Source of the DNA: a virus
Taxonomy: Duplodnaviria > Caudoviricetes
Direction: 5' to 3' (one strand)
Length of the DNA stretch: 64,000 bases
IMG/VR virus record: IMGVR_UViG_3300025858_000010
Span: 96,001 to 160,000 of that record
Shown here: one piece after another, positions 1 to 64,000 of the stretch
Position numbering within the stretch: the first letter of the stretch is position 1
Layout of the letters: every line of letters begins with the position of its first letter
Program-made: the position numbers and the translations under genes
The notes under the pieces: generated by a model
Database searches by the model: none
What the model was told of the DNA's origin: nothing
What the model saw: the letters and a program-made list of their open reading frames with translations, nothing else

Positions 1-607
1 TTCTTTTTAATGTTAGTTCTAATAATTCTTTATAACATTTTCTACATAAAGGCATATAACTTTCGTTGCCCCCAACTTGAACCTGTTCTCCTTCTACGAT
101 AATATCTTTAACCCATCCAAGCAACCCCTTTTTTGTAGAATATCTAATATTTAATATTGCTTTTTTTTCACAATTGTAACAAAGAGTTTTTAACTCTTCT
201 ATTTCGTCTGCTAATGTCAACATGTATATTGATCCTTCGAATGGAAAAGTTTTGAAATCACTCCTCAGCCCATAAGCGATAACTGGTATATTTAATATAT
301 CAACAACATCTGATAATTCATATATATGATGTTTTTTAAAAAATTGAACTTCGTCAACTAAAACACAATCTATTATTTTTTCATGATTTTTAACTATTTC
401 AAATAAATTAGTTTCATCAGATACAGCAACCGCTGTTCTTTCAAGACCAGTTCTTGATTTTACTTTATTTTCACCATATCTATTATCTTTTATTGATGTA
501 AATATAATTGGATATTTTCCTCTTTCTTCATAGTTATAATAGGTTTTTAAAAGATCAAGAGTTTTTCCTGCCCCCATTGAACTATATCTAAAAAACATTT
601 TAGCCAT
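1..607 (-). CDS. tdk: Thymidine kinase (3' end runs off the window; not in the ORF track)
   Basis: Manual translation from ATG at 607: MAKMFFRYSSMGAGKTLDLL (P-loop), VKSRTG, VLVDEVQF (Walker B), YGLRSDF, and zinc cysteines LCYNC and LCRKC. Confidence 0.95.
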   Translation of the reverse strand, partial: MAKMFFRYSSMGAGKTLDLLKTYYNYEERGKYPIIFTSIKDNRYGENKVKSRTGLERTAVAVSDETNLFEIVKNHEKIIDCVLVDEVQFFKKHHIYELSDVVDILNIPVIAYGLRSDFKTFPFEGSIYMLTLADEIEELKTLCYNCEKKAILNIRYSTKKGLLGWVKDIIVEGEQVQVGGNESYMPLCRKCYKELLELTLKR

Positions 608-613
608 TTAAAA

Positions 614-826
614 TCACTTAATTTTTACCCAAACTCTTTGGGTCTCATTAGCTTCTATTTTCATTTCAAAATTTGGAAGCGGACACCAATCTGGGGTTTC
701 TGTAAATATTCTTTTGTCTGTAATCAAACAAACGTCTAATTTAATAGATTCTTTTGATCTATATGAATTTGGACAATCGGAACATTTTTCTATTTTTTTA
801 AAAAATAATTTAGTCATAATTTTCAA
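614..826 (-). CDS. Small Cys-rich hypothetical phage protein
   Basis: 70 aa with CSDCP...C...PDWCPL; packed between neighbours on the same strand. Confidence 0.6.
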   Translation of the reverse strand: MKIMTKLFFKKIEKCSDCPNSYRSKESIKLDVCLITDKRIFTETPDWCPLPNFEMKIEANETQRVWVKIK

Positions 827-1091
827 TTTCTTTTATCACTTTATCTATTTGTTTTCCTAAATCAATGGGAATCATAACTTCTTGTCTAATAATTTCCAAT
901 AATTGTTTCATACTCATAGAAACTTTGAGTAAAGCAGCTATGTCTTTTTCCATAGTAATATCAATTTTCTTATTTTTCTTGAATTGGTCTAATTCTAATT
1001 TCATTTTTTCATTTTCCAATTTTAAAAATTCGAGTTCATAATTTGGACTATCAGACCAAACTCTATCATTAAATGAACTTTTTCTTCTCAT
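810..1091 (-). CDS. Hypothetical coiled-coil protein
   Basis: 93-aa ORF overlapping the next gene; helical and charged. Confidence 0.6.
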   Translation of the reverse strand: MRRKSSFNDRVWSDSPNYELEFLKLENEKMKLELDQFKKNKKIDITMEKDIAALLKVSMSMKQLLEIIRQEVMIPIDLGKQIDKVIKEIENYD

Positions 1092-1160
1092 ATAATGTTT
1101 TTGTTTTTTTATATTAAAAAAAACATTGATAGTTTAACAAAAAAAAACTAAAATCTAATA

Positions 1161-1170
1161 TTAATATATA
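1161..1170 (+). promoter_or_regulatory. Putative late promoter TTAATATATA
   Basis: An AATATATA motif recurs shortly upstream of many virion and leader-bearing genes. Confidence 0.5.
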
Positions 1171-1189
1171 AAAATAAATCAAGATTAAT

Positions 1190-1471
1190 ATGAAAATAAA
1201 AAAGTATTCAGAATTTTTAAATGAAAATAAAACGCCTGAAAATTTTATTCCTGATTTTTTATATCATTCAATTGAACCTGAGAATTACGATAGTATTATG
1301 AGATACGGACTTAGAGGTGATATTTATTTAACCTTTACTCCGAAAGAAGCCGAAAAGCATCATCCAATAATTTTAAAAATTGATGTTAGAAATCGTCAAT
1401 TAATTAATAGTAATGAAGGTTGGATTGTAAAAGATGTTCCAATTGATAATATCGAATTATATAATAAATGA
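1190..1471 (+). CDS. Small ADP-ribosyltransferase-fold (KptA/Tpt1 C-terminal-like) protein with capsid-targeting-like leader
   Basis: Leader MKIKKYSEFLNE, then LYHS...NYDSIMRYGL...IYLT...ILKID, an ART-fold pattern. Confidence 0.5.
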   Translation: MKIKKYSEFLNENKTPENFIPDFLYHSIEPENYDSIMRYGLRGDIYLTFTPKEAEKHHPIILKIDVRNRQLINSNEGWIVKDVPIDNIELYNK

Positions 1472-1991
1472 AAGAATACAAAATAATAAATATTTAGATA
1501 TGAACAAGAGAGAAGAGGAATTGATTACCACATTATATAATTATTATGTTGATGGTACAGTAACAGAACTTAAAGTTGGTGATTATGTTAAGTATACAAG
1601 AACTGTTTCTAAACATTCTGGTAAAATAGGCACATTTGAAGGAACTAACAATGAAGGTAAGTATAAAATTAGATTCGATGATATTAAAATATTGTTAATC
1701 TGTAATCCACAACACGTGGAATCGATTAAAAAAGATGAAAAAAGTATTGATCGTTTAATAAAAATATTAAAACAAATGGTTCTTGATGGGGATTTAAGTC
1801 AAGTTGCAATAAATGAATTTTTAAATGGATTAAACAGAGAAAAGAAATTGAAAGAAATAGATCCATACGATGAAGAAAATTGGGAAGAAGAAGAAAAAGG
1901 AATGTTCCTACCCAAAAGAATATCCAAAACAAAAAGTAGAAGAACCATAGACCCTTTTGATCGTAGTGGAGGTTTTCACAGAGGATGTTAA
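1434..1991 (+). CDS. KOW/SH3-like protein with DPYDEENW tag (true start probably near 1468-1500)
   Basis: LKVGDYVKY...GKIGTFEG...YKIRFDD; KEIDPYDEENWEEEE at 1860-1883. Confidence 0.65.
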   Translation: MFQLIISNYIINERIQNNKYLDMNKREEELITTLYNYYVDGTVTELKVGDYVKYTRTVSKHSGKIGTFEGTNNEGKYKIRFDDIKILLICNPQHVESIKKDEKSIDRLIKILKQMVLDGDLSQVAINEFLNGLNREKKLKEIDPYDEENWEEEEKGMFLPKRISKTKSRRTIDPFDRSGGFHRGC

Positions 1992-2867
1992 ATGATATTA
2001 TTTAATAAAAAAATAGAATTAAAAACTCATTATTGTCGATATTTCGACGATGAATTAGAGGAAGTTGATGAACCATATGTTAATGTTCAAATAAAAATAA
2101 ATGGATGTAATGCTAATTGTTCATTTTGTAATAGTAAAAATGGACCATCTTTAGATGAAGATAAATATTATTCAAAATTAGAAAAAATATCAGAAAAAGT
2201 AAGAATTAGAAAATTAAATTTAAGTGGTGGCGAACCAACTCTTGATTTTGAAAAGTTAAAAAGAATATTATTAAAAACAAGAGAAATTCTTCCTAACGTT
2301 TATATGGCAATTAATACAAATGGATATAATTTTGAAAAATTATTCGAGAACGATTTATATAAAATAGTTGATAATATACAATTAAGCAGACATCATTACG
2401 TTGACGAAATCAACAACGAAATATTGGGTTTTAATTCAATATCAAAAGATATAATTCATAATATAAGCAAAGAATTAAGTAATAAAAGATTTTTAAATTT
2501 GTCTTGCAATCTTATTAATGGATATATAGATGATGAAAAAGAAATTTTCAATTTTTTAGAAGAATCTAGTAAAATTGATATTAGATGGGTTGGTTTTGTT
2601 ACTCTCATATCTTTAAATGAATATTGTGAAAATAATATAATTAAATTTAATGACATGAATTTATTAAATGATAGATTCGTTATCACCAATAGATTTACTT
2701 TCAAAAATTTATGTAAATGTTATGGATATGTATATATACCAACAGACGGTGGTGATCCAATAAGAGTATATAATAAACAAACTGAAAAATCTGATGACAT
2801 TAAAAACATATTGGTTTTCGATGGAGAAAATTTCAATATTGGATTTACAAATAATGTTTTAATTTAA
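1992..2867 (+). CDS. Radical SAM protein
   Basis: CxxxCxxC (CNANCSFC), SGGEPTL, INTNG, LSRHHY. Confidence 0.9.
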   Translation: MILFNKKIELKTHYCRYFDDELEEVDEPYVNVQIKINGCNANCSFCNSKNGPSLDEDKYYSKLEKISEKVRIRKLNLSGGEPTLDFEKLKRILLKTREILPNVYMAINTNGYNFEKLFENDLYKIVDNIQLSRHHYVDEINNEILGFNSISKDIIHNISKELSNKRFLNLSCNLINGYIDDEKEIFNFLEESSKIDIRWVGFVTLISLNEYCENNIIKFNDMNLLNDRFVITNRFTFKNLCKCYGYVYIPTDGGDPIRVYNKQTEKSDDIKNILVFDGENFNIGFTNNVLI

Positions 2868-3034
2868 TCTATTGGTCTAGTAAAAATTTCTAACATGTTA
2901 GACGGTGATGGATCATAATTATATGGTTTCTTTATAATTGTTTTACACCATATAAATCATTCCAAATATCTTTATTCCCTTCTTTCAGATAATATCTATA
3001 TCTATAATCTTTCCACGTTACGATTTTTTTCACA

Positions 3035-3607
3035 TCATTTTATATTGTTTTCATATTTTAATTTTAAAATTAGATAATCCGTGACTATATCAAAAATTTT
3101 TAAATTATCTATATCGCCAAAACTAACTTTAACGACTCTATTTTCTTCTGTCACTTTAATGCTAGTTTGTTTATAATCATTATAATTTATTGTTAATAGA
3201 CATATATGGTATTGCCCAACGTTATTAACGTCTTTAAATAAAACTTTATCGACTTCTATAGGAAATAATTGATTTAATACTACACCGGTTTTTTCATATA
3301 GAATGCGTCTAACATTTTGTGTTTCTGTTTGATCGTCGTTAAATGAATCTTTTATGCTTGTAAGATAATAATCTATTGTATTATATTCAGATTTATCCTT
3401 ATATTTAAATTTAAATGCTGGACATTTTTCATGTTTTAGAAGTATGTATCCTTCATCTTTAAAATATGGTAATATGACTACTTCAGCGTCACTAATAACA
3501 ACGTCTTTATCATCGAATTTAATAATTGATAATTCGTCATTTTTAAATATTTCTTCATTATCTTCGCGTTTTGGTTCATTTTTCTTTATTTTTGTAAATT
3601 TTTCCAT
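3035..3607 (-). CDS. Nudix-fold protein with degenerate Nudix box
   Basis: VVILPY...ILLKHEKCPAF followed by DSFNDDQTETQNVRRILYEKTG where Gx5Ex7REUxEExG is expected. Confidence 0.5.
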   Translation of the reverse strand: MEKFTKIKKNEPKREDNEEIFKNDELSIIKFDDKDVVISDAEVVILPYFKDEGYILLKHEKCPAFKFKYKDKSEYNTIDYYLTSIKDSFNDDQTETQNVRRILYEKTGVVLNQLFPIEVDKVLFKDVNNVGQYHICLLTINYNDYKQTSIKVTEENRVVKVSFGDIDNLKIFDIVTDYLILKLKYENNIK

Positions 3608-3622
3608 AATTTATATTTATTT

Positions 3623-3779
3623 TTAATCATCGTCCCAATTTTCTTCTCCGTATGGATCAATATCTTTCATCTTATCTCTAATTTCTAAATTTCTTAAAGG
3701 TTTCTATCTTAGATAATCCTTCGTATGGATCTATTTTCTTTTTTCTAAATATATTAAATTCTTCGAATAATTTAATCAT
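3623..3779 (-). pseudogene. Frameshifted mini-gene: leader plus DPYGEENW tag
   Basis: MIKLFEEFNIFRKKKIDPYEGLSKIE in one frame, then RNLEIRDKMKDIDPYGEENWDDD* in another; the shift is near 3700. Confidence 0.55.
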
Positions 3780-3885
3780 ATTAATTTTTTTTAATTATAT
3801 ATAAAAAAACATTTTTCAATTTTAATATATAATTTTGTAAATTAAAAAAAATTATTTAACTTCGTAAAAAATAAATATAAATATT

Positions 3886-4401
3886 ATGAAATTTAAGGAT
3901 TGGTTCAAAAAGAATGTGGAAGAAAAACAATTACCCAAGATTGAAACTTTAAAAAATAAAAAAATTAACGAATCATTCGTCGAGTGTGGTACTTGTGAAG
4001 GTTCTGGCATAGATCCAAATAATGAAGACAGAAATTGTCCTGATTGTAATGGGGATGGTGGATATGATGACGGAAACGAAGGATGGTATAATAATGATGA
4101 TGAACAATATCAACGTCAACAAAGAAAAGAAAAGAAACCAAAGGTTGGAAAAAATTTTAAAGTTGGAGATGTTCTAGTTTTAACGGATGATAAGAAATCA
4201 TCTAAGATGCCACAAGATGCCTATGATTTCTTAATGACTTATAAAACATTCACTGTTAAATCAATAAACGATAAAGGTAAAATAAATATTGGATGTAGAA
4301 TATCTAAAAACGAAAACGGTATAGGAGTTGAGAAAATCTATATGTTTTCAACAGATAGATTTGATTTATTGAACCCGGCAACATTATTGGAAGAAAAATA
4401 A
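3886..4401 (+). CDS. Protein with DnaJ-type zinc finger and C-terminal SH3/KOW-like domain
   Basis: CGTCEGSG and CPDCNGDG; FKVGDVLVL; leader MKFKDWF and a KINES site. Confidence 0.65.
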   Translation: MKFKDWFKKNVEEKQLPKIETLKNKKINESFVECGTCEGSGIDPNNEDRNCPDCNGDGGYDDGNEGWYNNDDEQYQRQQRKEKKPKVGKNFKVGDVLVLTDDKKSSKMPQDAYDFLMTYKTFTVKSINDKGKINIGCRISKNENGIGVEKIYMFSTDRFDLLNPATLLEEK

Positions 4402-4413
4402 TCCATAAAAATA

Positions 4414-4809
4414 ATGTATGTTACAATATTTATTTTATTTATCATCATTTTAATAATGTCTCTTCGTGAAGGAGTGGTATTGAAATGGACTCTCAATGGA
4501 CATCCAGCTAAATTATCTAGCATATGGCATTCTTTAGGAATGACATTAAGAGCTTTAATTGTTCTTTTTGCTATTTATCAATTGTTTCCAAATTGGCAAG
4601 ACATGATCCTAGCCGGACTTCTTGGGTTGAATTGGACTTGGACTATATATGATTTGTGTATTAACTGGATCAACGGATGGAAACTATGGTACACCGGTAA
4701 AACATCAGATATTGAAGTGAAATTAAAATCTAAGATTATTTGGATATTGAAAGCTATTTTGTTCGTTATTACTATTATCTATATAATAATATATTATACT
4801 ATATTTTAA
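4414..4809 (+). CDS. Multi-pass membrane protein
   Basis: Three to four hydrophobic segments in 131 aa. Confidence 0.7.
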   Translation: MYVTIFILFIIILIMSLREGVVLKWTLNGHPAKLSSIWHSLGMTLRALIVLFAIYQLFPNWQDMILAGLLGLNWTWTIYDLCINWINGWKLWYTGKTSDIEVKLKSKIIWILKAILFVITIIYIIIYYTIF

Positions 4810-5791
4810 TTAAAAACAATTTTATTAGATTTTTTCAATTTATTTATTGTTTTTTCATCCAAATATTTTTCTACTGTTTCTAATTCATTATCTATAAAAT
4901 AATTCAATTTTATTTTTTTATTTAAAAAATCATTTATATTGATTTTATGGATATTGTATTCTCTTTCACATAAATTTATATCCATATAAATATCATCATT
5001 GATATACATATTAACGATTGTTTGTTCGTGTTCATTGAACAAAAAAATATAAAAATTATTTCCATCATAAAAAAAAATATTATTCATTCCATATTCTCTT
5101 TCAATTAAGTGATCGATCATGCTATCAATAGATTCACATGGTATAGATAATATTTTTTCTTTTATGTTTTTTAATTCTTTATTAATTATAATTTCTAATC
5201 CATTTTGATAATAAGTAGAATTACTAATCCATCCATCCACACTTATAGGTATATTTTTTAAATTTTCAACAAAAAAATTCGGAATGCCTCCAAATAATAA
5301 TGTACTATAAGAATTATAATCTCCTCCGCCATCATTCATACAATATTCATAAAACCATAGATTATAATTATTTGAAAACATATTATTTTGGATGTTTAAT
5401 AGTTCTTTTTTATCATTTATGATACAATCACCTTCTAAATAATTAAAATATTCATACCCCAATTTATCAGCCAGTGAAACCCCATTATAAATGGATCTGA
5501 AAATATTAAGATGTATAGAATTATCATATAAAACTCTACATGAAAAATTCTGAAGTGTTGCCCACCATCCATTATAATCGACGTTAATAGAATAGTCTAG
5601 AAAATCTTTAACGTTGTATTTATCATATATAACGTAATCTACAATATCATAGATTTCTTTATCTAATATTGGTAAATGGGTTGTTAAAATAATATCAAAG
5701 TTTAATTCCTTGATATTATTTATGCATTTTTTAATATTTTAATTCTCCTTTCGTTGGATGGATAAGAACCAATTATAAAAACATTTTTCAT
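4806..5791 (-). CDS. Glycosyltransferase-like protein, frameshifted in an A-run near 5730
   Basis: Adding one A joins MKNVFIIGSYPSNERRIKILK to CINNIKELNFDIILTTHLP...VDYVIYDKYN...LADKLGYEYFNYLEGDC, which is continuous with ORF 4806..5462; GT-A-like pattern. Confidence 0.5.
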
Positions 5792-5889
5792 ATAATAATT
5801 TCAATTTAGAAAAATCTTTCTAAATTAATTATTATATATTCATTTAACTATAAACAGTTTTATAAAGTTTAATATAATTTATTAAAACT

Positions 5890-6388
5890 TTATGTTTTTC
5901 CCATTTTTTTACCTCTATTAGCAAACCACCATTGCTTATCATCTACGTTATAAACCGATCTTTTTTTCAATTTTTCGAATTTAGTTTTATCATTTGATAA
6001 TATATTTGTTAAAGGTACATAGAAACAATGTTTAGCTTTACCAATATCATTATGTCCCGAATGTAATTGTTTGCTAAAAGAATCGTTAAATTCTATTAAA
6101 AGATTACCATATTCCTCTATTTTTAAAATTTTGCCAATTTGATTTTCTAAATCAACATTGTCGTATTCTCCTTTAGTCATAATATCATCACCGACTTTCA
6201 AATCGGCTCTTTTAATAGTTATCTTTAATGTTTCCATATCATTATTTTTTTTATTTTTAAATCATCAATTTGATGTTTTGTATCAAAACCATCATCTTCA
6301 TCTTCATCGTTTTATTTTGATCATTTTCTACGTGATATGATGATAATCCAAATCCAACAAGTTCTTCTAATGTTTTTAATCTTTTCAT
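5890..6388 (-). CDS. KOW/SH3-like protein with leader; apparent single-base frameshift near 6312
   Basis: MKRLKTLEEL...DQNK joins DEDEDDGF...NNDMETLK (ORF 5890..6237, LKVGDDIM) if one A is added. Confidence 0.55.
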
Positions 6389-6443
6389 CTGATTTTTCAA
6401 TTATATCCTTTAATAGTTAAATTATAATCTATTTATCATTAAA

Positions 6444-6845
6444 TCACTTAATTGTTTTTAATTTATTTAATCCCTGGTAAATATTCACAACTCTCGTTTG
6501 GATCGTCACGTAACTTGGTTGAACATTCCAAGACGCACTTTGAGGTCTTTGTGCTAAGGCAGTTAACCATATGATACTTCCAATTTTAATTTCACTTGGA
6601 TTACTTGTCATATTAAATTGTGGTCCGATTATAGCTTCTTCTAATTTAGCAATTCTATCTTTATCGGTTATTATATCGGATACCTGAAGTATCTCAATCG
6701 GACCTTCGACTTTTTCTATATTCCCGTCTTCTAATTCCTTTAAAGCAATAATATCCGAAGATATCGGATCAAATCCTTTTTTAGGATTAAACTCTTTCAC
6801 TTTCTTATTTTTATACTCTTCAAAATCTGTTGTTAAATTAGACAT
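6444..6845 (-). CDS. Hypothetical protein, possibly virion-internal
   Basis: 133 aa; starts MSNLTTDFEEY; lies in the same minus-strand run. Confidence 0.6.
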   Translation of the reverse strand: MSNLTTDFEEYKNKKVKEFNPKKGFDPISSDIIALKELEDGNIEKVEGPIEILQVSDIITDKDRIAKLEEAIIGPQFNMTSNPSEIKIGSIIWLTALAQRPQSASWNVQPSYVTIQTRVVNIYQGLNKLKTIK

Positions 6846-6856
6846 TTATACTTTTA

Positions 6857-7198
6857 TTATTTTATATAATTATCTCTTTCATCGTCATACATATCCATTA
6901 ATATTTCTATAACTTTATTTATATTATCGATAAAATCATTTTTTTCTACATTTTTTGGTATGTTTAATCTATATGGTTTCCATCTTCCTTTAAAGGCATA
7001 TTCCTCAGGAGGATCTTCTAAAAACCCGAAATCAGATGGAGCGGACATCTTATAATATCTATGATCTTCTTCTGAAATCTTCCACCCCCTTTTTATTAAT
7101 AATGATAATAAATTATCTAATATTTTTTTATTATCATCCTCCCATATTTCTTCGTCGTAGGGATCTACATCTTTAAAATTCTCGAACTTCTTTATCAT
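6857..7198 (-). CDS. Hypothetical protein with leader and N-terminal DPYDEEIW tag
   Basis: MIKKFENFKDVDPYDEEIWEDD followed by a small alpha/beta domain. Confidence 0.7.
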   Translation of the reverse strand: MIKKFENFKDVDPYDEEIWEDDNKKILDNLLSLLIKRGWKISEEDHRYYKMSAPSDFGFLEDPPEEYAFKGRWKPYRLNIPKNVEKNDFIDNINKVIEILMDMYDDERDNYIK

Positions 7199-8800
7199 TT
7201 ATTTTTTCTTCGTTTTTATATTGTAGTTTGTCAATCTATCTATTGTTCCTTCTTTACCAATAATTTCCATTATATCAAATAAAGAAGGTCCAAATCCCAT
7301 TCCAGTTAAAACGAGTCTCAAAGAAGGAGCAACTGCACCAAAATTTAAACCATTAGAGTTAACATAATCTTCAAAAGCCTTTTGAATGTTTTCTGATGTC
7401 CAATTGGACACTTTTATAACAGATTCTTTTATTCCCTCAATTATAGCAGGACTTTTATCTGTCCATTTCTTTTCGGCTACTTTTTTATCATAAGTTGTTG
7501 GTTTTTCAAATAAATATAAAGAAGCATCATAAATGTCTTTTATAAAATTAGCCTTGCCTTTATTCATTTCAACCATTTTCTTAATAGTTCTATCTGGGAG
7601 GTCTATACCTCTTTCTTTTAACATTGGTTTTAATTGAACAACAACTTCTTCATCTGGCATTTGTTTCAAATATTGACCGTTATACCATTTAGCTTTATCA
7701 ATATTAAATTTAGCACCGGATTTACCACATCTTTCTAATGAAAAAGATTTGGCCAATTCATCCATTGACATAATTTCTTGTTCTGTTCCTGGATTCCAAC
7801 CAAGAAAAGCTAAGAAATTTATAAAAGCTTCTGGTAAATATCCTGAATCTTTATATCCGCTTGAACTTTTAGAAGGATCTTTTGGATCTTGCCATTTTAG
7901 AGGAAATACTGGGAATCCCATTTCATCACCATTACGTTTTGATAATTTACCATTTCCACCAGGATTAAGTAAAAGAGCTAAATGCGCAAATTCAGGAGCT
8001 TTCCATCCAAATGAATCGTATAAAAATACGTGAAGTGGAGCACTCGGAAGCCATTCTTCACCTCTAATCACGTGACTTGTTTTCATTAAATGATCATCAA
8101 CTATATTAGCCAAATGATAAGTTGGAAGACCATCCGACTTAAATAAAACTTTATCATCTAATGTATCCGTATTTACGTTTATAGTTCCTCTAATAATATC
8201 ATTAACAACTATATTTTGATTTTCTGGAAATTTTACTCTAATTACATATGGTACATTTTTTGAAAGTAAGTCATCTACTTCTCTTGGCGATAATGAAAGT
8301 GAATTTTTCATTTCCATTCTAGTTTTATAATCGTATTGAGGTGACTGAATGCCTTTTTTGATCAATCTAGATTTCATTTCTTCAATATCATCCGGTGTAT
8401 CGAAACAATAATAGGCTTTACCATCATTTACCAAATCCTTTGCGTATTTTGGATAGATATTATATCTTTCAGATTGACGATAAGGGCCGTATGGACCACC
8501 AATCCAAGGAGCTTCATCTGGAACTATTCCACACCATTCTAAAGATTTTCTTATGTATTCTTCGGCTCCAGGAACAAATCTATTTTGATCAGTGTCTTCA
8601 ATTCTCAAGTAAAAAACCCCATTATATTTTTTAGCGAAAAGATAGTTATAGAGCGCTGTTCGCACCCCCCCCAGATGGAGCGGACCCGTTGGGCTTGGCG
8701 CGAAGCGAGTCCTCACCGTTCCTGCGTTTCCGATGTTTTCTTTCATCATATCGACGAATTTTTCAAATTCTGTTAAATTTATTAGATTCATGTTTTTCAT
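7199..8800 (-). CDS. gltX: Glutamate--tRNA ligase, Bacteroidota type, with a short N-terminal extension
   Basis: RTRFAPSPTGPLHLGG (HIGH), LRIEDTD, YRQSER, PTYHLANIVDDHLM, HVIRGEEWLPS, KLSKR (KMSKS), GFPVFPL insert, LGWNPG. Confidence 0.97.
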   Translation of the reverse strand: MKNMNLINLTEFEKFVDMMKENIGNAGTVRTRFAPSPTGPLHLGGVRTALYNYLFAKKYNGVFYLRIEDTDQNRFVPGAEEYIRKSLEWCGIVPDEAPWIGGPYGPYRQSERYNIYPKYAKDLVNDGKAYYCFDTPDDIEEMKSRLIKKGIQSPQYDYKTRMEMKNSLSLSPREVDDLLSKNVPYVIRVKFPENQNIVVNDIIRGTINVNTDTLDDKVLFKSDGLPTYHLANIVDDHLMKTSHVIRGEEWLPSAPLHVFLYDSFGWKAPEFAHLALLLNPGGNGKLSKRNGDEMGFPVFPLKWQDPKDPSKSSSGYKDSGYLPEAFINFLAFLGWNPGTEQEIMSMDELAKSFSLERCGKSGAKFNIDKAKWYNGQYLKQMPDEEVVVQLKPMLKERGIDLPDRTIKKMVEMNKGKANFIKDIYDASLYLFEKPTTYDKKVAEKKWTDKSPAIIEGIKESVIKVSNWTSENIQKAFEDYVNSNGLNFGAVAPSLRLVLTGMGFGPSLFDIMEIIGKEGTIDRLTNYNIKTKKK

Positions 8801-8806
8801 ATCTTA

Positions 8807-9706
8807 TTATTTATTTTTATATTTTTTGTTATATTTACCAATAGTTTCTGGAGTATTAACAAATGGAAAATAATTATCTTTATATCTCCAATAATAACCA
8901 CCTGCACTATTAAAACTTTTTGTTCCCTTACAACAACCTATGATGTGTCTTCTATTTATTCCTGTTTCTTTTTCGGATTGACGAACAGAGTCGTATTCTT
9001 TAACCAATTCATCTGTTTCTATTTGATATTGACACACAGATTTACGATTTGGATGATTCATTTTCATTTTCAATAATTCTTCTTTGGTGTGTTTAAGTTC
9101 TCTTTCAACATAAGGAAAATATTCATCTTTGTATCTCCAATAATGACCAAATTTACTAGGTGTAGATTTACCCTTACAACTATCTATAATAGTTGAAACT
9201 TTATGACCAGTTTTTCTACTAGCTTCTCGTGTTGATATATATTCGGCTAAGAGTTTATCTGTCCCAATTTCGTATTCACACACTTCTCTTCTCAATGGAT
9301 TGTTCATTAAAGTTTTTAATTTACTTTCTTCTGGTATTTTTTTTCCAGTCCAATAATCAGCACCTTGTCCACCACTTGTATCATTTTTCAATTTAAACCC
9401 CCATTGTTTAAGTTGTCCTATCCAGTATATTTCTAAATTATCTATATTATCTGCGTCGCTTTCATCTAGTACATCGATCATAGGTTTCAATTCTTGGTTT
9501 TTTAACCATAACAACCATTTATTTTTTGAGGTCCAAGAATCTTTTAGAGAATATGGACTATTGTGCGCCCAAAATCTATTTTTAAGATTTTTAGTTTTCC
9601 CAACATATTTCACTTCACCGTCTATCGGGTCGCTCAAAGTATAGATATAATATTTTTGTTTCATTTCTACTTTTTCATTCAAAGAATCTTTAAAAATCGT
9701 TTTCAT
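8807..9706 (-). CDS. Free-standing GIY-YIG homing endonuclease with NUMOD1-type repeats
   Basis: YIYTLSDP...KYVGKT...R...H...LEIYWI...N; two C-terminal repeats of the form V(C)xY...EYxS.R.A...TG...I..C.G...G.YWRY. Confidence 0.88.
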   Translation of the reverse strand: MKTIFKDSLNEKVEMKQKYYIYTLSDPIDGEVKYVGKTKNLKNRFWAHNSPYSLKDSWTSKNKWLLWLKNQELKPMIDVLDESDADNIDNLEIYWIGQLKQWGFKLKNDTSGGQGADYWTGKKIPEESKLKTLMNNPLRREVCEYEIGTDKLLAEYISTREASRKTGHKVSTIIDSCKGKSTPSKFGHYWRYKDEYFPYVERELKHTKEELLKMKMNHPNRKSVCQYQIETDELVKEYDSVRQSEKETGINRRHIIGCCKGTKSFNSAGGYYWRYKDNYFPFVNTPETIGKYNKKYKNK

Positions 9707-9741
9707 TATTCATATATGTTTTTATGTTCAGTAATCTATTT

Positions 9742-9828
9742 TCACTCTTCTTCGTCACAAGGATCAATATCTTTATGATTATTTTTTTCTTTTACAAATA
9801 TAATAAAATTTTTTAAATTATCACTCAT
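9742..9828 (-). CDS. 28-aa micro-ORF: leader plus degenerate tag
   Basis: MSDNLKNFIIFVKEKNNHKDIDPCDEEE*; the tag Trp codon TGG has become TGA; TTAATATATAG lies just upstream. Confidence 0.5.
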   Translation of the reverse strand: MSDNLKNFIIFVKEKNNHKDIDPCDEEE

Positions 9829-9857
9829 ATTTCTATATATTAAATTAAAATTTAATT

Positions 9858-10157
9858 TTATTCCCATTCTTCTTCACCGTAAGGATCTATATCTTTATAT
9901 TTTTCAGATTTAATCCTTTGGTTCTCTTGAAATTCTTCTTTAGTTTTAGATAGAGAAATTTCCCATATATAACTTAACTGAACTGTATTTTTATTCAATG
10001 ATTCTAAATCATATTTCCACATATTTTGATCATTTGAACAATAATAATTTTTTATCACATAATAACCGTGTGCATTTCTATGCATACCATGATAATATAC
10101 TACATCACCGATTTTATATTTTGATTTATTTTTATTAAATTGTACAAATGTTTTCAT
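9858..10157 (-). CDS. KOW/SH3-like protein with leader and C-terminal DPYGEEEWE
   Basis: MKTFVQF...YKIGDVVYY...YKDIDPYGEEEWE*. Confidence 0.75.
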   Translation of the reverse strand: MKTFVQFNKNKSKYKIGDVVYYHGMHRNAHGYYVIKNYYCSNDQNMWKYDLESLNKNTVQLSYIWEISLSKTKEEFQENQRIKSEKYKDIDPYGEEEWE

Positions 10158-10160
10158 TTA

Positions 10161-10763
10161 TCATACCTCCCAATTTTCTTCACCGTAAGGGTCTACATCA
10201 GCGTGTGCTGCTAATTGTTGATCTCTTAATAATTTTTTATTCGAATCAGTGATTAAATAAGTATAACCTTTTTTTGTGTGTGTTTGATAAGAATTTATTT
10301 TTCCATTTTCATCATATAAAGTGACACCTTCCATATCGAATTTTTTACCCAATAATCTTAAAATAGATAATGTTTGATTAATTCTAATTAATATATTATT
10401 TAATATTTTTTTTATATTAATGTAAAAAAAATCCGTAAATGGAATAACCTTAAAACATTTTTCAAACACATTCCATTTTTCTTTAATGATGTTAATTTGA
10501 TCTTGTGTAAAATGAAATTTATATTTCATTAGAATTGAAACAAACAATTTACTTATTAAACTCAAATTGATGTAATATTTATTTACTACTTTTGTCAATT
10601 TTTCATTAGATATAATTTCAGCAAATATTTTTCTATTTTCAAAAAATAAAGCATTTAAATGATCAATTCTTTCTTCGAAAGTTTCATTGAAAATTGATTC
10701 ATTTATGTATGTGTCAAAATTTTTCATGTTATTCATACCATTCTTCTTCACCATATGGATCAT
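10161..10763 (-). CDS. Hypothetical protein with leader and C-terminal DPYGEENW (likely start at MNNMKNF, about 10736)
   Basis: MKNFDTYINES...HADVDPYGEENWEV*. Confidence 0.7.
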   Translation of the reverse strand: MIHMVKKNGMNNMKNFDTYINESIFNETFEERIDHLNALFFENRKIFAEIISNEKLTKVVNKYYINLSLISKLFVSILMKYKFHFTQDQINIIKEKWNVFEKCFKVIPFTDFFYINIKKILNNILIRINQTLSILRLLGKKFDMEGVTLYDENGKINSYQTHTKKGYTYLITDSNKKLLRDQQLAAHADVDPYGEENWEV

Positions 10764-11445
10764 TTTCTGTAAATTTTCTAATAGGTTCTACTATTTCGTA
10801 TTCTTGTATAACGTCAGATAATATATCTAAATATGTATCATCATCAACATCTCTAATAGTTAAATTGCTGGTAAATAATTTTTTGTAATTAACGTTAAGT
10901 CTTAGCTTTTTTGCATATTTACCTGTAGTGGATAAAGAATTAGGAACTAACATTATATTATAGAGTTTATTTTTACTGTATATGTCAATTAGCTTATTTT
11001 TATATTTTTCATTTAAATAATCACAAACTTTTTCGACATCTTGCAAATCATCGTATATTTTTTTAATGTCGATTTTATCACCAATTTTTTTTAAAATAAA
11101 ACTACTATTGTTCTCTTTTATCATTTTTTTCTGAGTGTCCTTATCAACATCATCCAAATATTTAGTTTTATTTTTTCTTAATTTATCGATATATCTATTC
11201 TTTCTTATTTTTCTTTTTTTTAATTCTCTATCTTTTCCGAAATAAGGGTCCTGCATAGAAATATCTTGCATGGTTATAACATCAGGTCTTCTATAAGTAG
11301 CTGAATCTGGACCTTTATTAAAAGAAGGTCCTGTGTTTTGATCACCAGATATTCCCATACTTCCATAACCAGTCACATTTCTGTAATCAGTATATTCTTC
11401 GAATGTTTTTAAATTTTTCATCTGGTTTTTATTCATCACACCCAA
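10729..11445 (-). CDS. Hypothetical protein with leader and C-terminal DPYGEEEWYE
   Basis: MKNLKTFEEY...FTENDPYGEEEWYE*. Confidence 0.7.
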   Translation of the reverse strand: MGVMNKNQMKNLKTFEEYTDYRNVTGYGSMGISGDQNTGPSFNKGPDSATYRRPDVITMQDISMQDPYFGKDRELKKRKIRKNRYIDKLRKNKTKYLDDVDKDTQKKMIKENNSSFILKKIGDKIDIKKIYDDLQDVEKVCDYLNEKYKNKLIDIYSKNKLYNIMLVPNSLSTTGKYAKKLRLNVNYKKLFTSNLTIRDVDDDTYLDILSDVIQEYEIVEPIRKFTENDPYGEEEWYE

Positions 11446-13988
11446 TTTTTATTTACAAAATTTTCTGTATAAATATTTTTATCGGCGTTATCAGCCAATA
11501 ATAATTTTTCAGCATTATATATTATATTTTGATTTAGAATATTTGATATTTCTTCCGTTGGAATAACATCTGTCAATATTCTCAAATTAGTGTATTTTAT
11601 ATTAGATCCTTTAATAGTTAAATCCATTTCGTGATCAAAGGATTGAACGTATGTTGATTCGTATTTATTTTCTTTAATTATTTTAAATGTTGATATTGAT
11701 GTATTTAGTTCAACATTATTAACTGGTTTATATCCAGAACTTATTAAATATGTATATCCTGTCGAATCTAACCAAGATATGGTTTGTAATTGATAAGTAT
11801 TAGAATTAAAGAAAACTATATCGTAATTATTATCTCTTTGATACAATTTCAATTCTACTGTTTTTTGACGTTGATCTAGGTTTATAACGAGGCCGTACCA
11901 AATATTAGTTAATAAATTAACACCGATTCTAGATTTGTCTGTTGCACTTAAAAATCCACTTAATTTATAATATTGATCGTTTAATTGAAAATTAATATCG
12001 TTGTTATAAAACCAAGATCTGTATCCTTTATTAGTAACAGTATCAAAATTATCAAAGAACCAGAAATTTGTTTTTTTATCTATATCATAAGTTTTCCATG
12101 AGTTTATATTTGGTTTATCGGGGTTCCACGAATTATTAAAATTAAACCAACATATGAAAGATCTGTTTGTTGATTCGGTGAAAACATTATCTGTTTTTTT
12201 ATAAACAACTGCGGTTTTTCCAATAACATCTTTGAAATCGTAATGTGATTTTGAAAAGTCGAAATTATCATTAGATATATTTTCTTGAACTCTAATTACT
12301 TTATTATTAACAACATATCTCATCGGATCAAAAGTGAAAGGTTTGAATTGTTCAATATTAGCAATTTTTTCTTCTTCCTGTGTGGTTTCAATCCCCATAA
12401 GTTCTTGCATTGTAGTGTTTTTAGTAAGTGTATCTAATAAGGCTTTTGATTCTTCGTGAAGATTTCTGATATTCGCTTTTTGTTCGTATTTCTCAAGTAT
12501 TACTTTATAATAATAACCAGCGTTCATAACTTCCCTATAAACTTGAGAATGTTTAACATAAAATAGTCTGTTTATAGGACATATGTATAATATATCGTTT
12601 TCACTAGGTCTTTTATCGATTCCAAATTTTCTTTTAAATTCGTCTTTGAGTATATGAATTTCAAACGTATCAAATAAATCCAAATTGAATTGATTGAATT
12701 TTACTGTATTATCTGGAAATTTATTATCAGGTACTAAAATTTTAACTTTTTTCATATCAATTATATTATATAATTGATATTCGTGCAATATGAAGTCTAT
12801 TCCGTTTGAATCCGGATCAGTTAAATGATAATCTACTTCCCAACCAAAAACATCATTCACTTGATTGGCTAACATATTAGCAAAACTAACTATTTGTGTC
12901 ATATCATAAGGTTTCCAGTATGTTGAACCGCCTATTTGAGCATTTTGATTTTGAGCAGTTATTGATGCGGTAGTTCCCCCAGCTGGAATTGTTCCATTAG
13001 AATTGTTTGGATTAGATGAATAACAACTTAGCCCCTGTGTCCAAAAATTCATATTTAAATCATAAGGAGTCATAACATTCGTTATTTGTCCGTTGCCTGG
13101 TGACATACTATAAGTCGAACCTGATTGCGTGCTTATATTCCAACCACATGTATCTGTTGATCCAGTGAAATGATTTATATACGGAACAATACAGTCTTGT
13201 CTTATTCCGTATCTGTTTGTTTTTAAAGAATTTGCAGAAACATTTTGAAAATCTCCAATTAAAATGACATCATATACGTTTGTCGGCTGGTTTGGTGGAT
13301 ATATTGTTTTTATTTTATATTCCACTCTAGCGAATCTAAGATTATTGAATCTAAACGTTGATATATTTGCTTTATTGAGAGGTTCCCATTTAGAATAAGT
13401 TCTACCGTTATCTTGAGTAACTCTATAATATATTTCTAAATTATCAATATCATCTGTTATAACTTGAAAATCAGAAATAGAAAATATTTTATATATGTCT
13501 TTTGGAATGAGAACTACTTCATTAATAGTTTCAGTTAAAGTGAATGGTCCGTCCGTCCAATTGAATTCATAATCACCTGATATTATTATGGCTGGTGTAT
13601 AATCATCATCACCTATAATTATATTTGTTGGTGGAAGATCATCTATTTTATCATCAATTCTATAATAATATAATTCTAAATCGAAGGGTCTATTTGGTAT
13701 ACATGTAATTCCAGTTATTGCTGAAATAGGCATCAATTCACTCCAACAATCTTGACATTCAGATTGTTGATTGTCATATTTATTTTGATATTTGAAGAAT
13801 ACTGACAAATATTGTGATGAATCTATTGTTCCTCTAACAATTTGAGAATAAGAAGTGATTTTTTTTATCCCAGTTATTACTGCTGTTGGTTTAAGATACA
13901 TAGTATTATTCGTTGGAGTGAGTGTTTGAGTGCCAATAAAATTCATTGTAAAGGTGCCGTCGAATTTTTTACTTAATAGATAATTCAT
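11436..13988 (-). CDS. Large virion protein containing a T4 gp14-like neck/head-closure domain
   Basis: FNLDLFDTFEIHILKDEFKRKFG...RPSENDILYICPINRLFYV resembles the gp14 core (FG..D..I..F...P.EGDLIY.P..LFEI); flanked by beta-rich domains. Confidence 0.6.
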   Translation of the reverse strand: MNYLLSKKFDGTFTMNFIGTQTLTPTNNTMYLKPTAVITGIKKITSYSQIVRGTIDSSQYLSVFFKYQNKYDNQQSECQDCWSELMPISAITGITCIPNRPFDLELYYYRIDDKIDDLPPTNIIIGDDDYTPAIIISGDYEFNWTDGPFTLTETINEVVLIPKDIYKIFSISDFQVITDDIDNLEIYYRVTQDNGRTYSKWEPLNKANISTFRFNNLRFARVEYKIKTIYPPNQPTNVYDVILIGDFQNVSANSLKTNRYGIRQDCIVPYINHFTGSTDTCGWNISTQSGSTYSMSPGNGQITNVMTPYDLNMNFWTQGLSCYSSNPNNSNGTIPAGGTTASITAQNQNAQIGGSTYWKPYDMTQIVSFANMLANQVNDVFGWEVDYHLTDPDSNGIDFILHEYQLYNIIDMKKVKILVPDNKFPDNTVKFNQFNLDLFDTFEIHILKDEFKRKFGIDKRPSENDILYICPINRLFYVKHSQVYREVMNAGYYYKVILEKYEQKANIRNLHEESKALLDTLTKNTTMQELMGIETTQEEEKIANIEQFKPFTFDPMRYVVNNKVIRVQENISNDNFDFSKSHYDFKDVIGKTAVVYKKTDNVFTESTNRSFICWFNFNNSWNPDKPNINSWKTYDIDKKTNFWFFDNFDTVTNKGYRSWFYNNDINFQLNDQYYKLSGFLSATDKSRIGVNLLTNIWYGLVINLDQRQKTVELKLYQRDNNYDIVFFNSNTYQLQTISWLDSTGYTYLISSGYKPVNNVELNTSISTFKIIKENKYESTYVQSFDHEMDLTIKGSNIKYTNLRILTDVIPTEEISNILNQNIIYNAEKLLLADNADKNIYTENFVNKNWV

Positions 13989-14056
13989 ATATAAAAAAAG
14001 AATTTTTTTATTTTAATATATATATTAAAGTTAGAATTCCAAAAAAAATAATCAAA

Positions 14057-14935
14057 ATGTATATGAATAATCTAATGAATTTTGATGATTTTACTTTAAA
14101 TGAAAAGAATAAACCATCTGAAGGATTAACAAAAGAAAAAAAATCCGATATAGTTAAAAGAGCTAGGAGAGGCGAAGATATTGGTAAGAAAGGAAAAAAC
14201 TTTGAACAATTAAATAGATCGGATATTGATCCATACGGCGAGGAAGATTGGAACGATGATAATGATACACCGATAATACAGTTAGCTAAAGAACAAAATA
14301 AACCATTAGATCAAATAATGTCTTTATATTGTTATTATAATTCATTAACTAGTTTAGAAGGCATTGAACATTTAACTAATTTAGAAACATTAAATTGTTC
14401 TTATAATTCATTAACTAATTTAGAAGGCATTGAACATTTAACTAATTTAGAATTATTAGATTGTTCACGTAATCAATTAACTAATTTAGAAGGAATTGAA
14501 CATTTAACGAATTTAAGAGAATTATATTGTCATTCTAATCAATTAACTAATTTAGAAGGAATTGAACATTTAACGAATTTAGAGATATTATATTGTCATT
14601 CTAATCAATTAACTAGTTTGGAAGGAATTGAACATTTAACTAATTTAAGAGAATTATATTGTCATAATAATCAATTAACTAATTTAGATGGAATTGAACA
14701 TTTAACTAATTTAAGATATTTACATTGTTCGAATAATTCATTAACTAGTTTAGAAGGCATTGAACATTTAACGAATTTAGAATTATTAGATTGTTCACGT
14801 AATCAATTAACTAATTTAGATGGAATTGAACATTTAAAGAATTTACAATATTTATATTGTAATAATAATAGATTTACTGATGAATATAAAAATTATTTAA
14901 AATTAAAAACAAAAATAAAAAATATAATAATATGA
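14057..14935 (+). CDS. Leucine-rich repeat protein (9 x 22 aa) with leader and DPYGEEDW tag
   Basis: LTxLEGIEHLTNLxxLxCxxNx repeats; paralog of the four LRR genes at 50470-54275. Confidence 0.92.
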   Translation: MYMNNLMNFDDFTLNEKNKPSEGLTKEKKSDIVKRARRGEDIGKKGKNFEQLNRSDIDPYGEEDWNDDNDTPIIQLAKEQNKPLDQIMSLYCYYNSLTSLEGIEHLTNLETLNCSYNSLTNLEGIEHLTNLELLDCSRNQLTNLEGIEHLTNLRELYCHSNQLTNLEGIEHLTNLEILYCHSNQLTSLEGIEHLTNLRELYCHNNQLTNLDGIEHLTNLRYLHCSNNSLTSLEGIEHLTNLELLDCSRNQLTNLDGIEHLKNLQYLYCNNNRFTDEYKNYLKLKTKIKNIII

Positions 14936-15312
14936 AAAATTTAAAAAGTAGAAAAATTTATTTCAAAGAAGCGGTCGATGATAGTGATCTTATACCGATT
15001 AAAGGGGAATGGGAACCTTTAAAAAAAGAAAATAGATTTCTTTTATCAGAAGTAAAAGAATTATGCAAATTGGCGTTTGAAGCTGGTGAAAAGGGATTTT
15101 TAATTTTTGAACAATGGTGGAATGATCAACATATCAATGAAAACATTCTTCCACGCCCTTTTAAAAAAGTTAAATGTCTTGAATGTGGCGAAGAAGTATG
15201 TGATAATATGAATTATAAGATAGGACATCTATATAATAAACACAATTGTAAACCAAGTTTGAATGACTATAAAGCTATTGACATGATGAAAAAATATTTT
15301 CCATCTTCTTAG
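14932..15312 (+). CDS. Hypothetical protein with C2H2-like zinc site
   Basis: CLECGE...HLYNKH; internal HINE site. Confidence 0.6.
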   Translation: MKNLKSRKIYFKEAVDDSDLIPIKGEWEPLKKENRFLLSEVKELCKLAFEAGEKGFLIFEQWWNDQHINENILPRPFKKVKCLECGEEVCDNMNYKIGHLYNKHNCKPSLNDYKAIDMMKKYFPSS

Positions 15313-15313
15313 G

Positions 15314-15630
15314 TTATCTAAAATATGGAGAATGATACAGGATTAGAATCTTGGATTGTTCGTTAAAAATATACAGTTTAGGACTGTTATAGCTTCGGCT
15401 ATCTAAACTCGGAAAAATCGCTACTTTCCGAGTTTTTTTATAATCTAATTTCAAATATTTTTGTTTTTTAATAACATGACTAGGTGGTAATTGCTCAAAT
15501 ATTCCATGCTCAGGACAAATTATTTTTATTTTTTTTTTTGGAGATTTCATAATTAACTAAACTATAATCATAAATATAATTGTGCACAATATTAGCTTTT
15601 TTTTATAAAATCTTCTGTTTTTTTGTTCAT
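15314..15630 (-). pseudogene. Decayed homing-endonuclease fragment
   Basis: Across two A-run frameshifts it reads MNKKTEDFIKK-ANIVHNYIYDYSLVNY-KIKIICPEHGIFEQLPPSH, a repeat typical of phage endonuclease N-termini; no nuclease domain follows. Confidence 0.65.
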
Positions 15631-15687
15631 AAACTTTTATTTTTTATTCGTATATATTAAATAAATAAAAACAAATGATATTCGACT

Positions 15688-17205
15688 ATGATAGTTGATT
15701 ACGAATATTCTCAGCAAATTTTAAAAGTATCCTATATTGGTGATAATGGTCAAATTAAAATGAAACATTATAGATGGCCAAATCCACAAAAATATGTAGT
15801 TTGCTCGGATGATGATAGAGATAAAAGTGGTAAATATACAACTTGGGATGGTATGGCTTGCAAGTTAACATATACTCGAATGCCAGATCGATATTCAGTT
15901 TATGATTATATTGATAATTTACCACAAGAAGAACAAGATGTTCTTTTTAAATACGTAGAGCCCGAGATTTTTTTTGTTGATATTGAAAATGAAATTTTAG
16001 ATAAAAGACCTCAACCAGAACTAGCAGAAAGTGCTATACAATCTATATCTATTGTGGTTAGAAATAAAGCTCTTGTTATGGGATTAAATGATTTATCAAA
16101 GGAACAAGAAGCATCTATTAGAGAAGATATAAATAATTATTTCGTAAAATTTAATGCGAATTATGATTTTAAATTCATTAAATATCGAAATGAATACGAG
16201 ATGCTATTGAACTTTTTTGAAAAGTATGTTCCAAAAATGCCAGTTATAACTGGTTGGAATTTTACTGAATATGATTGGGTATTTCTCGTTAATAGAGCTA
16301 GAAAAATCGGAGTAGATCCAACATCAGCGTCATATACTAAAATATTAAGACAACCATTTAAAAGAGATAATAAAAATGGTAGACAAAAACAATCATATTG
16401 TGAACAACCAGCTCATAGATTAATTATTGATTATATGGAGCTCTATGAAAAATGGAACTCTACAATTAAAGTTAAAGAATCAAATTCACTAGACTTCGTT
16501 TCCGATGGAATTCTTGGTATTAAAAAAGTCAATTATGAAGGATCTCTTAAAACACTAGTCGTAAACGATTACAAAAAGTTTATATTTTATAATGCAGTAG
16601 ATTCAATTCTAGTTCAGAAAATACACGAAAAAACAAAATGGATTGATATTCTTTATGGAATTGCCACCTTATCTCGAATTAAAATCCTAGACGCTTATTC
16701 AACTCTTCCAGTTACAGAAGGCATATTGAGAAGAAAATTAAAAAAAGAAAGAAATGTTATTCTATGTAAATTGGATAGAGATTTCTCAGATAATAATACA
16801 ATAATGGAATCAGAGAAAACCGTTAAAGGAGGATGGGTCAAAGAACCTATAAAAGGAATGGCATTATGGACTGCTTGCTATGATTTCTCGTCCCTTTATC
16901 CAACGTGTATGAGGATGTTTAATATTTCGGCAGATTCTTATAAAGGTATTTTGTCTCCGGGTAAAGATTTTGCAATCTTTAATGGACATAGGGTTGATTT
17001 AGATTCTAATGATATTAAATTATTAAATGGTTCTGTTTTTAAAAATGAGGTCGGTGTAGTTAATCAAGTGATGACAGATATTTTTGCTGACAGAAAGAAA
17101 TATAAGGGATTTATGATGAAAGAACACGATGAATTAGAGTCATATAAAAGAGAGCTTAGAAGTGCTGAAGATGAGCTTTTGTTGGAATTAGAACATATTG
17201 ATTAA
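15688..17205 (+). CDS. Family B DNA polymerase, N-terminal subunit (exonuclease plus palm motif A) of a split gene
   Basis: ExoI DIE, ExoII GWNFTEYDW, ExoIII YNAVDS, GGWVKEP, motif A YDFSSLYPT, then FADRKKYK; stops in the fingers with no KxxxNSxYG or YGDTDS. Confidence 0.9.
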   Translation: MIVDYEYSQQILKVSYIGDNGQIKMKHYRWPNPQKYVVCSDDDRDKSGKYTTWDGMACKLTYTRMPDRYSVYDYIDNLPQEEQDVLFKYVEPEIFFVDIENEILDKRPQPELAESAIQSISIVVRNKALVMGLNDLSKEQEASIREDINNYFVKFNANYDFKFIKYRNEYEMLLNFFEKYVPKMPVITGWNFTEYDWVFLVNRARKIGVDPTSASYTKILRQPFKRDNKNGRQKQSYCEQPAHRLIIDYMELYEKWNSTIKVKESNSLDFVSDGILGIKKVNYEGSLKTLVVNDYKKFIFYNAVDSILVQKIHEKTKWIDILYGIATLSRIKILDAYSTLPVTEGILRRKLKKERNVILCKLDRDFSDNNTIMESEKTVKGGWVKEPIKGMALWTACYDFSSLYPTCMRMFNISADSYKGILSPGKDFAIFNGHRVDLDSNDIKLLNGSVFKNEVGVVNQVMTDIFADRKKYKGFMMKEHDELESYKRELRSAEDELLLELEHID

Positions 17206-17219
17206 AAATATTCTTTTAA

Positions 17220-18989
17220 ATGATATTAACTAAAAATTCAAATGTTACTATAACTTCGAGAAATATGGGTTATTATATTAATTACTTTAATGATATTAAA
17301 ATAAATGATGTAATAAACGTTGATATAAATATTTTACATAAAGGAAGTAATTTAAAGATTAATGTATGTTGTGATAATTGTGGACAAGAAAAGGAAGTGT
17401 CTTATGTCAAGTATAATAATTATATAAAGGATGATGGTAAATATTACTGTAAAGATTGTAAATGGATAAAATATAAAGAAACAAATATAAAAAGATACGG
17501 AGTAACAAATCCATTAAAAAAAATGGAACTAAAAGAAAAAATAAAAAAATCTCTTATAGATAAATATGGTGTTGATAATCCAATGAAAGATAAAAATATA
17601 AAAGAAAAAGTAAAAAATACAATAAATGAAAAATATGGAGTTGACAACGTTTTTCAAAATGATGAAATAAAAGAAAAAATAAAAAATACGAATTTATTAA
17701 AATATGGGATTGAAAGTCATAATAAAAATGAAAAAATTAAAGAACATAAAAAAAATACATATTTAAAAAATTTTGGATATGAAAATGTTTTTTCATCTCC
17801 TGAAATAATAGATAAAATTAAAGAAATATTAATAGATAAATATGGTGTTGATAATATTTTTAAAAATGGTATAATTAGAGATAAATTTATAAATGAAAAC
17901 AAAATAAAATGGTTTAATGAAATTAAAAATAAATATAAAAATTTAAATTTTATTAATGCAGATTTTGTTAAAAAAGAATTTCAAATTAATTGTGATAAAG
18001 GGCATACTTTCAATATAACTTTTAATTTATTTTATAACAGAAATAGAGAAAATTGCAAAACTGAAATTTGTACTATTTGCAATCCAATAGATAAACAAGA
18101 GTCCGGTTTGGAAATTCAAATTAGAGATTTTATAAAAGAAAATTATGATGGTATAATAGAATTAAACAATAATATTATTATAAATCCATATGAGATAGAT
18201 ATTTATTTACCAGAATTAAAAATTGGATTTGAATTCAATGGTCTTTATTGGCATTCGGAGATTTATAAAGACAAAAATTATCATATAAATAAAACAAATA
18301 TATCGGAATCAAAAGAAATAAAATTAATTCAAATATATGAAGATGATTGGTTATATAAACAAGATATAGTTAAATCCAGAATACTAAATTTGCTAGGCAA
18401 ATCTAATAAGATAATGGCTAGAAAAACTGAAATTAAAGAATTTAATGACACTAAAATGATAAAAGATTTCTTGGATAAAAATCATATTCAAGGACACGTT
18501 GGATCAAAAATTAAAATAGGACTTTTTTATGAAAATAAATTGGTTTCTTTAATGACATTTGGTGATAAAAGAAAATTAATGGGTCAGAAATCAGTAGTCG
18601 GAACTTATGAAATGTTAAGATTTTGCAATATATTAAATACTAATGTTATCGGCGGAGCTAGTCGATTATTTAAATATTTCGTCGATAAATATAATCCCAA
18701 TGTTGTTATAAGTTACGCTGATCGCAGTTGGTCTAATGGCAATCTTTATAAAAAAATAGGATTTGATTTTATAAGAAAAACAGAACCTAATTATTATTAT
18801 ATAATAAACGGAAAAAGAAAACATAGATTTGTATTCAGAAAAGATAAATTAATTAAAGATGGTGCCGACCCATCAAAAACAGAACATGAAATAATGTTAG
18901 AAAAAAATATTTATAGAATATATGATTCTGGTCATTTAAAATTTATTTGGAAAAATAATAAAAAAACAAACCTCACAGAAAAAAATTGA
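17220..18989 (+). CDS. Hef-like free-standing endonuclease (KYGVDN repeats, Vsr/PD-(D/E)xK domain, GNAT-like C-terminus)
   Basis: CDNC/CKDC zinc site, repeated KYGVDNP/V, EIDIYLPELKIGFEFNGLYWHS, EMLRFC...GGASRL...SYADRSWS.G.LY...GF. Confidence 0.8.
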   Translation: MILTKNSNVTITSRNMGYYINYFNDIKINDVINVDINILHKGSNLKINVCCDNCGQEKEVSYVKYNNYIKDDGKYYCKDCKWIKYKETNIKRYGVTNPLKKMELKEKIKKSLIDKYGVDNPMKDKNIKEKVKNTINEKYGVDNVFQNDEIKEKIKNTNLLKYGIESHNKNEKIKEHKKNTYLKNFGYENVFSSPEIIDKIKEILIDKYGVDNIFKNGIIRDKFINENKIKWFNEIKNKYKNLNFINADFVKKEFQINCDKGHTFNITFNLFYNRNRENCKTEICTICNPIDKQESGLEIQIRDFIKENYDGIIELNNNIIINPYEIDIYLPELKIGFEFNGLYWHSEIYKDKNYHINKTNISESKEIKLIQIYEDDWLYKQDIVKSRILNLLGKSNKIMARKTEIKEFNDTKMIKDFLDKNHIQGHVGSKIKIGLFYENKLVSLMTFGDKRKLMGQKSVVGTYEMLRFCNILNTNVIGGASRLFKYFVDKYNPNVVISYADRSWSNGNLYKKIGFDFIRKTEPNYYYIINGKRKHRFVFRKDKLIKDGADPSKTEHEIMLEKNIYRIYDSGHLKFIWKNNKKTNLTEKN

Positions 18990-19015
18990 CATTTTAAAAT
19001 TAATATATATGTAAG

Positions 19016-19927
19016 ATGTTTTTTTGGTGGATTTTTCCGCCCAAAAAAAAAATGCTTATGAAGAAACAAATTTTTAACCAAGATGTTATTGGTCCTCAAG
19101 ACTTTGATGAATTAGTCAATAAAATGAGGACTTTTTTTATGCAAAAAAATTATAAAGAAGTTTATCCTCAACCAATAAGATCTATTATGGCTGCCTGTGA
19201 GGATCCGAGAACTTTAAGATCTTTTACTTTCGATGGAAATACATGGCCTTTGAGTCAAACTAATCAAATGAATTTGGAAATGATATTACTAACTATGCCA
19301 GAGGAAGCAGATGGTATATATTGTATGACAACATCTTATAGAGATGAACCTAATCCTATACCTGGTAGACATGATAAAATATTTCCAATGTGGGAGTTTG
19401 AACATAAAGGAAACTTTCAAGATCTTATAAAAACATTAAGTGAATTGAGTGTTCATCTTGGTTTTGTGAAAAAAACTGAAGATATTCCAATATTCACATA
19501 TGATGAATTGTGTGAACATTATGGTGTTGATAATTTAGAATCCGATCACGAAATATTAATATGGAAAGAATATGGTGACGTTGTTGGAATAACGTATTTT
19601 CCAGAAAGGACTCATCCATTTTGGAATATGAAACAAGATGGATTAAATAAAAAAGGTGAAAGATTATTTAATAAAACAGATTTTATTATTTGTGGTCAAG
19701 AAACATTTGGATCGGCTGAAAGATCTGTTGATGTAGAACAAATGAGAAATAGTTTCCATAGTATATCAGATGGAATGTATGCCAAGTTATTATATAACGA
19801 ATTTGGTAAAGAAAGAGTTATCAATGAATTAGAATCTTATTTATCATTACCAATGATAAATAGATATGGTGCTGGTATTGGTTTTACAAGATTATATAGA
19901 AATATGAAATTAAAAGGACTAATTTAA
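19016..19927 (+). CDS. Class II aaRS catalytic-domain paralog (AsnRS/AspRS-like) lacking the anticodon-binding domain
   Basis: LSQTNQMNLE, motif 2 SYRDE...RHDKIFPMWEFE, GQETFGSAER, motif 3 GAGIGFTRL; about 290-300 aa with no OB fold. Confidence 0.8.
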   Translation: MFFWWIFPPKKKMLMKKQIFNQDVIGPQDFDELVNKMRTFFMQKNYKEVYPQPIRSIMAACEDPRTLRSFTFDGNTWPLSQTNQMNLEMILLTMPEEADGIYCMTTSYRDEPNPIPGRHDKIFPMWEFEHKGNFQDLIKTLSELSVHLGFVKKTEDIPIFTYDELCEHYGVDNLESDHEILIWKEYGDVVGITYFPERTHPFWNMKQDGLNKKGERLFNKTDFIICGQETFGSAERSVDVEQMRNSFHSISDGMYAKLLYNEFGKERVINELESYLSLPMINRYGAGIGFTRLYRNMKLKGLI

Positions 19928-19940
19928 TTAGTCCTTTTAA
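19910..19940 (+). terminator. Intrinsic terminator
   Basis: Perfect hairpin TTAAAAGGACTAAT-TTA-ATTAGTCCTTTTAA at the gene end. Confidence 0.75.
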
Positions 19941-20017
19941 TCCTTATCTTGAATACATTTTTTTTTGAATACTTGTATATTTTGATTTAATTGTTTTTTA
20001 TTTAAAATTTTTTTATG

Positions 20018-20025
20018 TATCTTTG
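20018..20025 (+). promoter_or_regulatory. Bacteroidota-type sigma-A -7 element (TAnnTTTG)
   Basis: TATCTTTG just before ATG 20031; similar TATTTTTG at 25053 and TAATTTTG at 58932 precede other non-structural genes. Confidence 0.55.
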
Positions 20026-20030
20026 TATAA

Positions 20031-20558
20031 ATGAATAAAGAATTCCATAATAATCAACAAGTCTATATTTTTTTAGATCTAGACGGTGTTTTAGTGACCA
20101 CCAATCAGTATTATACTAATAGGAAAAAATGGCATCCCATGTATGATTGCTACAGGTTTGATGAAAAATGTGTAAAGGTTTTTAATCAAATTCTTGATGA
20201 AGCAATGCTATCAAAAAAACCAATCGTTGTATTATCAAGTGATTGGGGTAAGAAATATTCATTGGAAGTAATGAATAGAATATTTGAGTGGAATAATGTT
20301 AAATGCACTATAACAGATATAACTCCGAATCTTTGGGGAATTGAATTTATGAAAGTTCAAGAACTGGAAGCTTGTCGTGCGTCTGAAATCATAAAATATG
20401 TGTGTGATAACAATGTACAGAAATTCATAGTCATTGATGATTACGATTTGAATCCTTGGTTTGAAGCGAATTTTATTCACATAAAACGCGCTAATGAGGG
20501 AATTAAACAATTGGGCATAAAAGAAAAAATCATTAAATTTTTAAAAGAACACTGTTAA
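20031..20558 (+). CDS. HAD-superfamily phosphatase (Swiss-Army-knife RNA-repair type)
   Basis: IFLDLDGVL, VVLSSDW, RASEI, FIVIDD. Confidence 0.85.
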   Translation: MNKEFHNNQQVYIFLDLDGVLVTTNQYYTNRKKWHPMYDCYRFDEKCVKVFNQILDEAMLSKKPIVVLSSDWGKKYSLEVMNRIFEWNNVKCTITDITPNLWGIEFMKVQELEACRASEIIKYVCDNNVQKFIVIDDYDLNPWFEANFIHIKRANEGIKQLGIKEKIIKFLKEHC

Positions 20559-20662
20559 AAATAAATTTTCATTGGATTATTTTAATATATAATGAAAATT
20601 AAAAATTAAAAAGATTTATTTTTTTTTTTAATTTTTAATAATAATTTTTTATATATAATAAT

Positions 20663-22063
20663 ATGAAAATATTAAGATATAATAATTTTTTTAAGGAAAA
20701 TGTACAACCTTTTACTGGTGATGAAGAAGTTCAACTACAACCAGAAGAAGATAAATTGAACATTGATCAATATAACCAATTGAGATTATGGGATATTGAT
20801 GATGATAGCTTTAAGACAGAAGATGAAAAGAAAAGGGATTTGAAAGTAAAAAAAATTCATGATGATTTAATTAAAAAAATAAAAAAAGAACCAAAGGTTG
20901 AAGAAGTAAGACAGCCAACACCTATAGAAATTGGTGATTGGGTAGAAATTTTTGATTTTAACGATTTGAATAAAAATCAAAAAAAGTTTTTAAAATCCAA
21001 ACCCTATCATTACGTCAAAGCAGTCACTAATAGTAAAGGCAATATATATGAAGTCGGTGATCCACATATTGATATTGGATATAAAATTCCATTTAAAATG
21101 TGTAGATTTAAAAAAACAGAAAAACCGGATAGTAAATATAAAGTACTTTTTATTCAATTCGATTTGGCTATAGATACACATGGTGAAAAAGATGTCTATA
21201 ATTTTTTTAGAGGATTTGAAAATATGTCCGGATTATTTCCAGTTTTATTTTATGAAAAAATGAAAGATGATGTTTTTGTTAATTTTGTTAATTATGATGA
21301 TATTTATAAAATAAAAAAAGATTATTATGCACATGGTATTTGTTTGAAAGATTACAATTTTGTATTTTTTGGACACGTATCAAATTTCACATCTTTGTGT
21401 AAAATGATTGTTAATTATCTAAATAGAAATGATATTCCTTATTTAAAATATGGTACTTATAGTGAATATGATAATAAGGCTTATGAATTTGATCTTTTAG
21501 AAAATTTAGGATATCCATATATACCATCAATAATGACTACTAAATTAACAAATAAAATAATCAGTATAGTTGAAAATGACTTTGGATTCCCAGTTATTGT
21601 CAAAGATGTTAAAGCAAATAGAGGTACTGGCGTTTTCTTGATCAAAGATTTGAAAAACTTAATCAAAACTTTTTCACATAGATATTCTTCCAATTTGATG
21701 TTGATACAAAAATTCATACCAAACGATGGGGATTATAGGGTTATAACAATAAAAAATAAAGTTGAATTGATAATAAAGAAAAAAAGAATAGACGAAAAAG
21801 AATTTAGATCTAATGTGGCTAGAGGGGCAAAGGCTATAAAAGGAAAATTACCATCTAATATCATTAAAATGTGTGAAGATGTATCTAAACATTTAGACAG
21901 TGATATTTTAGGATTTGACATAATACAGAATAAAAATACAAAGGAATATTACATAATGGAGGTTAATTCGGCTTCACATTTCTCTACCTTTTCTGTTATA
22001 TCGGGTGTCAATATTCCAGAAATAATAGTTAATTATATTATTAAAAAAATCAAAAATAATTAA
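20663..22063 (+). CDS. RimK/LysX-family ATP-grasp ligase with N-terminal leader and SH3-like extension
   Basis: DNK, FGFPVIVK...RGTGVFL, IQKFIPNDGDYRV, FRSNVARG, GFDII, MEVNS; leader MKILRYNNFFKE. Confidence 0.88.
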   Translation: MKILRYNNFFKENVQPFTGDEEVQLQPEEDKLNIDQYNQLRLWDIDDDSFKTEDEKKRDLKVKKIHDDLIKKIKKEPKVEEVRQPTPIEIGDWVEIFDFNDLNKNQKKFLKSKPYHYVKAVTNSKGNIYEVGDPHIDIGYKIPFKMCRFKKTEKPDSKYKVLFIQFDLAIDTHGEKDVYNFFRGFENMSGLFPVLFYEKMKDDVFVNFVNYDDIYKIKKDYYAHGICLKDYNFVFFGHVSNFTSLCKMIVNYLNRNDIPYLKYGTYSEYDNKAYEFDLLENLGYPYIPSIMTTKLTNKIISIVENDFGFPVIVKDVKANRGTGVFLIKDLKNLIKTFSHRYSSNLMLIQKFIPNDGDYRVITIKNKVELIIKKKRIDEKEFRSNVARGAKAIKGKLPSNIIKMCEDVSKHLDSDILGFDIIQNKNTKEYYIMEVNSASHFSTFSVISGVNIPEIIVNYIIKKIKNN

Positions 22064-22064
22064 A

Positions 22065-23078
22065 ATGTATTCATTTAAAAAATATAAAAATTTTTTAAAC
22101 GAAAATAATTATTTGACATTTGATGATCTCGTTTTTAAATATCATCCACAACTGAATACAGAATTTGATAAAATAAACTTCAATAACGGATATGTTCTAT
22201 CGGTATTTAGACTCGATGATAAATATCTACCGGGAAGTGAATATAGTATGTTCTATTTTGATCATGAGAAAAGTAAATACATTCTACTATTTTCATCTAA
22301 AGAAGAAGTTAGTGAAAAAATGATTGAACTTCAAAAAAGAAAAGAAAAAAAGAGAATATTTACTACCGAAGATCCTTATGGCGAAGAAGATTGGAATAAC
22401 GAAAATATAGTTCAGAAAAAAAAGATAAAATATAAAAATTTTTTAAACGAAAATAATTATTTGACATTTGATGATCTCGTTTTTAAAGATCATCCATATG
22501 TAGACGATGTAAAAATTGCCAAAATGGATTTCGATAATGGTTATAGTGTATCTTTATTATTTGGTGAAAAAGTGTATTCAAACTCTAAAGACACATACGA
22601 AATGATGTGTTTTGATTACAGAGGAGAAAATATTTACGATGATGTGTTACCATATTTAACTAAAGATCAAGTTAGTGAAAAAATGATTGAACTTCAAAAA
22701 AGAAAAGAAAAAAAGAGAATATTTACTGCCGAAGATCCTTATGGCGAAGAAGATTGGAATGATGATGATAATATTTCAGAAAATTTAGATCAAAAAGAAA
22801 AAATCACCACGGTACAATTATGGAATGAATATTTACGCAAAGGCAGGAAATATGTGATGGATAAATTAAGATATAGAGATATTGAATTTGTAACAAAATC
22901 AAAAAAAGTTAAAAAATACAAAGGTAAAATATGTGGTTTTGTTCCTGCTTTTTTGTATTCAGATAAAGAAATAATAATTCTTTTCGATACCAAAGAATAT
23001 GGAGTTTTAAAAGTTAATGATAAATATCCAATTATTCTAAATCCAAAAAGTGAATACGAGGACGAAGACGATGAATAA
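22065..23078 (+). CDS. Modular protein with two leader-domain-DPYGEEDW units plus a third domain
   Basis: KYKNFLNENNYLTFDDLVFK and VSEKMIELQKRKEKKRIFTxEDPYGEEDWN each occur twice. Confidence 0.85.
   Translation: MYSFKKYKNFLNENNYLTFDDLVFKYHPQLNTEFDKINFNNGYVLSVFRLDDKYLPGSEYSMFYFDHEKSKYILLFSSKEEVSEKMIELQKRKEKKRIFTTEDPYGEEDWNNENIVQKKKIKYKNFLNENNYLTFDDLVFKDHPYVDDVKIAKMDFDNGYSVSLLFGEKVYSNSKDTYEMMCFDYRGENIYDDVLPYLTKDQVSEKMIELQKRKEKKRIFTAEDPYGEEDWNDDDNISENLDQKEKITTVQLWNEYLRKGRKYVMDKLRYRDIEFVTKSKKVKKYKGKICGFVPAFLYSDKEIIILFDTKEYGVLKVNDKYPIILNPKSEYEDEDDE
22079..22760 (+). repeat. Two pairs of direct repeats: 22079-22139/22427-22487 (61 bp) and 22306-22397/22669-22760 (92 bp, 1 mismatch)
   Basis: Direct comparison of the sequence. 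Confidence 0.9.
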
Positions 23079-23859
23079 ACTTAAAAGTTATATAAATGAT
23101 CTTTTGAAAAATAAAGTTCAACTAGATAAAGATATCTATTCTGATAAAAATGAAACAATTGAAAAAAAAGAAAATCTTAAAATTTTTATTAATTTTGTGA
23201 ATGAAATTTATAAAAATGAAAAAATATCTGTTTTCACTTTTCCCTTTCTTGAAAATATAGACGATTTTATTATAAAACCTGAAAATATTTATTTAATTAA
23301 ACAGATGTTTAAAATAATTCAAAAACAGGCGTTTTATTTTGATATAATCACATCCGGCGATTTTGGAAAATGGATATATAAATTAATCGAAGATAAAGTT
23401 ATAAAATTCAACAACAATTTGGTCGTGGTCAGTGGACAAATTAGAAAAGTTAAAGAAGATGAAAATAATAAAATTGAAATTCTGAAAAAAAGATTTAATG
23501 ATATATCATATAAAGATTTTATATTTATAGACGATAGTTTTGTATCCGGCGGAACTAGAGATAAAATAGATGAATTTTTAAGAAAAAAATTTAATTCCAG
23601 AATAATAAAAACATTCGCTTTCTATACACACTATCACGAAGACGATGACGATGTTCATTCTGAATATTGCTACGCTGATGAAAATAAAGAAAAAATTATA
23701 CCTATTCATAAGCACATGGATTTCATTAACAGTATAGATTTAAAATCATATGAAGATATAATATATTCTAATATTAAAAATGGACAAATATCAGAAATGA
23801 GAGATCTTTTTAGGATTATAAAAAGAATTAGTGAAGCAGAAAAAAAACATAATTTTTAA
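23050..23859 (+). CDS. Type I phosphoribosyltransferase-fold protein
   Basis: PRPP-binding loop FIFIDDSFVSGGT. Confidence 0.75.
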   Translation: MNTRTKTMNKLKSYINDLLKNKVQLDKDIYSDKNETIEKKENLKIFINFVNEIYKNEKISVFTFPFLENIDDFIIKPENIYLIKQMFKIIQKQAFYFDIITSGDFGKWIYKLIEDKVIKFNNNLVVVSGQIRKVKEDENNKIEILKKRFNDISYKDFIFIDDSFVSGGTRDKIDEFLRKKFNSRIIKTFAFYTHYHEDDDDVHSEYCYADENKEKIIPIHKHMDFINSIDLKSYEDIIYSNIKNGQISEMRDLFRIIKRISEAEKKHNF

Positions 23860-23904
23860 TTTTAAATATTTTTTGAAAAATAAATTGTAACTTATTTGTA
23901 ATAT

Positions 23905-24159
23905 GTGTGTCTAATTTTAAAAATAAATTATATGAAGAAAACAATTATTACAATAAGTTTAATGTTTATTTTTAATATCACAATAGCCGACATTAAAGAC
24001 TCTAAAATAGAAAATATTCATTTCCAAAAAAATGAAGTTAAAATTAAAGATATAATACCCATTACTCCTAATGAAGCAACTTTTGAAGATTTTTATGACA
24101 CCATTAATATTGAAAATTTAAAGCCAATAACACCAAGAGAAGCTGATTTTAATGAATAA
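23905..24159 (+). CDS. Small secreted protein with repeated PITPxEAxF motif (likely start MKKTII)
   Basis: Signal peptide MKKTIITISLMFIFNITIA; IIPITPNEATFED and LKPITPREADFNE. Confidence 0.65.
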   Translation: MCLILKINYMKKTIITISLMFIFNITIADIKDSKIENIHFQKNEVKIKDIIPITPNEATFEDFYDTINIENLKPITPREADFNE

Positions 24160-24514
24160 AATAGATTATATAGGGAAATTAATATTAAATTCAAATGAAG
24201 ATCATTGCTCAAATGAATTTATCGATAATGTAATGTCATTATGTTATAAATACGAAAAGAAAAAGGCAAGAATTAGAAAATATAAGAAATATTCTTTATT
24301 TACTTTACCAATTTTATTAATAATATTATTTCTATTTATTCCATTTTTAAATGAATTTATATTAATGATATTGAATAGAATAACTTTAATGATAATTTTA
24401 AGATATTATGTATTAACAACAACTTCTATTATAATATCATTTTATATAATCATGATAGAAAGAATATTTAAATTCATTAAAATGAAAAGTATTAGCCAAA
24501 ATATATGTCTCTGA
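24152..24514 (+). CDS. Two-TM membrane protein, possibly anti-sigma-like
   Basis: SNEFIDNVM cytoplasmic N-terminus followed by two hydrophobic helices. Confidence 0.5.
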   Translation: MNKIDYIGKLILNSNEDHCSNEFIDNVMSLCYKYEKKKARIRKYKKYSLFTLPILLIILFLFIPFLNEFILMILNRITLMIILRYYVLTTTSIIISFYIIMIERIFKFIKMKSISQNICL

Positions 24515-25121
24515 AATATTCAAACGCCATTTTAAATAATTGAAGAGGAACATCGTGTTCTAGACCCGGAATGATAAGAATTTGTCCATTGAATTTTTTA
24601 CTTTCTAAATAACTAATAACAAGATGCCCATCAACACCACCGTTGTATTTTCTATCTCTTTCACCAATTATCATCATTTGATCATTATTAACTTGAATAT
24701 CTAAATAATCTTGTGGTAATCTTTGTAGAGTAGGTGCTTCACTGGTTGATGCAATGGCCGGATTAAAATGTAAACCTTTCAAATTATATTTATTACAGAG
24801 GTGGAAACCAAGATGACCACCTGCCGAATAACCAATTATCATATCTGGATGTTCTTTTTCAATTATTTTTTCTAAATGTGGAAAAAGAACATCTCCCTCA
24901 TACCAATAAATTTCAGGATAAATTAATTTGTCACCGAACATAGTGAAAACATTTATAAAGTGTTGACTGCGAACAAATGGCATTAAATTGTTTTGTTCAT
25001 CTCTCATTCTACAAGAACCCGTAATAAACATTAATTTCATGTTGTTATATATTATTTTTGCAAATATAAAAAAAATTATTAATTTTGTCAAAATTAAATT
25101 AAATGCAAACTTTTTTACCAT
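24492..25121 (-). CDS. Alpha/beta hydrolase (YqiA/UPF0227-like esterase); probable start at MKLMF, 25040
   Basis: Nucleophile elbow IIGYSAGG, FNPA, GERD, HD. Confidence 0.75.
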   Translation of the reverse strand: MVKKFAFNLILTKLIIFFIFAKIIYNNMKLMFITGSCRMRDEQNNLMPFVRSQHFINVFTMFGDKLIYPEIYWYEGDVLFPHLEKIIEKEHPDMIIGYSAGGHLGFHLCNKYNLKGLHFNPAIASTSEAPTLQRLPQDYLDIQVNNDQMMIIGERDRKYNGGVDGHLVISYLESKKFNGQILIIPGLEHDVPLQLFKMAFEYFRDIYFG

Positions 25122-25537
25122 ATTCTGACTTCAAAAAAACCTCAGAAGTATTGGATTATAAAAGATTAGGAAAACAAAGAGTAGAAGCGTCCCAAATATT
25201 AGATATTTTAATGGGCACTAAGAATTCTTGGATAAATCATCCAGCTGTAAAAATGTGGCTCGGATACGATGAAATGTTGAAACTATATTTTAATAACATT
25301 GTAATTGAATGGGTGAAAAGAGGATATAAAAATAATTATAATTTATTTAAGATGGATGAAAATAAATTAATATCCCCGTGGTGGTTAGGTAATGAAAATT
25401 TCCACAGGGCAATGCGCAGCAGACTTATTGAAAAATATCCAGAATTTTATTTACCAAAATTTCCAGAAGATAATGGTTTTAATAATGGTAAATATTTATG
25501 GCCAGTAAATGAAACTAAAACTTTTAGAATGATTTAG
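25103..25537 (+). CDS. Pyrimidine-dimer DNA glycosylase-like protein (MSMEG_6728 family)
   Basis: MQTFLPY..F...LD.KRLGKQRVE..QI, NHPAVKMW, EW..RGY, PWWLG...H. Confidence 0.85.
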   Translation: MQTFLPYSDFKKTSEVLDYKRLGKQRVEASQILDILMGTKNSWINHPAVKMWLGYDEMLKLYFNNIVIEWVKRGYKNNYNLFKMDENKLISPWWLGNENFHRAMRSRLIEKYPEFYLPKFPEDNGFNNGKYLWPVNETKTFRMI

Positions 25538-25560
25538 ATTTATTTCTTTTTGTATAATCT

Positions 25561-27534
25561 TTATCTGTTTTTTGGATATTCCAAATTTAACAGTTTAGAA
25601 TTTCTTTTTTCGAATTCGTTAATCATTTTTTTTGTTTCTCTTTTACAATTGCCCAGTATGTAAACATATTTATGTTTTGGTGTGGCTATTCTATTTATAC
25701 ATGATTTTTCGTATTTTTCTATCTCCAAATTTAATAATTTTTTAGTATCTAACGGAATTTCACTGACTTTATTCCAAGTAATTTCAATATTCAATTTTTT
25801 AGCCATCTTCTTATACATACTCCTTCTATGAAAATATCTACTAGAAAACCAATCCAAATGAGGTTTATTTAAATCGAAATATATTTTATTACTTCCATAC
25901 TTTTGTCCCAAATATATAAAATTACAGGCTTGATAAATAGTTCCAAGTTCTTTAGCATCTGGATCAGAATAAGCAGTAAAAATTCTAAATTGTGTATTCT
26001 TTACCATCCATTTTATAGACCACATTATTAAAGATGAAGCTAAGTTTTTAGGTGTCCATGACGCACATGCCCCCCTACTTATTAATTTTTCTAATTGACT
26101 TGTATTATCACCCAACAATTTAGAAAATTGATTGGGCGTGGCCATAATAACAACACCAGCTAATTTATTTTCATATTTGGCTATAAATCTGTGTGTTGGT
26201 CTATTTGGCATTTTTCCTAACCATTCATATTTTTCTATAAAAATTTTAACTTCATCGCATAATATTTTGTTATTATCAGGAACGTATTCAAATGTAAAAT
26301 CAGAAACATTTAATTTTTTTTCTATTTTAAATTCATTTATTGTATTTAATCTAATGTCATATTGCCATGAATGTTTTTTATTATATATATGAAATTTAAT
26401 TAATTTGTTAAATACTTCATAATTTTTATCGATTAAAAAAATAAAATTATAACCTTGTTCTTGACAAGATTTTTGTTTAGCTAAATTTTTTTCTAAATTT
26501 TCATCGTACCATTTTTTTGATTTGATTTCAATAATTAAATTTAATGGTTCAAAATAAAAGTCAGGAAAATATATATGCTCTTTATTATTATAAATATATT
26601 TAATACTATTATGTCTTTTAATTCCTATATGGTAATATTTTTCTAAAAAATCTAATTCATAGCTGCCTTGATAATATAAATCTTTATATTTATTTATTTT
26701 AAATCCATTTTTCAACATTTTTTTGAAGAAATATTCATGTTGTGACGGAAATTCAACATCGTATTTGTCTAACATTACTTTTTTTAATTTGTTCTGTACT
26801 TCAGGATTCATCATTGGATTTTCGAAACCAAAAATTTCTAAACAAGTATCTTTGTATTTTTTTCTATTATTGAAATTTTCATTTCCGTACTTATCTTTTT
26901 TTGTTTTTGATATTTTATCTTTAATTATTTCAGATTTTAAAGGTGTAATGAATCCATATTTTTCTAAATTGGTTTTTTTAAATTTGTTTAAAAATTCTTC
27001 TTTTTTTAAAGGACAATCTACCCCGTATTTTACTTTAAAAGAATTTTTAAATTGTTCAGTTTTCATATATGAAGTTTCACCATATTTATTTAAACATGTT
27101 TTCTTTATTTTTTCTTTTATTTCTTTTGATTGTGATGGAAATTCCACACCATATTTAATTTTATTCGAATTTTTAATTTTTTCAATTATATCTACTCTTT
27201 GTAATGGAGATTCAAATCCATATTTTTTTAAATTGGTATCTTTTGCTTTTATAAATGAACACTTATTACAATAATAATTTTTATTATCTTTCGTGTTTCT
27301 TAAATAAGAATAATATGAAATATTTAAATTTTTACCACAATTATCACATTTTACATCAATTTTTATTTTAGATGTTTCAGGTAATTGTTCTGGAATTATT
27401 TCAATAACATCTCCCGAATTAATATCAAATCCTATTTTTTTATAATAACCAATATTTTTATTCGTTGTTTTTATTTCTATTTTTTCTGTTAAAATCATTT
27501 CTTTAAAGTTCAAATTATTACATTTATATATCAA
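25561..27534 (-). CDS. Fusion: KYG repeats, PD-(D/E)xK nuclease, and Mom-like GNAT DNA-modification domain
   Basis: YQGSYELDFL...YFPDFY...IIEIKS nuclease; C-terminal ISRGAC...PKNLASSLI..S...TAYSDP...GTIYQACNFIYLG is Mom-like. Confidence 0.75.
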   Translation of the reverse strand: MIYKCNNLNFKEMILTEKIEIKTTNKNIGYYKKIGFDINSGDVIEIIPEQLPETSKIKIDVKCDNCGKNLNISYYSYLRNTKDNKNYYCNKCSFIKAKDTNLKKYGFESPLQRVDIIEKIKNSNKIKYGVEFPSQSKEIKEKIKKTCLNKYGETSYMKTEQFKNSFKVKYGVDCPLKKEEFLNKFKKTNLEKYGFITPLKSEIIKDKISKTKKDKYGNENFNNRKKYKDTCLEIFGFENPMMNPEVQNKLKKVMLDKYDVEFPSQHEYFFKKMLKNGFKINKYKDLYYQGSYELDFLEKYYHIGIKRHNSIKYIYNNKEHIYFPDFYFEPLNLIIEIKSKKWYDENLEKNLAKQKSCQEQGYNFIFLIDKNYEVFNKLIKFHIYNKKHSWQYDIRLNTINEFKIEKKLNVSDFTFEYVPDNNKILCDEVKIFIEKYEWLGKMPNRPTHRFIAKYENKLAGVVIMATPNQFSKLLGDNTSQLEKLISRGACASWTPKNLASSLIMWSIKWMVKNTQFRIFTAYSDPDAKELGTIYQACNFIYLGQKYGSNKIYFDLNKPHLDWFSSRYFHRRSMYKKMAKKLNIEITWNKVSEIPLDTKKLLNLEIEKYEKSCINRIATPKHKYVYILGNCKRETKKMINEFEKRNSKLLNLEYPKNR

Positions 27535-27592
27535 TTTTCAAAGTTCAAATTATTATATTCATATGAATGAACAAAGTTTGAACAAAAAAAAA
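27533..27592. repeat. Copy 1 of an approximately 60-bp direct repeat with internal dyad symmetry
   Basis: AAAGTTCAAATTATTATATTCATATGAATGAACAAAGTTTGAACAAAAAAAAA; near-identical copy at 29423-29481. Confidence 0.9.
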
Positions 27593-27594
27593 TC

Positions 27595-29388
27595 CTAAGA
27601 ATTAAATTTGAATTTTAAATGTCCCGAGTCATATATTCTATAGATTCTTCTTTCTAACATTATTTCGTGTTCTGTTTTATTTGAATCAAAACCTTCTTTT
27701 ATTAATTTATCCTTTCTAAAATTAAAACGATGCATTCTAATTCCATCTATTACATAATAATAATTTGGTCTGGTTTTATGTTCTAGTTTAAAACCTAATA
27801 TTTTGTATAAATGACCAGATGACCAAGATCTATCAGCATAACTAATTACTTCTATCGGATTATATTTTTCAATGAAATATTTAAAAAGTTTACTAGCTCC
27901 TCCCACAACATTAGTATTCAATTTATTACAAAATCTTAATAATTCGTATGAATTCGCTGTTGATTTTTGACCCATTGATTTTCTTAAAGATCCAAATGTC
28001 ATGAGAGAAACAAGTTCATTTTCGTAAAAAAGTCCTATTTTAATTTTCGAACCTACGTGTCCTTGAATATGATTGACATCTAAAAATGTTTTAGATGATA
28101 TTGTATTTATTTCTTTTATTTCACATTTTCTAGCATATATTTTATTTGATTCGCCTAAGATATTTAATATTCTAGATTTTACTATATCTTGTTTATAGAT
28201 CCAATCGTCTTCGTAAATATGTATGAGTTTAATTCCATTTTTTTCGGATAGTTCTGTTTTTTCTAAATGATAATTATTTGATTTATATAATTCATTATGC
28301 CAATAAACACCATTAAATTCAAATCCTAATTTGAGTTCTGGAAGATATATATCTATCTCATAAGGCTTTATAATTTCTCTATTATTACTCAATATTTCAC
28401 CACAATAATTTAATTTTATAAAATCAATAAAATCTATTTGAAAGCCTGAATTATTATAACTATTAATTGGATTGCACACAGTACATAATTTAGTTTTACA
28501 TTTTAATCTATTATACAATAACATTGAAGATATTGTGAATTCATGTGATTCTCTACAATCGCATTTAAAAGTATAATTAGAAGAATCTATTTTAATAATA
28601 TTAATATTTTCGAATTTTTTTAAAATATTCTCAATTTTGGTTTTCTTTGATTTTTCTTTGATTATATCGGATTTCATCGGATTATATACACCATAATTAC
28701 TCATTAGTGTTTGTAAAGATTTTTTTCTTACTTCCATATTTTGCAAGGGTGAACGTTCTTTATATTTATCTATATTTGTTTCTATTAATTTGTTAACGAT
28801 TTCTTTATTTTTCAAAGGAACATCGACCCCATATTTTTTTATATTAGTTTTTATTATTTTCAATCTAACTTCATCATTTTGTAACGTGCATTCTACTCCA
28901 TATTTTTTCAAATTAGTATTTTTTAAATTTTGTAAAATTTCTCTATTTTTCAATGGATGATCTACACCATATTTTTTTAAACATTCATTTTTAGTTTTTT
29001 CTTTATATTCATTTGTCATTGAGTAATATTCAACACCATATTTTTCTATATTTGTTTTTTTTATTTTATTTTTTATATTTTCATCTTGAAAAACATTTTC
29101 TACTCCGTATTTTTGAATATTTGTCAACTTAGTTTTTTCCCATTTACATTCCGCACAATAATATTTATCAGATAAATCTTTAGTGATTTTTCTATAATCG
29201 AAATATCTTATCTTTTTTTCTTTTCCACACGAATCGCAAATAACATCTATTCTAACTTTAGAATATTTTGGTAAATTTTTTATATCAATATTAATAGTAT
29301 CACCAGATTTGATACTATTATTATAATTTTTATAATAAGATAAATTTTTATTATGAACTTTAATATCAATATTGTGATTTTTTATCAT
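27595..29388 (-). CDS. Hef-like free-standing endonuclease
   Basis: Same architecture as 17220: KYGV repeats, EIDIYLPELKLGFEFNGVYWH, ELLRFC...GGASKL...SYADRSWS. Confidence 0.8.
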   Translation of the reverse strand: MIKNHNIDIKVHNKNLSYYKNYNNSIKSGDTINIDIKNLPKYSKVRIDVICDSCGKEKKIRYFDYRKITKDLSDKYYCAECKWEKTKLTNIQKYGVENVFQDENIKNKIKKTNIEKYGVEYYSMTNEYKEKTKNECLKKYGVDHPLKNREILQNLKNTNLKKYGVECTLQNDEVRLKIIKTNIKKYGVDVPLKNKEIVNKLIETNIDKYKERSPLQNMEVRKKSLQTLMSNYGVYNPMKSDIIKEKSKKTKIENILKKFENINIIKIDSSNYTFKCDCRESHEFTISSMLLYNRLKCKTKLCTVCNPINSYNNSGFQIDFIDFIKLNYCGEILSNNREIIKPYEIDIYLPELKLGFEFNGVYWHNELYKSNNYHLEKTELSEKNGIKLIHIYEDDWIYKQDIVKSRILNILGESNKIYARKCEIKEINTISSKTFLDVNHIQGHVGSKIKIGLFYENELVSLMTFGSLRKSMGQKSTANSYELLRFCNKLNTNVVGGASKLFKYFIEKYNPIEVISYADRSWSSGHLYKILGFKLEHKTRPNYYYVIDGIRMHRFNFRKDKLIKEGFDSNKTEHEIMLERRIYRIYDSGHLKFKFNS

Positions 29389-29422
29389 TGGAAGTTATTG
29401 GTTTTTTTCTATTATATATATT

Positions 29423-29481
29423 AATTTTAAAGTTCAAATTATTATATTCATATGAATAAACAAAGTTTGAACAAAAAAAAA
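29423..29481. repeat. Copy 2 of the approximately 60-bp direct repeat
   Basis: One mismatch to copy 1 over the 53-bp core. Confidence 0.9.
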
Positions 29482-29508
29482 GATCCAGCACATTGCCGGA
29501 TCTTTTTT
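29473..29508 (-). terminator. Intrinsic terminator downstream of the major capsid gene
   Basis: AAAAAAAAGATCCAGCA-CAT-TGCCGGATCTTTTTT hairpin flanked by A/T tracts. Confidence 0.8.
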
Positions 29509-29542
29509 ATTTACTATAATAATATAATTATTGATAGTCTGA

Positions 29543-31300
29543 TTAGATAAGAACACCTTCAGAATCAGTAACCTTAATAGCCATGAATTGTTTTTCTGGG
29601 AAGAATCCAATATCAGCAACAGCATATCTGCTTCTGATCAACATTCTTGGTGCCCACGTCGCTTCGGAAATCAAGGAAATTGATTGTGCCATTAAATAAG
29701 GGATAAAGAGAAGACCTGGTTGATCAACACTATTTTTTCTACCTAAATAGATATAGTTATCATCCCATCTCATGTATGGATCAACGTAGATTGCGATATT
29801 ACCAACATTACCCATTGGATAAAGTTGACCGTTGGTATTTAATTTGCCAGCGTTAACTGGATTAATAGTATAACCAGCGATATCTTGAATAACGGAAGCT
29901 AAGTTACCGTTTGTTACTAAATATTGAGCTGGTCCAATTCTACCATCAGTAGCGATGAAGTTAGAAGCGTTATTGATTTTGGCAATAAGTTTTCTTTGGA
30001 TTGAGTGAGTTGTTTCACCCATTCCAGTATTCAAAGCTGCTACGTATGTATCAACATTGAGGTCGAATTTTGATGTTACACCATCTGCCATTTTTGGAGC
30101 AGTATAAGATGTTCTATTCTTGAGAGCTAAGTTTCTAACTTTACCGACGATTTCTTTAGAAATAACTTGGGTAAGTTCGTTAATTAAAACTCCTTCGAGT
30201 TTTTGAACAATATCCATACCGGTTGCGGCTTTGATATCTTCAATTTGAGTTCTTTTCAATGTTGATGAAATTTCAACATCTCCTACTTGTACTGATTTTG
30301 TGAATACATCAGGACCAATAACACCAGGATAAGTTTTTTCATCTTGGAATCTTGACATAGGACCTTCCCAGCCATTTTCCATATTAGATGTCCAACCAGC
30401 TGAAAATCCAGGTAGGTGATCTTCCAATAGTGAAATCAATTCAATTGTCCATGTACCAGCTGTTAAACCTGTAGTAGTTGTACCGCTTATAGTACCAAAA
30501 TCATTAGTTGATAAGTAGGTAGTAATAGCGCCAGTTTGTGGGAATGTATTCATTCCAGTTTGCCATGGGTAATTTGCAGCCCCTGTAGAATCTTGTGGTA
30601 CCAAAGAACCAACTGAGAAACCAGCTTGTCTGTAGCATCTAAACATTGGATAACCATCAATTCTGGAAAATCCTAAAAATTCCAACCAATCGGTATAAGA
30701 ACCAACTGCTGGTCCATTTGTCATTGTAGCTACTGCTCCACCAGCTCCAATATGAACCCAAGTTCTCTTGGATAATCCACCAACTCTTTCTTGAATACTC
30801 AATAAAGAAAGTTGTAATTGAAGAGCTTGTTTTAAAAGTAAATCTTCTGCTGTATCATTACCTTTAACTTTAAAAACCAAAGGTCTTTGATTAGCGTCAG
30901 CTGTTTCGCGAATACCGTCAGCATAAGCGTTATCATATTTGAAATCAACAAATAAGAGTTCGATTCTTGGAGAAGCTGTTGGTTTAACACCAACCAAATC
31001 CAAACCAATCGTTTGAGCTGCGATCTTCATTGCGACAGGGAGAAGATTTTGTGCAACGTCACCACTACCGATTACTCCATCACCTTGCCAAGTGGCACCA
31101 GGAACTGTAGAGATAACGGGAGCTAGAACTTTGCCCATACCATTTTGATTCAATGTTGCATAACCAACATTTTCATTCATTTGATGCATTTCTGCATATT
31201 CGGACATCCATGCTCTTTTATCATCATCAACAACTTTAAGAGCGTCTAAGATAGGAGCCCATTTTTTTTGTGCTTTCACACCGTCTACTATAAAATTCAT
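29543..31300 (-). CDS. gp23: Major capsid protein, T4 gp23-like
   Basis: KKWAPIL N-terminus, IGLDLVGVKP, EQ/DI...G.D...L..EL...I.KEI, IATDGRIG, IYVDPY, GLLFIPY, PRMLIRSRYA; follows the protease gene. Confidence 0.93.
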   Translation of the reverse strand: MNFIVDGVKAQKKWAPILDALKVVDDDKRAWMSEYAEMHQMNENVGYATLNQNGMGKVLAPVISTVPGATWQGDGVIGSGDVAQNLLPVAMKIAAQTIGLDLVGVKPTASPRIELLFVDFKYDNAYADGIRETADANQRPLVFKVKGNDTAEDLLLKQALQLQLSLLSIQERVGGLSKRTWVHIGAGGAVATMTNGPAVGSYTDWLEFLGFSRIDGYPMFRCYRQAGFSVGSLVPQDSTGAANYPWQTGMNTFPQTGAITTYLSTNDFGTISGTTTTGLTAGTWTIELISLLEDHLPGFSAGWTSNMENGWEGPMSRFQDEKTYPGVIGPDVFTKSVQVGDVEISSTLKRTQIEDIKAATGMDIVQKLEGVLINELTQVISKEIVGKVRNLALKNRTSYTAPKMADGVTSKFDLNVDTYVAALNTGMGETTHSIQRKLIAKINNASNFIATDGRIGPAQYLVTNGNLASVIQDIAGYTINPVNAGKLNTNGQLYPMGNVGNIAIYVDPYMRWDDNYIYLGRKNSVDQPGLLFIPYLMAQSISLISEATWAPRMLIRSRYAVADIGFFPEKQFMAIKVTDSEGVLI

Positions 31301-31320
31301 TTTTTTAATTTTTTTTTTAG

Positions 31321-31330
31321 TTATATATTT
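31321..31330 (-). promoter_or_regulatory. Putative late promoter (AAATATATAA on the minus strand)
   Basis: About 20 nt upstream of the capsid ATG; the same motif precedes the protease (33826-33835), portal (39141-39150) and the 46238 cluster (47256-47265). Confidence 0.6.
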
Positions 31331-31378
31331 GATTTAAAAAGTCATTTTTTTCTAAATCGACTATCAAACATATAAAAT

Positions 31379-33805
31379 TTATCTTTGTAATCTTTTTAAA
31401 TATGCTTCTAATTGATTTTCAGATAACTTTGTATTATCAAAACTATTATTTTTTTCTGTTAACAGTGTAACTTTACCTGAACTTTTTTTAGCATATTCGT
31501 GGAGGTTTCTACTATTCCAGAAACTTTCCATTTTATCCTCAGTAAGGTTTGTATAAAATTGTGCACTACTTATAATACTTCCTTGAACTTCTGGACGTAA
31601 ACTTTCCCAAATTGGTCTAAGATCGTTTGGGATATTGTCGATCAATTTGTCATTAAAGCTTCTTACGGCTGAAGTTAGAGCTTTAGCCATTATTGTTAAA
31701 ACTTCATTTTCTGTTGTATAACCATTACTTTCGTTCATTGCAACGATTACTTTTTCTTTATCTGATTGAGAAAGGTTATAGTATGCTGCCTTTTTCTTTT
31801 CAGTTAAGAAAAGTAAGAAATGAGGTTCTTTATCTTCTGAAGCCTTGCGTTTTTTGGATTCATTGATTTGCTTTAACACTAATTTCTTTAATGTATTTTC
31901 TGAATCATAAATTTTATCACCTATGATTGATAATCTATTTTCTTGAATTTCTTGAACTTCACCGGTATCTGATAATTTAACTACAGCAATTCCATTGTCA
32001 GCATTAATTGCTAAAATTTCACCCGTTTTATCATCGTCAATTTTAACAACTTGACCAGGTACTAGTTCTGTTTTATCTTCTTCATCTTGAATTTCTTCGG
32101 CATTTACTCCTTCAATATCAACATCTTCTTCCTCTTCATCTTGACCTTGCGTTTGAGCTTGACCTTGCGTTTGAACTTGAGCTTGACCTTGCGTTTGAGT
32201 CTGACCTTGATTTTGAACTCCAGTTTCATCGTCGTCATCGATTGGTTGAACGTTGTTCATATCTTCGTCATCATCGTAATACTTTGCGACAGAACCGGTT
32301 TTAAAATTACCCATTTTTTCTTCAGGAGTTTCAATAGATTCTCTTATCAAATTTCCTTTAGAATTTAATTTTTCAGCGATGTATTTATTATATTCTATAT
32401 TTTTATCTAAAGATTCAGCGATGTAATTTTCATAAGCAATTGCATCCGTCAAATTTTCAGCAATATATTCAGCATATTTAATACTATTATCGAGTTGTTC
32501 ACCAATATATTCTGAATATTTGATTCCATTATCAACATGCTCGGCGATATATTCTGCATATTTAATATTATTATCAACATGTTCAGCAACATATTCTGAA
32601 TAAGCTATATTTTTATCTAAACTTTCAGCAACATATTCTGAATAAGCTATATTTTTATCTAGATTTTCAGCTATATATTCGGAATAATCAATTGATTTAT
32701 CAACGTTTTCAGCGATATATTCTGAATATTTAATTGTATTATCAACGTTTTCAGCGATATATTCTGAGAAGTCTATTGATTTATCCAGTGTTTCTGCAAT
32801 GTAATTGGAATAATCAATTGATTTATCAACTGATTCAGCAACATATTCAGTATATCCAATTGCTTTTTCTAGATTTTCTGCCAGATAATCATTGTGTTCG
32901 ATAATTTTTTTAGTTCTTTCTGTAGTTCTTTCTAAATCTTCTTCTAGTTTTTCGTTTGTTTTTTTAATTTTTTTATTTTCTTTAACCAATACTTGCATCG
33001 TTTCGGCTAAGTAATCGAGATAAGAAGCTATCTTCTTAAATCCCTCATTGAAGGTTTCGTACTTTTCATACAAATCATTTAATTTTTTTGGATCAAAATC
33101 ACCATTTTTAATGGTTTCACTAATTTCATTTTTTGTTTTAGCAATTTCTCCAGTTAAATAATTAGAGTACTTTTCCATCTGTTCTTTTGTTACAAATTCA
33201 TTATTATCCATATTGAACAAATCGTTTATTTTTGACTCGTCGGATATATCATATATCCTAAAGTTAGCACTTTCGTTAAATCCTAATGATTCATTTAATG
33301 TGCGAAGTTCCATTTTTGCGGAGCTAAAACCAGGATCTGCAACAGCGTCATAAGTAAACAATTTCTTAATTGTTACTTCGCCATTTGATTCTGTTATTCC
33401 AGCGGCCCTAGATGAAACAAAAATAGGGCAATCATCATCTATTAAAGCTTGGGCTTCTTTCCCCCAACGAGTATTTAGTAATTTAATTTCACCATCAACT
33501 CTATTTTTATCTTTTACATAAAAAGCTTTTTCTACAATGTGAGATACCCTAGATAAACTTGTATCAAAAACATCAGGATGATCGAACTCGCCATAAACGA
33601 CACCCAGTGTTTTTTTCCTTTCTAATAATTCATCCAAGTGCGGCAAAAATCTATCAGCACTATATATCCTATCGTTTCTGTTCTTCACACCAAATTCAGT
33701 GAATATACCACCTAAAATGTATTGACGTTTCCCTGTTGGGGTAACAGATTCGTTGACTTTTTGCAATCCATTGGTTGAATTTTCAATAATCAGAACATTC
33801 TTCAT
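31379..33805 (-). CDS. gp21: Prohead protease (gp21-like) fused to a scaffold/core domain
   Basis: LGGIF...KNRNDRIY, YGEFDHP, VSH, VSSRAAG, TYDAVADPGF; followed by coiled coil and 14-aa repeats. Confidence 0.92.
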   Translation of the reverse strand: MKNVLIIENSTNGLQKVNESVTPTGKRQYILGGIFTEFGVKNRNDRIYSADRFLPHLDELLERKKTLGVVYGEFDHPDVFDTSLSRVSHIVEKAFYVKDKNRVDGEIKLLNTRWGKEAQALIDDDCPIFVSSRAAGITESNGEVTIKKLFTYDAVADPGFSSAKMELRTLNESLGFNESANFRIYDISDESKINDLFNMDNNEFVTKEQMEKYSNYLTGEIAKTKNEISETIKNGDFDPKKLNDLYEKYETFNEGFKKIASYLDYLAETMQVLVKENKKIKKTNEKLEEDLERTTERTKKIIEHNDYLAENLEKAIGYTEYVAESVDKSIDYSNYIAETLDKSIDFSEYIAENVDNTIKYSEYIAENVDKSIDYSEYIAENLDKNIAYSEYVAESLDKNIAYSEYVAEHVDNNIKYAEYIAEHVDNGIKYSEYIGEQLDNSIKYAEYIAENLTDAIAYENYIAESLDKNIEYNKYIAEKLNSKGNLIRESIETPEEKMGNFKTGSVAKYYDDDEDMNNVQPIDDDDETGVQNQGQTQTQGQAQVQTQGQAQTQGQDEEEEDVDIEGVNAEEIQDEEDKTELVPGQVVKIDDDKTGEILAINADNGIAVVKLSDTGEVQEIQENRLSIIGDKIYDSENTLKKLVLKQINESKKRKASEDKEPHFLLFLTEKKKAAYYNLSQSDKEKVIVAMNESNGYTTENEVLTIMAKALTSAVRSFNDKLIDNIPNDLRPIWESLRPEVQGSIISSAQFYTNLTEDKMESFWNSRNLHEYAKKSSGKVTLLTEKNNSFDNTKLSENQLEAYLKRLQR
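32375..32878 (-). repeat. 12 tandem 42-bp (14-aa) repeats ExxDxxIxYxEY(I/V)A in the scaffold
   Basis: Counted from the translation, e.g. ENLDKNIAYSEYVA. Confidence 0.9.
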
Positions 33806-33931
33806 GTTTGCTTTTATTTTTTTATTTATATATTACATTAAAAATGTGATATTTTTCTATTTTGATGTATTTAATGGTGATTTAGACAAAACATAACATC
33901 CATTTAATTATATATATTAATAAATCTTATC

Positions 33932-35563
33932 ATGATAATAGACGATAAAGTAAGTATAACATTGAATTCATCGAATATTAGTAGATATAAAAAGCTAGGT
34001 TATATTGGGAGAGTCAATGAAACAATTGATGTGTTTATTAAGGATTTAAGTAACGGGAGTCATGCGTTAATTAATATAAGGTGTGATATTTGTGGAATAG
34101 AAAGGAAAGTCAAATTTAATTCTATAGTGAAGAATGATTATTTAATCAAATATTATTGTAAAAAATGTAAAAATGAAAAGAATTTATTAGAAAAATATGG
34201 AGTAAAAAATGTTTTTCAAATAGATAATGTTAAGAACAAAATAAAAGAAAAAAACTTAGAGAAATATGGAGTAGATAATGTGTCTAAGAGTATTGAAATA
34301 AAAGAAAAAAAAATAAAAACTAATAGAATAAATTGGGGATGCGATTGGGGGTTATCAAATGATATTATAAAAAATAAATCTAAAAAAACCATAATGGATA
34401 AATATGGTGTTGATAATGTATCTAAAAATAAAAATATAAAAATCAAAAAAGAAAAAACATGTTTTGAAAATAATGGAGTAAAATATATATCACAATCAAT
34501 TGATTTTAAACAAAAAATTAAAAACAAAGTTTTAAATTTCTTAAAAAATAAATATGGAATTATTGATTATGTTGGAGATGATTATATTTTTTATTGTAAA
34601 AAATGCAATCAAAATTTTTCATTAAATAAAAGAGCATATCAAACAAGAAGAGAATTAAAAGTTGAATTGTGTTCGATATGTAATCCAATTGGTTATTTTT
34701 CAACATCGAGTGAAGAAAAAAACATAATAGATTTTATAAAAAAAAACTATCAATTTGATGTCATTACTAACGCTAAAATAATACCACCAAAAGAAATAGA
34801 CATTTATTTACCAAATTTGAAAATTGCTTTCGAATTTAATGGACTTTATTGGCATTCTGAATTTTACAAAGATGCAAATTATCATTTAAATAAAACCGAA
34901 GAATGTGAAAAATTAGGAATTCATTTAATACATATTTACGAAGACGATTGGTTATATAAACAAAACATAGTTAAATCTAGAATATTAAATATTCTAGGCA
35001 AATCAAATAAAATATATGCTAGAAAATGTGAAATAAAAGAAATAACTGATAATAATATGGTTAAAGATTTTTTAGAATTAAACCATATTCAAGGTTTTGT
35101 TGGTTCTAAAATAAAAATCGGACTTTTTTATAACGAAGAAATCGTATCTTTAATGACATTTGGATCATTGAGAATTCCCATGGGTCAAAAATCTTCAATT
35201 AGTTCATTTGAAATGCTTAGATTTTGTAATAAAATAAATATTAACGTTATAGGTGGAGCTAGTAAACTTTTTAAATATTTTATTGAAAAATATAATCCGA
35301 TAGAAGTAATTAGTTATGCTGATCGTAGTTGGTCCAATGGTGATTTATATAAGAAACTAGAATTTGAATTGATTCATAAAACAAAACCAAATTATTATTA
35401 TATTATTAATAAAACAAGAAAATATAGATTTAATTTTAGAAAAAATAAATTGATAACAGAAGGATTTGATTCGACTAAAACCGAACATGAAATAATGTTA
35501 GATAGAGGAATACTTAGAATATATGATTCAGGTAGTTTAAAATTTTTATGGAATAAAAAATGA
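33932..35563 (+). CDS. Hef-like free-standing endonuclease
   Basis: KYGVDNV repeats, EIDIYLPNLKIAFEFNGLYWHS, GNAT-like C-terminus. Confidence 0.8.
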   Translation: MIIDDKVSITLNSSNISRYKKLGYIGRVNETIDVFIKDLSNGSHALINIRCDICGIERKVKFNSIVKNDYLIKYYCKKCKNEKNLLEKYGVKNVFQIDNVKNKIKEKNLEKYGVDNVSKSIEIKEKKIKTNRINWGCDWGLSNDIIKNKSKKTIMDKYGVDNVSKNKNIKIKKEKTCFENNGVKYISQSIDFKQKIKNKVLNFLKNKYGIIDYVGDDYIFYCKKCNQNFSLNKRAYQTRRELKVELCSICNPIGYFSTSSEEKNIIDFIKKNYQFDVITNAKIIPPKEIDIYLPNLKIAFEFNGLYWHSEFYKDANYHLNKTEECEKLGIHLIHIYEDDWLYKQNIVKSRILNILGKSNKIYARKCEIKEITDNNMVKDFLELNHIQGFVGSKIKIGLFYNEEIVSLMTFGSLRIPMGQKSSISSFEMLRFCNKININVIGGASKLFKYFIEKYNPIEVISYADRSWSNGDLYKKLEFELIHKTKPNYYYIINKTRKYRFNFRKNKLITEGFDSTKTEHEIMLDRGILRIYDSGSLKFLWNKK

Positions 35564-37200
35564 TAATAGAAAAAAATATAGATGTAAAGATAACCAAACA
35601 AAATATTGATTATTTTAAGAAATTTGATTATATTGTTAATTTAAAAGATATTATAACTATTCCAATTGAACATTTGCAAAAACAAAGTCATAAAAAATTA
35701 CATGTCAGGTGCGATGTTTGTGGATTAGAGACAATTTTATCATATAAAAATTATAATAAAAATTTTAAAAAATATAATTTATATACATGTTTGAAGTGTA
35801 GCTGCATAAAAAACAAAAAAACGTGTTTAGAAAAATATGGAGTAGAACATCAAATGTTGTTTGATGAAACTAAAGAAAAAATAAAAAAAACCTGTATAAA
35901 AAAATATGGAGTAGATAATCCTCTCAAAGATAATAATATTAAGGAAAAAATTAAAGCGACGTTTAACGATAAATATGGATCAGATAATTCTTTCATGTCC
36001 AATATTATTTTAGATAAAATAAAAAACACCAATAAAAAAAAATACAAAAATGATTATTATTTTGGTTCAGAAGAATTTAAAAATAGTATCAAAGACACAT
36101 TTGTAAATAAATACGGTGTGGATAATCCATCTAAATCCATCGAATTACAAACTAAAAAATTAAAAAAATTATATTGTAAGTTAAATATCATAAATATAGA
36201 TTTTAAAAATAAAAAATATACAATATTTTGTGATGTGTGTAAAAAACAATATGATATTCCTTTTATTATATTACATCAAAGATTTAAAATCTATAAAACA
36301 ACTATTTGCACTATTTGTAATCCTATAGGCTCTTCTTCAAATAGCGGATTTGAGGTGCAATTACAAGAATTCATAAAAGAAAATTATAATAAAGAAATTT
36401 CATTAAATGATAGAAAGACAATAAATCCTTATGAAATAGATATATATTTACCGGAATTGAAATTGGCTTTCGAATTTAATGGATTATATTGGCATTCCGA
36501 GATATTTAAAGAAAATTATTATCATTTTAATAAAACTGAATTATGTGAAAAAAACGAAATGAAACTTATTCAAATATACGAAGATGATTGGTTATATAAA
36601 ACTGATATAGTCAAATCTAGAATTTTAAATCTTATCGGAAAATCTAATAAAATAATGGCTAGAAAATGCGATATAAAAGAAATAACCGATAATAAATTAG
36701 TTAAAATTTTTTTAGAAAAAAATCATTTACAAGGTTTTGTCGGTTCTAAAATAAAAATTGGTTTATTTAATCAAAATGAATTAGTATCAATCATGACATT
36801 TGGATCTTTAAGAAAATCGATGGGTCAAAAATCAATAGATGACACATATGAAATACTTAGATTCTGCAATAAATTAAACACTAATGTAATTGGTAGTGCT
36901 TCTAAATTATTTAAATATTTTATCAAAAAATATAATCCGATAGAAATAATTAGTTATGCCGATAGATCGTGGTCAACAGGTAACTTATATGAAAATCTTG
37001 GATTCAAACTAATTCATAAAACACGACCAAACTATTTTTATATTATAGACGGAATAAGAAAATATAGATTCAATTTTAGAAAAGATAATTTAGTAAAAAA
37101 CGGTGAAGATCCAAATAAATCTGAACACGATATAATGATAGAAAAAAATATATTTAGAATATACGATAGTGGAAATTTAAAATATATATGGAATAAATAA
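35560..37200 (+). CDS. Hef-like free-standing endonuclease
   Basis: Tandem paralog of 33932 with the same motifs. Confidence 0.8.
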   Translation: MIIEKNIDVKITKQNIDYFKKFDYIVNLKDIITIPIEHLQKQSHKKLHVRCDVCGLETILSYKNYNKNFKKYNLYTCLKCSCIKNKKTCLEKYGVEHQMLFDETKEKIKKTCIKKYGVDNPLKDNNIKEKIKATFNDKYGSDNSFMSNIILDKIKNTNKKKYKNDYYFGSEEFKNSIKDTFVNKYGVDNPSKSIELQTKKLKKLYCKLNIINIDFKNKKYTIFCDVCKKQYDIPFIILHQRFKIYKTTICTICNPIGSSSNSGFEVQLQEFIKENYNKEISLNDRKTINPYEIDIYLPELKLAFEFNGLYWHSEIFKENYYHFNKTELCEKNEMKLIQIYEDDWLYKTDIVKSRILNLIGKSNKIMARKCDIKEITDNKLVKIFLEKNHLQGFVGSKIKIGLFNQNELVSIMTFGSLRKSMGQKSIDDTYEILRFCNKLNTNVIGSASKLFKYFIKKYNPIEIISYADRSWSTGNLYENLGFKLIHKTRPNYFYIIDGIRKYRFNFRKDNLVKNGEDPNKSEHDIMIEKNIFRIYDSGNLKYIWNK

Positions 37201-37218
37201 AATCTTTAATATTAAATT

Positions 37219-37249
37219 AAAAAAACCTATCAAAAAGATAGGTTTTTTT
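37219..37249. terminator. Bidirectional intrinsic terminator
   Basis: AAAAAAACCTATC-AAAAA-GATAGGTTTTTTT between convergent genes. Confidence 0.8.
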
Positions 37250-37303
37250 GTTTATTTCTTTATCTGAACGATTCACTGGATAAAGGCACATAATGGTTTC
37301 TTA

Positions 37304-39121
37304 TTAGAATGTGGCTCCTTGTCCGGCTTGTGGTGATGGTGTTTGAGATCCTCCACCCGCTTGTGTTCCACCGCCAAATTGAGCACCGGCTTGTGCTCCA
37401 CCACCGGCTTGCGCTTCTCCACCTATTTGTGCTCCACCGCCAAATTGAGCGCCACCAGCTTGTGATCCACCACCAAATTGTGCTCCTCCCCCCATTTGTG
37501 CTCCTCCACCACCACCGAATTGAGCGCCTCCACCAAATCCGCCGGCAAATCCACCTTCTGGACCAGCACCTTCTGGACCACCGACTCCGGATTTGAGTTC
37601 TAGCATTTTATATTTTCTATTTTCTTCAATATCAGCATCTGTAAATTTCATAATATGACGCATTACCCATTCAATACTTAAAAATGATTTTCCTTCTGAA
37701 TTTTGTAATGACGACATTAATGTTGATGCGATACCAGCTCTTTCACTCATATTTTTCAAATGTCTCCATTCTTCGAATAATGTATCAGATATGAATTCTA
37801 ATCTTATGTTGTCATTGAAAGTAGTATCGTCTTTTAATTCCGGAAATTCTAAAATCATTTGAATTTTTAACGGTTTCAATAAGATTTCTTTAAATATTGT
37901 TCTAACTCTATTTATATAGTTTTTAAATTTTACTTCGTCTCTCGTAATTGCTGCACTGGAATCATATGCATAAGATCCACCACCATTATCTTCATCAAAT
38001 CTTTGAAAAGGCAATTTACTTGCTCTTTTCAATATTTTATAAAACCATTGAAGTACTATATCTTCATTTAAATTTACTTGAGTCGGTTGTAATATATCTA
38101 TGCTAGGTGTACCTCCTTGTCCTTCTGGAAACCAGAAATCTTTACTAAATGGTATATTAGTGCTACCGTTTATAGCAACAGTGCCCATTCTTTCGTCCCA
38201 TTGTACGTCGTCGTGATATTCACTCATTAATTCATAAACTTGTTGTTCGGCTTGTTGTCGAGTTAATCCTCCGACTGGTATTACAAATTTTTTATAAATT
38301 GATGCTTGATTTATATTATATAATAGACGAGCTTGCTCAATCATTTTTAATTGGTTATATGGTCTAATTAAATTTTCAACATAAGAAGTTTCACCATATT
38401 CATTATTATTTGAATATGATATATAAATAATTTGAGAATCTAATAAGATTTTACGCATTTGTGGATTATCTGGATGTTGAATCCAGATCATTGTATTTGT
38501 ATTCGGATCAGTAGCAACAATCAGTGTTAAAGGATCTAATGGAGCTAAATCTATTATATTTTTTTGTTTATCGTCATAGATAATTTCATATGAAATATAA
38601 CCGTCTATTAAAAGATTTTTAAGATATTGCCAAGCGATTTGACCTTCGTTAAAATTGAAAGTGTTTATTATTTTCGTGAATACTTCTTGGTATTTTTGTT
38701 TTATAGTTTGTTCGTAAGTATCTGGAAGATCTTTAACAAAACAAAATCTATTATTATCATCATATATAATACACTCATCAGCAATTTGTGTAATAAAATC
38801 TTTTATTTCGTCTTTTATAGAGTATTGTCTTAATATTTTTCTTTTATCTAAATATGTTCTATCGAGATATGCTATTGATTTTTTGTCTAAAAATCTAGCA
38901 ATAGTCTTTTTAGTAAATAAATCATACATATTTGAACTATTCGGTTGATATAATACATCAGTAGTTTCTTCATGGACACCAACAGCGTAGGCGTTTCTTA
39001 TTCTCATGTCATTATATTCAAGACCCCCGAACATTGTAGAGAGTCCTCTTAAAATTCTATTGAATAATCCGAAATTTGAAGAGTTTCCTTGATTATTTTT
39101 ATATCTATCGTAACTTGCCAT
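37304..39121 (-). CDS. gp20: Portal protein, T4 gp20-like, with Gly-rich C-terminal tail
   Basis: IADECII, LIDG, PLDP, SYVENLIRPYNQLKMIE, KDFWFP..GGTP.I..L, ASKLPFQR, ITRDEVKF. Confidence 0.93.
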   Translation of the reverse strand: MASYDRYKNNQGNSSNFGLFNRILRGLSTMFGGLEYNDMRIRNAYAVGVHEETTDVLYQPNSSNMYDLFTKKTIARFLDKKSIAYLDRTYLDKRKILRQYSIKDEIKDFITQIADECIIYDDNNRFCFVKDLPDTYEQTIKQKYQEVFTKIINTFNFNEGQIAWQYLKNLLIDGYISYEIIYDDKQKNIIDLAPLDPLTLIVATDPNTNTMIWIQHPDNPQMRKILLDSQIIYISYSNNNEYGETSYVENLIRPYNQLKMIEQARLLYNINQASIYKKFVIPVGGLTRQQAEQQVYELMSEYHDDVQWDERMGTVAINGSTNIPFSKDFWFPEGQGGTPSIDILQPTQVNLNEDIVLQWFYKILKRASKLPFQRFDEDNGGGSYAYDSSAAITRDEVKFKNYINRVRTIFKEILLKPLKIQMILEFPELKDDTTFNDNIRLEFISDTLFEEWRHLKNMSERAGIASTLMSSLQNSEGKSFLSIEWVMRHIMKFTDADIEENRKYKMLELKSGVGGPEGAGPEGGFAGGFGGGAQFGGGGGAQMGGGAQFGGGSQAGGAQFGGGAQIGGEAQAGGGAQAGAQFGGGTQAGGGSQTPSPQAGQGATF

Positions 39122-39166
39122 TTAATTTATTTATTTTTTACTATATATTAATATATTATGATTGAT

Positions 39167-39934
39167 TTAATTATCATATAATTTGTAATGATTTTCAATC
39201 AATCTCAATTTTTGATAATATTCTTTAACATCGTTATCGAAATCTTGCACTGTTTTTTCATATAATTCTAAAATTATAGATAATTTTTCTTTTTCTTTTT
39301 CTATATCTGTATTTTTTAATGCTTTTATCATAATGTTTTTATTTACTTGTTTAGTATTTAAAAAAATAAATCTAGGTACAATATTAATGGATATTCCATA
39401 AATTTCAGGTTCACCTTTATCAACACCAACTATTTTACTATAATCAAAACCTGTTATACAAAAATTAAAATCCCCGTTATTTTTTAAAGATCTGTATATT
39501 GATTCAAAGTTAACTTTTAAAGGTATTTCTTTATTAACATCATTATCATTATCGTTATTTTTTATATTTTTTATTATTATTGATTGAAACATATTAAATA
39601 ATTTATCCAGATATACAATCTTATATCTAAAAGGCAAATAATCAAAATTTATCGCATAAATAATTCTTTTTTGAATTTCTGCATTGTATCTATCGTCTAT
39701 TACAAAAACAGGACACCATAATTTGTTTCCATTATAATTATATCTTATCAAATAAAATTTACCAACGTAGATTCCTCCTTTAATTGATCGTTTAACTTCA
39801 AGATTTGGATTTTTTATTAAACTGAAAATAAGATCAGTAGACTCTGTAACCAATCTTTTCATATTACCATTATATTCTCCTATCAACTTTTGACAATATG
39901 ATGAAAATGATTCTAATCCTTTATATTTATCCAT
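39167..39934 (-). CDS. Possible DNA end-protector protein (T4 gp2-like)
   Basis: GKFYLIRY...PVFV...AINFDYLP resembles gp2 G.LY.F.Y...PL...GLNLHYLP; sits between the gp4-like gene and the portal. Confidence 0.45.
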   Translation of the reverse strand: MDKYKGLESFSSYCQKLIGEYNGNMKRLVTESTDLIFSLIKNPNLEVKRSIKGGIYVGKFYLIRYNYNGNKLWCPVFVIDDRYNAEIQKRIIYAINFDYLPFRYKIVYLDKLFNMFQSIIIKNIKNNDNDNDVNKEIPLKVNFESIYRSLKNNGDFNFCITGFDYSKIVGVDKGEPEIYGISINIVPRFIFLNTKQVNKNIMIKALKNTDIEKEKEKLSIILELYEKTVQDFDNDVKEYYQKLRLIENHYKLYDN

Positions 39935-39939
39935 TTCTG

Positions 39940-40461
39940 TTAAAATATTTTTATTGAATGATCATCGAAAAATTTTTCAGTCATAATAAAAAAATCAATA
40001 CCTCTTTTGTTACAATATTCCTTGGCTTTTTTCCATTTAGCCAGATTTCTTAAAAATAATTTCATTCTATATTCGTAATTTTCTAATGATTTTAAAGTTT
40101 CTTTTTTTGGTTTTTCCGGAGGAATTGTTTCTTTATATGGTTTTATTTCTATTGCTGTTTTTGATATAGTACCGTCCGTTCTTTGTATTTCTGCGAAACA
40201 ATCTGGATGATATCTATGAGTTTCCCATTTTCCATCTATTTGAATTTCATATGGAATTGTCATTCCTTCAACATTCCAATGAAGTACACGTGGTTCGTTA
40301 TCTAAATAAAAATATAGTTTATATTCCCAAGAAGATCTCCAATAAATTAAAGCAGCATCACCCAAATATTTAGATGGATGAATAAGATGATATTCACCAC
40401 TATTGTACATCTTTTTCCCATTTTTCTTTAAAATGACATTTGGTTTGGCTCTATATCCCAT
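39940..40461 (-). CDS. gp4: Head completion nuclease (T4 gp4-like, TnsA fold)
   Basis: PSKYLGD...WRSSWE...LD..P.V..W..E...IPY...HRYHPD...IEIKPY.ET.PP...NLAKW..A..YC...F.IMTE. Confidence 0.88.
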   Translation of the reverse strand: MGYRAKPNVILKKNGKKMYNSGEYHLIHPSKYLGDAALIYWRSSWEYKLYFYLDNEPRVLHWNVEGMTIPYEIQIDGKWETHRYHPDCFAEIQRTDGTISKTAIEIKPYKETIPPEKPKKETLKSLENYEYRMKLFLRNLAKWKKAKEYCNKRGIDFFIMTEKFFDDHSIKIF

Positions 40462-40478
40462 TTGTAATATATATTTTT

Positions 40479-40853
40479 TTAAAAATTATGAAATCCTTCA
40501 CCATCATTACTAGAATCTATGCTAACCATAACTATTCTTTCACAATTTGTTTTTTTTTGAGTTAGCTCATTATATCCACAAGCCATTCCTCTTTTAAAAA
40601 CCTCTGAAAAAAATGGTAAAGCTAATTTGTATTTTTTTTCATTAAAATTTTTCCATTTTTGAAACATAAAAAGAAGTCCGGTTTGAAGACAATCATTTTT
40701 ATCATCTTCTGTTTTATACATATTATTTTTTCTTCTTATCATATTTTGACCTATTAATAATAACATTTTTTCAGCTTTCTTTGTCAAGAAGCCACGACCT
40801 TTACTCAAAACAATTTCGTAGTATAATTCATCGTCGTCAAGATAATTTGCCAT
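40479..40853 (-). CDS. gp55: Late-transcription sigma factor (T4 gp55-like)
   Basis: NYLDDDELYYEI, MLLLIGQNM, KNDCLQTG and NFNEKKYKLALPFFSEV align by eye to gp55 NYVNNKELLQAI, IMLIAEGL, KQEMIADG and NFDETKYKNPHAYITQA. Confidence 0.75.
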   Translation of the reverse strand: MANYLDDDELYYEIVLSKGRGFLTKKAEKMLLLIGQNMIRRKNNMYKTEDDKNDCLQTGLLFMFQKWKNFNEKKYKLALPFFSEVFKRGMACGYNELTQKKTNCERIVMVSIDSSNDGEGFHNF

Positions 40854-41027
40854 TTTTGTAATTTTTTTTTAAAAATTTATTTTTTAATTAATTTAATTTA
40901 ATTTTGTAAATTGGGGAAATTTTTTGAAAAGCTTTATTTAACTACAATTTATTTCATTTAACGTGATGCCTGTAAAATTTGATGTTCAAAACAATGCTTA
41001 TAGTTATTGACTTTTTAAAAGTTTAAA

Positions 41028-41070
41028 AAAAAAATGCTCATATTCAATTATAGAACATGAGCATTTTTTT
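41028..41070 (-). terminator. Intrinsic terminator
   Basis: AAAAAAATGCTCAT...ATGAGCATTTTTTT hairpin downstream of the 41139 gene. Confidence 0.7.
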
Positions 41071-41138
41071 AATTCATAACTTTTTAAAAATCCAAATCTG
41101 TTGTCATGACATATATTTTTTTTTATCAATTTCAATTA

Positions 41139-42425
41139 TTAAATTAAGGTTTTTTTAAATTGAATTTTTTCGTCTTTGATTTTATTAAGTTCTTTATATA
41201 AATTATGTTTATGTACTAAAAGATTATCGAAAGTTAATTTAAGATTTTTATCGGATTCTAATAAAGCATGTTCGTTTTTCAATTCATCAATAGCTTCTTT
41301 AACATCTTTAATTTTAAGTTCGATTGATTTTTCTTTATCTTCTAAAGTTTTCAATTGTTTCATTTCTTTTGATAATTTATTTTCAAAAAAATAAGTCAAA
41401 TCACAATCAAGATCTTTTTTAATGTCATTAATTAGTTCATTTACAGATTCATATTGATAAAAAGAACTTCCTGTGCGAATGTCTTTATTATAACAATAAA
41501 TTTTATCTTTATAATTAAAAGCATATGTTTCCAAATAAGGATTTAAAATATTTGTAACTTTAAGGGATATATCCAATTCAACAAGATTGTTCAAATTTTC
41601 TTTAATAGTATTAATTAACATAAAATAATCTCTTTTTAAATAAGGAATAATGGGAGAATTAAAAACGTTTTCTAAAGTCGTTTCGGGATCTAATTTTTCC
41701 TCGTTAATAAATAAAGATTTATCGTTTTTAGTTGAAAGGCTTACCATAACATTTTCGTCAATCTTAAAGGAAATTTTATCATTTTCAATTGTTGATAATT
41801 TCATACATTGTTCAAGTAATCTAATTTCTCTTACTTTATCTTCATCCGAAAGATAATCTTCAGCTAAAACTTGTTTAATTTCATTTTCGTTTATTAAAAA
41901 CCATCTATCTGATACAAAAGCCATATAACCGTTATCCACTTTTTCAACTATCGTATAAACTTTTTCGGCCTTTCCAGAGTTAGACATATTTTGTCTATCC
42001 ATAGGAGATTTAGTTAAATTAAACACAAATCTTTTAATTTCAGGTACCCAATCATACATACGAAGCTCATTAAGAATCGATTCCATCCTGGCGTCATCAT
42101 TGTCTTTATTAATAATTTCCAAGATCGTCTGTAATGGTTGACGATATAACATGCCTTGATTGTCTCTTTCGACTCTTTTATAAAGATCTTTTAATTCATA
42201 TACTAATGGATAAGATTTCATTTCAGAATCTAAAGATTCTAAAAACAATTTCACATCAGTATCGTACGTGTATTTCAATAATTTTTCGTTAATACCTTTA
42301 ACCATTTCCTTTTCAGACATATTATCATAATTAATAATAAAACCTTCAACTAAACTTGAAATATCAGTTTGATCAAAAGTCAATCTGTTTTTGAAATTAA
42401 ATAATTCTAATTTTAAATTTTTCAT
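41139..42425 (-). CDS. Hypothetical protein, possible prohead core component
   Basis: 428 aa in the head cluster; C-terminal coiled coil; several xNE sites. Confidence 0.55.
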   Translation of the reverse strand: MKNLKLELFNFKNRLTFDQTDISSLVEGFIINYDNMSEKEMVKGINEKLLKYTYDTDVKLFLESLDSEMKSYPLVYELKDLYKRVERDNQGMLYRQPLQTILEIINKDNDDARMESILNELRMYDWVPEIKRFVFNLTKSPMDRQNMSNSGKAEKVYTIVEKVDNGYMAFVSDRWFLINENEIKQVLAEDYLSDEDKVREIRLLEQCMKLSTIENDKISFKIDENVMVSLSTKNDKSLFINEEKLDPETTLENVFNSPIIPYLKRDYFMLINTIKENLNNLVELDISLKVTNILNPYLETYAFNYKDKIYCYNKDIRTGSSFYQYESVNELINDIKKDLDCDLTYFFENKLSKEMKQLKTLEDKEKSIELKIKDVKEAIDELKNEHALLESDKNLKLTFDNLLVHKHNLYKELNKIKDEKIQFKKTLI

Positions 42426-42516
42426 ATTTTTCTATTTTTTTTTACATATCTTTTACATTTTCAAAAAAAATGATACAATACATCAATATATATTAACAAA
42501 AAAATATCATTTTTTT

Positions 42517-42768
42517 CTAAAATATAATTTCTTCCATGTAATCGTCTATGTCGCTAAAAGATATTTCTTCGACATAATCGTAAGTTTCTCTAAGTGTATC
42601 CATTATATCGTCTATGAAATATTTATTCGAATATGAATATATAAAATCGATGGACGGCTCTTTTCCGATAAATATTTCTATGAACCATTCAAAATCTTTG
42701 GTGGCTTTGATGACACATTTTTCGTTTTGATTTTCTATAAAAATGTAATAAATGTCTTTGTAGTTCAT
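42517..42768 (-). CDS. Acidic hypothetical protein
   Basis: 83-aa ORF preceded by AAATATATAG. Confidence 0.6.
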   Translation of the reverse strand: MNYKDIYYIFIENQNEKCVIKATKDFEWFIEIFIGKEPSIDFIYSYSNKYFIDDIMDTLRETYDYVEEISFSDIDDYMEEIIF

Positions 42769-42845
42769 TAGAATGTATTATTTTTTACATTCTATATATT
42801 TAGAAAAAATTGTCAAATTCGACTACATCTTTAGTTTTCAGTAGT

Positions 42846-43106
42846 TCATTTTGTAAAAACTGGTTTTGGAGCAATATAATTGAAGATGATTATAAAATCA
42901 TTATCATTTTTCTTAACACTATATTGATTAAATTTATAATTTTTCCAATCTGACATACTATTTAAATATCTCATTATATTTAAAATACATCTTTTATCGG
43001 GATCACATTTGTAGTGCAATTTTAAACTTTTTTCGAAATAATCGTGTTCGGTTTTAATTATATTGTCAGCAATACCCTTGAATTTGGGTTCACATGTACA
43101 ATCCAT
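42846..43106 (-). CDS. Hypothetical protein
   Basis: 86-aa ORF in the same-strand run. Confidence 0.55.
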   Translation of the reverse strand: MDCTCEPKFKGIADNIIKTEHDYFEKSLKLHYKCDPDKRCILNIMRYLNSMSDWKNYKFNQYSVKKNDNDFIIIFNYIAPKPVFTK

Positions 43107-43139
43107 AATTTAATTTATTTTTTAAGGATTCAAAATTTT

Positions 43140-44099
43140 TTATACGTCTATTTTTGTAAAACCACCGCTAGCACTATTTAAAATTATTCTTTTATGTCCA
43201 GGTATATAATTACCAGCATTACTACCGAGTCTTCCCGTGCTTGGTGTATAATAAGGAAGGGTGTCTAATGATGGATAATGTTCATATTCTCTTGGTTTCA
43301 ATACTATAGCCACTGAACTAGTAATAATTTTACCATTATCCATATATGATGAATCATGCATAACTTGTTTTACTTTATAAAACCAATTGTTTTGCATAGC
43401 GTGGTTAATATATAATTTTTTATCAGCGTCATCTATGGTATAAACTCTATCCATATAAATTCTATCAAGTGGTTTTCTTAATCCCCACCAAACTAGAGCT
43501 CTTCCTTTAATTTTTTCTTTTTCTTTATCACTCATTAATATTAAAAGTTTACATTTATCTGGATTATTTGTATAAATATCTAAGAATGGTTGAGATTTGA
43601 TAGCTTTCATACACGAATTATTTATATCACCTCGCGATGTGTTTTCATACCTATCTTCAAGATACCAATATCTTATTTCTTCACCATCAACTAGTTTAAA
43701 TTTAGAAAAAGACTTGTTAATTTCAGCTTTAAAATCATTTACGAATTGTTCTATTTCGGTTTGTTTAAATTTATCAGGAAATAATTTATTAATTATTTTT
43801 CCCACAGATATTTCTTGTCTCATTCTAGAATTCCAAGGTTCTGATGGCGAATCATCAATTAAATCTTGAGAAATTCTATTAGACGGTAAATAAGTTATTT
43901 TATCAATCTTATCTTTTTCTTCTGTATAATCTAGAAATGAAATATCGAATTTTTTTTCATTTACTGCCAATAAAATAGCGTCAGATATTGGAGATTTTAT
44001 TTTCGATAATAGTATTTTAAATTTAGAAGATATTACTAAAATATATTTTTTATCATCATCCGATTCAAATAAAAAACTATTATAGTTATATATGAACAT
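43140..44099 (-). CDS. SCM/RALxW/DRxY/YPxxDT-family protein, paralog 4 of 4
   Basis: NSCMK, GRALVW, MDRVY, YPSLDT; leader MFIYNYNSFLFE. Confidence 0.8.
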   Translation of the reverse strand: MFIYNYNSFLFESDDDKKYILVISSKFKILLSKIKSPISDAILLAVNEKKFDISFLDYTEEKDKIDKITYLPSNRISQDLIDDSPSEPWNSRMRQEISVGKIINKLFPDKFKQTEIEQFVNDFKAEINKSFSKFKLVDGEEIRYWYLEDRYENTSRGDINNSCMKAIKSQPFLDIYTNNPDKCKLLILMSDKEKEKIKGRALVWWGLRKPLDRIYMDRVYTIDDADKKLYINHAMQNNWFYKVKQVMHDSSYMDNGKIITSSVAIVLKPREYEHYPSLDTLPYYTPSTGRLGSNAGNYIPGHKRIILNSASGGFTKIDV

Positions 44100-44115
44100 T
44101 TATTATAAGTTTATT

Positions 44116-45171
44116 TTAATTGGATTCTCTTAACTTTTTAAATCCGCCGTTTGTTCTTTGTAATTGTAATCTTTCAAATACATTTCCAGTATTCGGATTT
44201 CTAGCAGGTTTACCTCTAGAATTAGCAATTCTTCCTGTTTCTGGTGTATAAAAACATAAAGTATCTATATATGGATAAGTTTTATAATATCCGTGATTAG
44301 GTAATCTGGTTGATATTGGTTTATTAATTTCAACACCGTTAAATATAAAAGTCAAACAATCTTTAACTTGATGTGTTTTATATGACCAACCATTTTTCTT
44401 AGCATAATCTATAAATATATTCACATCAGATTCATTTGTGTAATATATTCTATCCAATAAAGTTCCCTTAGTCGGTGATTCTGGTTTATCTACTACAAAA
44501 ACATTATACCATATTAAAGCCCTAGCCACAAGTTGTTCTTTTTTATTTAACATTATTAACATTTTAATATTGTCTGGATTTTTAACATAAATGTCAAAAA
44601 ATCCTTGTTTTTCTGGATGTTTTAAACAGGATTTCATTAATACCGATCTAGGATCTGGTCTACCATCTGGTGGTTTATCAATTATGCCCGGAGTGGGATT
44701 ATAATAAGTATCTACATGATAATATTTTCTAAGTTCTTCTCCATCGACAATTCTAAGTGTATAATTTTCAGAATCTAATTTGCTTTTAAATTCATGAACA
44801 AAATTTTCTAATTCTTTAGTTCCAGCATATTCCGGAAGAAGTCTCGTAGCAAAAGCACCGACTCTATTTATTTGTCTACCATATTTCCCCCAAACAACAC
44901 TATTAGGTTGAGGAACAATTAAATCGTCGTCTTTTACGCCTTCCATTCTATTTAATCTATTTACTGGCAATATACTTACAGTTTCTACATTATCTGCTAG
45001 ATCAACATAAGAAAAAGAATATTCAATGTTTTTTTTAAGTAATTCTAATAATTCTTTAGCAATAACTGATTGCATTGATTCCAAAACCTCAATAAGTTTA
45101 TCTGAAAAAAACATTCTGAGTTCTTTCACGTTAATTCTATCTTCAAATAAATAATCTTTATATTTTTTCAA
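44116..45171 (-). CDS. SCM/RALxW/DRxY/YPxxDT-family protein, paralog 3 of 4
   Basis: KSCLK, ARALIW, LDRIY, YPYIDT; leader MKKYKDYLFE. Confidence 0.8.
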   Translation of the reverse strand: MKKYKDYLFEDRINVKELRMFFSDKLIEVLESMQSVIAKELLELLKKNIEYSFSYVDLADNVETVSILPVNRLNRMEGVKDDDLIVPQPNSVVWGKYGRQINRVGAFATRLLPEYAGTKELENFVHEFKSKLDSENYTLRIVDGEELRKYYHVDTYYNPTPGIIDKPPDGRPDPRSVLMKSCLKHPEKQGFFDIYVKNPDNIKMLIMLNKKEQLVARALIWYNVFVVDKPESPTKGTLLDRIYYTNESDVNIFIDYAKKNGWSYKTHQVKDCLTFIFNGVEINKPISTRLPNHGYYKTYPYIDTLCFYTPETGRIANSRGKPARNPNTGNVFERLQLQRTNGGFKKLRESN

Positions 45172-45188
45172 ATCTAATTTAATTATTT

Positions 45189-46220
45189 TTAATCAATTCT
45201 TCCATATGAACCGTCACCTGATTCAAGTTTGATTCTTTTAAATCCTTCAACAGGATTTCCTTGATCACTGGCCAATCTTCCAGTACCTGGGTTATAAAAT
45301 TTTAAAGTGTCCATATATGGATATTTTTTATATTCCATTGCTGGTAATTGTAAAGAAACAGATTTTTGTATTCTTTGACCATTTTCAACATACGATGTAT
45401 CATGTGCACTTTGTTGATACTTATATAACCACCCTTGTTGAATCGCGTATTTTTTAAATAATTCTTCATCTGAAGGTTTATTAACATAAATTCTATCCAT
45501 AAAAGTCTTATCTGTGGGTTTTCTTAATCCAAACCATACTAATGCTCTACCAATCAATTTTTGATTGTAGTCTGTTAAAATAAGTAAACCACATTTATCT
45601 GGATTTTTACAATATAAATCGAAAAAACTTTGGCAATTATTATATCTCATACATGATTGATTTAAATTTCCTATCGGATTAGTACTATAATTTTTTTCAT
45701 GATACCAATTTCTAATATCTTCGCCTTTAACAACTCTAAAATTATTAAAAATAAATAAAGCTGAAATCTCTGCTCTAAAAGCGTTAACAAATTTTTCAAT
45801 AGCCATATCAGAAAAATTATCAAATAATTTATTCACTAGTTTTCCGGCTGCCAATGATTGTCTTCCACTACCTTTCCACATTGGACAATCTATATCTGGA
45901 TCTATATTTGCTTCTTCTTGATCTTTGAAATTCATAGATCTCCAAGCTCTTGATGCTGGCATAAAAGAAATAAAATCATTTTTACCTTCTTCCATATCAA
46001 AATAAGATATGTCGAAAAGTTCATTATCTGTTTTCGTAAGACCTATTATTCTATTAGCTACAGTTTTAACCTGAAAATCTCCTGTTTTTATCATATTGTT
46101 GAGTATGACAAGTAATCTAGGTGAAATAAAAATTTTTAATAATTTTTTTTCTTTGACAAATTTTTCAGGTTTGGCTTCATTAATTTCATTTAAAAAATTT
46201 TTATATGTCATTTTATTCAT
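45189..46220 (-). CDS. SCM/RALxW/DRxY/YPxxDT-family protein, paralog 2 of 4
   Basis: QSCMR, GRALVW, MDRIY, YPYMDT; leader MNKMTYKNFLNE. Confidence 0.8.
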   Translation of the reverse strand: MNKMTYKNFLNEINEAKPEKFVKEKKLLKIFISPRLLVILNNMIKTGDFQVKTVANRIIGLTKTDNELFDISYFDMEEGKNDFISFMPASRAWRSMNFKDQEEANIDPDIDCPMWKGSGRQSLAAGKLVNKLFDNFSDMAIEKFVNAFRAEISALFIFNNFRVVKGEDIRNWYHEKNYSTNPIGNLNQSCMRYNNCQSFFDLYCKNPDKCGLLILTDYNQKLIGRALVWFGLRKPTDKTFMDRIYVNKPSDEELFKKYAIQQGWLYKYQQSAHDTSYVENGQRIQKSVSLQLPAMEYKKYPYMDTLKFYNPGTGRLASDQGNPVEGFKRIKLESGDGSYGRID

Positions 46221-46237
46221 CTTTTATTATGTATTTT

Positions 46238-47233
46238 TTAATCAATTTTAGCATAACCACCATCTTGACTTCTCAAATTATATCTATGAAAAACTTTACT
46301 AGGATTACTCGGATCCCTGGCTGGATTACCAGCTGTTGAAGACGCTCTGCCAGTGGACGGTGTAAAATATTGCATTGTATCCATGTATGGATATTTACCA
46401 TAATCTATTGGTTTCAAACGTATCGTAACTGATGTTGTTTTTCGTTGACCGTCCATCATAAAAGCATCTCCTTCTTTATAAATCCATCCATTATCTATTG
46501 CATATTTTTTAAACATTGCTACTAATTGTGATTTACCTTCTACTACATATACTCTATCCATTAATGTATATGGTTCTTTATCTTCTTTTGTATCTCCACT
46601 CGGTTTAAATAATCCAGACCATACCAAAGCTCTTCCATAAGCTTTTTCACCAGTTTCATCTAAATAAATTAAAAGACCGCATTTTTCTGGATTTTCGCAA
46701 TAAATATTAAAAAATGGTTTACATTTATCATATCTCATACAAGATCCCATACGTCCGTTGTACATTTTTTCATTATACCATTTTCTAATATCTTCACCTT
46801 TAACTAATTCAAAATTGTTACCTTTTGATTTTTTCGCATCTATTTCTGGCCGATATCTATTATAGAATTCATCTATGTCCATGTTTGTAAATTTATCAGG
46901 AAATAATTTATTGATTATTTTTCCTATTAATGAACTTTGTCTTAATGTACTTGTCCATAAAGGACTATTTGGATCATAATTAATTAAATCAACATTTTCA
47001 ATTCTTTTTGCTCTGTCAGTAGTTAAGAATGAAATATTTTTGCTGTCTTCCTCATCAATATCTAACCAAGATATATTAGAAATAGGTTTTCGGTCGTTTG
47101 CAAGTAATTCTTTCGCTACCTTATTAGTACTTATTTTATTTAATATTTTAAAAAAGTTTAAGCTAAAAAATAATTTACTTGTTTCTTTTTTGTTATCAGC
47201 ATCTTCGTTTAAAAAATCATTAAAGTTTTTCAT
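46238..47233 (-). CDS. SCM/RALxW/DRxY/YPxxDT-family protein, paralog 1 of 4
   Basis: GSCMR, GRALVW, MDRVY, YPYMDT; leader MKNFNDFLNE. Confidence 0.8.
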   Translation of the reverse strand: MKNFNDFLNEDADNKKETSKLFFSLNFFKILNKISTNKVAKELLANDRKPISNISWLDIDEEDSKNISFLTTDRAKRIENVDLINYDPNSPLWTSTLRQSSLIGKIINKLFPDKFTNMDIDEFYNRYRPEIDAKKSKGNNFELVKGEDIRKWYNEKMYNGRMGSCMRYDKCKPFFNIYCENPEKCGLLIYLDETGEKAYGRALVWSGLFKPSGDTKEDKEPYTLMDRVYVVEGKSQLVAMFKKYAIDNGWIYKEGDAFMMDGQRKTTSVTIRLKPIDYGKYPYMDTMQYFTPSTGRASSTAGNPARDPSNPSKVFHRYNLRSQDGGYAKID

Positions 47234-47282
47234 ATAATTATTCTTAATTTTTCTTTATATATTAATATTTTTTTTCAAATTT

Positions 47283-48383
47283 TTAAATTTCATCATAATA
47301 AGAAACAAATTTAATATAAAATTCTTGAAAACCTAAATCTTCATATTTGTATGTTATTACTCTATAAGAAACACTATGTTGCCCTGATATTTGCCAAGGA
47401 CTCATAAAATTAATCACTTCATTTTCATATAAACCTGTTTCAACTAATCGAATATTAGAATTATTGTTTGTAATACCGGACCAATTTATTCCATCTATTC
47501 CAAAAGATACATTATAATCTTTATTATATGAATCTAAATAACCAAAGATTAAATAATTATTAGGTTCTACTAATTTTAAACTAAAAACCATGGTAGTTTC
47601 TCCGGTTATTTTTTCAATTAATTTGCCGTTATTCAATGAAGCATCTTTATAAAAATAATTTCCATTTTTAGCTTTGAAATAATCCGCGTTTTTTGATTCT
47701 GACTTCATTACCCACAAGAAAGGATAACACGCGTTTGCTATAGAAGAACCAGTTACACTGTAATAATCATCTATTCCACACCACTGAGTTGTTTTAAAAG
47801 TTAATATGTGGTTATCTGTGTTTTCTGATACTGGTAAATAGTTATAACTACCTATCATATAATCATTAGAATATCCGGTCCAAACAGATATAATACTAGA
47901 ATAATTATTGTAATATACTCTTAAATCGCCATAAGCGAAATTAATTTCATCATTTTTTATTGTTTGTCCACTAACCACTATGTAATAATTTACACCAATT
48001 TCAAAATTTTGCTGTGGATAATAATATGGTGTAATATAACTACATAAACTGAATGTTATTTGTGGTATATTAGTTATTCCGTTTGTAGTTCCTGATACGG
48101 ATTCTATCGAATATGATATACCTATAGGGTTTTCCGCATATGATCTAAAATAATAAATTGTATTGGATGTTAACCCAGTTACGATATCTTGAAAATTTCC
48201 AAGATCATCCATTTTACTTAAATTGACATCTAAATATTTACAATCGGATTGATTTTTTGTTGGGTATGTTACAGAAGAACTGTAAACAAATCCAATACTT
48301 GTTATATCCAGACTTCCAGAGTCTGTAACTTTTCCATTTACCTGCATTGAATTATTAGTTATCGGTGACGGTGGAGTTGCCAT
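47283..48383 (-). CDS. FN3-domain virion/structural protein
   Basis: IT..S..V.G.V.D.G...IT..GFVYS...PT...F...VTGL..NT.YYFRSYAEN..G.SY FN3-like unit. Confidence 0.7.
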   Translation of the reverse strand: MATPPSPITNNSMQVNGKVTDSGSLDITSIGFVYSSSVTYPTKNQSDCKYLDVNLSKMDDLGNFQDIVTGLTSNTIYYFRSYAENPIGISYSIESVSGTTNGITNIPQITFSLCSYITPYYYPQQNFEIGVNYYIVVSGQTIKNDEINFAYGDLRVYYNNYSSIISVWTGYSNDYMIGSYNYLPVSENTDNHILTFKTTQWCGIDDYYSVTGSSIANACYPFLWVMKSESKNADYFKAKNGNYFYKDASLNNGKLIEKITGETTMVFSLKLVEPNNYLIFGYLDSYNKDYNVSFGIDGINWSGITNNNSNIRLVETGLYENEVINFMSPWQISGQHSVSYRVITYKYEDLGFQEFYIKFVSYYDEI

Positions 48384-48391
48384 ATTTTTAA

Positions 48392-50470
48392 TTACATATT
48401 TTTTATACTTAAAATATCAACCATCGGTGATGATTTTGTTCTTATCGTTTTATCTTTACCATAAGATGTACTTATTGAATTTGTTGCATATGCTCTAATA
48501 TGATATGTTGTTCCCGTTATTAAATCTGTTAAATATCCGTTAAAATAAGATTGAAGATCTAAATAATGTGTATGTGAATTAGTAATGGTTGGATTTGGCG
48601 ACGTATTCCAACAAATACCCTCATCGATGATGGTGTCATTACCATTATCTATAACATGTCCAAAAGCTATAGCACTATCAAAACCTGTTAAGAACACATC
48701 ATCAGTACTTACTGTTGGCGATAACGACGGTTCTATTGGAGGTGTCATAATGTGTTCATTTTCTCCGATTACAGTTCCTTCTGAATCGGTAACATAAGCA
48801 ACATAATCATATAAGGTAGATGGTTCTAATGTCGTTATAGTATTAAAGAATGTGCCTATCGATGTTGTTCCATTTGATTCTGAACCGTAAGTTATATCTG
48901 GCGAAGTATGACCAGTATAGTAAAATCCACTGTCTAAAATAGTAATAGACTCGCCTGATGAATTTATCATTCCAAAAAATGTCGTACTATTTGATGTTGG
49001 TAACAATTGAGGGGGTAATGTAGTTGTCTGTAATTGTCCTGTTTCTCCTGTTGTTGTGAAGCTAAAAACATCACCGTATGTTATTCCGGTCAAATTTTCA
49101 GCGAACGCTCTGTAATAATATGTGGTTGTATTTAATAAATTTTTCATTGTAATGTTAATATCCCCGATTGTACCACCGTCTGTGATCGCAAAACTATTAC
49201 CATAAAAAGGATCAATAGTAATACCTGATGGAAACCAACATATACCTCTATTTATTATTTTTCCTCCTCCATCATTAATAACAACACCGTTACCAATCAT
49301 TTCATAATGTTTTGATGTTGTAGTTGCGGAATTCGTAATAACTACAGGAGGATTAAATATATTTGTCATCGACAGTGGAATAATGTCTCGATCATTAATG
49401 TTAGTTGATAAATGACCACTTTCTAAAATTCCATCAATCCACATACCTCCATAAAAATGTCCATTTTTAAAAACGCCGTTGATCCATAAACCATTATACC
49501 ACTGTCCGTTATTCCATACACATTTATAACTATATTCTGAACCTATAGTGTTTCCTAGTATTCCACCATACCAATTTCCATTGTGGAATATTCCACTTAT
49601 GAAGTGACCACCGTACCATAATCCATTATAGAAATTGCCACTAATCCAAATAGACTGATTATTGTAAATACTAGGTATAGTATTTCCACTCTCATCTATA
49701 TTTAATCCAGAATGAAATTCCGGTTGATTTAAAGGACTATATTTATCACTTGAAAAATCGCCATGATACCATATGCAAAAATTTCCAATTCCAAATCTAC
49801 TTTTAATATCATATTTTAATTGATTGAACTTACCATCAAACCATTTGCCATTTTTAAAATCCCCCCCAAACCATAATCCATCATACCATTCATAATCATC
49901 AAATACACCGTTATAAAATTTACCATATAACCAATAAGAATTTAACATCTCACCGTCGTAAAATACACCATCTAACCAAACAGAATTTTTAAAGGTACCA
50001 TTATGAAAGCTACCATAATTCCAATAAGCGGATGAAAAATTTTTGCTTTCTATGTCACTTACAGATTTATTAGAAACATCTCTGTCATAACCAAATATAC
50101 CGTCGTAAAAATCTCCATTTAACCATTCCCCTGATCTAAATTCTGAATATTTTTTATCTTTTTCCAAAATGACAAATCTTTGTGTTATTATCATTGATTC
50201 GTCTATTAAATAGGAATACCATCTACCATTTTTCCAAATACCATCATGCCATATTCCAGAATACCATGTTCCGTCTTCCCATTCACCACAAATCCATTCC
50301 CCAGAATACCATACAATACCATAATCATCTTGCCCTATGATACAATTTTTAACATTAGCGTTAAGCACCCAATTATATTTAACTTTTAACGTTTCAACAG
50401 TTAAATTGTCTGTTAAAATTATATTATCTGCGTTTCTACTAATGTTTACTATTTTAACTTCAAATGCCAT
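48392..50470 (-). CDS. Virion protein: (W/F)xxG pentapeptide-repeat region plus three FN3-like domains
   Basis: WYSGEWICGEWEDGTWYSGIWHDGIWKNGRW repeats; DGG..I..RGICW...T.YYYRAFAEN..G.TYG units. Confidence 0.75.
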   Translation of the reverse strand: MAFEVKIVNISRNADNIILTDNLTVETLKVKYNWVLNANVKNCIIGQDDYGIVWYSGEWICGEWEDGTWYSGIWHDGIWKNGRWYSYLIDESMIITQRFVILEKDKKYSEFRSGEWLNGDFYDGIFGYDRDVSNKSVSDIESKNFSSAYWNYGSFHNGTFKNSVWLDGVFYDGEMLNSYWLYGKFYNGVFDDYEWYDGLWFGGDFKNGKWFDGKFNQLKYDIKSRFGIGNFCIWYHGDFSSDKYSPLNQPEFHSGLNIDESGNTIPSIYNNQSIWISGNFYNGLWYGGHFISGIFHNGNWYGGILGNTIGSEYSYKCVWNNGQWYNGLWINGVFKNGHFYGGMWIDGILESGHLSTNINDRDIIPLSMTNIFNPPVVITNSATTTSKHYEMIGNGVVINDGGGKIINRGICWFPSGITIDPFYGNSFAITDGGTIGDINITMKNLLNTTTYYYRAFAENLTGITYGDVFSFTTTGETGQLQTTTLPPQLLPTSNSTTFFGMINSSGESITILDSGFYYTGHTSPDITYGSESNGTTSIGTFFNTITTLEPSTLYDYVAYVTDSEGTVIGENEHIMTPPIEPSLSPTVSTDDVFLTGFDSAIAFGHVIDNGNDTIIDEGICWNTSPNPTITNSHTHYLDLQSYFNGYLTDLITGTTYHIRAYATNSISTSYGKDKTIRTKSSPMVDILSIKNM

Positions 50471-51222
50471 TATATTTGTTTATGATTTATTTTTAATGTT
50501 TTTAAATAATTTTTATATTCATCAGTAAATCTATTATTATTACAATATAAATATTGTAAATTCTTTAAATGTTCAATTCCTTCTAAACTAGTTAATTGAT
50601 TATAAGAACAATCCAATTCTCTTAAATTAGTTAAATGTTCAATGCCTTCTAAACTAGTTAATTGATTAGAATGACAATATAATTCTCTTAAATTTGTTAA
50701 ATGTTCAATGCCTTCTAAACTAGTTAATAGATTAGTATTACAAAGTAATATTTTTAAATTCGTTAATTGTTCAATGCCTTCTAAACTAGTTAATTGATTA
50801 GAATGACAATATAATTCTCTTAAATTTGTTAAATGTTCAATGCCTTCTAAACTAGTTAATTGATTATTAGAACAATATAATGTTTTTAAATTCGTTAAAT
50901 GTTCAATTCCTTCTAAACTAGTTAATCTATTATTAGAACAATCTAATAATTCTAAATTCGTTAAATGTTCAATGCCTTCTAAACTAGTTAATTGATTATA
51001 AGAACAATCCAATTCTCTTAAATTCGTTAAATGTTCAATTCCTTCTAAACTAGTTAATGATTTATCAGAACAACTCAAATGTGTTATTTGATCTAATGGT
51101 TTATTTTGCTTTTTGGCCAACGTTATTATCGGTGTATCATTATCGTCATCCCAATCTTCTTCACCATATGGATCAATATCTGACATATTTAATTGTTCAA
51201 ATATTTTAAAATTCTTTATCAT
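50470..51222 (-). CDS. Leucine-rich repeat protein (9 repeats) with leader and DPYGEEDW tag
   Basis: MIKNFKIFEQLNMSDIDPYGEEDW followed by 22-aa LRRs. Confidence 0.92.
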   Translation of the reverse strand: MIKNFKIFEQLNMSDIDPYGEEDWDDDNDTPIITLAKKQNKPLDQITHLSCSDKSLTSLEGIEHLTNLRELDCSYNQLTSLEGIEHLTNLELLDCSNNRLTSLEGIEHLTNLKTLYCSNNQLTSLEGIEHLTNLRELYCHSNQLTSLEGIEQLTNLKILLCNTNLLTSLEGIEHLTNLRELYCHSNQLTSLEGIEHLTNLRELDCSYNQLTSLEGIEHLKNLQYLYCNNNRFTDEYKNYLKTLKINHKQI

Positions 51223-51223
51223 T

Positions 51224-51976
51224 TTATATTTTTAAGTCATTTATTTTTAGTGTTTTTAAATAAAATTTATACATAAAATTAAATTTATTATTAGAACAAT
51301 ATAATGTTTCTAAATTCGTTAAATGTTCAATTCCTTCTAAATTAGTTAATTGATTATTATAACAATATAATGATTTTAAATTCGTTAAATGTTCAATGCC
51401 TTCTAAATTAGTTAATCTATTATTATAACAAATTAATGTTTTTAAATTAGTCAAATGTTCAATACCTTCTAAACTAGTTAATTGATTATTAGAACAATGT
51501 AAATATCTTAAATTAGTTAAATGTTCAATTCCTTCTAAACTAGTTAATTGATTAGAATGACAATATAATTCTCTTAAATTCGTTAAATGTTCAATTCCTT
51601 CTAAACTAGTTAATTGATTATTAGAACAATGTAATAATTCTAAATTCGTTAAATGTTCAATTCCATCTAAACTAGTTAATCTATTATTATAACAAATTAA
51701 TTCCCTTAAATTTGTTAAATGTTCAATGCCATCTAAATTAGTTAATTGATTATAAGAACAATCCAATTCTCTTAAATTCGTTAAATGTTCAATTCCTTCT
51801 AAACTAGTTAAATTTTTATGAGAACAATTTAAAATCATTATTTGATCTAATGGTTTATTTTGTTTTTTGGCCAACGTTATTATCGGTGTATCATTATCGT
51901 CATCCCAATCTTCTTCACCATATGGATCAATATCTTGCCTACTTAATAGCTCAAATATTTTAAAATTCTTTATCAT
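51224..51976 (-). CDS. Leucine-rich repeat protein (9 repeats) with leader and DPYGEEDW tag
   Basis: MIKNFKIFELLSRQDIDPYGEEDW followed by 22-aa LRRs. Confidence 0.92.
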   Translation of the reverse strand: MIKNFKIFELLSRQDIDPYGEEDWDDDNDTPIITLAKKQNKPLDQIMILNCSHKNLTSLEGIEHLTNLRELDCSYNQLTNLDGIEHLTNLRELICYNNRLTSLDGIEHLTNLELLHCSNNQLTSLEGIEHLTNLRELYCHSNQLTSLEGIEHLTNLRYLHCSNNQLTSLEGIEHLTNLKTLICYNNRLTNLEGIEHLTNLKSLYCYNNQLTNLEGIEHLTNLETLYCSNNKFNFMYKFYLKTLKINDLKI

Positions 51977-51977
51977 T

Positions 51978-52532
51978 TTATATTACTATACGCGTTTTTA
52001 ATTTTGATTTTAAATAATTTTTATATTCTTGAGTAAATTTGTTATTATTACATTTTAATTTTCTTAAATTCTTTAAATTATCAATACCGTTTAAATTAGT
52101 TAATGAATTATTATTACAAAATAGTATTTCTAAATTCTTTAAATGTTCAATGCCTTCTAAACTAGTCAATTGATTATCGAAACAATATAATTCTCTCAAA
52201 TTAGTTAAATGTTCAATTCCTTTCATACTATTTAATCTATTATTATAACAAACTAATGTTTTTAAATTAGTTAAATGTTCAATACCTTCTAAACTAGTTA
52301 ATGAATTATTATAGCAATATAATTCAATTAAATTTGTTAATCTATCAATTCCTTCTAAACTAGTTAATTCATTATTATAACAATATAAACTCCTTATTTG
52401 ATCTAATGGTATATTTTGTTCTTTAGCTATAATTATTATTGGAGTATCATTATCATCGTTCCAATCTTCTTCATTATATGGATCAATATCTTGTCTACTT
52501 AATTGCTCAAATATTCTAAAATTCTTTATCAT
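51978..52532 (-). CDS. Leucine-rich repeat protein (6 repeats) with leader and DPYNEEDW tag
   Basis: MIKNFRIFEQLSRQDIDPYNEEDW followed by 22-aa LRRs. Confidence 0.92.
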   Translation of the reverse strand: MIKNFRIFEQLSRQDIDPYNEEDWNDDNDTPIIIIAKEQNIPLDQIRSLYCYNNELTSLEGIDRLTNLIELYCYNNSLTSLEGIEHLTNLKTLVCYNNRLNSMKGIEHLTNLRELYCFDNQLTSLEGIEHLKNLEILFCNNNSLTNLNGIDNLKNLRKLKCNNNKFTQEYKNYLKSKLKTRIVI

Positions 52533-52545
52533 CGCATTATTTTTT

Positions 52546-52782
52546 TTAAAACATATTCTTTAATTCGTCGAGCGCGTCAGCGGCTGAACTAATTTTATTA
52601 TAATATTCTATCGATATAACTCTATCATCGTCTTGAACGATAATTTTTGATATTTCATCCAAAAGAGGAGAAGTCATGTTTATTAATTTCTGTAATCTTT
52701 CTGTATCAATGGATGTTGATGGCTGAACAGATTCTGGTTCGAATTGTTCGAATTTTTTCATTCTATTTGTTACTTTTTTCAT
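52546..52782 (-). CDS. Small helical protein with leader-like MKKFEQFE
   Basis: 78-aa ORF downstream of a TATATA motif. Confidence 0.6.
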   Translation of the reverse strand: MKKVTNRMKKFEQFEPESVQPSTSIDTERLQKLINMTSPLLDEISKIIVQDDDRVISIEYYNKISSAADALDELKNMF

Positions 52783-52861
52783 CGATTTTTATTTTTTTTT
52801 TATCATTTTATTTATATATATTTTTTTATTTTCAATATTCGTAAAGAAATAATTTTTATAT

Positions 52862-53518
52862 TTAATATATTATTGTCCATCCCTTAGATAATAAACTATT
52901 CCTATCCAAATCTGAATATGATGTTGGAAGAGCATTACCAGTTGTGTCTATATTTCCATTATAAGATAAAAATGTATTAGCTGGAATGTATATATCATAA
53001 TCGACATCTAGTATACTATTACCGGAAACATTTATAGAATTTAATTCTATCAAACCGTTTATATCTATTGTACTTAAATAATTTTTTTTCAGACTCAATA
53101 TGTTCAATTTTTTAAGATTCCTTATTATAATAGATGTGACTCCTTGATTATTCATGACCAAACTATTTATTAAAGATACACCTCCACTTATATTAATTGT
53201 ATATATTCCATTATCATCATAATCATAATTAATAACATTTTCATTTTCTTCAATTATATTTATTTTTTGAGCTACTTTTCCATCACCCCAATCTGCAGAT
53301 AAAGTCATTGAATTTGAAGATACTATTGTGAAAGAAACAGATAATGAATTTTTTAATGTATTTATGACAAAGATGAGCGAATCTATTGGGATGTTATCGT
53401 CATCAACAGTTAAAGTAGATATTATGTTATCATTTAATATTGGTATAGGTAATTTAGTTAATTTATCAATTCCTATATCTATTAATTCGACTGGTTTTAA
53501 TGTTAAGCTAGTATCCAT
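52862..53518 (-). CDS. PKD-like plus short LRR-like protein
   Basis: ADWGDG...YDY...G.YTI.I PKD pattern; LKKLNILSLKKNYL LRR-like turns. Confidence 0.6.
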   Translation of the reverse strand: MDTSLTLKPVELIDIGIDKLTKLPIPILNDNIISTLTVDDDNIPIDSLIFVINTLKNSLSVSFTIVSSNSMTLSADWGDGKVAQKINIIEENENVINYDYDDNGIYTINISGGVSLINSLVMNNQGVTSIIIRNLKKLNILSLKKNYLSTIDINGLIELNSINVSGNSILDVDYDIYIPANTFLSYNGNIDTTGNALPTSYSDLDRNSLLSKGWTIIY

Positions 53519-53519
53519 T

Positions 53520-54275
53520 TTATATTTTTTTATTTTCGATATTTAATGGTTTTAAATACTTTTTATATTCGCTAGAAAATTTATTATTGAAACAATATAA
53601 TGTTTCTAAATTCGTTAAATGTTCAATTCCTTCTAAACTGGTTAATTCATTATTAGAACAATATAATTCTCTTAAATTCGTTAAATGTTCAATTCCATCT
53701 AAATTAGTTAATTGATTAGAATGACAATATAATTCTCTTAAATTCGTTAAATGTTCAATTCCTTCTAAATTAGTTAATGAATTATAAGAACAATTTAATG
53801 TTTCTAAATTAGTTAAATGTTCAATTCCTTCTAAATTAGTTAATTGATTAGAATGACAATATAATTCTCTTAAATTCGTTAAATGTTCAATGCCTTCTAA
53901 TCTAGTTAATGAATTATTATTACAATATAAATATTGTAAATTCTTTAAATGTTCAATTCCATCTAAATTAGTTAATTGATTATTATAACAATATAATGAT
54001 TTTAAATTCGTTAAATGTTCAATGCCTTCTAAATTAGTTAATCTATTATCAGAACAATTTAATATTCTTAATTTCGTTAAATGTTCAATTCCTTCTAAAC
54101 TAGTTAATGATTTATCAGAACAACTCAAATGTGTTATTTGATCTAATGGTTTATTTTGCTTTTTGGCCAACGTTATTATCGGTGTATCATTATCGTCGTT
54201 CCAATCTTCCTCGCCATATGGATCAATGTCTTGTCTACTTAATTGTTCAAATATTTTAAAATTCATTAAATTCAT
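53520..54275 (-). CDS. Leucine-rich repeat protein (9 repeats) with leader and DPYGEEDW tag
   Basis: MNLMNFKIFEQLSRQDIDPYGEEDW followed by 22-aa LRRs. Confidence 0.92.
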   Translation of the reverse strand: MNLMNFKIFEQLSRQDIDPYGEEDWNDDNDTPIITLAKKQNKPLDQITHLSCSDKSLTSLEGIEHLTKLRILNCSDNRLTNLEGIEHLTNLKSLYCYNNQLTNLDGIEHLKNLQYLYCNNNSLTRLEGIEHLTNLRELYCHSNQLTNLEGIEHLTNLETLNCSYNSLTNLEGIEHLTNLRELYCHSNQLTNLDGIEHLTNLRELYCSNNELTSLEGIEHLTNLETLYCFNNKFSSEYKKYLKPLNIENKKI

Positions 54276-54292
54276 TTTATATTTTTTTATTT

Positions 54293-56125
54293 TTATACTG
54301 GCGGAGCTTCTATAATAATGATATTTAAAATTCCATAACCGACAACATAACTATTTTTAGCATATCCCCTAACATAATAAATTCCGGAGGATAATCCAGT
54401 TTCTGTAATACTATAATTTAGTGGTAATTTATATGGTGGTGATTTATGATATACTACACAAGTATCTCCAGTGGTCGGAGATCCGGTATTATTATAACAC
54501 CATCCAACTTCAGTACACAGAGTTCCCCCATCGCTTACTAGTTGACACGAATATGTTATACTATCAGATGTGGTACTATATTTTAAAGTATCAACAACAG
54601 GCGGAATTGGAGCTAATGTCATAGTATGTCCTGTTGTTCCTGTTCCAGTATAACCATCTATATTAGTAGCAAAAGCTCTATATGAATATTCTTGTAGTGG
54701 AGTTAAACCAGTAAGTGTACAATAATATGATCCAACTTTACCGTTTTCATTTGTATAAATAACAGTGTCAGTGAATGTGTCTGTAATTCCTTCGGCATAT
54801 TCTATACCTCTATAATCTATTTCCGTATAACCACTCGGTGATCCCGACTTATAACCTGTTGAAATAACTCTACCTAGAATTGACATAGAATAAGATGATA
54901 TATTTTGACTTCCTATTGTTTCTACAACTGGTGGGGAGTCTGATTTATCTTTTGTAATAAAAGTATCAACAGTACCATATGATATTCCATTTTTATTTAT
55001 AGCATATACTTTATAATAATAATTTGTAAGATAAATTAGATTAACTATACTAGTAGAAAATGTTCCGGGTTGACCATTCGGTACAGTATCAGCTATTTGT
55101 TTTATATTTGGATTAATTGTACTTCCCCAATATATTCCCCATTCTGTTATATTATTTCCTCCATTATCGGTCACTGTTCCTTTTACTATAGCGTAATCCA
55201 TGCCAACATTTTCAGTCGGTGTAGATGATGTAAAAACTATCGGTGGTCTTCCGATTCCGCCATTGGCTAAATTCTCAGGATCATATATTTTCAAAACAAA
55301 TTTATTATCATAGTCTTGCATTAAGATAGCTGTTGTATAATTTTTTATATTTATATCGCCACTTATAATTTCAGCATAAGAATTGCATATACTTCTACGT
55401 CTATTATCATCTCTGACTCTATAATAGTCACTTTCTTCATTTATATAAACATCATATAAAATATCAGAAATATCTTTTAATCCATATATTGTGCTTATAC
55501 TATTAAACGTCATTTCACTTGTCGAATAAATCTTCAAAGTGACTCCTGTGATATCTGAAGTAGCATTCGTTGATAATGTGATAGAATCATCTCCTATAGA
55601 ATTTATAGTTGTGTCACTTGGAATTCCGTCTGCTGAGACTATCATTCCTAATACAATTTCTTCTGTTGAACTAACATTTAAAATAACATTAGATCCATTT
55701 GTTAAATCGCCAGTTGGCGGTTTTGTCGGTTTATGTGTCTCAATGACTATATATTCATTCGGAACCAAATCCACTATTAAAGTCTTACGTATAATACTGT
55801 AAAATATAAAATCCCCCTCAGACAACGGATCTGGGTAAGAACCCGATAATTTAAGATTAACAAATGTGTTTTTTCTGAAATATTGAGTTAAATCTGTAGT
55901 TAATTTTATTAATGTACCCCTAGAGTCTTCTTTTGTTGTTGGATATATATTTGGATTTGGTCTTTGATCATAATAGGTTATATCCGTAGTATCTCCACTT
56001 GTTATAGTATTATCTAATAAAAAAGAATATCCGCTAAATATATCTTTATTAATTGATATTAGATGATCATATAGTTTATATTTTATATAATAATTAGAAG
56101 TAGTAAATTTGTTGTATTGCATCAA
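54293..56125 (-). CDS. Virion protein with three C-terminal FN3-like domains
   Basis: DNGGNNITEWGIYWG...YYYKVYAIN..G.SYG units; GMIVSADGIPSDTTI beta domain. Confidence 0.7.
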   Translation of the reverse strand: MMQYNKFTTSNYYIKYKLYDHLISINKDIFSGYSFLLDNTITSGDTTDITYYDQRPNPNIYPTTKEDSRGTLIKLTTDLTQYFRKNTFVNLKLSGSYPDPLSEGDFIFYSIIRKTLIVDLVPNEYIVIETHKPTKPPTGDLTNGSNVILNVSSTEEIVLGMIVSADGIPSDTTINSIGDDSITLSTNATSDITGVTLKIYSTSEMTFNSISTIYGLKDISDILYDVYINEESDYYRVRDDNRRRSICNSYAEIISGDINIKNYTTAILMQDYDNKFVLKIYDPENLANGGIGRPPIVFTSSTPTENVGMDYAIVKGTVTDNGGNNITEWGIYWGSTINPNIKQIADTVPNGQPGTFSTSIVNLIYLTNYYYKVYAINKNGISYGTVDTFITKDKSDSPPVVETIGSQNISSYSMSILGRVISTGYKSGSPSGYTEIDYRGIEYAEGITDTFTDTVIYTNENGKVGSYYCTLTGLTPLQEYSYRAFATNIDGYTGTGTTGHTMTLAPIPPVVDTLKYSTTSDSITYSCQLVSDGGTLCTEVGWCYNNTGSPTTGDTCVVYHKSPPYKLPLNYSITETGLSSGIYYVRGYAKNSYVVGYGILNIIIIEAPPV

Positions 56126-56140
56126 AATTTAATTTTTTTT

Positions 56141-57439
56141 TTAATCATTTGGTTCAAATTCAAAAGTTAAACCATCGTAATCAAAATACATATTGTCATT
56201 GTAATCCACTGGATAAACATAATGCCACGGTCTAGTTGGAGCACTTCCAGCACTAGCATATATATAATTTATATTAAAATATTTAGCATAATATGATTCC
56301 ATCATAGTTTCACCAACATATCCTCTTTCAAAAGTATCTGGAATAGAGTACATTAAATTAGTAAATGAATAATTAGATTCTGTTGTTCCTGTATGATAAT
56401 CATTCAATATATAATCCTGTATATGATCTTTTATTACTATATAATTTGGATAACCTGGCGGTTCTATTTCTACAATAAATGATTTTATTTCAACGTTTGC
56501 CATTTCTGATGTAGAACCAGTTATACTTAATTTTATATAATCATTTATTTTAGCACTAGAACAAATGGTAGAATTAGTTTTTATATAAGTATTTATATCA
56601 GTTGAACCACTGTGATTAAATATATTGCATTCTGATTCTGTACATCCTTGGACACCAGTTGTTCCTAAATAAATAAATTTTGATGTGTCTCCTGTTGCCT
56701 TTATCGTGTATGTATGTCCGCTAGTGTCGTAATAATAACTCGGTGTATTTTCATGATACTTTATGTTTACATATCCTCCCTCTGATATAGTTCTTCCGCT
56801 AAAACCAATATATAAATCAGCATTTCTATTGACTGATATTCTAGCTGCTTGATAATCTGTAAATATTAATCCTGGAACTATAGAAGTATCAAATAAATTA
56901 TAATTAAATAAATTTTTTACAATATATCCATGTCCATCTAAAAATTCCTTTTTTTCTTCAATGCCTATATGACCACCAATTGGAAATCTATTTCCAATGT
57001 TTTTTAAATGAAATTGTTTACCTTTATTATTCCCCAATTTAACATAAGCTTTATATCTCCAAGTAACACCAGTATCGGCTAAATCGTCAGTTAAATTAAG
57101 ATACCCTCTTGGATCTACAGTATAAACATCATTTTGTCTTGTATCTATTTGCGATACTAATAAAACTTTATGGTTTGTTTTTAAATAAACACCGTCCAAT
57201 TGATAATATTTTTGTGTTAAATCAATATTTGTTGTGCAACAAATATCTACTTGATTTAAATTAACCATAAAATTATTTATAATATCGAATTCATTATACA
57301 TACAATATATGCAATAATTAGTACCGACCATTAAATTCATATCATAGATATTATCTAACTGATTTACGTATTGATAAGTGATACCTGATAAACACTTTTG
57401 ATATTTAAAATAAACATCGTTTATGTTGAAAACATCCAT
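56141..57439 (-). CDS. Probable tail/baseplate structural protein
   Basis: LDGVYL...KVLLVSQ...QNDVYTV motif, common in phage tail proteins; heads the late minus-strand run. Confidence 0.55.
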   Translation of the reverse strand: MDVFNINDVYFKYQKCLSGITYQYVNQLDNIYDMNLMVGTNYCIYCMYNEFDIINNFMVNLNQVDICCTTNIDLTQKYYQLDGVYLKTNHKVLLVSQIDTRQNDVYTVDPRGYLNLTDDLADTGVTWRYKAYVKLGNNKGKQFHLKNIGNRFPIGGHIGIEEKKEFLDGHGYIVKNLFNYNLFDTSIVPGLIFTDYQAARISVNRNADLYIGFSGRTISEGGYVNIKYHENTPSYYYDTSGHTYTIKATGDTSKFIYLGTTGVQGCTESECNIFNHSGSTDINTYIKTNSTICSSAKINDYIKLSITGSTSEMANVEIKSFIVEIEPPGYPNYIVIKDHIQDYILNDYHTGTTESNYSFTNLMYSIPDTFERGYVGETMMESYYAKYFNINYIYASAGSAPTRPWHYVYPVDYNDNMYFDYDGLTFEFEPND

Positions 57440-57533
57440 TATATAATTTGGTTTTTAACTATATATAGATTTTTTAATCATCAAAATGTCATACTAAAAA
57501 TTAAATATATAAAAAAAAATAAAAAATGGGTTA

Positions 57534-58646
57534 ATGATATTAAATATTAAAAGTTTAACCGATTTGTCTGGTTTTTATGTTGTTTTTAACAGAACAATAA
57601 TTAATGAAAAAGATAAAATATATGGAATATCTCATTTAATCGAACATTTAATAGGTCATAATTTCGACGATGATATAATAGAGAATTTTCAGAACGACGG
57701 AATAACATGGAATGCTTATACATCACCAACAAATATAGTTTTTTATATGATTGGACTTGATAAATATTTAATAAAATATAAGGATTTATTTTTAGATAAA
57801 TTGTTGTACATAGATATAAATGATGATGATTTTATTATTGAAAAAAAATCGTTACTCGAAGAATATACTAGTTTATTTAACATACAAAACTCATCGCATG
57901 TTTTAAATTTATACAGAAAATTATTTGGTTCTTATAATACTATAGGTAAAAAAGAAGACATAATTGGTATAACTAAAAAAGATTGTTATGATTATAGATT
58001 GGAAAATTATAAATATCCTTCAAAAATAATAAATGTATCTAAAAATTCTATTTTCGATACTGATATGAAATTAAATGATTTAGAAAATGATTATCACGTT
58101 GATTTTAAAAATGATACCGGAATTACATATGAAAAACATTTCACATTAAATAAATCTTCTATAATATATATGTCTCCTATAATTCGCGATAATTGGGATT
58201 CCGTATTTTTTATAAATTATATTTTATCAAATGGTATTGGTTCAGTTTTGTATAAAAATATAAGAAAGAAAAATGGTTTGGCTTATTATATAAAATGTAA
58301 TATAGATAGAATGAGCGACTTTTCAGGAATTAATGTAATATCAATTGAAACCGAAGACAATAATGTGCCTTATTTGATTGACAATTTAGATAAAACTTTA
58401 AAAAATAAATTATTCCTCACTAAAGAAAAATTCGAAAATGTTAAAAATTCAATAATAAATAAAATTGATACAATATCCATCAATAGATATAACAATATAG
58501 ATTGTTATATAAAACCAGAAAAATGGTCAATTGAAAAACAAATACATAGAATAACACTTGATGATATTATAGAAACATATGATAAATACTTTAATGTTGA
58601 TTATTTTATTAAAAGCGTGGATAAAGAAGATTTTAGAAAAAAATGA
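57534..58646 (+). CDS. M16-family (insulinase-like) zinc peptidase
   Basis: GISHLIEH (HxxEH), WNAYTS, EK..L.EE, L...IRKKNGLAY. Confidence 0.88.
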   Translation: MILNIKSLTDLSGFYVVFNRTIINEKDKIYGISHLIEHLIGHNFDDDIIENFQNDGITWNAYTSPTNIVFYMIGLDKYLIKYKDLFLDKLLYIDINDDDFIIEKKSLLEEYTSLFNIQNSSHVLNLYRKLFGSYNTIGKKEDIIGITKKDCYDYRLENYKYPSKIINVSKNSIFDTDMKLNDLENDYHVDFKNDTGITYEKHFTLNKSSIIYMSPIIRDNWDSVFFINYILSNGIGSVLYKNIRKKNGLAYYIKCNIDRMSDFSGINVISIETEDNNVPYLIDNLDKTLKNKLFLTKEKFENVKNSIINKIDTISINRYNNIDCYIKPEKWSIEKQIHRITLDDIIETYDKYFNVDYFIKSVDKEDFRKK

Positions 58647-58747
58647 ATAAAAAATAATAATATATAAGATTAATAATAATATATTTTTTTCACTTAAATC
58701 GTAGGCTTCTGATTTTTTCTAAAGTATTTTAAAAATGAATTAAAATA

Positions 58748-58903
58748 ATGGAAAACGATAAAGAAAACAAAATTTCTTTTATATTGCAAAATTTCATTGA
58801 TGAATTGACAGCTGGTTATGGTATGTCGAATGAGGAAAAGACAAAACTAGAAAAAATGGCAAAAGAAGACCCAACTAAATTGTATAATCAAGTTCGTCAA
58901 TAA
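58748..58903 (+). CDS. 51-aa hypothetical protein (below the ORF-track cutoff)
   Basis: MENDKENKISFILQNFIDELTAGYGMSNEEKTKLEKMAKEDPTKLYNQVRQ*. Confidence 0.45.
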   Translation: MENDKENKISFILQNFIDELTAGYGMSNEEKTKLEKMAKEDPTKLYNQVRQ

Positions 58904-58965
58904 AAAATTTTTTTATTCCAACACGAATGATTAATTTTGCATTGTTTATTAAAAATCATTTATAA

Positions 58966-59367
58966 ATGAATTGTATTTTTCTTGACGATATAAGAGAACC
59001 AAAAGATTCCTTTTTTTACACAAAAGACATAAGATATCTAAAATTAGATTGGATGATTGTTAGATCTTATGATGAGTTCGTAAAAACAATAAAAAATATA
59101 GGTATTGATAAAATTGATATCATCAGTTTTGATCATGACCTGGCTGACGAACATTATGGGCATGAAGAACAGCCTTGGAGTACAGACGGAATTATAGATT
59201 ATTTTTCATTTGTTGAAAAAACTGGATATGATTGTGCTAAATGGTTATGTGATTATGCATTGGAAACAAATAAAAAATTACCAGAAATTTTAATACATTC
59301 TTTTAATCATATTGGGGCTGAAAACATTAAACAATATATAAAAAACTTTATAAAATATAATACATGA
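58966..59367 (+). CDS. Cyclic-phosphate-processing receiver-like domain protein
   Basis: IFLDDIREP, IVRSYDEF, ISFDHDL, TGYDCAKWL, IHSFN..GA.NI. Confidence 0.8.
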   Translation: MNCIFLDDIREPKDSFFYTKDIRYLKLDWMIVRSYDEFVKTIKNIGIDKIDIISFDHDLADEHYGHEEQPWSTDGIIDYFSFVEKTGYDCAKWLCDYALETNKKLPEILIHSFNHIGAENIKQYIKNFIKYNT

Positions 59368-59561
59368 AAACGAAAGAAGATTTCAAATTTCTCATTGGTA
59401 AAACAATAGAACAATCAAAACAATTTTTAGAAAAACCATATTTCATAACCATCGTAGAGAATGATGGAAGATCAATTTATGCATCATATGAATATTGCCC
59501 GCATAGAATTAAAGTTTGTGTGACAAATAGTATTATATCTAGAATAGATGATGTTAGTTAA
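59364..59561 (+). CDS. Small protein resembling peptidase inhibitor I78/potato inhibitor I fold
   Basis: LIGKT...IV..DG...YEY.PHRIKV.V....I pattern. Confidence 0.4.
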   Translation: MKTKEDFKFLIGKTIEQSKQFLEKPYFITIVENDGRSIYASYEYCPHRIKVCVTNSIISRIDDVS

Positions 59562-59579
59562 ACAAAAAAAAATTAAAAA

Positions 59580-60086
59580 ATGATAACTGAAAGAATTAAT
59601 AGACAAATTAAAGGAGTTCAAGAAGTAAGAATCACTGGCGAAGGAATTGAAAGTAGAGTCGTCAGTATACAAGAAGCTTTAAAAATTTCCGATGAAATGG
59701 GACTCGATTTAGTAGAAATATCACCGAACTCTAAACCACCAGTTTGTAAAATAATAAATTATGGAAAACTTTTGTACGAAAGAAAACAAAGAGAAAAAGA
59801 ACAAAAACAAAATAATAAAAAAATTAAAATAAAAGAATTGAGATTTACTTATAATACTGGCGAACATGATTTTAATTTTAAATTAAATCACGCTATTAAT
59901 TTCTTGAAAGAAGGACATAAGGTTAAAGCTTTCGTTTTCTTCTCTGGTAGGGAACTAAATTACATAGATGCTGGTAAACTTCTTCTATTGAAATTTGTCG
60001 ATTCATTGAATGATGTCGGTAAAGTCGAGGCTATGCCAAAACTTGACGGAAAAAGATTATGGGTTATGATAAATCCGAAAAAATAA
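59580..60086 (+). CDS. infC: Translation initiation factor IF-3
   Basis: RIN.QI....VR, LDLVEISPNSKPPVCKIINYGK, KELRF...EHDFNFKL.HA..FL.EG.KVKAFVFF.GR. Confidence 0.95.
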   Translation: MITERINRQIKGVQEVRITGEGIESRVVSIQEALKISDEMGLDLVEISPNSKPPVCKIINYGKLLYERKQREKEQKQNNKKIKIKELRFTYNTGEHDFNFKLNHAINFLKEGHKVKAFVFFSGRELNYIDAGKLLLLKFVDSLNDVGKVEAMPKLDGKRLWVMINPKK

Positions 60087-60143
60087 ACTTCTATATTATT
60101 TTTTGATACAAATTAAAAAGCGAAAAAATAATAAATTAGTAAT

Positions 60144-60374
60144 ATGAAATACTTAATATACATAATAAAAGAAAAGTTTAATATAATATTTGATATTAAG
60201 AAAACTTATAAATGTATCGCGTACATAAATGAAAAGGAAAAAGTAGATAAATTAGTAGATACTTTTGAAGTTAAAGAAGCTTCTGAAAGAAGAGCATTTA
60301 AAACCGCCTATGACATATTAAAATTAAAATATAATAATATGGGATTTGATATAAGAATATCTAAAGAAGAATAA
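60144..60374 (+). CDS. Hypothetical protein
   Basis: 76-aa ORF in the plus-strand run. Confidence 0.55.
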   Translation: MKYLIYIIKEKFNIIFDIKKTYKCIAYINEKEKVDKLVDTFEVKEASERRAFKTAYDILKLKYNNMGFDIRISKEE

Positions 60375-60376
60375 TT

Positions 60377-64000: not shown

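Follow-up and report, generated by a model that had tools for sequence, protein, structure and literature searches.

A T4-like leader peptide on about a fifth of the proteins of an uncultured huge phage suggests an expanded capsid-targeting system

In an uncultured huge phage, roughly one gene in five (about 50 overall, 43–48 ORFs by pattern) encodes a protein with an N-terminal leader that closely resembles the head-loading tag of phage T4, suggesting that numerous proteins, including some enzymes, are probably loaded into its capsid. With a probability of about 0.6 we regard these leaders as T4-type capsid-targeting propeptides, which would make this a much enlarged variant of T4 capsid targeting. 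The window analysed, a stretch of 64,000 nucleotides, is part of a 243-kb contig with a GC content of 26% and T4-type head genes, as indicated by matches to Gp23 and Portal_T4 and by a protease domain with tblastn matches to cyanophage gp21. The features found in the window are collected in Table 1.

Table 1. Leaders and head-gene features in the window; a slash marks a putative cleavage point.
Feature	Positions	Strand	Remarks
Leader MKIKKYSEFLNE/N of 93-aa ORF, class 1	1190..1225	+	ATG start; TAATATATA box 28 nt upstream
Leader-like MIKLFEEF on 33-codon ORF, probably a remnant	3756..3779	-	
Leader MIKKFENF of 113-aa ORF, DPYDEEIW tag directly after	7175..7198	-	ATG start
Leader-like MKTFVQF of 99-aa ORF, loose variant, P1 Glu doubtful	10137..10157	-	ATG start
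Leader MKNFDTYINE/S (ORF 10161-10763)	10698..10727	-	Inner Met start right after stop of upstream gene
Leader MKNLKTFEEY, class 3 (ORF 10729-11436)	11392..11421	-	Inner Met start after stop of upstream gene
Leader MNFDDFTLNE/K of 292-aa LRR protein	14075..14104	+	Inner Met start after stop of upstream gene
Leader MKILRYNNFFKE/N of 466-aa protein	20663..20698	+	ATG start
Leader MYSFKKYKNFLNE/N of 337-aa protein	22065..22103	+	ATG start
gp23-type major capsid protein, putative propeptide ending HQMNE/N	31172..31300	-	Cleavage point putative
Scaffold tandem repeat, 12-13 units of 14 residues, (D)KSIxYSEYIAE/N	32360..32893	-	
gp21-type prohead protease domain, residues about 22-198 of 808-aa protease-scaffold protein	33212..33742	-	
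T4-type portal (gp20 family), same head-assembly set	37304..39121	-	
Leader MFIYNYNSFLFE/S, GNAT-like family paralogue 1	44064..44099	-	ATG start
Leader (M)KKYKDYLFE/D, GNAT-like paralogue 2	45142..45171	-	TTG start
Leader MTYKNFLNE/I, GNAT-like paralogue 3	46185..46211	-	Inner Met start after stop of upstream gene
Leader MKNFNDFLNE/D, GNAT-like paralogue 4	47204..47233	-	ATG start
Leader MIKNFKIFE/Q of LRR protein, class 2, then DPYGEEDW tag	51196..51222	-	ATG start
Leader MIKNFKIFE/L of LRR paralogue	51950..51976	-	ATG start
Leader MIKNFRIFE/Q of LRR paralogue	52506..52532	-	ATG start
Leader MKKFEQFE/P of small ORF (52546-52782)	52738..52761	-	Inner Met start after stop of upstream gene
Leader MNFKIFE/Q of LRR paralogue	54246..54266	-	Inner Met start after stop of upstream gene

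The strict leader pattern M-x(2-5)-[FY]-x-x-[FY]-(h-x)-E was sought in the first 22 residues of 281 ORFs and found in 43 of them, compared with 5.9 ± 2.3 (maximum 14) in 500 shuffles which permute residues 1–24 within every ORF and thereby keep the composition. About 4 of 48 pattern matches look like chance. The density of the pattern is 31 per 1000 positions at residues 4–7 versus 1.2–1.4 per 1000 within proteins, and in T4, analysed with the same ORF caller, it is present in 6 of 252 ORFs. The pair of aromatic residues alone (i, i+3, from residues 4–9) occurs in 81 of the 281 ORFs versus 26.8 ± 4.8 after shuffling, an excess above chance of about 54 ORFs. The class-1 motif has 23 N-terminal and 30 internal matches. 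The residue after the leader Glu is in most cases N, S, G or A, and h-N-E-[SGN] was seen 13 times at N-termini where 2.4 were expected. An effect of composition or of translation start in an AT-rich genome favouring K, N, I, F, Y and E codons, the objection which the earlier note had raised against its own reading, would be in keeping with 26% GC and with leader residues that have nearly all A/T-only codons. It is nevertheless extremely improbable and was rejected, as the shuffle controls contradict it for the full pattern as well as for the aromatic pair, and as spacing and the invariant Glu are kept in homologues from many other contigs.

Between positions 1190 and 54275 of the window about 20 of the 55 ORFs are leader-like, in agreement with the number given in the earlier note, and every leader listed there is present in the sequence. 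This includes the double occurrence of KKYKNFLNE in the 337-aa protein, in which leader, body and acidic tag have been duplicated in tandem, the second, inner leader (KYKNFLNE/N) following the first DPYGEEDW tag. Leader genes are spread across all 243 kb, well outside the window too, and the leader heads 31 unrelated body families, including a hypervariable LRR family and a GNAT-like family of at least four paralogues. Three carriers are recognisable enzymes, namely a CCA-adding or poly(A)-polymerase-type enzyme, a PPK2 kinase and a RimK-type ligase; the 466-aa protein has a C-terminal RimK-type ATP-grasp domain at residues 278–459. Of the 38 ORFs with a DPYGEEDW tag, 18 also have the leader, which gives an odds ratio of 6.4, or of 5.0 (P = 0.0025) when families are collapsed. 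With regard to packaging, caution is called for by the very large load that about 20% of all gene products would represent, and by the ordinary appearance of the three enzymes.

An alignment of 73 homologues of the ORF 46238–47233 (GNAT-like paralogue 4, in a family of 278 homologues) shows which residues are conserved. Positions 4 (Y49/F24) and 7 (F55/Y18) are always aromatic, and Glu10 is invariant (73/73); 70 of the 73 sequences have L, I, V or M at P3, and 57 have A, S or G at P1'. Residues differ at positions 5, 6 and 9, and leader and body are joined by 8–38 residues. The conservation of residue class at four positions, together with free variation between them, points to selection on the leader peptide. 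These four positions coincide with those described for the T4 CTS in section 2.6 of PMC9026906, where residues 4 and 7 are assigned to targeting and residues 8 and 10 to processing. Among the homologues listed for GNAT-like paralogue 4, 76 of 120 have the class-1 motif within their first 25 residues; two body homologues from outside this head type, podovirus phi38:1 gp037 and a protein of an Owenweeksia MAG, are without a leader. In the AF2 model of this paralogue (pLDDT 91.4) the body begins near residue 19, and the leader forms a helix at residues 2–9 with a pLDDT of about 60, followed by coil and separate from the fold. Homologues of the CCA enzyme on other contigs carry Alt-like leaders of a Leu type, e.g. 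MIIKLKDLLMEG.

What is new here is the presence of a leader-like signature as a 14-residue tandem repeat in the protease-scaffold protein. Its protease domain contains GEFDHP and VSSRAAG motifs which align to T4 gp21, and its N-terminus LIIE/N resembles LLIE/T of T4 gp21; the Pfam S77 match of 18.4 bits lies under the curated cut-off of 27 bits. Each repeat unit matches the leader core [FY]xx[FY]hxE, and the repeat region is predicted to form a single continuous helix of about 200 residues. The protein accounts for 14 of the 30 internal class-1 matches, and the protease-scaffold proteins of four relatives have 11–14 motif matches each. It is also rich in h-x-E sites (41 seen, 17.4 expected) and in h-N-E-[SGN] (6 seen, 0.6 expected, P = 3e-5). 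The protease sites proposed in the earlier note could indeed be located, both in the capsid protein (HQMNE/N) and in the scaffold (VNE/S, LNE/S, FNE/S, INE/S and MNE/S). For comparison, T4 gp23 has FGSFLTE/A at residues 59–65, and gp21 cuts it after Glu65. Judged by sequence, the likeness between scaffold and leader is confined to four positions, and a full-width profile of the repeat was not selective for N-termini (2 of 280 versus 26 of 4982 internal windows, threshold 4). Since the scaffold displays the four-residue signature 12 to 14 times along its helix, the leader may be equivalent to one of the units through which the scaffold itself makes contacts and is cleaved. The resemblance to the T4 CTS on which the earlier note was built is thus supported by the four leader positions, the gp21-type protease-scaffold fusion, the scaffold repeat and the invariant P1 Glu.

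In the mechanism which we propose, the head would be built as in T4, with portal, scaffolding core and gp23-type shell assembling first. The leader would bind the scaffolding core via its two aromatic residues, so that the bound protein would be enclosed at shell closure. The gp21-type serine protease, here fused to the scaffold, would then cut after hydrophobic-x-Glu and free the protein by cleavage after the leader Glu. That leader proteins are bound, packaged, cleaved and finally delivered into the host is our inference, and the cargo would be far larger than that of T4.

The earlier note had held that an equally frequent motif on early or metabolic genes would count against its reading. 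The timing data are mixed: the TAATATATA box, found ahead of both the scaffold gene and the portal gene, occurs no more than 60 nt upstream for only a third of the leader ORFs (16 of 48), which compares with 33 of the 233 remaining ORFs (odds ratio 3.0, P = 0.003), whereas by transcription unit the leader was found on 29 of 129 'late' versus 7 of 47 'early' ORFs (P = 0.30). As to metabolic genes, 19 of 30 scanned non-leader ORFs encode ordinary enzymes, chaperones or replication proteins, in line with the note, but the three leader-bearing enzymes are not. In the nearest cultured relative, Tenacibaculum phage PTm1, the leader is absent from the 31 CDS of a 29.6-kb stretch and the scaffold repeat was not found, the same protease-scaffold fusion being annotated minus the repeat. 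The relatives L002–L004 keep the repeat, and near their capsid genes the strict motif is present in 3/46, 5/60 and 1/44 ORFs with 0.9, 1.7 and 0.4 expected, which is little excess.

Instead of serving in packaging, the leader might be a pro-sequence, cut by the prohead protease or an M16 peptidase, that serves to hold enzymes or binders inactive, or to tag them for turnover, up to a late stage of infection. The conserved leader end (h-x-E plus a small residue) would suit such a function, as would the two M16 peptidase homologues encoded by the phage, both with HxxEH, and those enzyme carriers whose use within a capsid is not obvious. No M16 enzyme is known, however, to cleave after Glu in such a setting, and the signature is repeated in the scaffold protein. 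Moreover, the two aromatics are as conserved as the Glu and in T4, as far as the cited section describes them, they serve targeting and not cleavage, which makes a mere pro-sequence rather unlikely. It is distinctly unlikely that leader and DPYGEEDW tag direct proteins to another assembly or partner, e.g. head fibres or decoration on the virion exterior, or else a chaperone or a docking hub, and that the leader resembles the T4 CTS by convergence: the two elements do co-occur, the LRR carriers could be outward-facing binders and PTm1 reportedly has head fibres, going by the title of the paper describing it, but the leader Glu and the small P1' residue match protease sites, the motif is found in the scaffold, an internal head component, and the leader lies outside the folded body in the AF2 model.

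Gene shuffling may be the route by which the leader has spread. That the leader is a by-product of this process, a mobile DNA module of promoter, start and first codons with a functionless peptide, is very unlikely, even though many leader genes have a TAATATATA box close upstream and duplicated modules exist, as in the 337-aa protein. Between body families, the DNA is 53% identical in the leader codons, 41% in the upstream 45 nt and 33% downstream; the distance of the box varies, the aromatic codons switch between TAT, TTT, TTC, TAC and TGG, and the 73 homologues conserve residue class at four positions. A shared DNA cassette was rejected on this inter-family nucleotide identity and codon variation. 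Finally, the leader could be the recognition sequence of a modifying enzyme such as a radical-SAM maturase, as the genome contains two radical-SAM genes, one of which (79075–80139) adjoins leader- and tag-bearing genes. This is highly improbable, because leader genes are scattered across 243 kb, because Pfam reported Radical_SAM in both genes, LAM_C in one and a SPASM domain in neither, and because the scaffold repeat and the match to T4 would be left unexplained.

The capsid-targeting reading is based on the comparison with the T4 CTS, which in IPI, IPII and IPIII is processed by the gp21 prohead protease (Mullaney and Black 1996, as reported in PMC9026906). In both phages a peptide of about 10 residues stands at the N-terminus of unrelated proteins, and capsid, portal and gp21-like protease of T4 type are encoded in the same genome. 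The T4 peptide has aromatics at positions 4 and 7, hydrophobic-x-Glu and then a small residue (MKTYQEFIAE/A; IPII and IPIII start with MKTYQEFIAE, IPI with MKTFKEF), to which leaders like MKNFNDFLNE/D and MKKYSEFLNE/N may be compared. There are also clear differences. About 50 carriers in 31 families face three class-1 N-termini plus IPI in T4, P2 is mostly Asn instead of Ala, the first aromatic falls anywhere from residue 4 to 9 instead of being fixed at 4, and in the shifted variants of class 2 (FKIFE/Q) and class 3 (KTFEEY) the spacing to the cleavage residue is unlike that of T4. Furthermore the putative cargo includes LRR arrays and recognisable enzymes and often bears a second, acidic tag.

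The scaffold is comparable to the T4 scaffolding core (gp22, gp67, gp68) in being long, helical and dense in h-x-E sites, and it would likewise be cut into small peptides by the protease. Unlike the separate gp21 and core proteins of T4, protease and scaffold form one 808-aa protein, and a search of T4 gp22, gp67 and gp68 revealed no CTS-like scaffold motif. A packaged enzyme has a precedent in the T4 ADP-ribosyltransferase Alt, which is described as contained in the head and shortened by gp21 (PMC9026906, PMC5694885). The short N-terminal peptide that Alt loses reads MELITELFDE, whereas the putative cargo enzymes here are of CCA-adding or poly(A)-polymerase, PPK2, RimK and GNAT-like types. 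In the giant phages SPN3US, phiKZ and 201phi2-1, N-terminal propeptides guide many head-internal proteins, among them ejection and inner-body proteins, and are removed after x-x-Glu by the prohead protease (PMC5694885), and for SPN3US about 50 different head proteins are stated (PMC7411985). Such phiKZ-like propeptides are 80–160 residues long, end in A/S/G-x-E and, as far as these accounts go, lack a short shared motif, in contrast to the leader described here, which has about 10 residues and is of T4 type.

Leaders, short N-terminal peptides of the form M-x(2-5)-[FY]-x-x-[FY]-(h-x)-E (h, hydrophobic) that resemble the capsid targeting sequence (CTS) of phage T4, are spread along the whole 243 kb of this genome. 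A simple ATG-only call gave 281 open reading frames (ORFs) covering 91% of the single contig (243,112 bp, 26% GC), and 43 of them carry [FY]xx[FY] followed by h-x-E or E within the first 22 residues. Most of the N-terminal matches (35 of 44) start at residues 4-7, where the motif density is 31 per 1000 positions as compared to 1.2-1.4 per 1000 inside proteins, a 25-fold enrichment. When the first 24 residues of every ORF were shuffled, 5.9 +/- 2.3 matches were obtained (maximum 14). Likewise, the aromatic pair i, i+3 starting at residues 4-9 is present in 81 of 281 ORFs as opposed to 26.8 +/- 4.8 in shuffles, an excess of about 54. The objection raised in the earlier note, that the motif might be a composition artefact, therefore fails; this explanation is ruled out by both kinds of shuffle.

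All leaders listed in that note are found in the sequence. Some of them start at an inner Met, which sits right after the stop codon of the upstream gene, one starts at TTG, and the one at window position 3779 heads just a 33-codon remnant. For the definition of the leader set a Met 2-6 residues ahead of the aromatic pair was also required. In detail, the resulting 48 leader ORFs consist of 21 of class 1 (ar-x-x-ar-h-x-E; ar, aromatic), 20 of class 2 (ar-x-x-ar-E), which retains h-[FY]-E with the register shifted, and 7 looser ones (class 3); about four of the 48 resemble chance matches, and roughly another 15-20 looser variants (MKHIKKFNE and MKNLKTFEEY are examples) lie outside the set. An all-against-all blastp, run from residue 26 onward, sorts the 48 ORFs into 31 body families unrelated to one another, so the leader is portable, the same peptide being found on unrelated proteins as is the case for the T4 CTS.

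The head genes were identified from several kinds of match. The major capsid protein shares 85% identity with its counterpart in the 735-kb uncultured phage LR756501 and about 50% with the capsid proteins of three further phages larger than 630 kb; among cultured phages, Tenacibaculum phage PTm1 is the closest (portal identity 26%). In tblastn searches residues 22-198 of the protease-scaffold protein match genes annotated as gp21 or prohead core protease in cyanophages and other T4-type phages (E 1e-12 to 6e-25), and a local alignment with T4 gp21 preserves the HP and SSR motifs; the Pfam S77 score of this domain, 18.4 bits, is below the curated cut-off of 27. From the capsid, portal and gp21-like protease matches we therefore conclude that this is a huge phage with T4-type head assembly, and that a gp21-family protease and a scaffolding core are present in the same phage as the leaders. 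DNA near-identical to the head-gene stretch (window 29500-39200) was found in 14 DNA metagenome runs, with at least 90% of the sampled words, from wastewater, activated sludge, bioreactor and groundwater samples of several studies, and five metatranscriptome runs contain 21-33% of the sampled words of this stretch. The portal starts with MASYDRY, having aromatics at positions 4 and 7 like the leaders; its relatives read MASYDRY or MASYNNF, two of them being without the second aromatic, and the likeness may be chance.

Features of the genome referred to in the text, with window or genome positions (a slash marks a proposed cut)
Feature	Position	Strand	Remarks
Major capsid protein	window 29543-31300	-	Pfam Gp23 match
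Protease-scaffold protein, 808 aa	window 31379-33805		gp21-type domain at residues ~22-198
Portal, 605 aa	window 37304-39121	-	Pfam Portal_T4 match
ORF family, 480-650 aa	window 17220-18989, 25561-29388, 33932-37200; at least 5 elsewhere in genome		starts MILTK, MIIEK or MLLNE
Four adjacent paralogous carriers	window 43140-47233	-	seven in genome; invariant S-C-M and G-R motifs in body
CCA-adding / poly(A)-polymerase-type enzyme with leader	genome 87811-89256 (L013:15811-17253)		
The same enzyme, poly(A) polymerase / CCA-adding head domain and HD			domain from residue 36 (Pfam)
Carrier with PPK2			domain from residue 163 (Pfam)
Carrier with RimK-type ATP-grasp			domain from residue 278 (Pfam)
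Carriers with LRR repeats			Pfam
M16 (insulinase-type) peptidase homologue	window 57534-58646	+	HxxEH intact
M16 (insulinase-type) peptidase homologue	genome 93394-94569	-	HxxEH intact
T4-type large terminase N-terminal domain, two separate ORFs	genome 68245-69357, 174415-176685		
Intein splicing domain ORF	genome 61419-62513		
Hybrid histidine kinase, 941 aa (PAS, HisKA, HATPase, receiver)	window 63685 to genome 162510	-	crosses window end
1693-aa ORF	genome 45771-50852	-	TAATATATA box upstream; three GTFVKYLVE/IEK sites, 60 residues apart

The residues that follow the aromatic pair have the appearance of a cleavage site. Naming the residues around the proposed cut P3, P2, P1 and P1', the 21 class 1 ORFs have I, L, V or F at P3 and Glu at P1, and N, S or G at P1' in 16. 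Of the 53 h-N-E-[SGN] matches in the proteome, 13 fall in N-terminal residues 5-19 (2.4 expected) and six in the scaffold protein (0.6 expected, P = 3e-5), where h-x-E sites in general number 41 against 17.4 expected, more than twice the expected density. The capsid-propeptide site HQMNE/N claimed in the earlier note is indeed present as a putative site at residue 43. The protease itself starts with MKNVLIIE/N, comparable to the T4 gp21 start MNEPQLLIE/T, and the latter agrees with the cleavage logo, as pointed out in PMC9026906. The 1693-aa ORF, for which no Pfam or PHROGs family was obtained at the thresholds used, may be another protease-cut head protein.

The class 1 pattern has 23 matches at N-termini and 30 internal ones, 14 of the latter in the protease-scaffold protein. 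In detail, 12 of these 14 belong to a 14-residue tandem repeat, (D)KSIxYSEYIAE/N, at residues ~305-482, a region predicted to form a single helix some 200 residues long (pLDDT 87.6). The same protein has 11-14 matches in four relatives with ~50-85% capsid identity and two in LR756500, while PTm1 has no repeat in its scaffold and no leader in the 29.6-kb stretch read. The repeat copies are not independent, and a fair statement is that the head scaffold holds the one tandem repeat unit of the proteome that fits the leader pattern. When a 12-column PSSM was made from the 12 scaffold repeats, N-termini were not enriched above background; the eight best N-terminal scores are all leader-like, but low. 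The likeness is therefore confined to the four key positions, and the idea that the leader equals the full scaffold repeat was dropped, as a full-width repeat profile fails to retrieve N-termini. The two also differ at P2, which is Ala in the scaffold repeat and mostly Asn in the leaders. In the relatives L002-L004, sampled over ~41 kb around the capsid genes, the repeat is kept and little excess of the strict motif is seen, many MKHIKRFNE-type starts being recognizable by eye; the Lak phage was read with table 11, and its ORFs are possibly miscalled.

How strongly a leader is maintained can be seen in the carrier at window 46238-47233, a 331-aa protein from the group of four adjacent paralogues, with 278 homologues among the collected metagenome proteins. 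Among 120 homologues listed, 76 have the class 1 motif within the first 25 residues, and the remaining ones mostly have a form longer by one residue (FNSYMINE/A) or a start that was called within the leader. When 73 homologues were aligned, all of them had Y or F at position 4 and F or Y at position 7, L, I or M prevailed at position 8, and Glu10 was among just 20 columns without variation in the whole protein. A, S or G occupies P1' in 57 of the 73 sequences, there is free variation at positions 5, 6 and 9, and the spacer between the leader and the first conserved body residue ranges from 8 to 38 residues. An AlphaFold model (mean pLDDT 91.4) has a helix at residues 2-9 (pLDDT ~60), then coil, then the well-defined body from about residue 19, so that the leader lies outside the predicted fold. 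The body weakly resembles GNAT acetyltransferases, all of the top 50 VIA rows being GNAT proteins, at scores (Z 5.0-6.6, best Foldseek E 2.5e-3) below the level that the tool calls safe. Body homologues in podovirus phi38:1, where the gene is located among non-structural genes, and in an Owenweeksia MAG are without the leader.

Most of 30 carriers scanned had no match in Pfam. With PHROGs, 17 of 20 proteins remained without a family and the three matches were all to families of unknown function; among ten carriers there was one match, again to a family of unknown function, and none otherwise. Clear domains were found in 19 of 30 non-leader ORFs scanned (at least 280 residues), including adenylosuccinate synthetase, Hsp70, DnaJ, IMPDH/GMP reductase, DNA polymerase B, terminase and aminoacyl-tRNA synthetase as well as radical SAM, M16 peptidases, glycosyltransferases and histidine kinase. 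The domain begins within the first 25 residues in adenylosuccinate synthetase, Hsp70, DnaJ, the M16 peptidases and the tRNA synthetase, these being early-starting best-matched stretches. Enzyme domains on so many non-leader ORFs, compared with few enzyme carriers, indicate that the leader is depleted in recognisable housekeeping proteins, but not absent from enzymes. On the concern in the earlier note that the motif might be equally frequent on metabolic genes, the outcome is thus mixed: housekeeping proteins are depleted of it, and some enzymes do carry it.

One of these, the CCA-adding type enzyme, could be followed in its 120 closest homologues from other contigs (P0123-P0242). The strict aromatic pattern was found in 11 of them, and h-x-E-[GSAN] within the first 22 residues in 89, as opposed to one of 120 in a control window. 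Most of these leaders are of a Leu type (MIIKLKDLLMEG) resembling the start of T4 Alt. The excess of h-x-E-[GSAN] in their sequences is suggestive, but all 120 homologues are close relatives and offer no clean comparison with cellular enzymes.

A further module is an acidic tag, DPY[GDN]EE.W, found in 38 ORFs genome-wide (e.g. window 7151-7174, 51150-51195 and 61155-61355), either directly after the leader or C-terminal after a basic helix. By the strict rule 18 of the 38 tagged ORFs have a leader (odds ratio 6.4), and more do by eye; when families are collapsed the ratio is still 5.0 (P = 0.0025). In several proteins modules of leader, body and tag are joined into chains, and leader and DPYGEEDW tag seem to mark one protein class.

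With respect to timing, a TAATATATA box is located ~30 nt before the start of the protease-scaffold gene, the portal gene and several very large ORFs, and because of the genes it precedes we read it as a late promoter. It is present at most 60 nt upstream of 16 of the 48 leader ORFs compared with 33 of 233 others (P = 0.003). When transcription units were assigned by TAnnTTTG, which we take to be the host-type promoter motif of Bacteroidota, leader frequency was 29/129 in late versus 7/47 in early units (P = 0.30); this motif is probably too weak in a genome of such low GC content. The comparison of late and early genes proposed in the earlier note therefore favours late genes by the box and shows no significant difference by transcription unit. 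The box is also found at most copies of the 480-650-aa ORF family, which flanks the capsid and scaffold genes and whose members look like mobile endonuclease genes.

Several other origins of the leader were considered. A mobile promoter-plus-leader DNA block was rejected as main cause, because sequences from different families are 41% identical upstream and 53% within the leader and differ in their aromatic codons, and the best between-family leader pairs (80% over 30 nt) have unrelated upstream regions. A Sec or lipoprotein signal peptide was likewise rejected as judged from sequence, the leaders being broken by K, N, E and D and having no hydrophobic run; true signal peptides of the same genome, e.g. 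MKKIIALLTLFVAF, differ from them. It is unlikely that the leader is a RiPP-like recognition tag of a radical-SAM maturase: genes of this kind do exist, two of them among the 30 non-leader ORFs scanned, but the leader genes lie all along the genome.

That the leader is a cleaved pro-sequence without any packaging role is rather improbable, although the two M16 peptidases are candidates for such processing, or else for clearing released peptides; a pro-sequence accounts less well for the aromatic positions and for the scaffold repeat. The same two features are accommodated less well by an address to some other assembly, which we consider quite improbable. Our preferred reading, somewhat more likely than not, is that the leaders are capsid-targeting propeptides of the T4 type. 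A more novel reading, to which we give a probability of about 0.35, is that in this clade of huge phages the leader is a one-unit copy of the contact-and-cleavage motif of the scaffold. Some ten N-terminal residues would suffice for a protein to co-assemble with the scaffolding helix, and its release would come from the cleavages that take the scaffold apart. Loading would then be general, comprising about one fifth of the genes, among them hypervariable LRR binders, acetyltransferase-like proteins and enzymes of the CCA-adding, PPK2 and RimK types, which would be delivered with the DNA as an effector set for the first minute. One weak point is the great number of cargo species that this implies.

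If scaffold-like loading is correct, the proteins that uncultured huge phages inject could be told from their sequences alone, by a rule predicting which proteins, likely anti-defence or takeover effectors, are carried into the cell. A T4 device would be in use on ~50 genes, including enzymes and a fast-evolving family of binding proteins, and a possible origin of the tag would be visible because the scaffold carries this signature over and over on a single long helix. Further gains would be a testable idea of how a CTS binds the core, and short tags with which foreign proteins could be loaded into large capsids. No description of such leaders or of a CTS-like scaffold repeat in huge phages was found in the open-access literature, nor any proteome of this uncultured phage; the T4 CTS itself is long known.

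The T4 CTS is the textbook head-loading device, known from a handful of small internal proteins. With the same ORF caller and pattern, six of 252 T4 ORFs match. In the T4 record IPII and IPIII start with MKTYQEFIAE, IPI with MKTFKEF and Alt with MELITELFDE; the 54-aa unstudied ORF 61.1 (NC_000866, 18966-19130) starts with MKTFKEFIKE, close to the CTS of the internal proteins. In addition, residues 59-65 of T4 gp23, FGSFLTE/A, fit the class 1 pattern, and gp23 is cut by gp21 after Glu65. Only eight ORFs of the present phage match T4 in tblastn, and none of this small set has a leader. The leaders share with the T4 CTS the extreme N-terminal site, the aromatics at 4 and 7 and h-x-E followed by a small residue, whereas classes 2 and 3 deviate from the T4 register. 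The review PMC9026906 suggests that the CTS may be an evolutionary route by which T4-like phages load various proteins, and quotes Mullaney and Black for residues 4 and 7 as the main determinants of targeting and residues 8 and 10 as those of processing. These key residues of T4, Tyr, Phe, Ile and Glu at 4, 7, 8 and 10, are the four positions conserved in the leaders of this phage.

Follow-up and report, generated by a model that had tools for sequence, protein, structure and literature searches.

Why does a phage carry a group of LRR genes in which the same variable segments recur in different orders, and what process built them? The genes lie in a 64,000-nucleotide stretch (the window; positions 96,001 to 160,000 of IMG/VR record IMGVR_UViG_3300025858_000010) of a huge uncultured phage of the Mahaphage clade, related to a 735-kb Mahaphage. 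The original prediction counted a family of five, diversified in a VLR-like manner; five are inside the window, but the 243-kb record, which is incomplete and has its own end inside an LRR gene, holds at least 12. They constitute a lineage-specific, heritable multigene family of small, cytoplasmically made LRR proteins. The evidence as a whole is probably best explained by such a heritable family, shuffled via homologous recombination and selected for new binding faces, and nothing in this phage points to antibody-like programmed diversification.

The genes of the window and their neighbours are as follows:

14057..14935, plus strand: LRR gene w14057, 292 aa by ORF translation (Pfam LRR_4, E = 7.6e-65)
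48392..50470, minus strand: 692-aa gene, conserved, flanking the LRR cluster on its downstream side; has W/G-rich repeats and FN3-like domains
50470..51222, minus strand: LRR gene w50470, 250 aa, 8 units
51224..51976, minus strand: LRR gene w51224, 250 aa, 8 units
51978..52532, minus strand: LRR gene w51978, 184 aa, 5 units, every cassette type a singleton
52546..52782, minus strand: 78-aa ORF with a leader-like start, part of the same lineage-specific insertion as three downstream LRR genes
52862..53518, minus strand: conserved 218-aa gene of the ancestral late-gene block, not a member of the LRR family
53520..54275, minus strand: LRR gene w53520, 251 aa, 8 units, placed between the conserved genes at 54293 and 52862
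54293..56125, minus strand: 610-aa gene, conserved, flanking the LRR cluster on its upstream side; has FN3-like domains

Apart from w14057, the window LRR genes have been inserted into a late gene train that is tightly packed and ends at the portal gene. In relatives, including the 735-kb phage LR756501, the flanking genes are adjacent and the LRR genes absent; w53520 is missing from the relatives' syntenic block. In relatives and in the 735-kb phage, the 692-aa homolog has a homolog of the 218-aa gene (39-42% identity) immediately upstream, and no ORF separates the two in relatives; the LRR_8 match of this gene is weak (Pfam E = 8.7e-4, below the cut-off). The 78-aa ORF is found in all close assemblies. 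The remaining LRR gene, w14057, adjoins replication genes, outside the late gene train.

Parsing of 12 family genes gave 84 units of 66 bp (22 residues), a period confirmed by Tandem Repeats Finder. Each gene opens with a disordered leader followed by the DPYGEExW tag and an N-cap; 4-10 of the 22-residue units and a C-cap complete it, and Pfam LRR_4 matches range from E = 6e-34 to 8e-65. In w14057, the order is its own CTS-like start, spacer, tag, N-cap, 8 units and C-cap. The parts of w50470 are as follows:

51148..51222, minus strand: leader (MIKNFKIFE...) and DPYGEEDW tag, residues 1-25, predicted to be disordered
50557..51084, minus strand: eight 66-bp units, each a 27-nt variable segment plus a 39-nt constant spacer
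50470..50556, minus strand: C-cap, with a truncated last unit, helix 234-242 and terminal strand 247-249 in the model

The AlphaFold model of w50470 (pLDDT 91.6; <50 for residues 1-25) has one β-strand per unit, at unit positions 2-4. What had been described as a C-terminal tag is the structural C-cap (helix 234-242 and the final strand of the model), and the portable tag is the DPYGEExW near the N-terminus. The best Foldseek matches are SDS22, InlA and the InlJ "cysteine ladder," with VLR structure 2o6q also among the fold matches, and the nearest solved sequences are Leptospira LIC10831, InlA and SDS22. The proteins belong to the SDS22/internalin class of LRR, and their cysteine ladder is InlJ-like, with an invariant Cys found in 84/84 units.

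Each 22-residue unit combines a near-invariant scaffold with six hypervariable positions, which, as anticipated for a binding face, map on or beside the concave β-strand. These positions carry an excess of amino-acid-changing differences, with a pN/pS, taken between paralogous units rather than orthologs, of 2.13 at variable codons versus 0.21 at scaffold codons. The higher pS of the leader (0.41) relative to the repeats (0.21-0.23) is what homogenisation of the repeats would produce. Swapping of units between copies thereby varies the predicted binding face.

The 84 units contain just 50 different variable 9-mers, and the 32-nt constant-spacer pattern has 34 matches in the window versus 0 expected. 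The translated ORFs bear out the recurrences listed in the original prediction. Four window genes together hold 6 copies of RELYCHSNQ (8 copies in 6 genes for the record as a whole), ETLNCSYNS forms unit 2 in w14057 and unit 6 in w53520, KSLYCYNNQ forms unit 8 in w51224 and unit 3 in w53520, and the RELD-type unit is present twice in w50470 and once in w51224. The KNL-QYLYCNNN junction is terminal in w14057 and w50470 and internal in w53520, where unit 4 is a C-cap-like unit in internal position. As also proposed, w50470 shares its first unit with w53520 (a 125-nt exact tract) and has the C-cap type of w14057; by DNA, its nearest C-cap is that of g51667. Exact tracts of 446, 386 and 125 nt are each significant at P ≤ 5e-5. 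The 386-nt tract equates units 3.26-9.15 of w51224 with the paralog g58375, 89 kb away in the record (run-length permutation), and w50470 holds an internal 93-nt two-unit duplication.

A tree of individual units had been suggested as a check, and in it units cluster by cassette type, not by gene. For 46 of the 84, the nearest DNA neighbour is in another gene and at another position, same-gene nearest neighbours number 6.6 versus 6.5 expected, and the gene label takes 65 changes on the maximum-likelihood tree versus 63.9 when shuffled. Leader, repeat block and C-cap each have different nearest relatives. The LRR genes are mosaics in which the same variable segments recur across genes and positions.

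Convergence, through a small number of structurally allowed 9-mers and without exchange, forms one half of an improbable alternative, the other half being short-read assemblers that walk through the 66-bp repeats. Codon bias favors it to the extent that it inflates DNA identity: the strong AT bias makes identical peptides identical in DNA in 72/74 pairs, so that DNA identity adds little beyond the peptide statistics. Those statistics nevertheless oppose convergence, since column shuffling yields 0.8 ± 0.9 identical 9-mer pairs (maximum, 6) against 74 observed. In addition, same-type pairs agree in 100% of cases at a TTA/TTG synonymous site of the variable segment, other pairs in 71%, and this linkage supports descent rather than convergence. 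The excess is gone by nt 42-45; within ~15-40 nt of the variable segment, synonymous sites cease to be linked to cassette type.

Other assemblies bear on the second half of that alternative and supply variant alleles. The intervals concerned are the following:

51681..51863, minus strand: 183-bp conversion patch in w51224, reference versus ERZ795026 NODE_92
50531..50949, minus strand: replaced part of w50470, a different 206-aa LRR gene being present there in ERZ27257423
14476..14556, plus strand: 81-nt tract identical to 53698-53778 on the minus strand, crossover interval of P0004
53962..54049, minus strand: 88-nt tract identical to 51336-51423, crossover interval of P0014

Contigs of many assemblies, the reference record included, end within LRR genes, as would be expected if assemblers failed there. 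Reference alleles are, however, reproduced exactly in ERZ795026 and JGI 3300009692, 3300009694 and 3300025867, by different assemblers and from different samples (w14057 in ERZ795026 and 3300009692, w51978 in ERZ795026, and w53520 as exact copies in three JGI assemblies). This argues against the mosaic being an assembly chimera.

The search for other cassette orders yielded variant LRR alleles in ERZ795026 and ERZ27257423. Between the reference and ERZ795026 NODE_92, 21/21 differences over 11,361 nt fall inside the conversion patch. The variant w51224 allele is an exact four-piece mosaic of paralog sequences (the w51224 leader, 135 nt equal to w50470, 90 nt equal to g51667 U7-U9, and the remainder of w51224), which as an artefact would require three in-frame switches. 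In ERZ27257423, the other LRR gene stands beside an 8.1-kb flank (42392-50530) identical to the reference and includes cassette types missing from the reference; it is therefore not a mis-join of reference sequence. Across samples, near-clonal genomes diverge inside LRR genes only, one of them through exact copies of paralog tracts, and the identity of alleles in most samples indicates that turnover is not extremely fast.

Two further genes are junction chimeras: P0004 (ERZ27257449) joins the N-part of w14057 to the C-part of w53520 within the 81-nt identical tract, and P0014 (ERZ27257423) joins the N-part of w53520 to the C-part of w51224 within the 88-nt tract. Both come from MEGAHIT assemblies, variants being known at the assembly level, and in the P0004 sample a second contig begins exactly at the shared tract, indicating a graph branch there. 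Assembler errors at repeats could account for these chimeras and, in principle, for the variant alleles too, although the final k of 141 exceeds the length of the crossover tracts (81-88 nt).

The mosaic probably arose by ordinary homologous recombination, i.e., ectopic gene conversion, unequal crossing-over and exchange between co-infecting genomes. Recombination would be seeded in the 39-nt constant spacers, variable segments would be carried between copies, and selection would then retain new binding faces. The proposal that exchange through constant spacers generates new combinations was upheld by clustering by cassette type, decay of synonymous linkage and the four-piece allele. No RecA/UvsX-type recombinase was detected in the incomplete record. 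In a programmed, VLR-like process, a dedicated enzyme would instead assemble or rewrite the genes from cassette donors at each infection, with a repertoire differing per virion or burst. Mosaic genes built from a shared cassette vocabulary and near-clonal genomes differing within LRR genes only would suit it, yet it is very improbable: 12/12 genes are intact ORFs from start to stop, caps included, constant-spacer matches are absent outside genes (hence no silent donor bank), no reverse transcriptase was found, and the exchanges observed require just 80-135 nt homology tracts. Further, the same alleles occur base for base in at least four independent samples and so are not rewritten at each infection. 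The VLR-like mechanism originally envisaged does not hold for genes that are complete and heritable.

The predicted function of the proteins draws on the leader and the head module. The leader motif is at the N-terminus of 36/270 genes (2.3 expected) and is common to many unrelated small proteins of the phage; DPYGEExW occurs in 38 ORFs of the record, also at the extreme C-terminus of many unrelated proteins. The head genes present encode a gp23-like capsid protein, a gp20-like portal and a gp21-like protease (Pfam match to the T4 protease family below the cut-off, E = 0.0016). In the T4 capsid-targeting sequence (CTS), residues 4 and 7 serve targeting and residues 8 and 10 processing (PMC9026906), and the CTS is the sole shared part of the T4 internal proteins, which are diverse anti-restriction proteins (PMC3012670); in the LRR leaders of this phage, I-x-E is one residue earlier than in T4-like spacing. 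By analogy, the CTS-like leader and T4-type head module make capsid loading and injection of the LRR proteins plausible. The leader would act like a T4 CTS and bring the LRR proteins into the prohead, a T4-type prohead protease would trim them, and after delivery with the DNA they would bind variable host proteins. We rate this complete sequence of steps as quite possible, slightly short of an even chance.

Alternatively, the acidic DPYGEExW might dock LRR modules outside the particle (fibres, baseplate or head decoration) as interchangeable host- or matrix-binding adhesins. The FN3-like domains of the flanking genes are typical of exposed virion proteins, the cluster is within the late gene train, and diversifying selection equally fits receptor binding; the chimallivirus Goslar has a tail-associated fibre cloud to which carbohydrate-binding and LRR domains are anchored by an N-terminal module that they share (PMC13742148). 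We consider surface display unlikely, given modelled small monomer-type LRRs that lack a trimerisation or fibre domain, a capsid-targeting-type leader common to unrelated small proteins, a tag also found at unrelated C-termini and a docking site without structural support. It is likewise doubtful that these are non-virion late cytoplasmic proteins, i.e., host-takeover or assembly chaperone-like binders within the infected cell only, whose leader and tag serve another purpose. No signal peptide was found on the family LRR proteins, and the position of w14057 beside replication genes would agree with this role, but it offers no ready explanation for an extreme N-terminal leader of T4-like spacing alongside a T4-type head module, and co-transcription with head genes is late for takeover functions.

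The recombining, possibly injected family resembles several known systems in part. Listeria internalins (especially InlJ, PDB 3bz5) and SDS22/PPP1R7 are of the same LRR class, with a period of ~22 residues (LxxLxxLxLxxNxIxxIxxLxx), N- and C-caps and a concave β-sheet as the binding face; InlJ also has Cys in place of one core leucine in every unit. Unlike internalins, the phage proteins lack a signal peptide, an Ig-like inter-repeat domain and a cell-wall anchor, and compared to internalins and SDS22 they have a disordered leader and acidic tag, far more uniform units and at least 12 recombining members. The VLRs of lamprey and hagfish share the LRR scaffold, diversity on the concave face and a common module vocabulary but are completed somatically, an incomplete germline gene being filled from banks of silent cassettes, whereas the phage genes are all complete, have no silent cassettes and are inherited unchanged across samples. 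T4 IPI/IPII/IPIII and Alt have a similar short N-terminal leader, with aromatics three apart and then I/L-x-E, and are likewise diverse, fast-evolving cargo of a phage with gp20-, gp21- and gp23-type head genes. The candidate cargo here consists of repeat proteins of one family, which carry an acidic tag in addition and have a leader shifted by one residue relative to the T4 CTS. The best viral structural matches (BFVD) are the LRR multigene families of giant eukaryotic viruses (Klosneuvirus and entomopoxvirus), which also comprise many small paralogs but have eukaryotic hosts, lack a CTS-like leader or acidic tag and are not phage proteins. Xanthomonas TAL effectors consist of near-identical tandem units with few specificity residues, reshuffled between paralogs, and are delivered into the host cell; they differ in fold, DNA target and delivery by bacterial type III secretion. 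T-even gp38 is a tail-fibre adhesin with glycine-rich motifs, a single-copy locus and a known receptor-binding role, in which, as Tetart, Desplats and Krisch reportedly described in 1998 (J Mol Biol), hypervariable binding segments lie between conserved motifs that serve as recombination sites swapping specificity among phages. The constant spacers of the phage LRR genes follow the same logic as crossover points.

The five LRR genes of the window (w14057, w50470, w51224, w51978, and w53520, named by their lower coordinates) belong to a family spread over the 243,112-bp, low-G+C (~25%) record. A whole-record search found seven further full members, 12 in total, and far more divergent LRR ORFs are also present near the record's left end.

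Full members of the LRR family in the record
Window 14057-14935, plus strand, w14057
Window 50470-51222, minus strand, w50470
Window 51224-51976, minus strand, w51224
Window 51978-52532, minus strand, w51978
Window 53520-54275, minus strand, w53520
Record 1-750, LRR family member from the whole-record search
Record 51667-52551, LRR family member from the whole-record search
Record 57753-58373, LRR family member from the whole-record search
Record 58375-59070, LRR family member from the whole-record search
Record 83613-84302, LRR family member from the whole-record search
Record 170058-171503, LRR family member from the whole-record search
Record 231731-232288, LRR family member from the whole-record search

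The four minus-strand window genes are co-oriented within 50470-54275 and have 184 to 251 codons. All 12 genes are uninterrupted ORFs with caps, each consisting of a leader of ~46 residues, 4 to 10 repeat units, and a C-terminal cap. Parsed in register, they yield 84 full units of 22 residues (66 bp), in which a 27-nt variable segment (a 9-mer, which defines the cassette type) is joined to a 39-nt constant spacer. Tandem Repeats Finder detected 66-bp arrays in each of the five window genes, and Pfam LRR_4 matched them with E values of 7.7e-49, 8.6e-61, 6.4e-34, 2.6e-50, and 7.6e-65, all far above the cut-off. The original prediction that named 9-mer peptides recur in different genes and positions was correct in every peptide statement. 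Despite its completeness estimate of 100%, the record is a fragment that broke at a repeat, since both of its ends fall within ORFs (1-750 and 242500-243112), the left one within an LRR gene; further paralogs probably exist beyond it.

The unit pattern, LxxLxxLxCxxNxLxxLxGIxx, is that of the SDS22/internalin class, whose consensus is LxxLxxLxLxxNxIxxIxxLxx. In a per-position table of the 84 units, L3, C5, N8, L10, L13, I16, L19, and L22 vary hardly or not at all (cysteine occupies position 5 in 84 of 84), and positions 1, 2, 4, 6, 7, and 9 are highly variable. The AlphaFold model of the w50470 protein (pLDDT, 91.6) has nine regularly spaced strands (each unit contributes a short one, at its positions 2 to 4), an N-cap helix (residues 31 to 37), a C-cap helix (residues 234 to 242), and a terminal strand; residues 1 to 25 are disordered. 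The C-terminal "tag" noted earlier from the sequence is actually the LRR C-cap, which forms the helix and terminal strand of this model. Among solved proteins, Leptospira LIC10831, internalin A, and SDS22 are closest by sequence, and SDS22 (Foldseek E = 2.8e-13), InlA, and the cysteine-ladder internalin InlJ (3bz5) are closest by fold. The LRR proteins that match best in structure among viruses come from giant eukaryotic viruses rather than phages. Profile, period, and fold all place the phage proteins in the LRR superfamily, SDS22-like/internalin class. As in InlJ, every unit carries a core-position cysteine, but the InlJ repeat has a period of 21 residues, whereas the phage unit has 22. Given the unit pattern and the modelled strand placement, the variable positions are the classical concave-face x positions of LxxLxLxxN.

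Variable segments are shared between units far beyond chance. The 84 units contain only 50 distinct 9-mers and form 74 identical pairs, compared with 0.8 ± 0.9 (maximum, 6) after independent column shuffling of the variable positions. For 46 of the 84 units, the nearest DNA neighbor lies in another gene at another position. Same-gene nearest neighbors are as frequent as by chance (6.6 versus 6.5); same-position neighbors are enriched (23.3 versus 9.6), an excess due mostly to first units and collinear duplicates. Whether the 66-bp repeats cluster by cassette type rather than by gene or position was tested on a maximum-likelihood tree of the 84 units: the gene label requires 65 changes, no better than shuffled labels (mean, 63.9), and position requires 51 (shuffled, 59.4). 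Each 9-mer type is monophyletic, but there is some circularity in this, as the shape of the tree is dominated by the variable segment itself. When each cassette type is given a letter, example genes read HBF.ANAB,.B.FAEJG, H.G.ALAC,.LMA.A.M, and.CFAEJG. Several of these orders are noncollinear, e.g., G precedes A in one gene and follows it in others.

Identical 9-mer peptides are also identical in DNA in 72 of the 74 pairs. DNA identity of common cassettes was nevertheless rejected as independent proof of descent, as the strong AT codon bias makes it nearly automatic, and the case for cassette descent relied instead on the column-shuffle test and a linked synonymous site: a TTA/TTG site within the variable segment agrees in 100% of same-type pairs versus 71% of others. 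Beyond the variable segment, excess sharing has disappeared within 15 to 18 nt on the downstream side, and only part of it remains ~7 nt upstream, so that exchange tracts are often short and end within the constant spacers.

Mosaicism is also evident at the level of whole genes. Exact tracts link two paralogs outside the window (446 nt), w51224 and a paralog 89 kb away, shifted by one unit (386 nt), and w50470 and w53520 (125 nt), each with a P value of ≤5e-5 by permutation of differences, and w50470 contains a 93-nt internal duplication. The nearest relatives of the leader, repeats, and C-cap differ within one gene. Synonymous divergence is 0.41 in the leaders, about twice that in the repeat units (0.21 to 0.23, compared across all positions), as expected if conversion homogenizes the repeats. 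At the six variable codons, nonsynonymous divergence is 2.13 times the synonymous value; at scaffold codons the ratio is 0.21.

The phage was found in >20 public assemblies, in which alleles were compared at the five window loci among the 12. Exact copies were found of w14057 (ERZ795026 and JGI 3300009692), w53520 (JGI 3300025867, 3300009692, and 3300009694), w51978 (ERZ795026), and w50470 (ERZ795026 and JGI 3300009692). Identical alleles were thus recovered from at least four independent samples, and a few variant alleles exist. An assembly chimera as the source of the mosaic is contradicted by this exact reproduction in ERZ795026 and three JGI assemblies: the reference LRR genes are not assembly chimeras.

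Over 11,361 nt, the only differences between ERZ795026 NODE_92 and the reference are 21 sites at 51681-51863 in w51224, and this variant allele is an exact mosaic of four pieces: its own leader (113 nt), a piece identical to w50470 (135 nt), a piece identical to a paralog outside the window (90 nt), and its own sequence again (415 nt). In ERZ27257423, 42392-50530 (8.1 kb) is identical to the reference and the adjoining LRR gene differs; it has 206 codons with four cassette types absent from the reference, and the gene upstream of it resembles the paralog at the record's left end. Variation is confined to the LRR genes in the compared assembly stretches. In most samples the alleles are unchanged.

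A homolog search found two chimeric proteins. One (ERZ27257449) joins the N-terminal part of w14057 to the C-terminal part of w53520 and is followed by the genes downstream of w53520; as the two genes are in inverted orientation, a 39-kb inversion between them would produce such a junction. In the second (ERZ27257423), the N-terminal part of w53520 is joined to the C-terminal part of w51224. The crossovers fall in tracts of 81 nt (14476-14556 and 53698-53778) and 88 nt (53962-54049 and 51336-51423) identical between the parents. Each chimera is present on two contigs, the source being MEGAHIT assemblies, and in one sample a second contig begins exactly at the common tract; the two chimeras may be real recombinants or assembler paths. 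None of the five window proteins had an exact match in the protein collection, and of their close forms only these two chimeras emerged from the homolog search, which seems to exclude near-identical records. Past a chimeric LRR gene, ERZ27257423 contig k141_526347 (L042:10464-20426) continues for 10 kb without reference counterpart at the same G+C content, with genes for an endonuclease VII and a Fib_succ_major-domain protein. This stretch may belong to the genome but be missing from its assembly, be specific to the strain, or result from an intergenome misjoin at the LRR gene.

We propose that the family probably diversifies by ordinary homologous recombination, both among its paralogs, whether dispersed or in tandem, and between coinfecting genomes, with exchange seeded in the 39-nt constant spacers and selection for new concave faces. 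The original prediction of recombination through the spacers gains support from the mosaic genes, the exact paralog-derived pieces, and the exchange tracts that end in spacers. Neither an RVT_1 match nor a RecA-family phage recombinase was found in the record, which covers only a fragment of the genome.

By portal protein, the closest relative is the 735-kb phage LR756501 (89% identity), the largest genome of the Mahaphage clade (PMC7162821), whose members of >634 kb are predicted to infect Bacteroidetes (PMC7162821). The LRR cluster lies inside a tightly packed 20-kb minus-strand gene train, from 57439 to the portal gene at 37304, with gaps of 1 to 17 nt around the LRR genes. Homologs of the conserved genes at 54293, 52862, and 48392 are directly adjacent, with no intervening LRR gene, in the 735-kb phage as well as in a dozen relatives of greater distance; the clustered LRR genes and a 78-codon ORF at 52546 are therefore lineage-specific insertions. 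Megablast of the locus gave no close relatives among GenBank phages, and flanking proteins retrieved only relatives of 39 to 55% identity from IMG/VR and JGI contigs, all without LRR genes at the locus; these were used for synteny rather than cassette order. Many other contigs of large phages carry genes of the same architecture (leader, tag, N-cap, cysteine-ladder units, and C-cap), often more than one to a contig. In an unrelated phage lineage (L034:5986-8861 and L035:5986-7815; IMG/VR contigs of ~93 kb and 35% G+C), two to four tandem LRR genes encode 20-residue LPX/YopM-like units with a core-position cysteine, a common N terminus, and varying unit number. With a different LRR type there, tandem LRR families arose more than once in phages.

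Other genes of the window were recorded in passing, and a tRNA scan found no tRNA genes in it. At 15688-19927, a 505-codon family B DNA polymerase gene with an exonuclease domain and a weak polymerase-domain match only is directly followed by a homing-endonuclease-like gene of 589 codons (phrog_3339, E = 9e-126), with a 303-codon gene that has a class II tRNA synthetase match next in line; the polymerase may be split, its remainder not having been located. Immediately upstream of the gene for the major capsid protein (29543-31300) are two further large homing-endonuclease-like genes (25561-29388). They have 657 and 597 codons, and the C-terminal part of the 657-codon gene is Mom-like. The ORF at 63685-63999, which runs off the right edge (L042:1-591), is the end of a 941-residue PAS/HisKA/HATPase_c/receiver protein, a phage-encoded hybrid sensor kinase. 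Host-like genes, annotated from precomputed Pfam hits on identical contigs, encode a Glu/Gln-tRNA synthetase (tRNA-synt_1c; 7199-8800), an M16 peptidase (57534-58646), and translation initiation factor IF3 (59580-60086).

The disordered N terminus of the LRR proteins bears two portable elements, an acidic tag and a leader resembling the capsid-targeting sequence (CTS) of T4. The tag, DPYGEExW, is carried by 38 of the record's ORFs, with 46 copies that are all in frame; 12 of these ORFs are the LRR genes, and in the non-LRR ORFs it is often at the extreme C terminus. One 673-codon modular protein (record 77009-79030) contains it six times, and window copies besides those of LRR genes include 1434-1991, 6857-7198, and 61155-61355. 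The leader motif, defined as two aromatics three apart and then I/L-x-E, or the LRR gene variant, within the first 18 residues, is present in 36 of 270 genes versus 2.3 expected from internal windows. It is found in 11 of the 12 LRR genes; w14057 begins with a related F-x-x-F-x-L-x-E that the pattern does not match. The T4 CTS has ten residues, with residues 4 and 7 for targeting and 8 and 10 for processing (PMC9026906). The LRR leader of this phage has I-F-E at residues 7 to 9, and LRR homologs of other phages also begin with the leader, spaced exactly as in T4 but displaced by one residue. The stretch at 43140-48383, next to the LRR cluster on its downstream side, encodes five tandem paralogs of 319 to 366 codons, a family kept in all relatives examined, and four of the five begin with a T4 CTS-like aromatic-x-x-aromatic-L-x-E at residues 4 to 10 or nearby. 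A T4-type head module lies in the same window, with genes for a gp20-like portal (phrog_213, 3.4e-70), a gp21-like prohead protease (phrog_207 head maturation protease, 1.5e-26; Pfam Peptidase_S77 matched only at E = 0.0016, below the cut-off), and a gp23-like capsid protein (phrog_138 and Pfam Gp23, 8.8e-27).

Given the leader's resemblance to the T4 CTS and the T4-type head genes, the most attractive reading is that the LRR proteins would be loaded into the capsid, trimmed, and ejected into the host, to which we give slightly under an even chance. The main alternatives are that they are purely intracellular late proteins or adhesins docked outside the particle, the latter with a precedent in the proposal for LRR-bearing fiber proteins of phage Goslar (PMC13742148). 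A broader and unlikely extension of capsid loading is that Mahaphage-clade huge phages might keep a heritable, fast-recombining library of LRR binders, ejected with the DNA, each neutralizing or hijacking a different variable host protein (e.g., defense nucleases).

Recombination-diversified LRR families have been described from bacteria, eukaryotes, and giant eukaryotic viruses. No published example was found in phages, full-text literature searches yielding incidental mentions only, and the paper that established the Mahaphage clade (PMC7162821) never uses the word "leucine" in its main text. The present family is a useful case for four reasons. First, its cassette vocabulary is small and clean. 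Second, its scaffold is almost invariant. Third, public near-clonal genomes already reveal individual conversion events. Fourth, the two portable peptides suggest a delivery route. If packaged and injected, the proteins would constitute a natural combinatorial binder library against host proteins and a way to study how huge phages deal with the variety of host defenses; even if they are not packaged, the LRR genes are documented as hot spots at which the genomes of huge phages rearrange and their assemblies break.

The original comparison of the family with the variable lymphocyte receptors (VLRs) of lampreys and hagfish holds as an analogy of outcome but not as a system, and programmed diversification, whether VLR type or DGR type, is not supported. 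The germline VLR gene is incomplete without its LRR modules, whereas all 12 phage genes are complete. VLRs draw on banks of silent donor cassettes; in the whole record, all 83 constant-spacer matches (≤6 mismatches) lie inside the 12 genes (34 of 34 inside genes for the window) and none outside. Alleles are stable across samples, and their identity in independent samples argues for inheritance. DGRs combine a reverse transcriptase with a template repeat, whereas the phage record, incomplete as it is, has no RVT_1 match, and its variation proceeds by whole-segment replacement rather than adenine-specific substitution. The internal proteins of T4 are a varied group of antirestriction proteins with only the CTS in common (PMC3012670). 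If the reading as a capsid-loaded binder library is true, the LRR family would carry out the internal-protein strategy of T4 in combinatorial form, with repeat proteins, and would represent a new class of counterdefense in phages.
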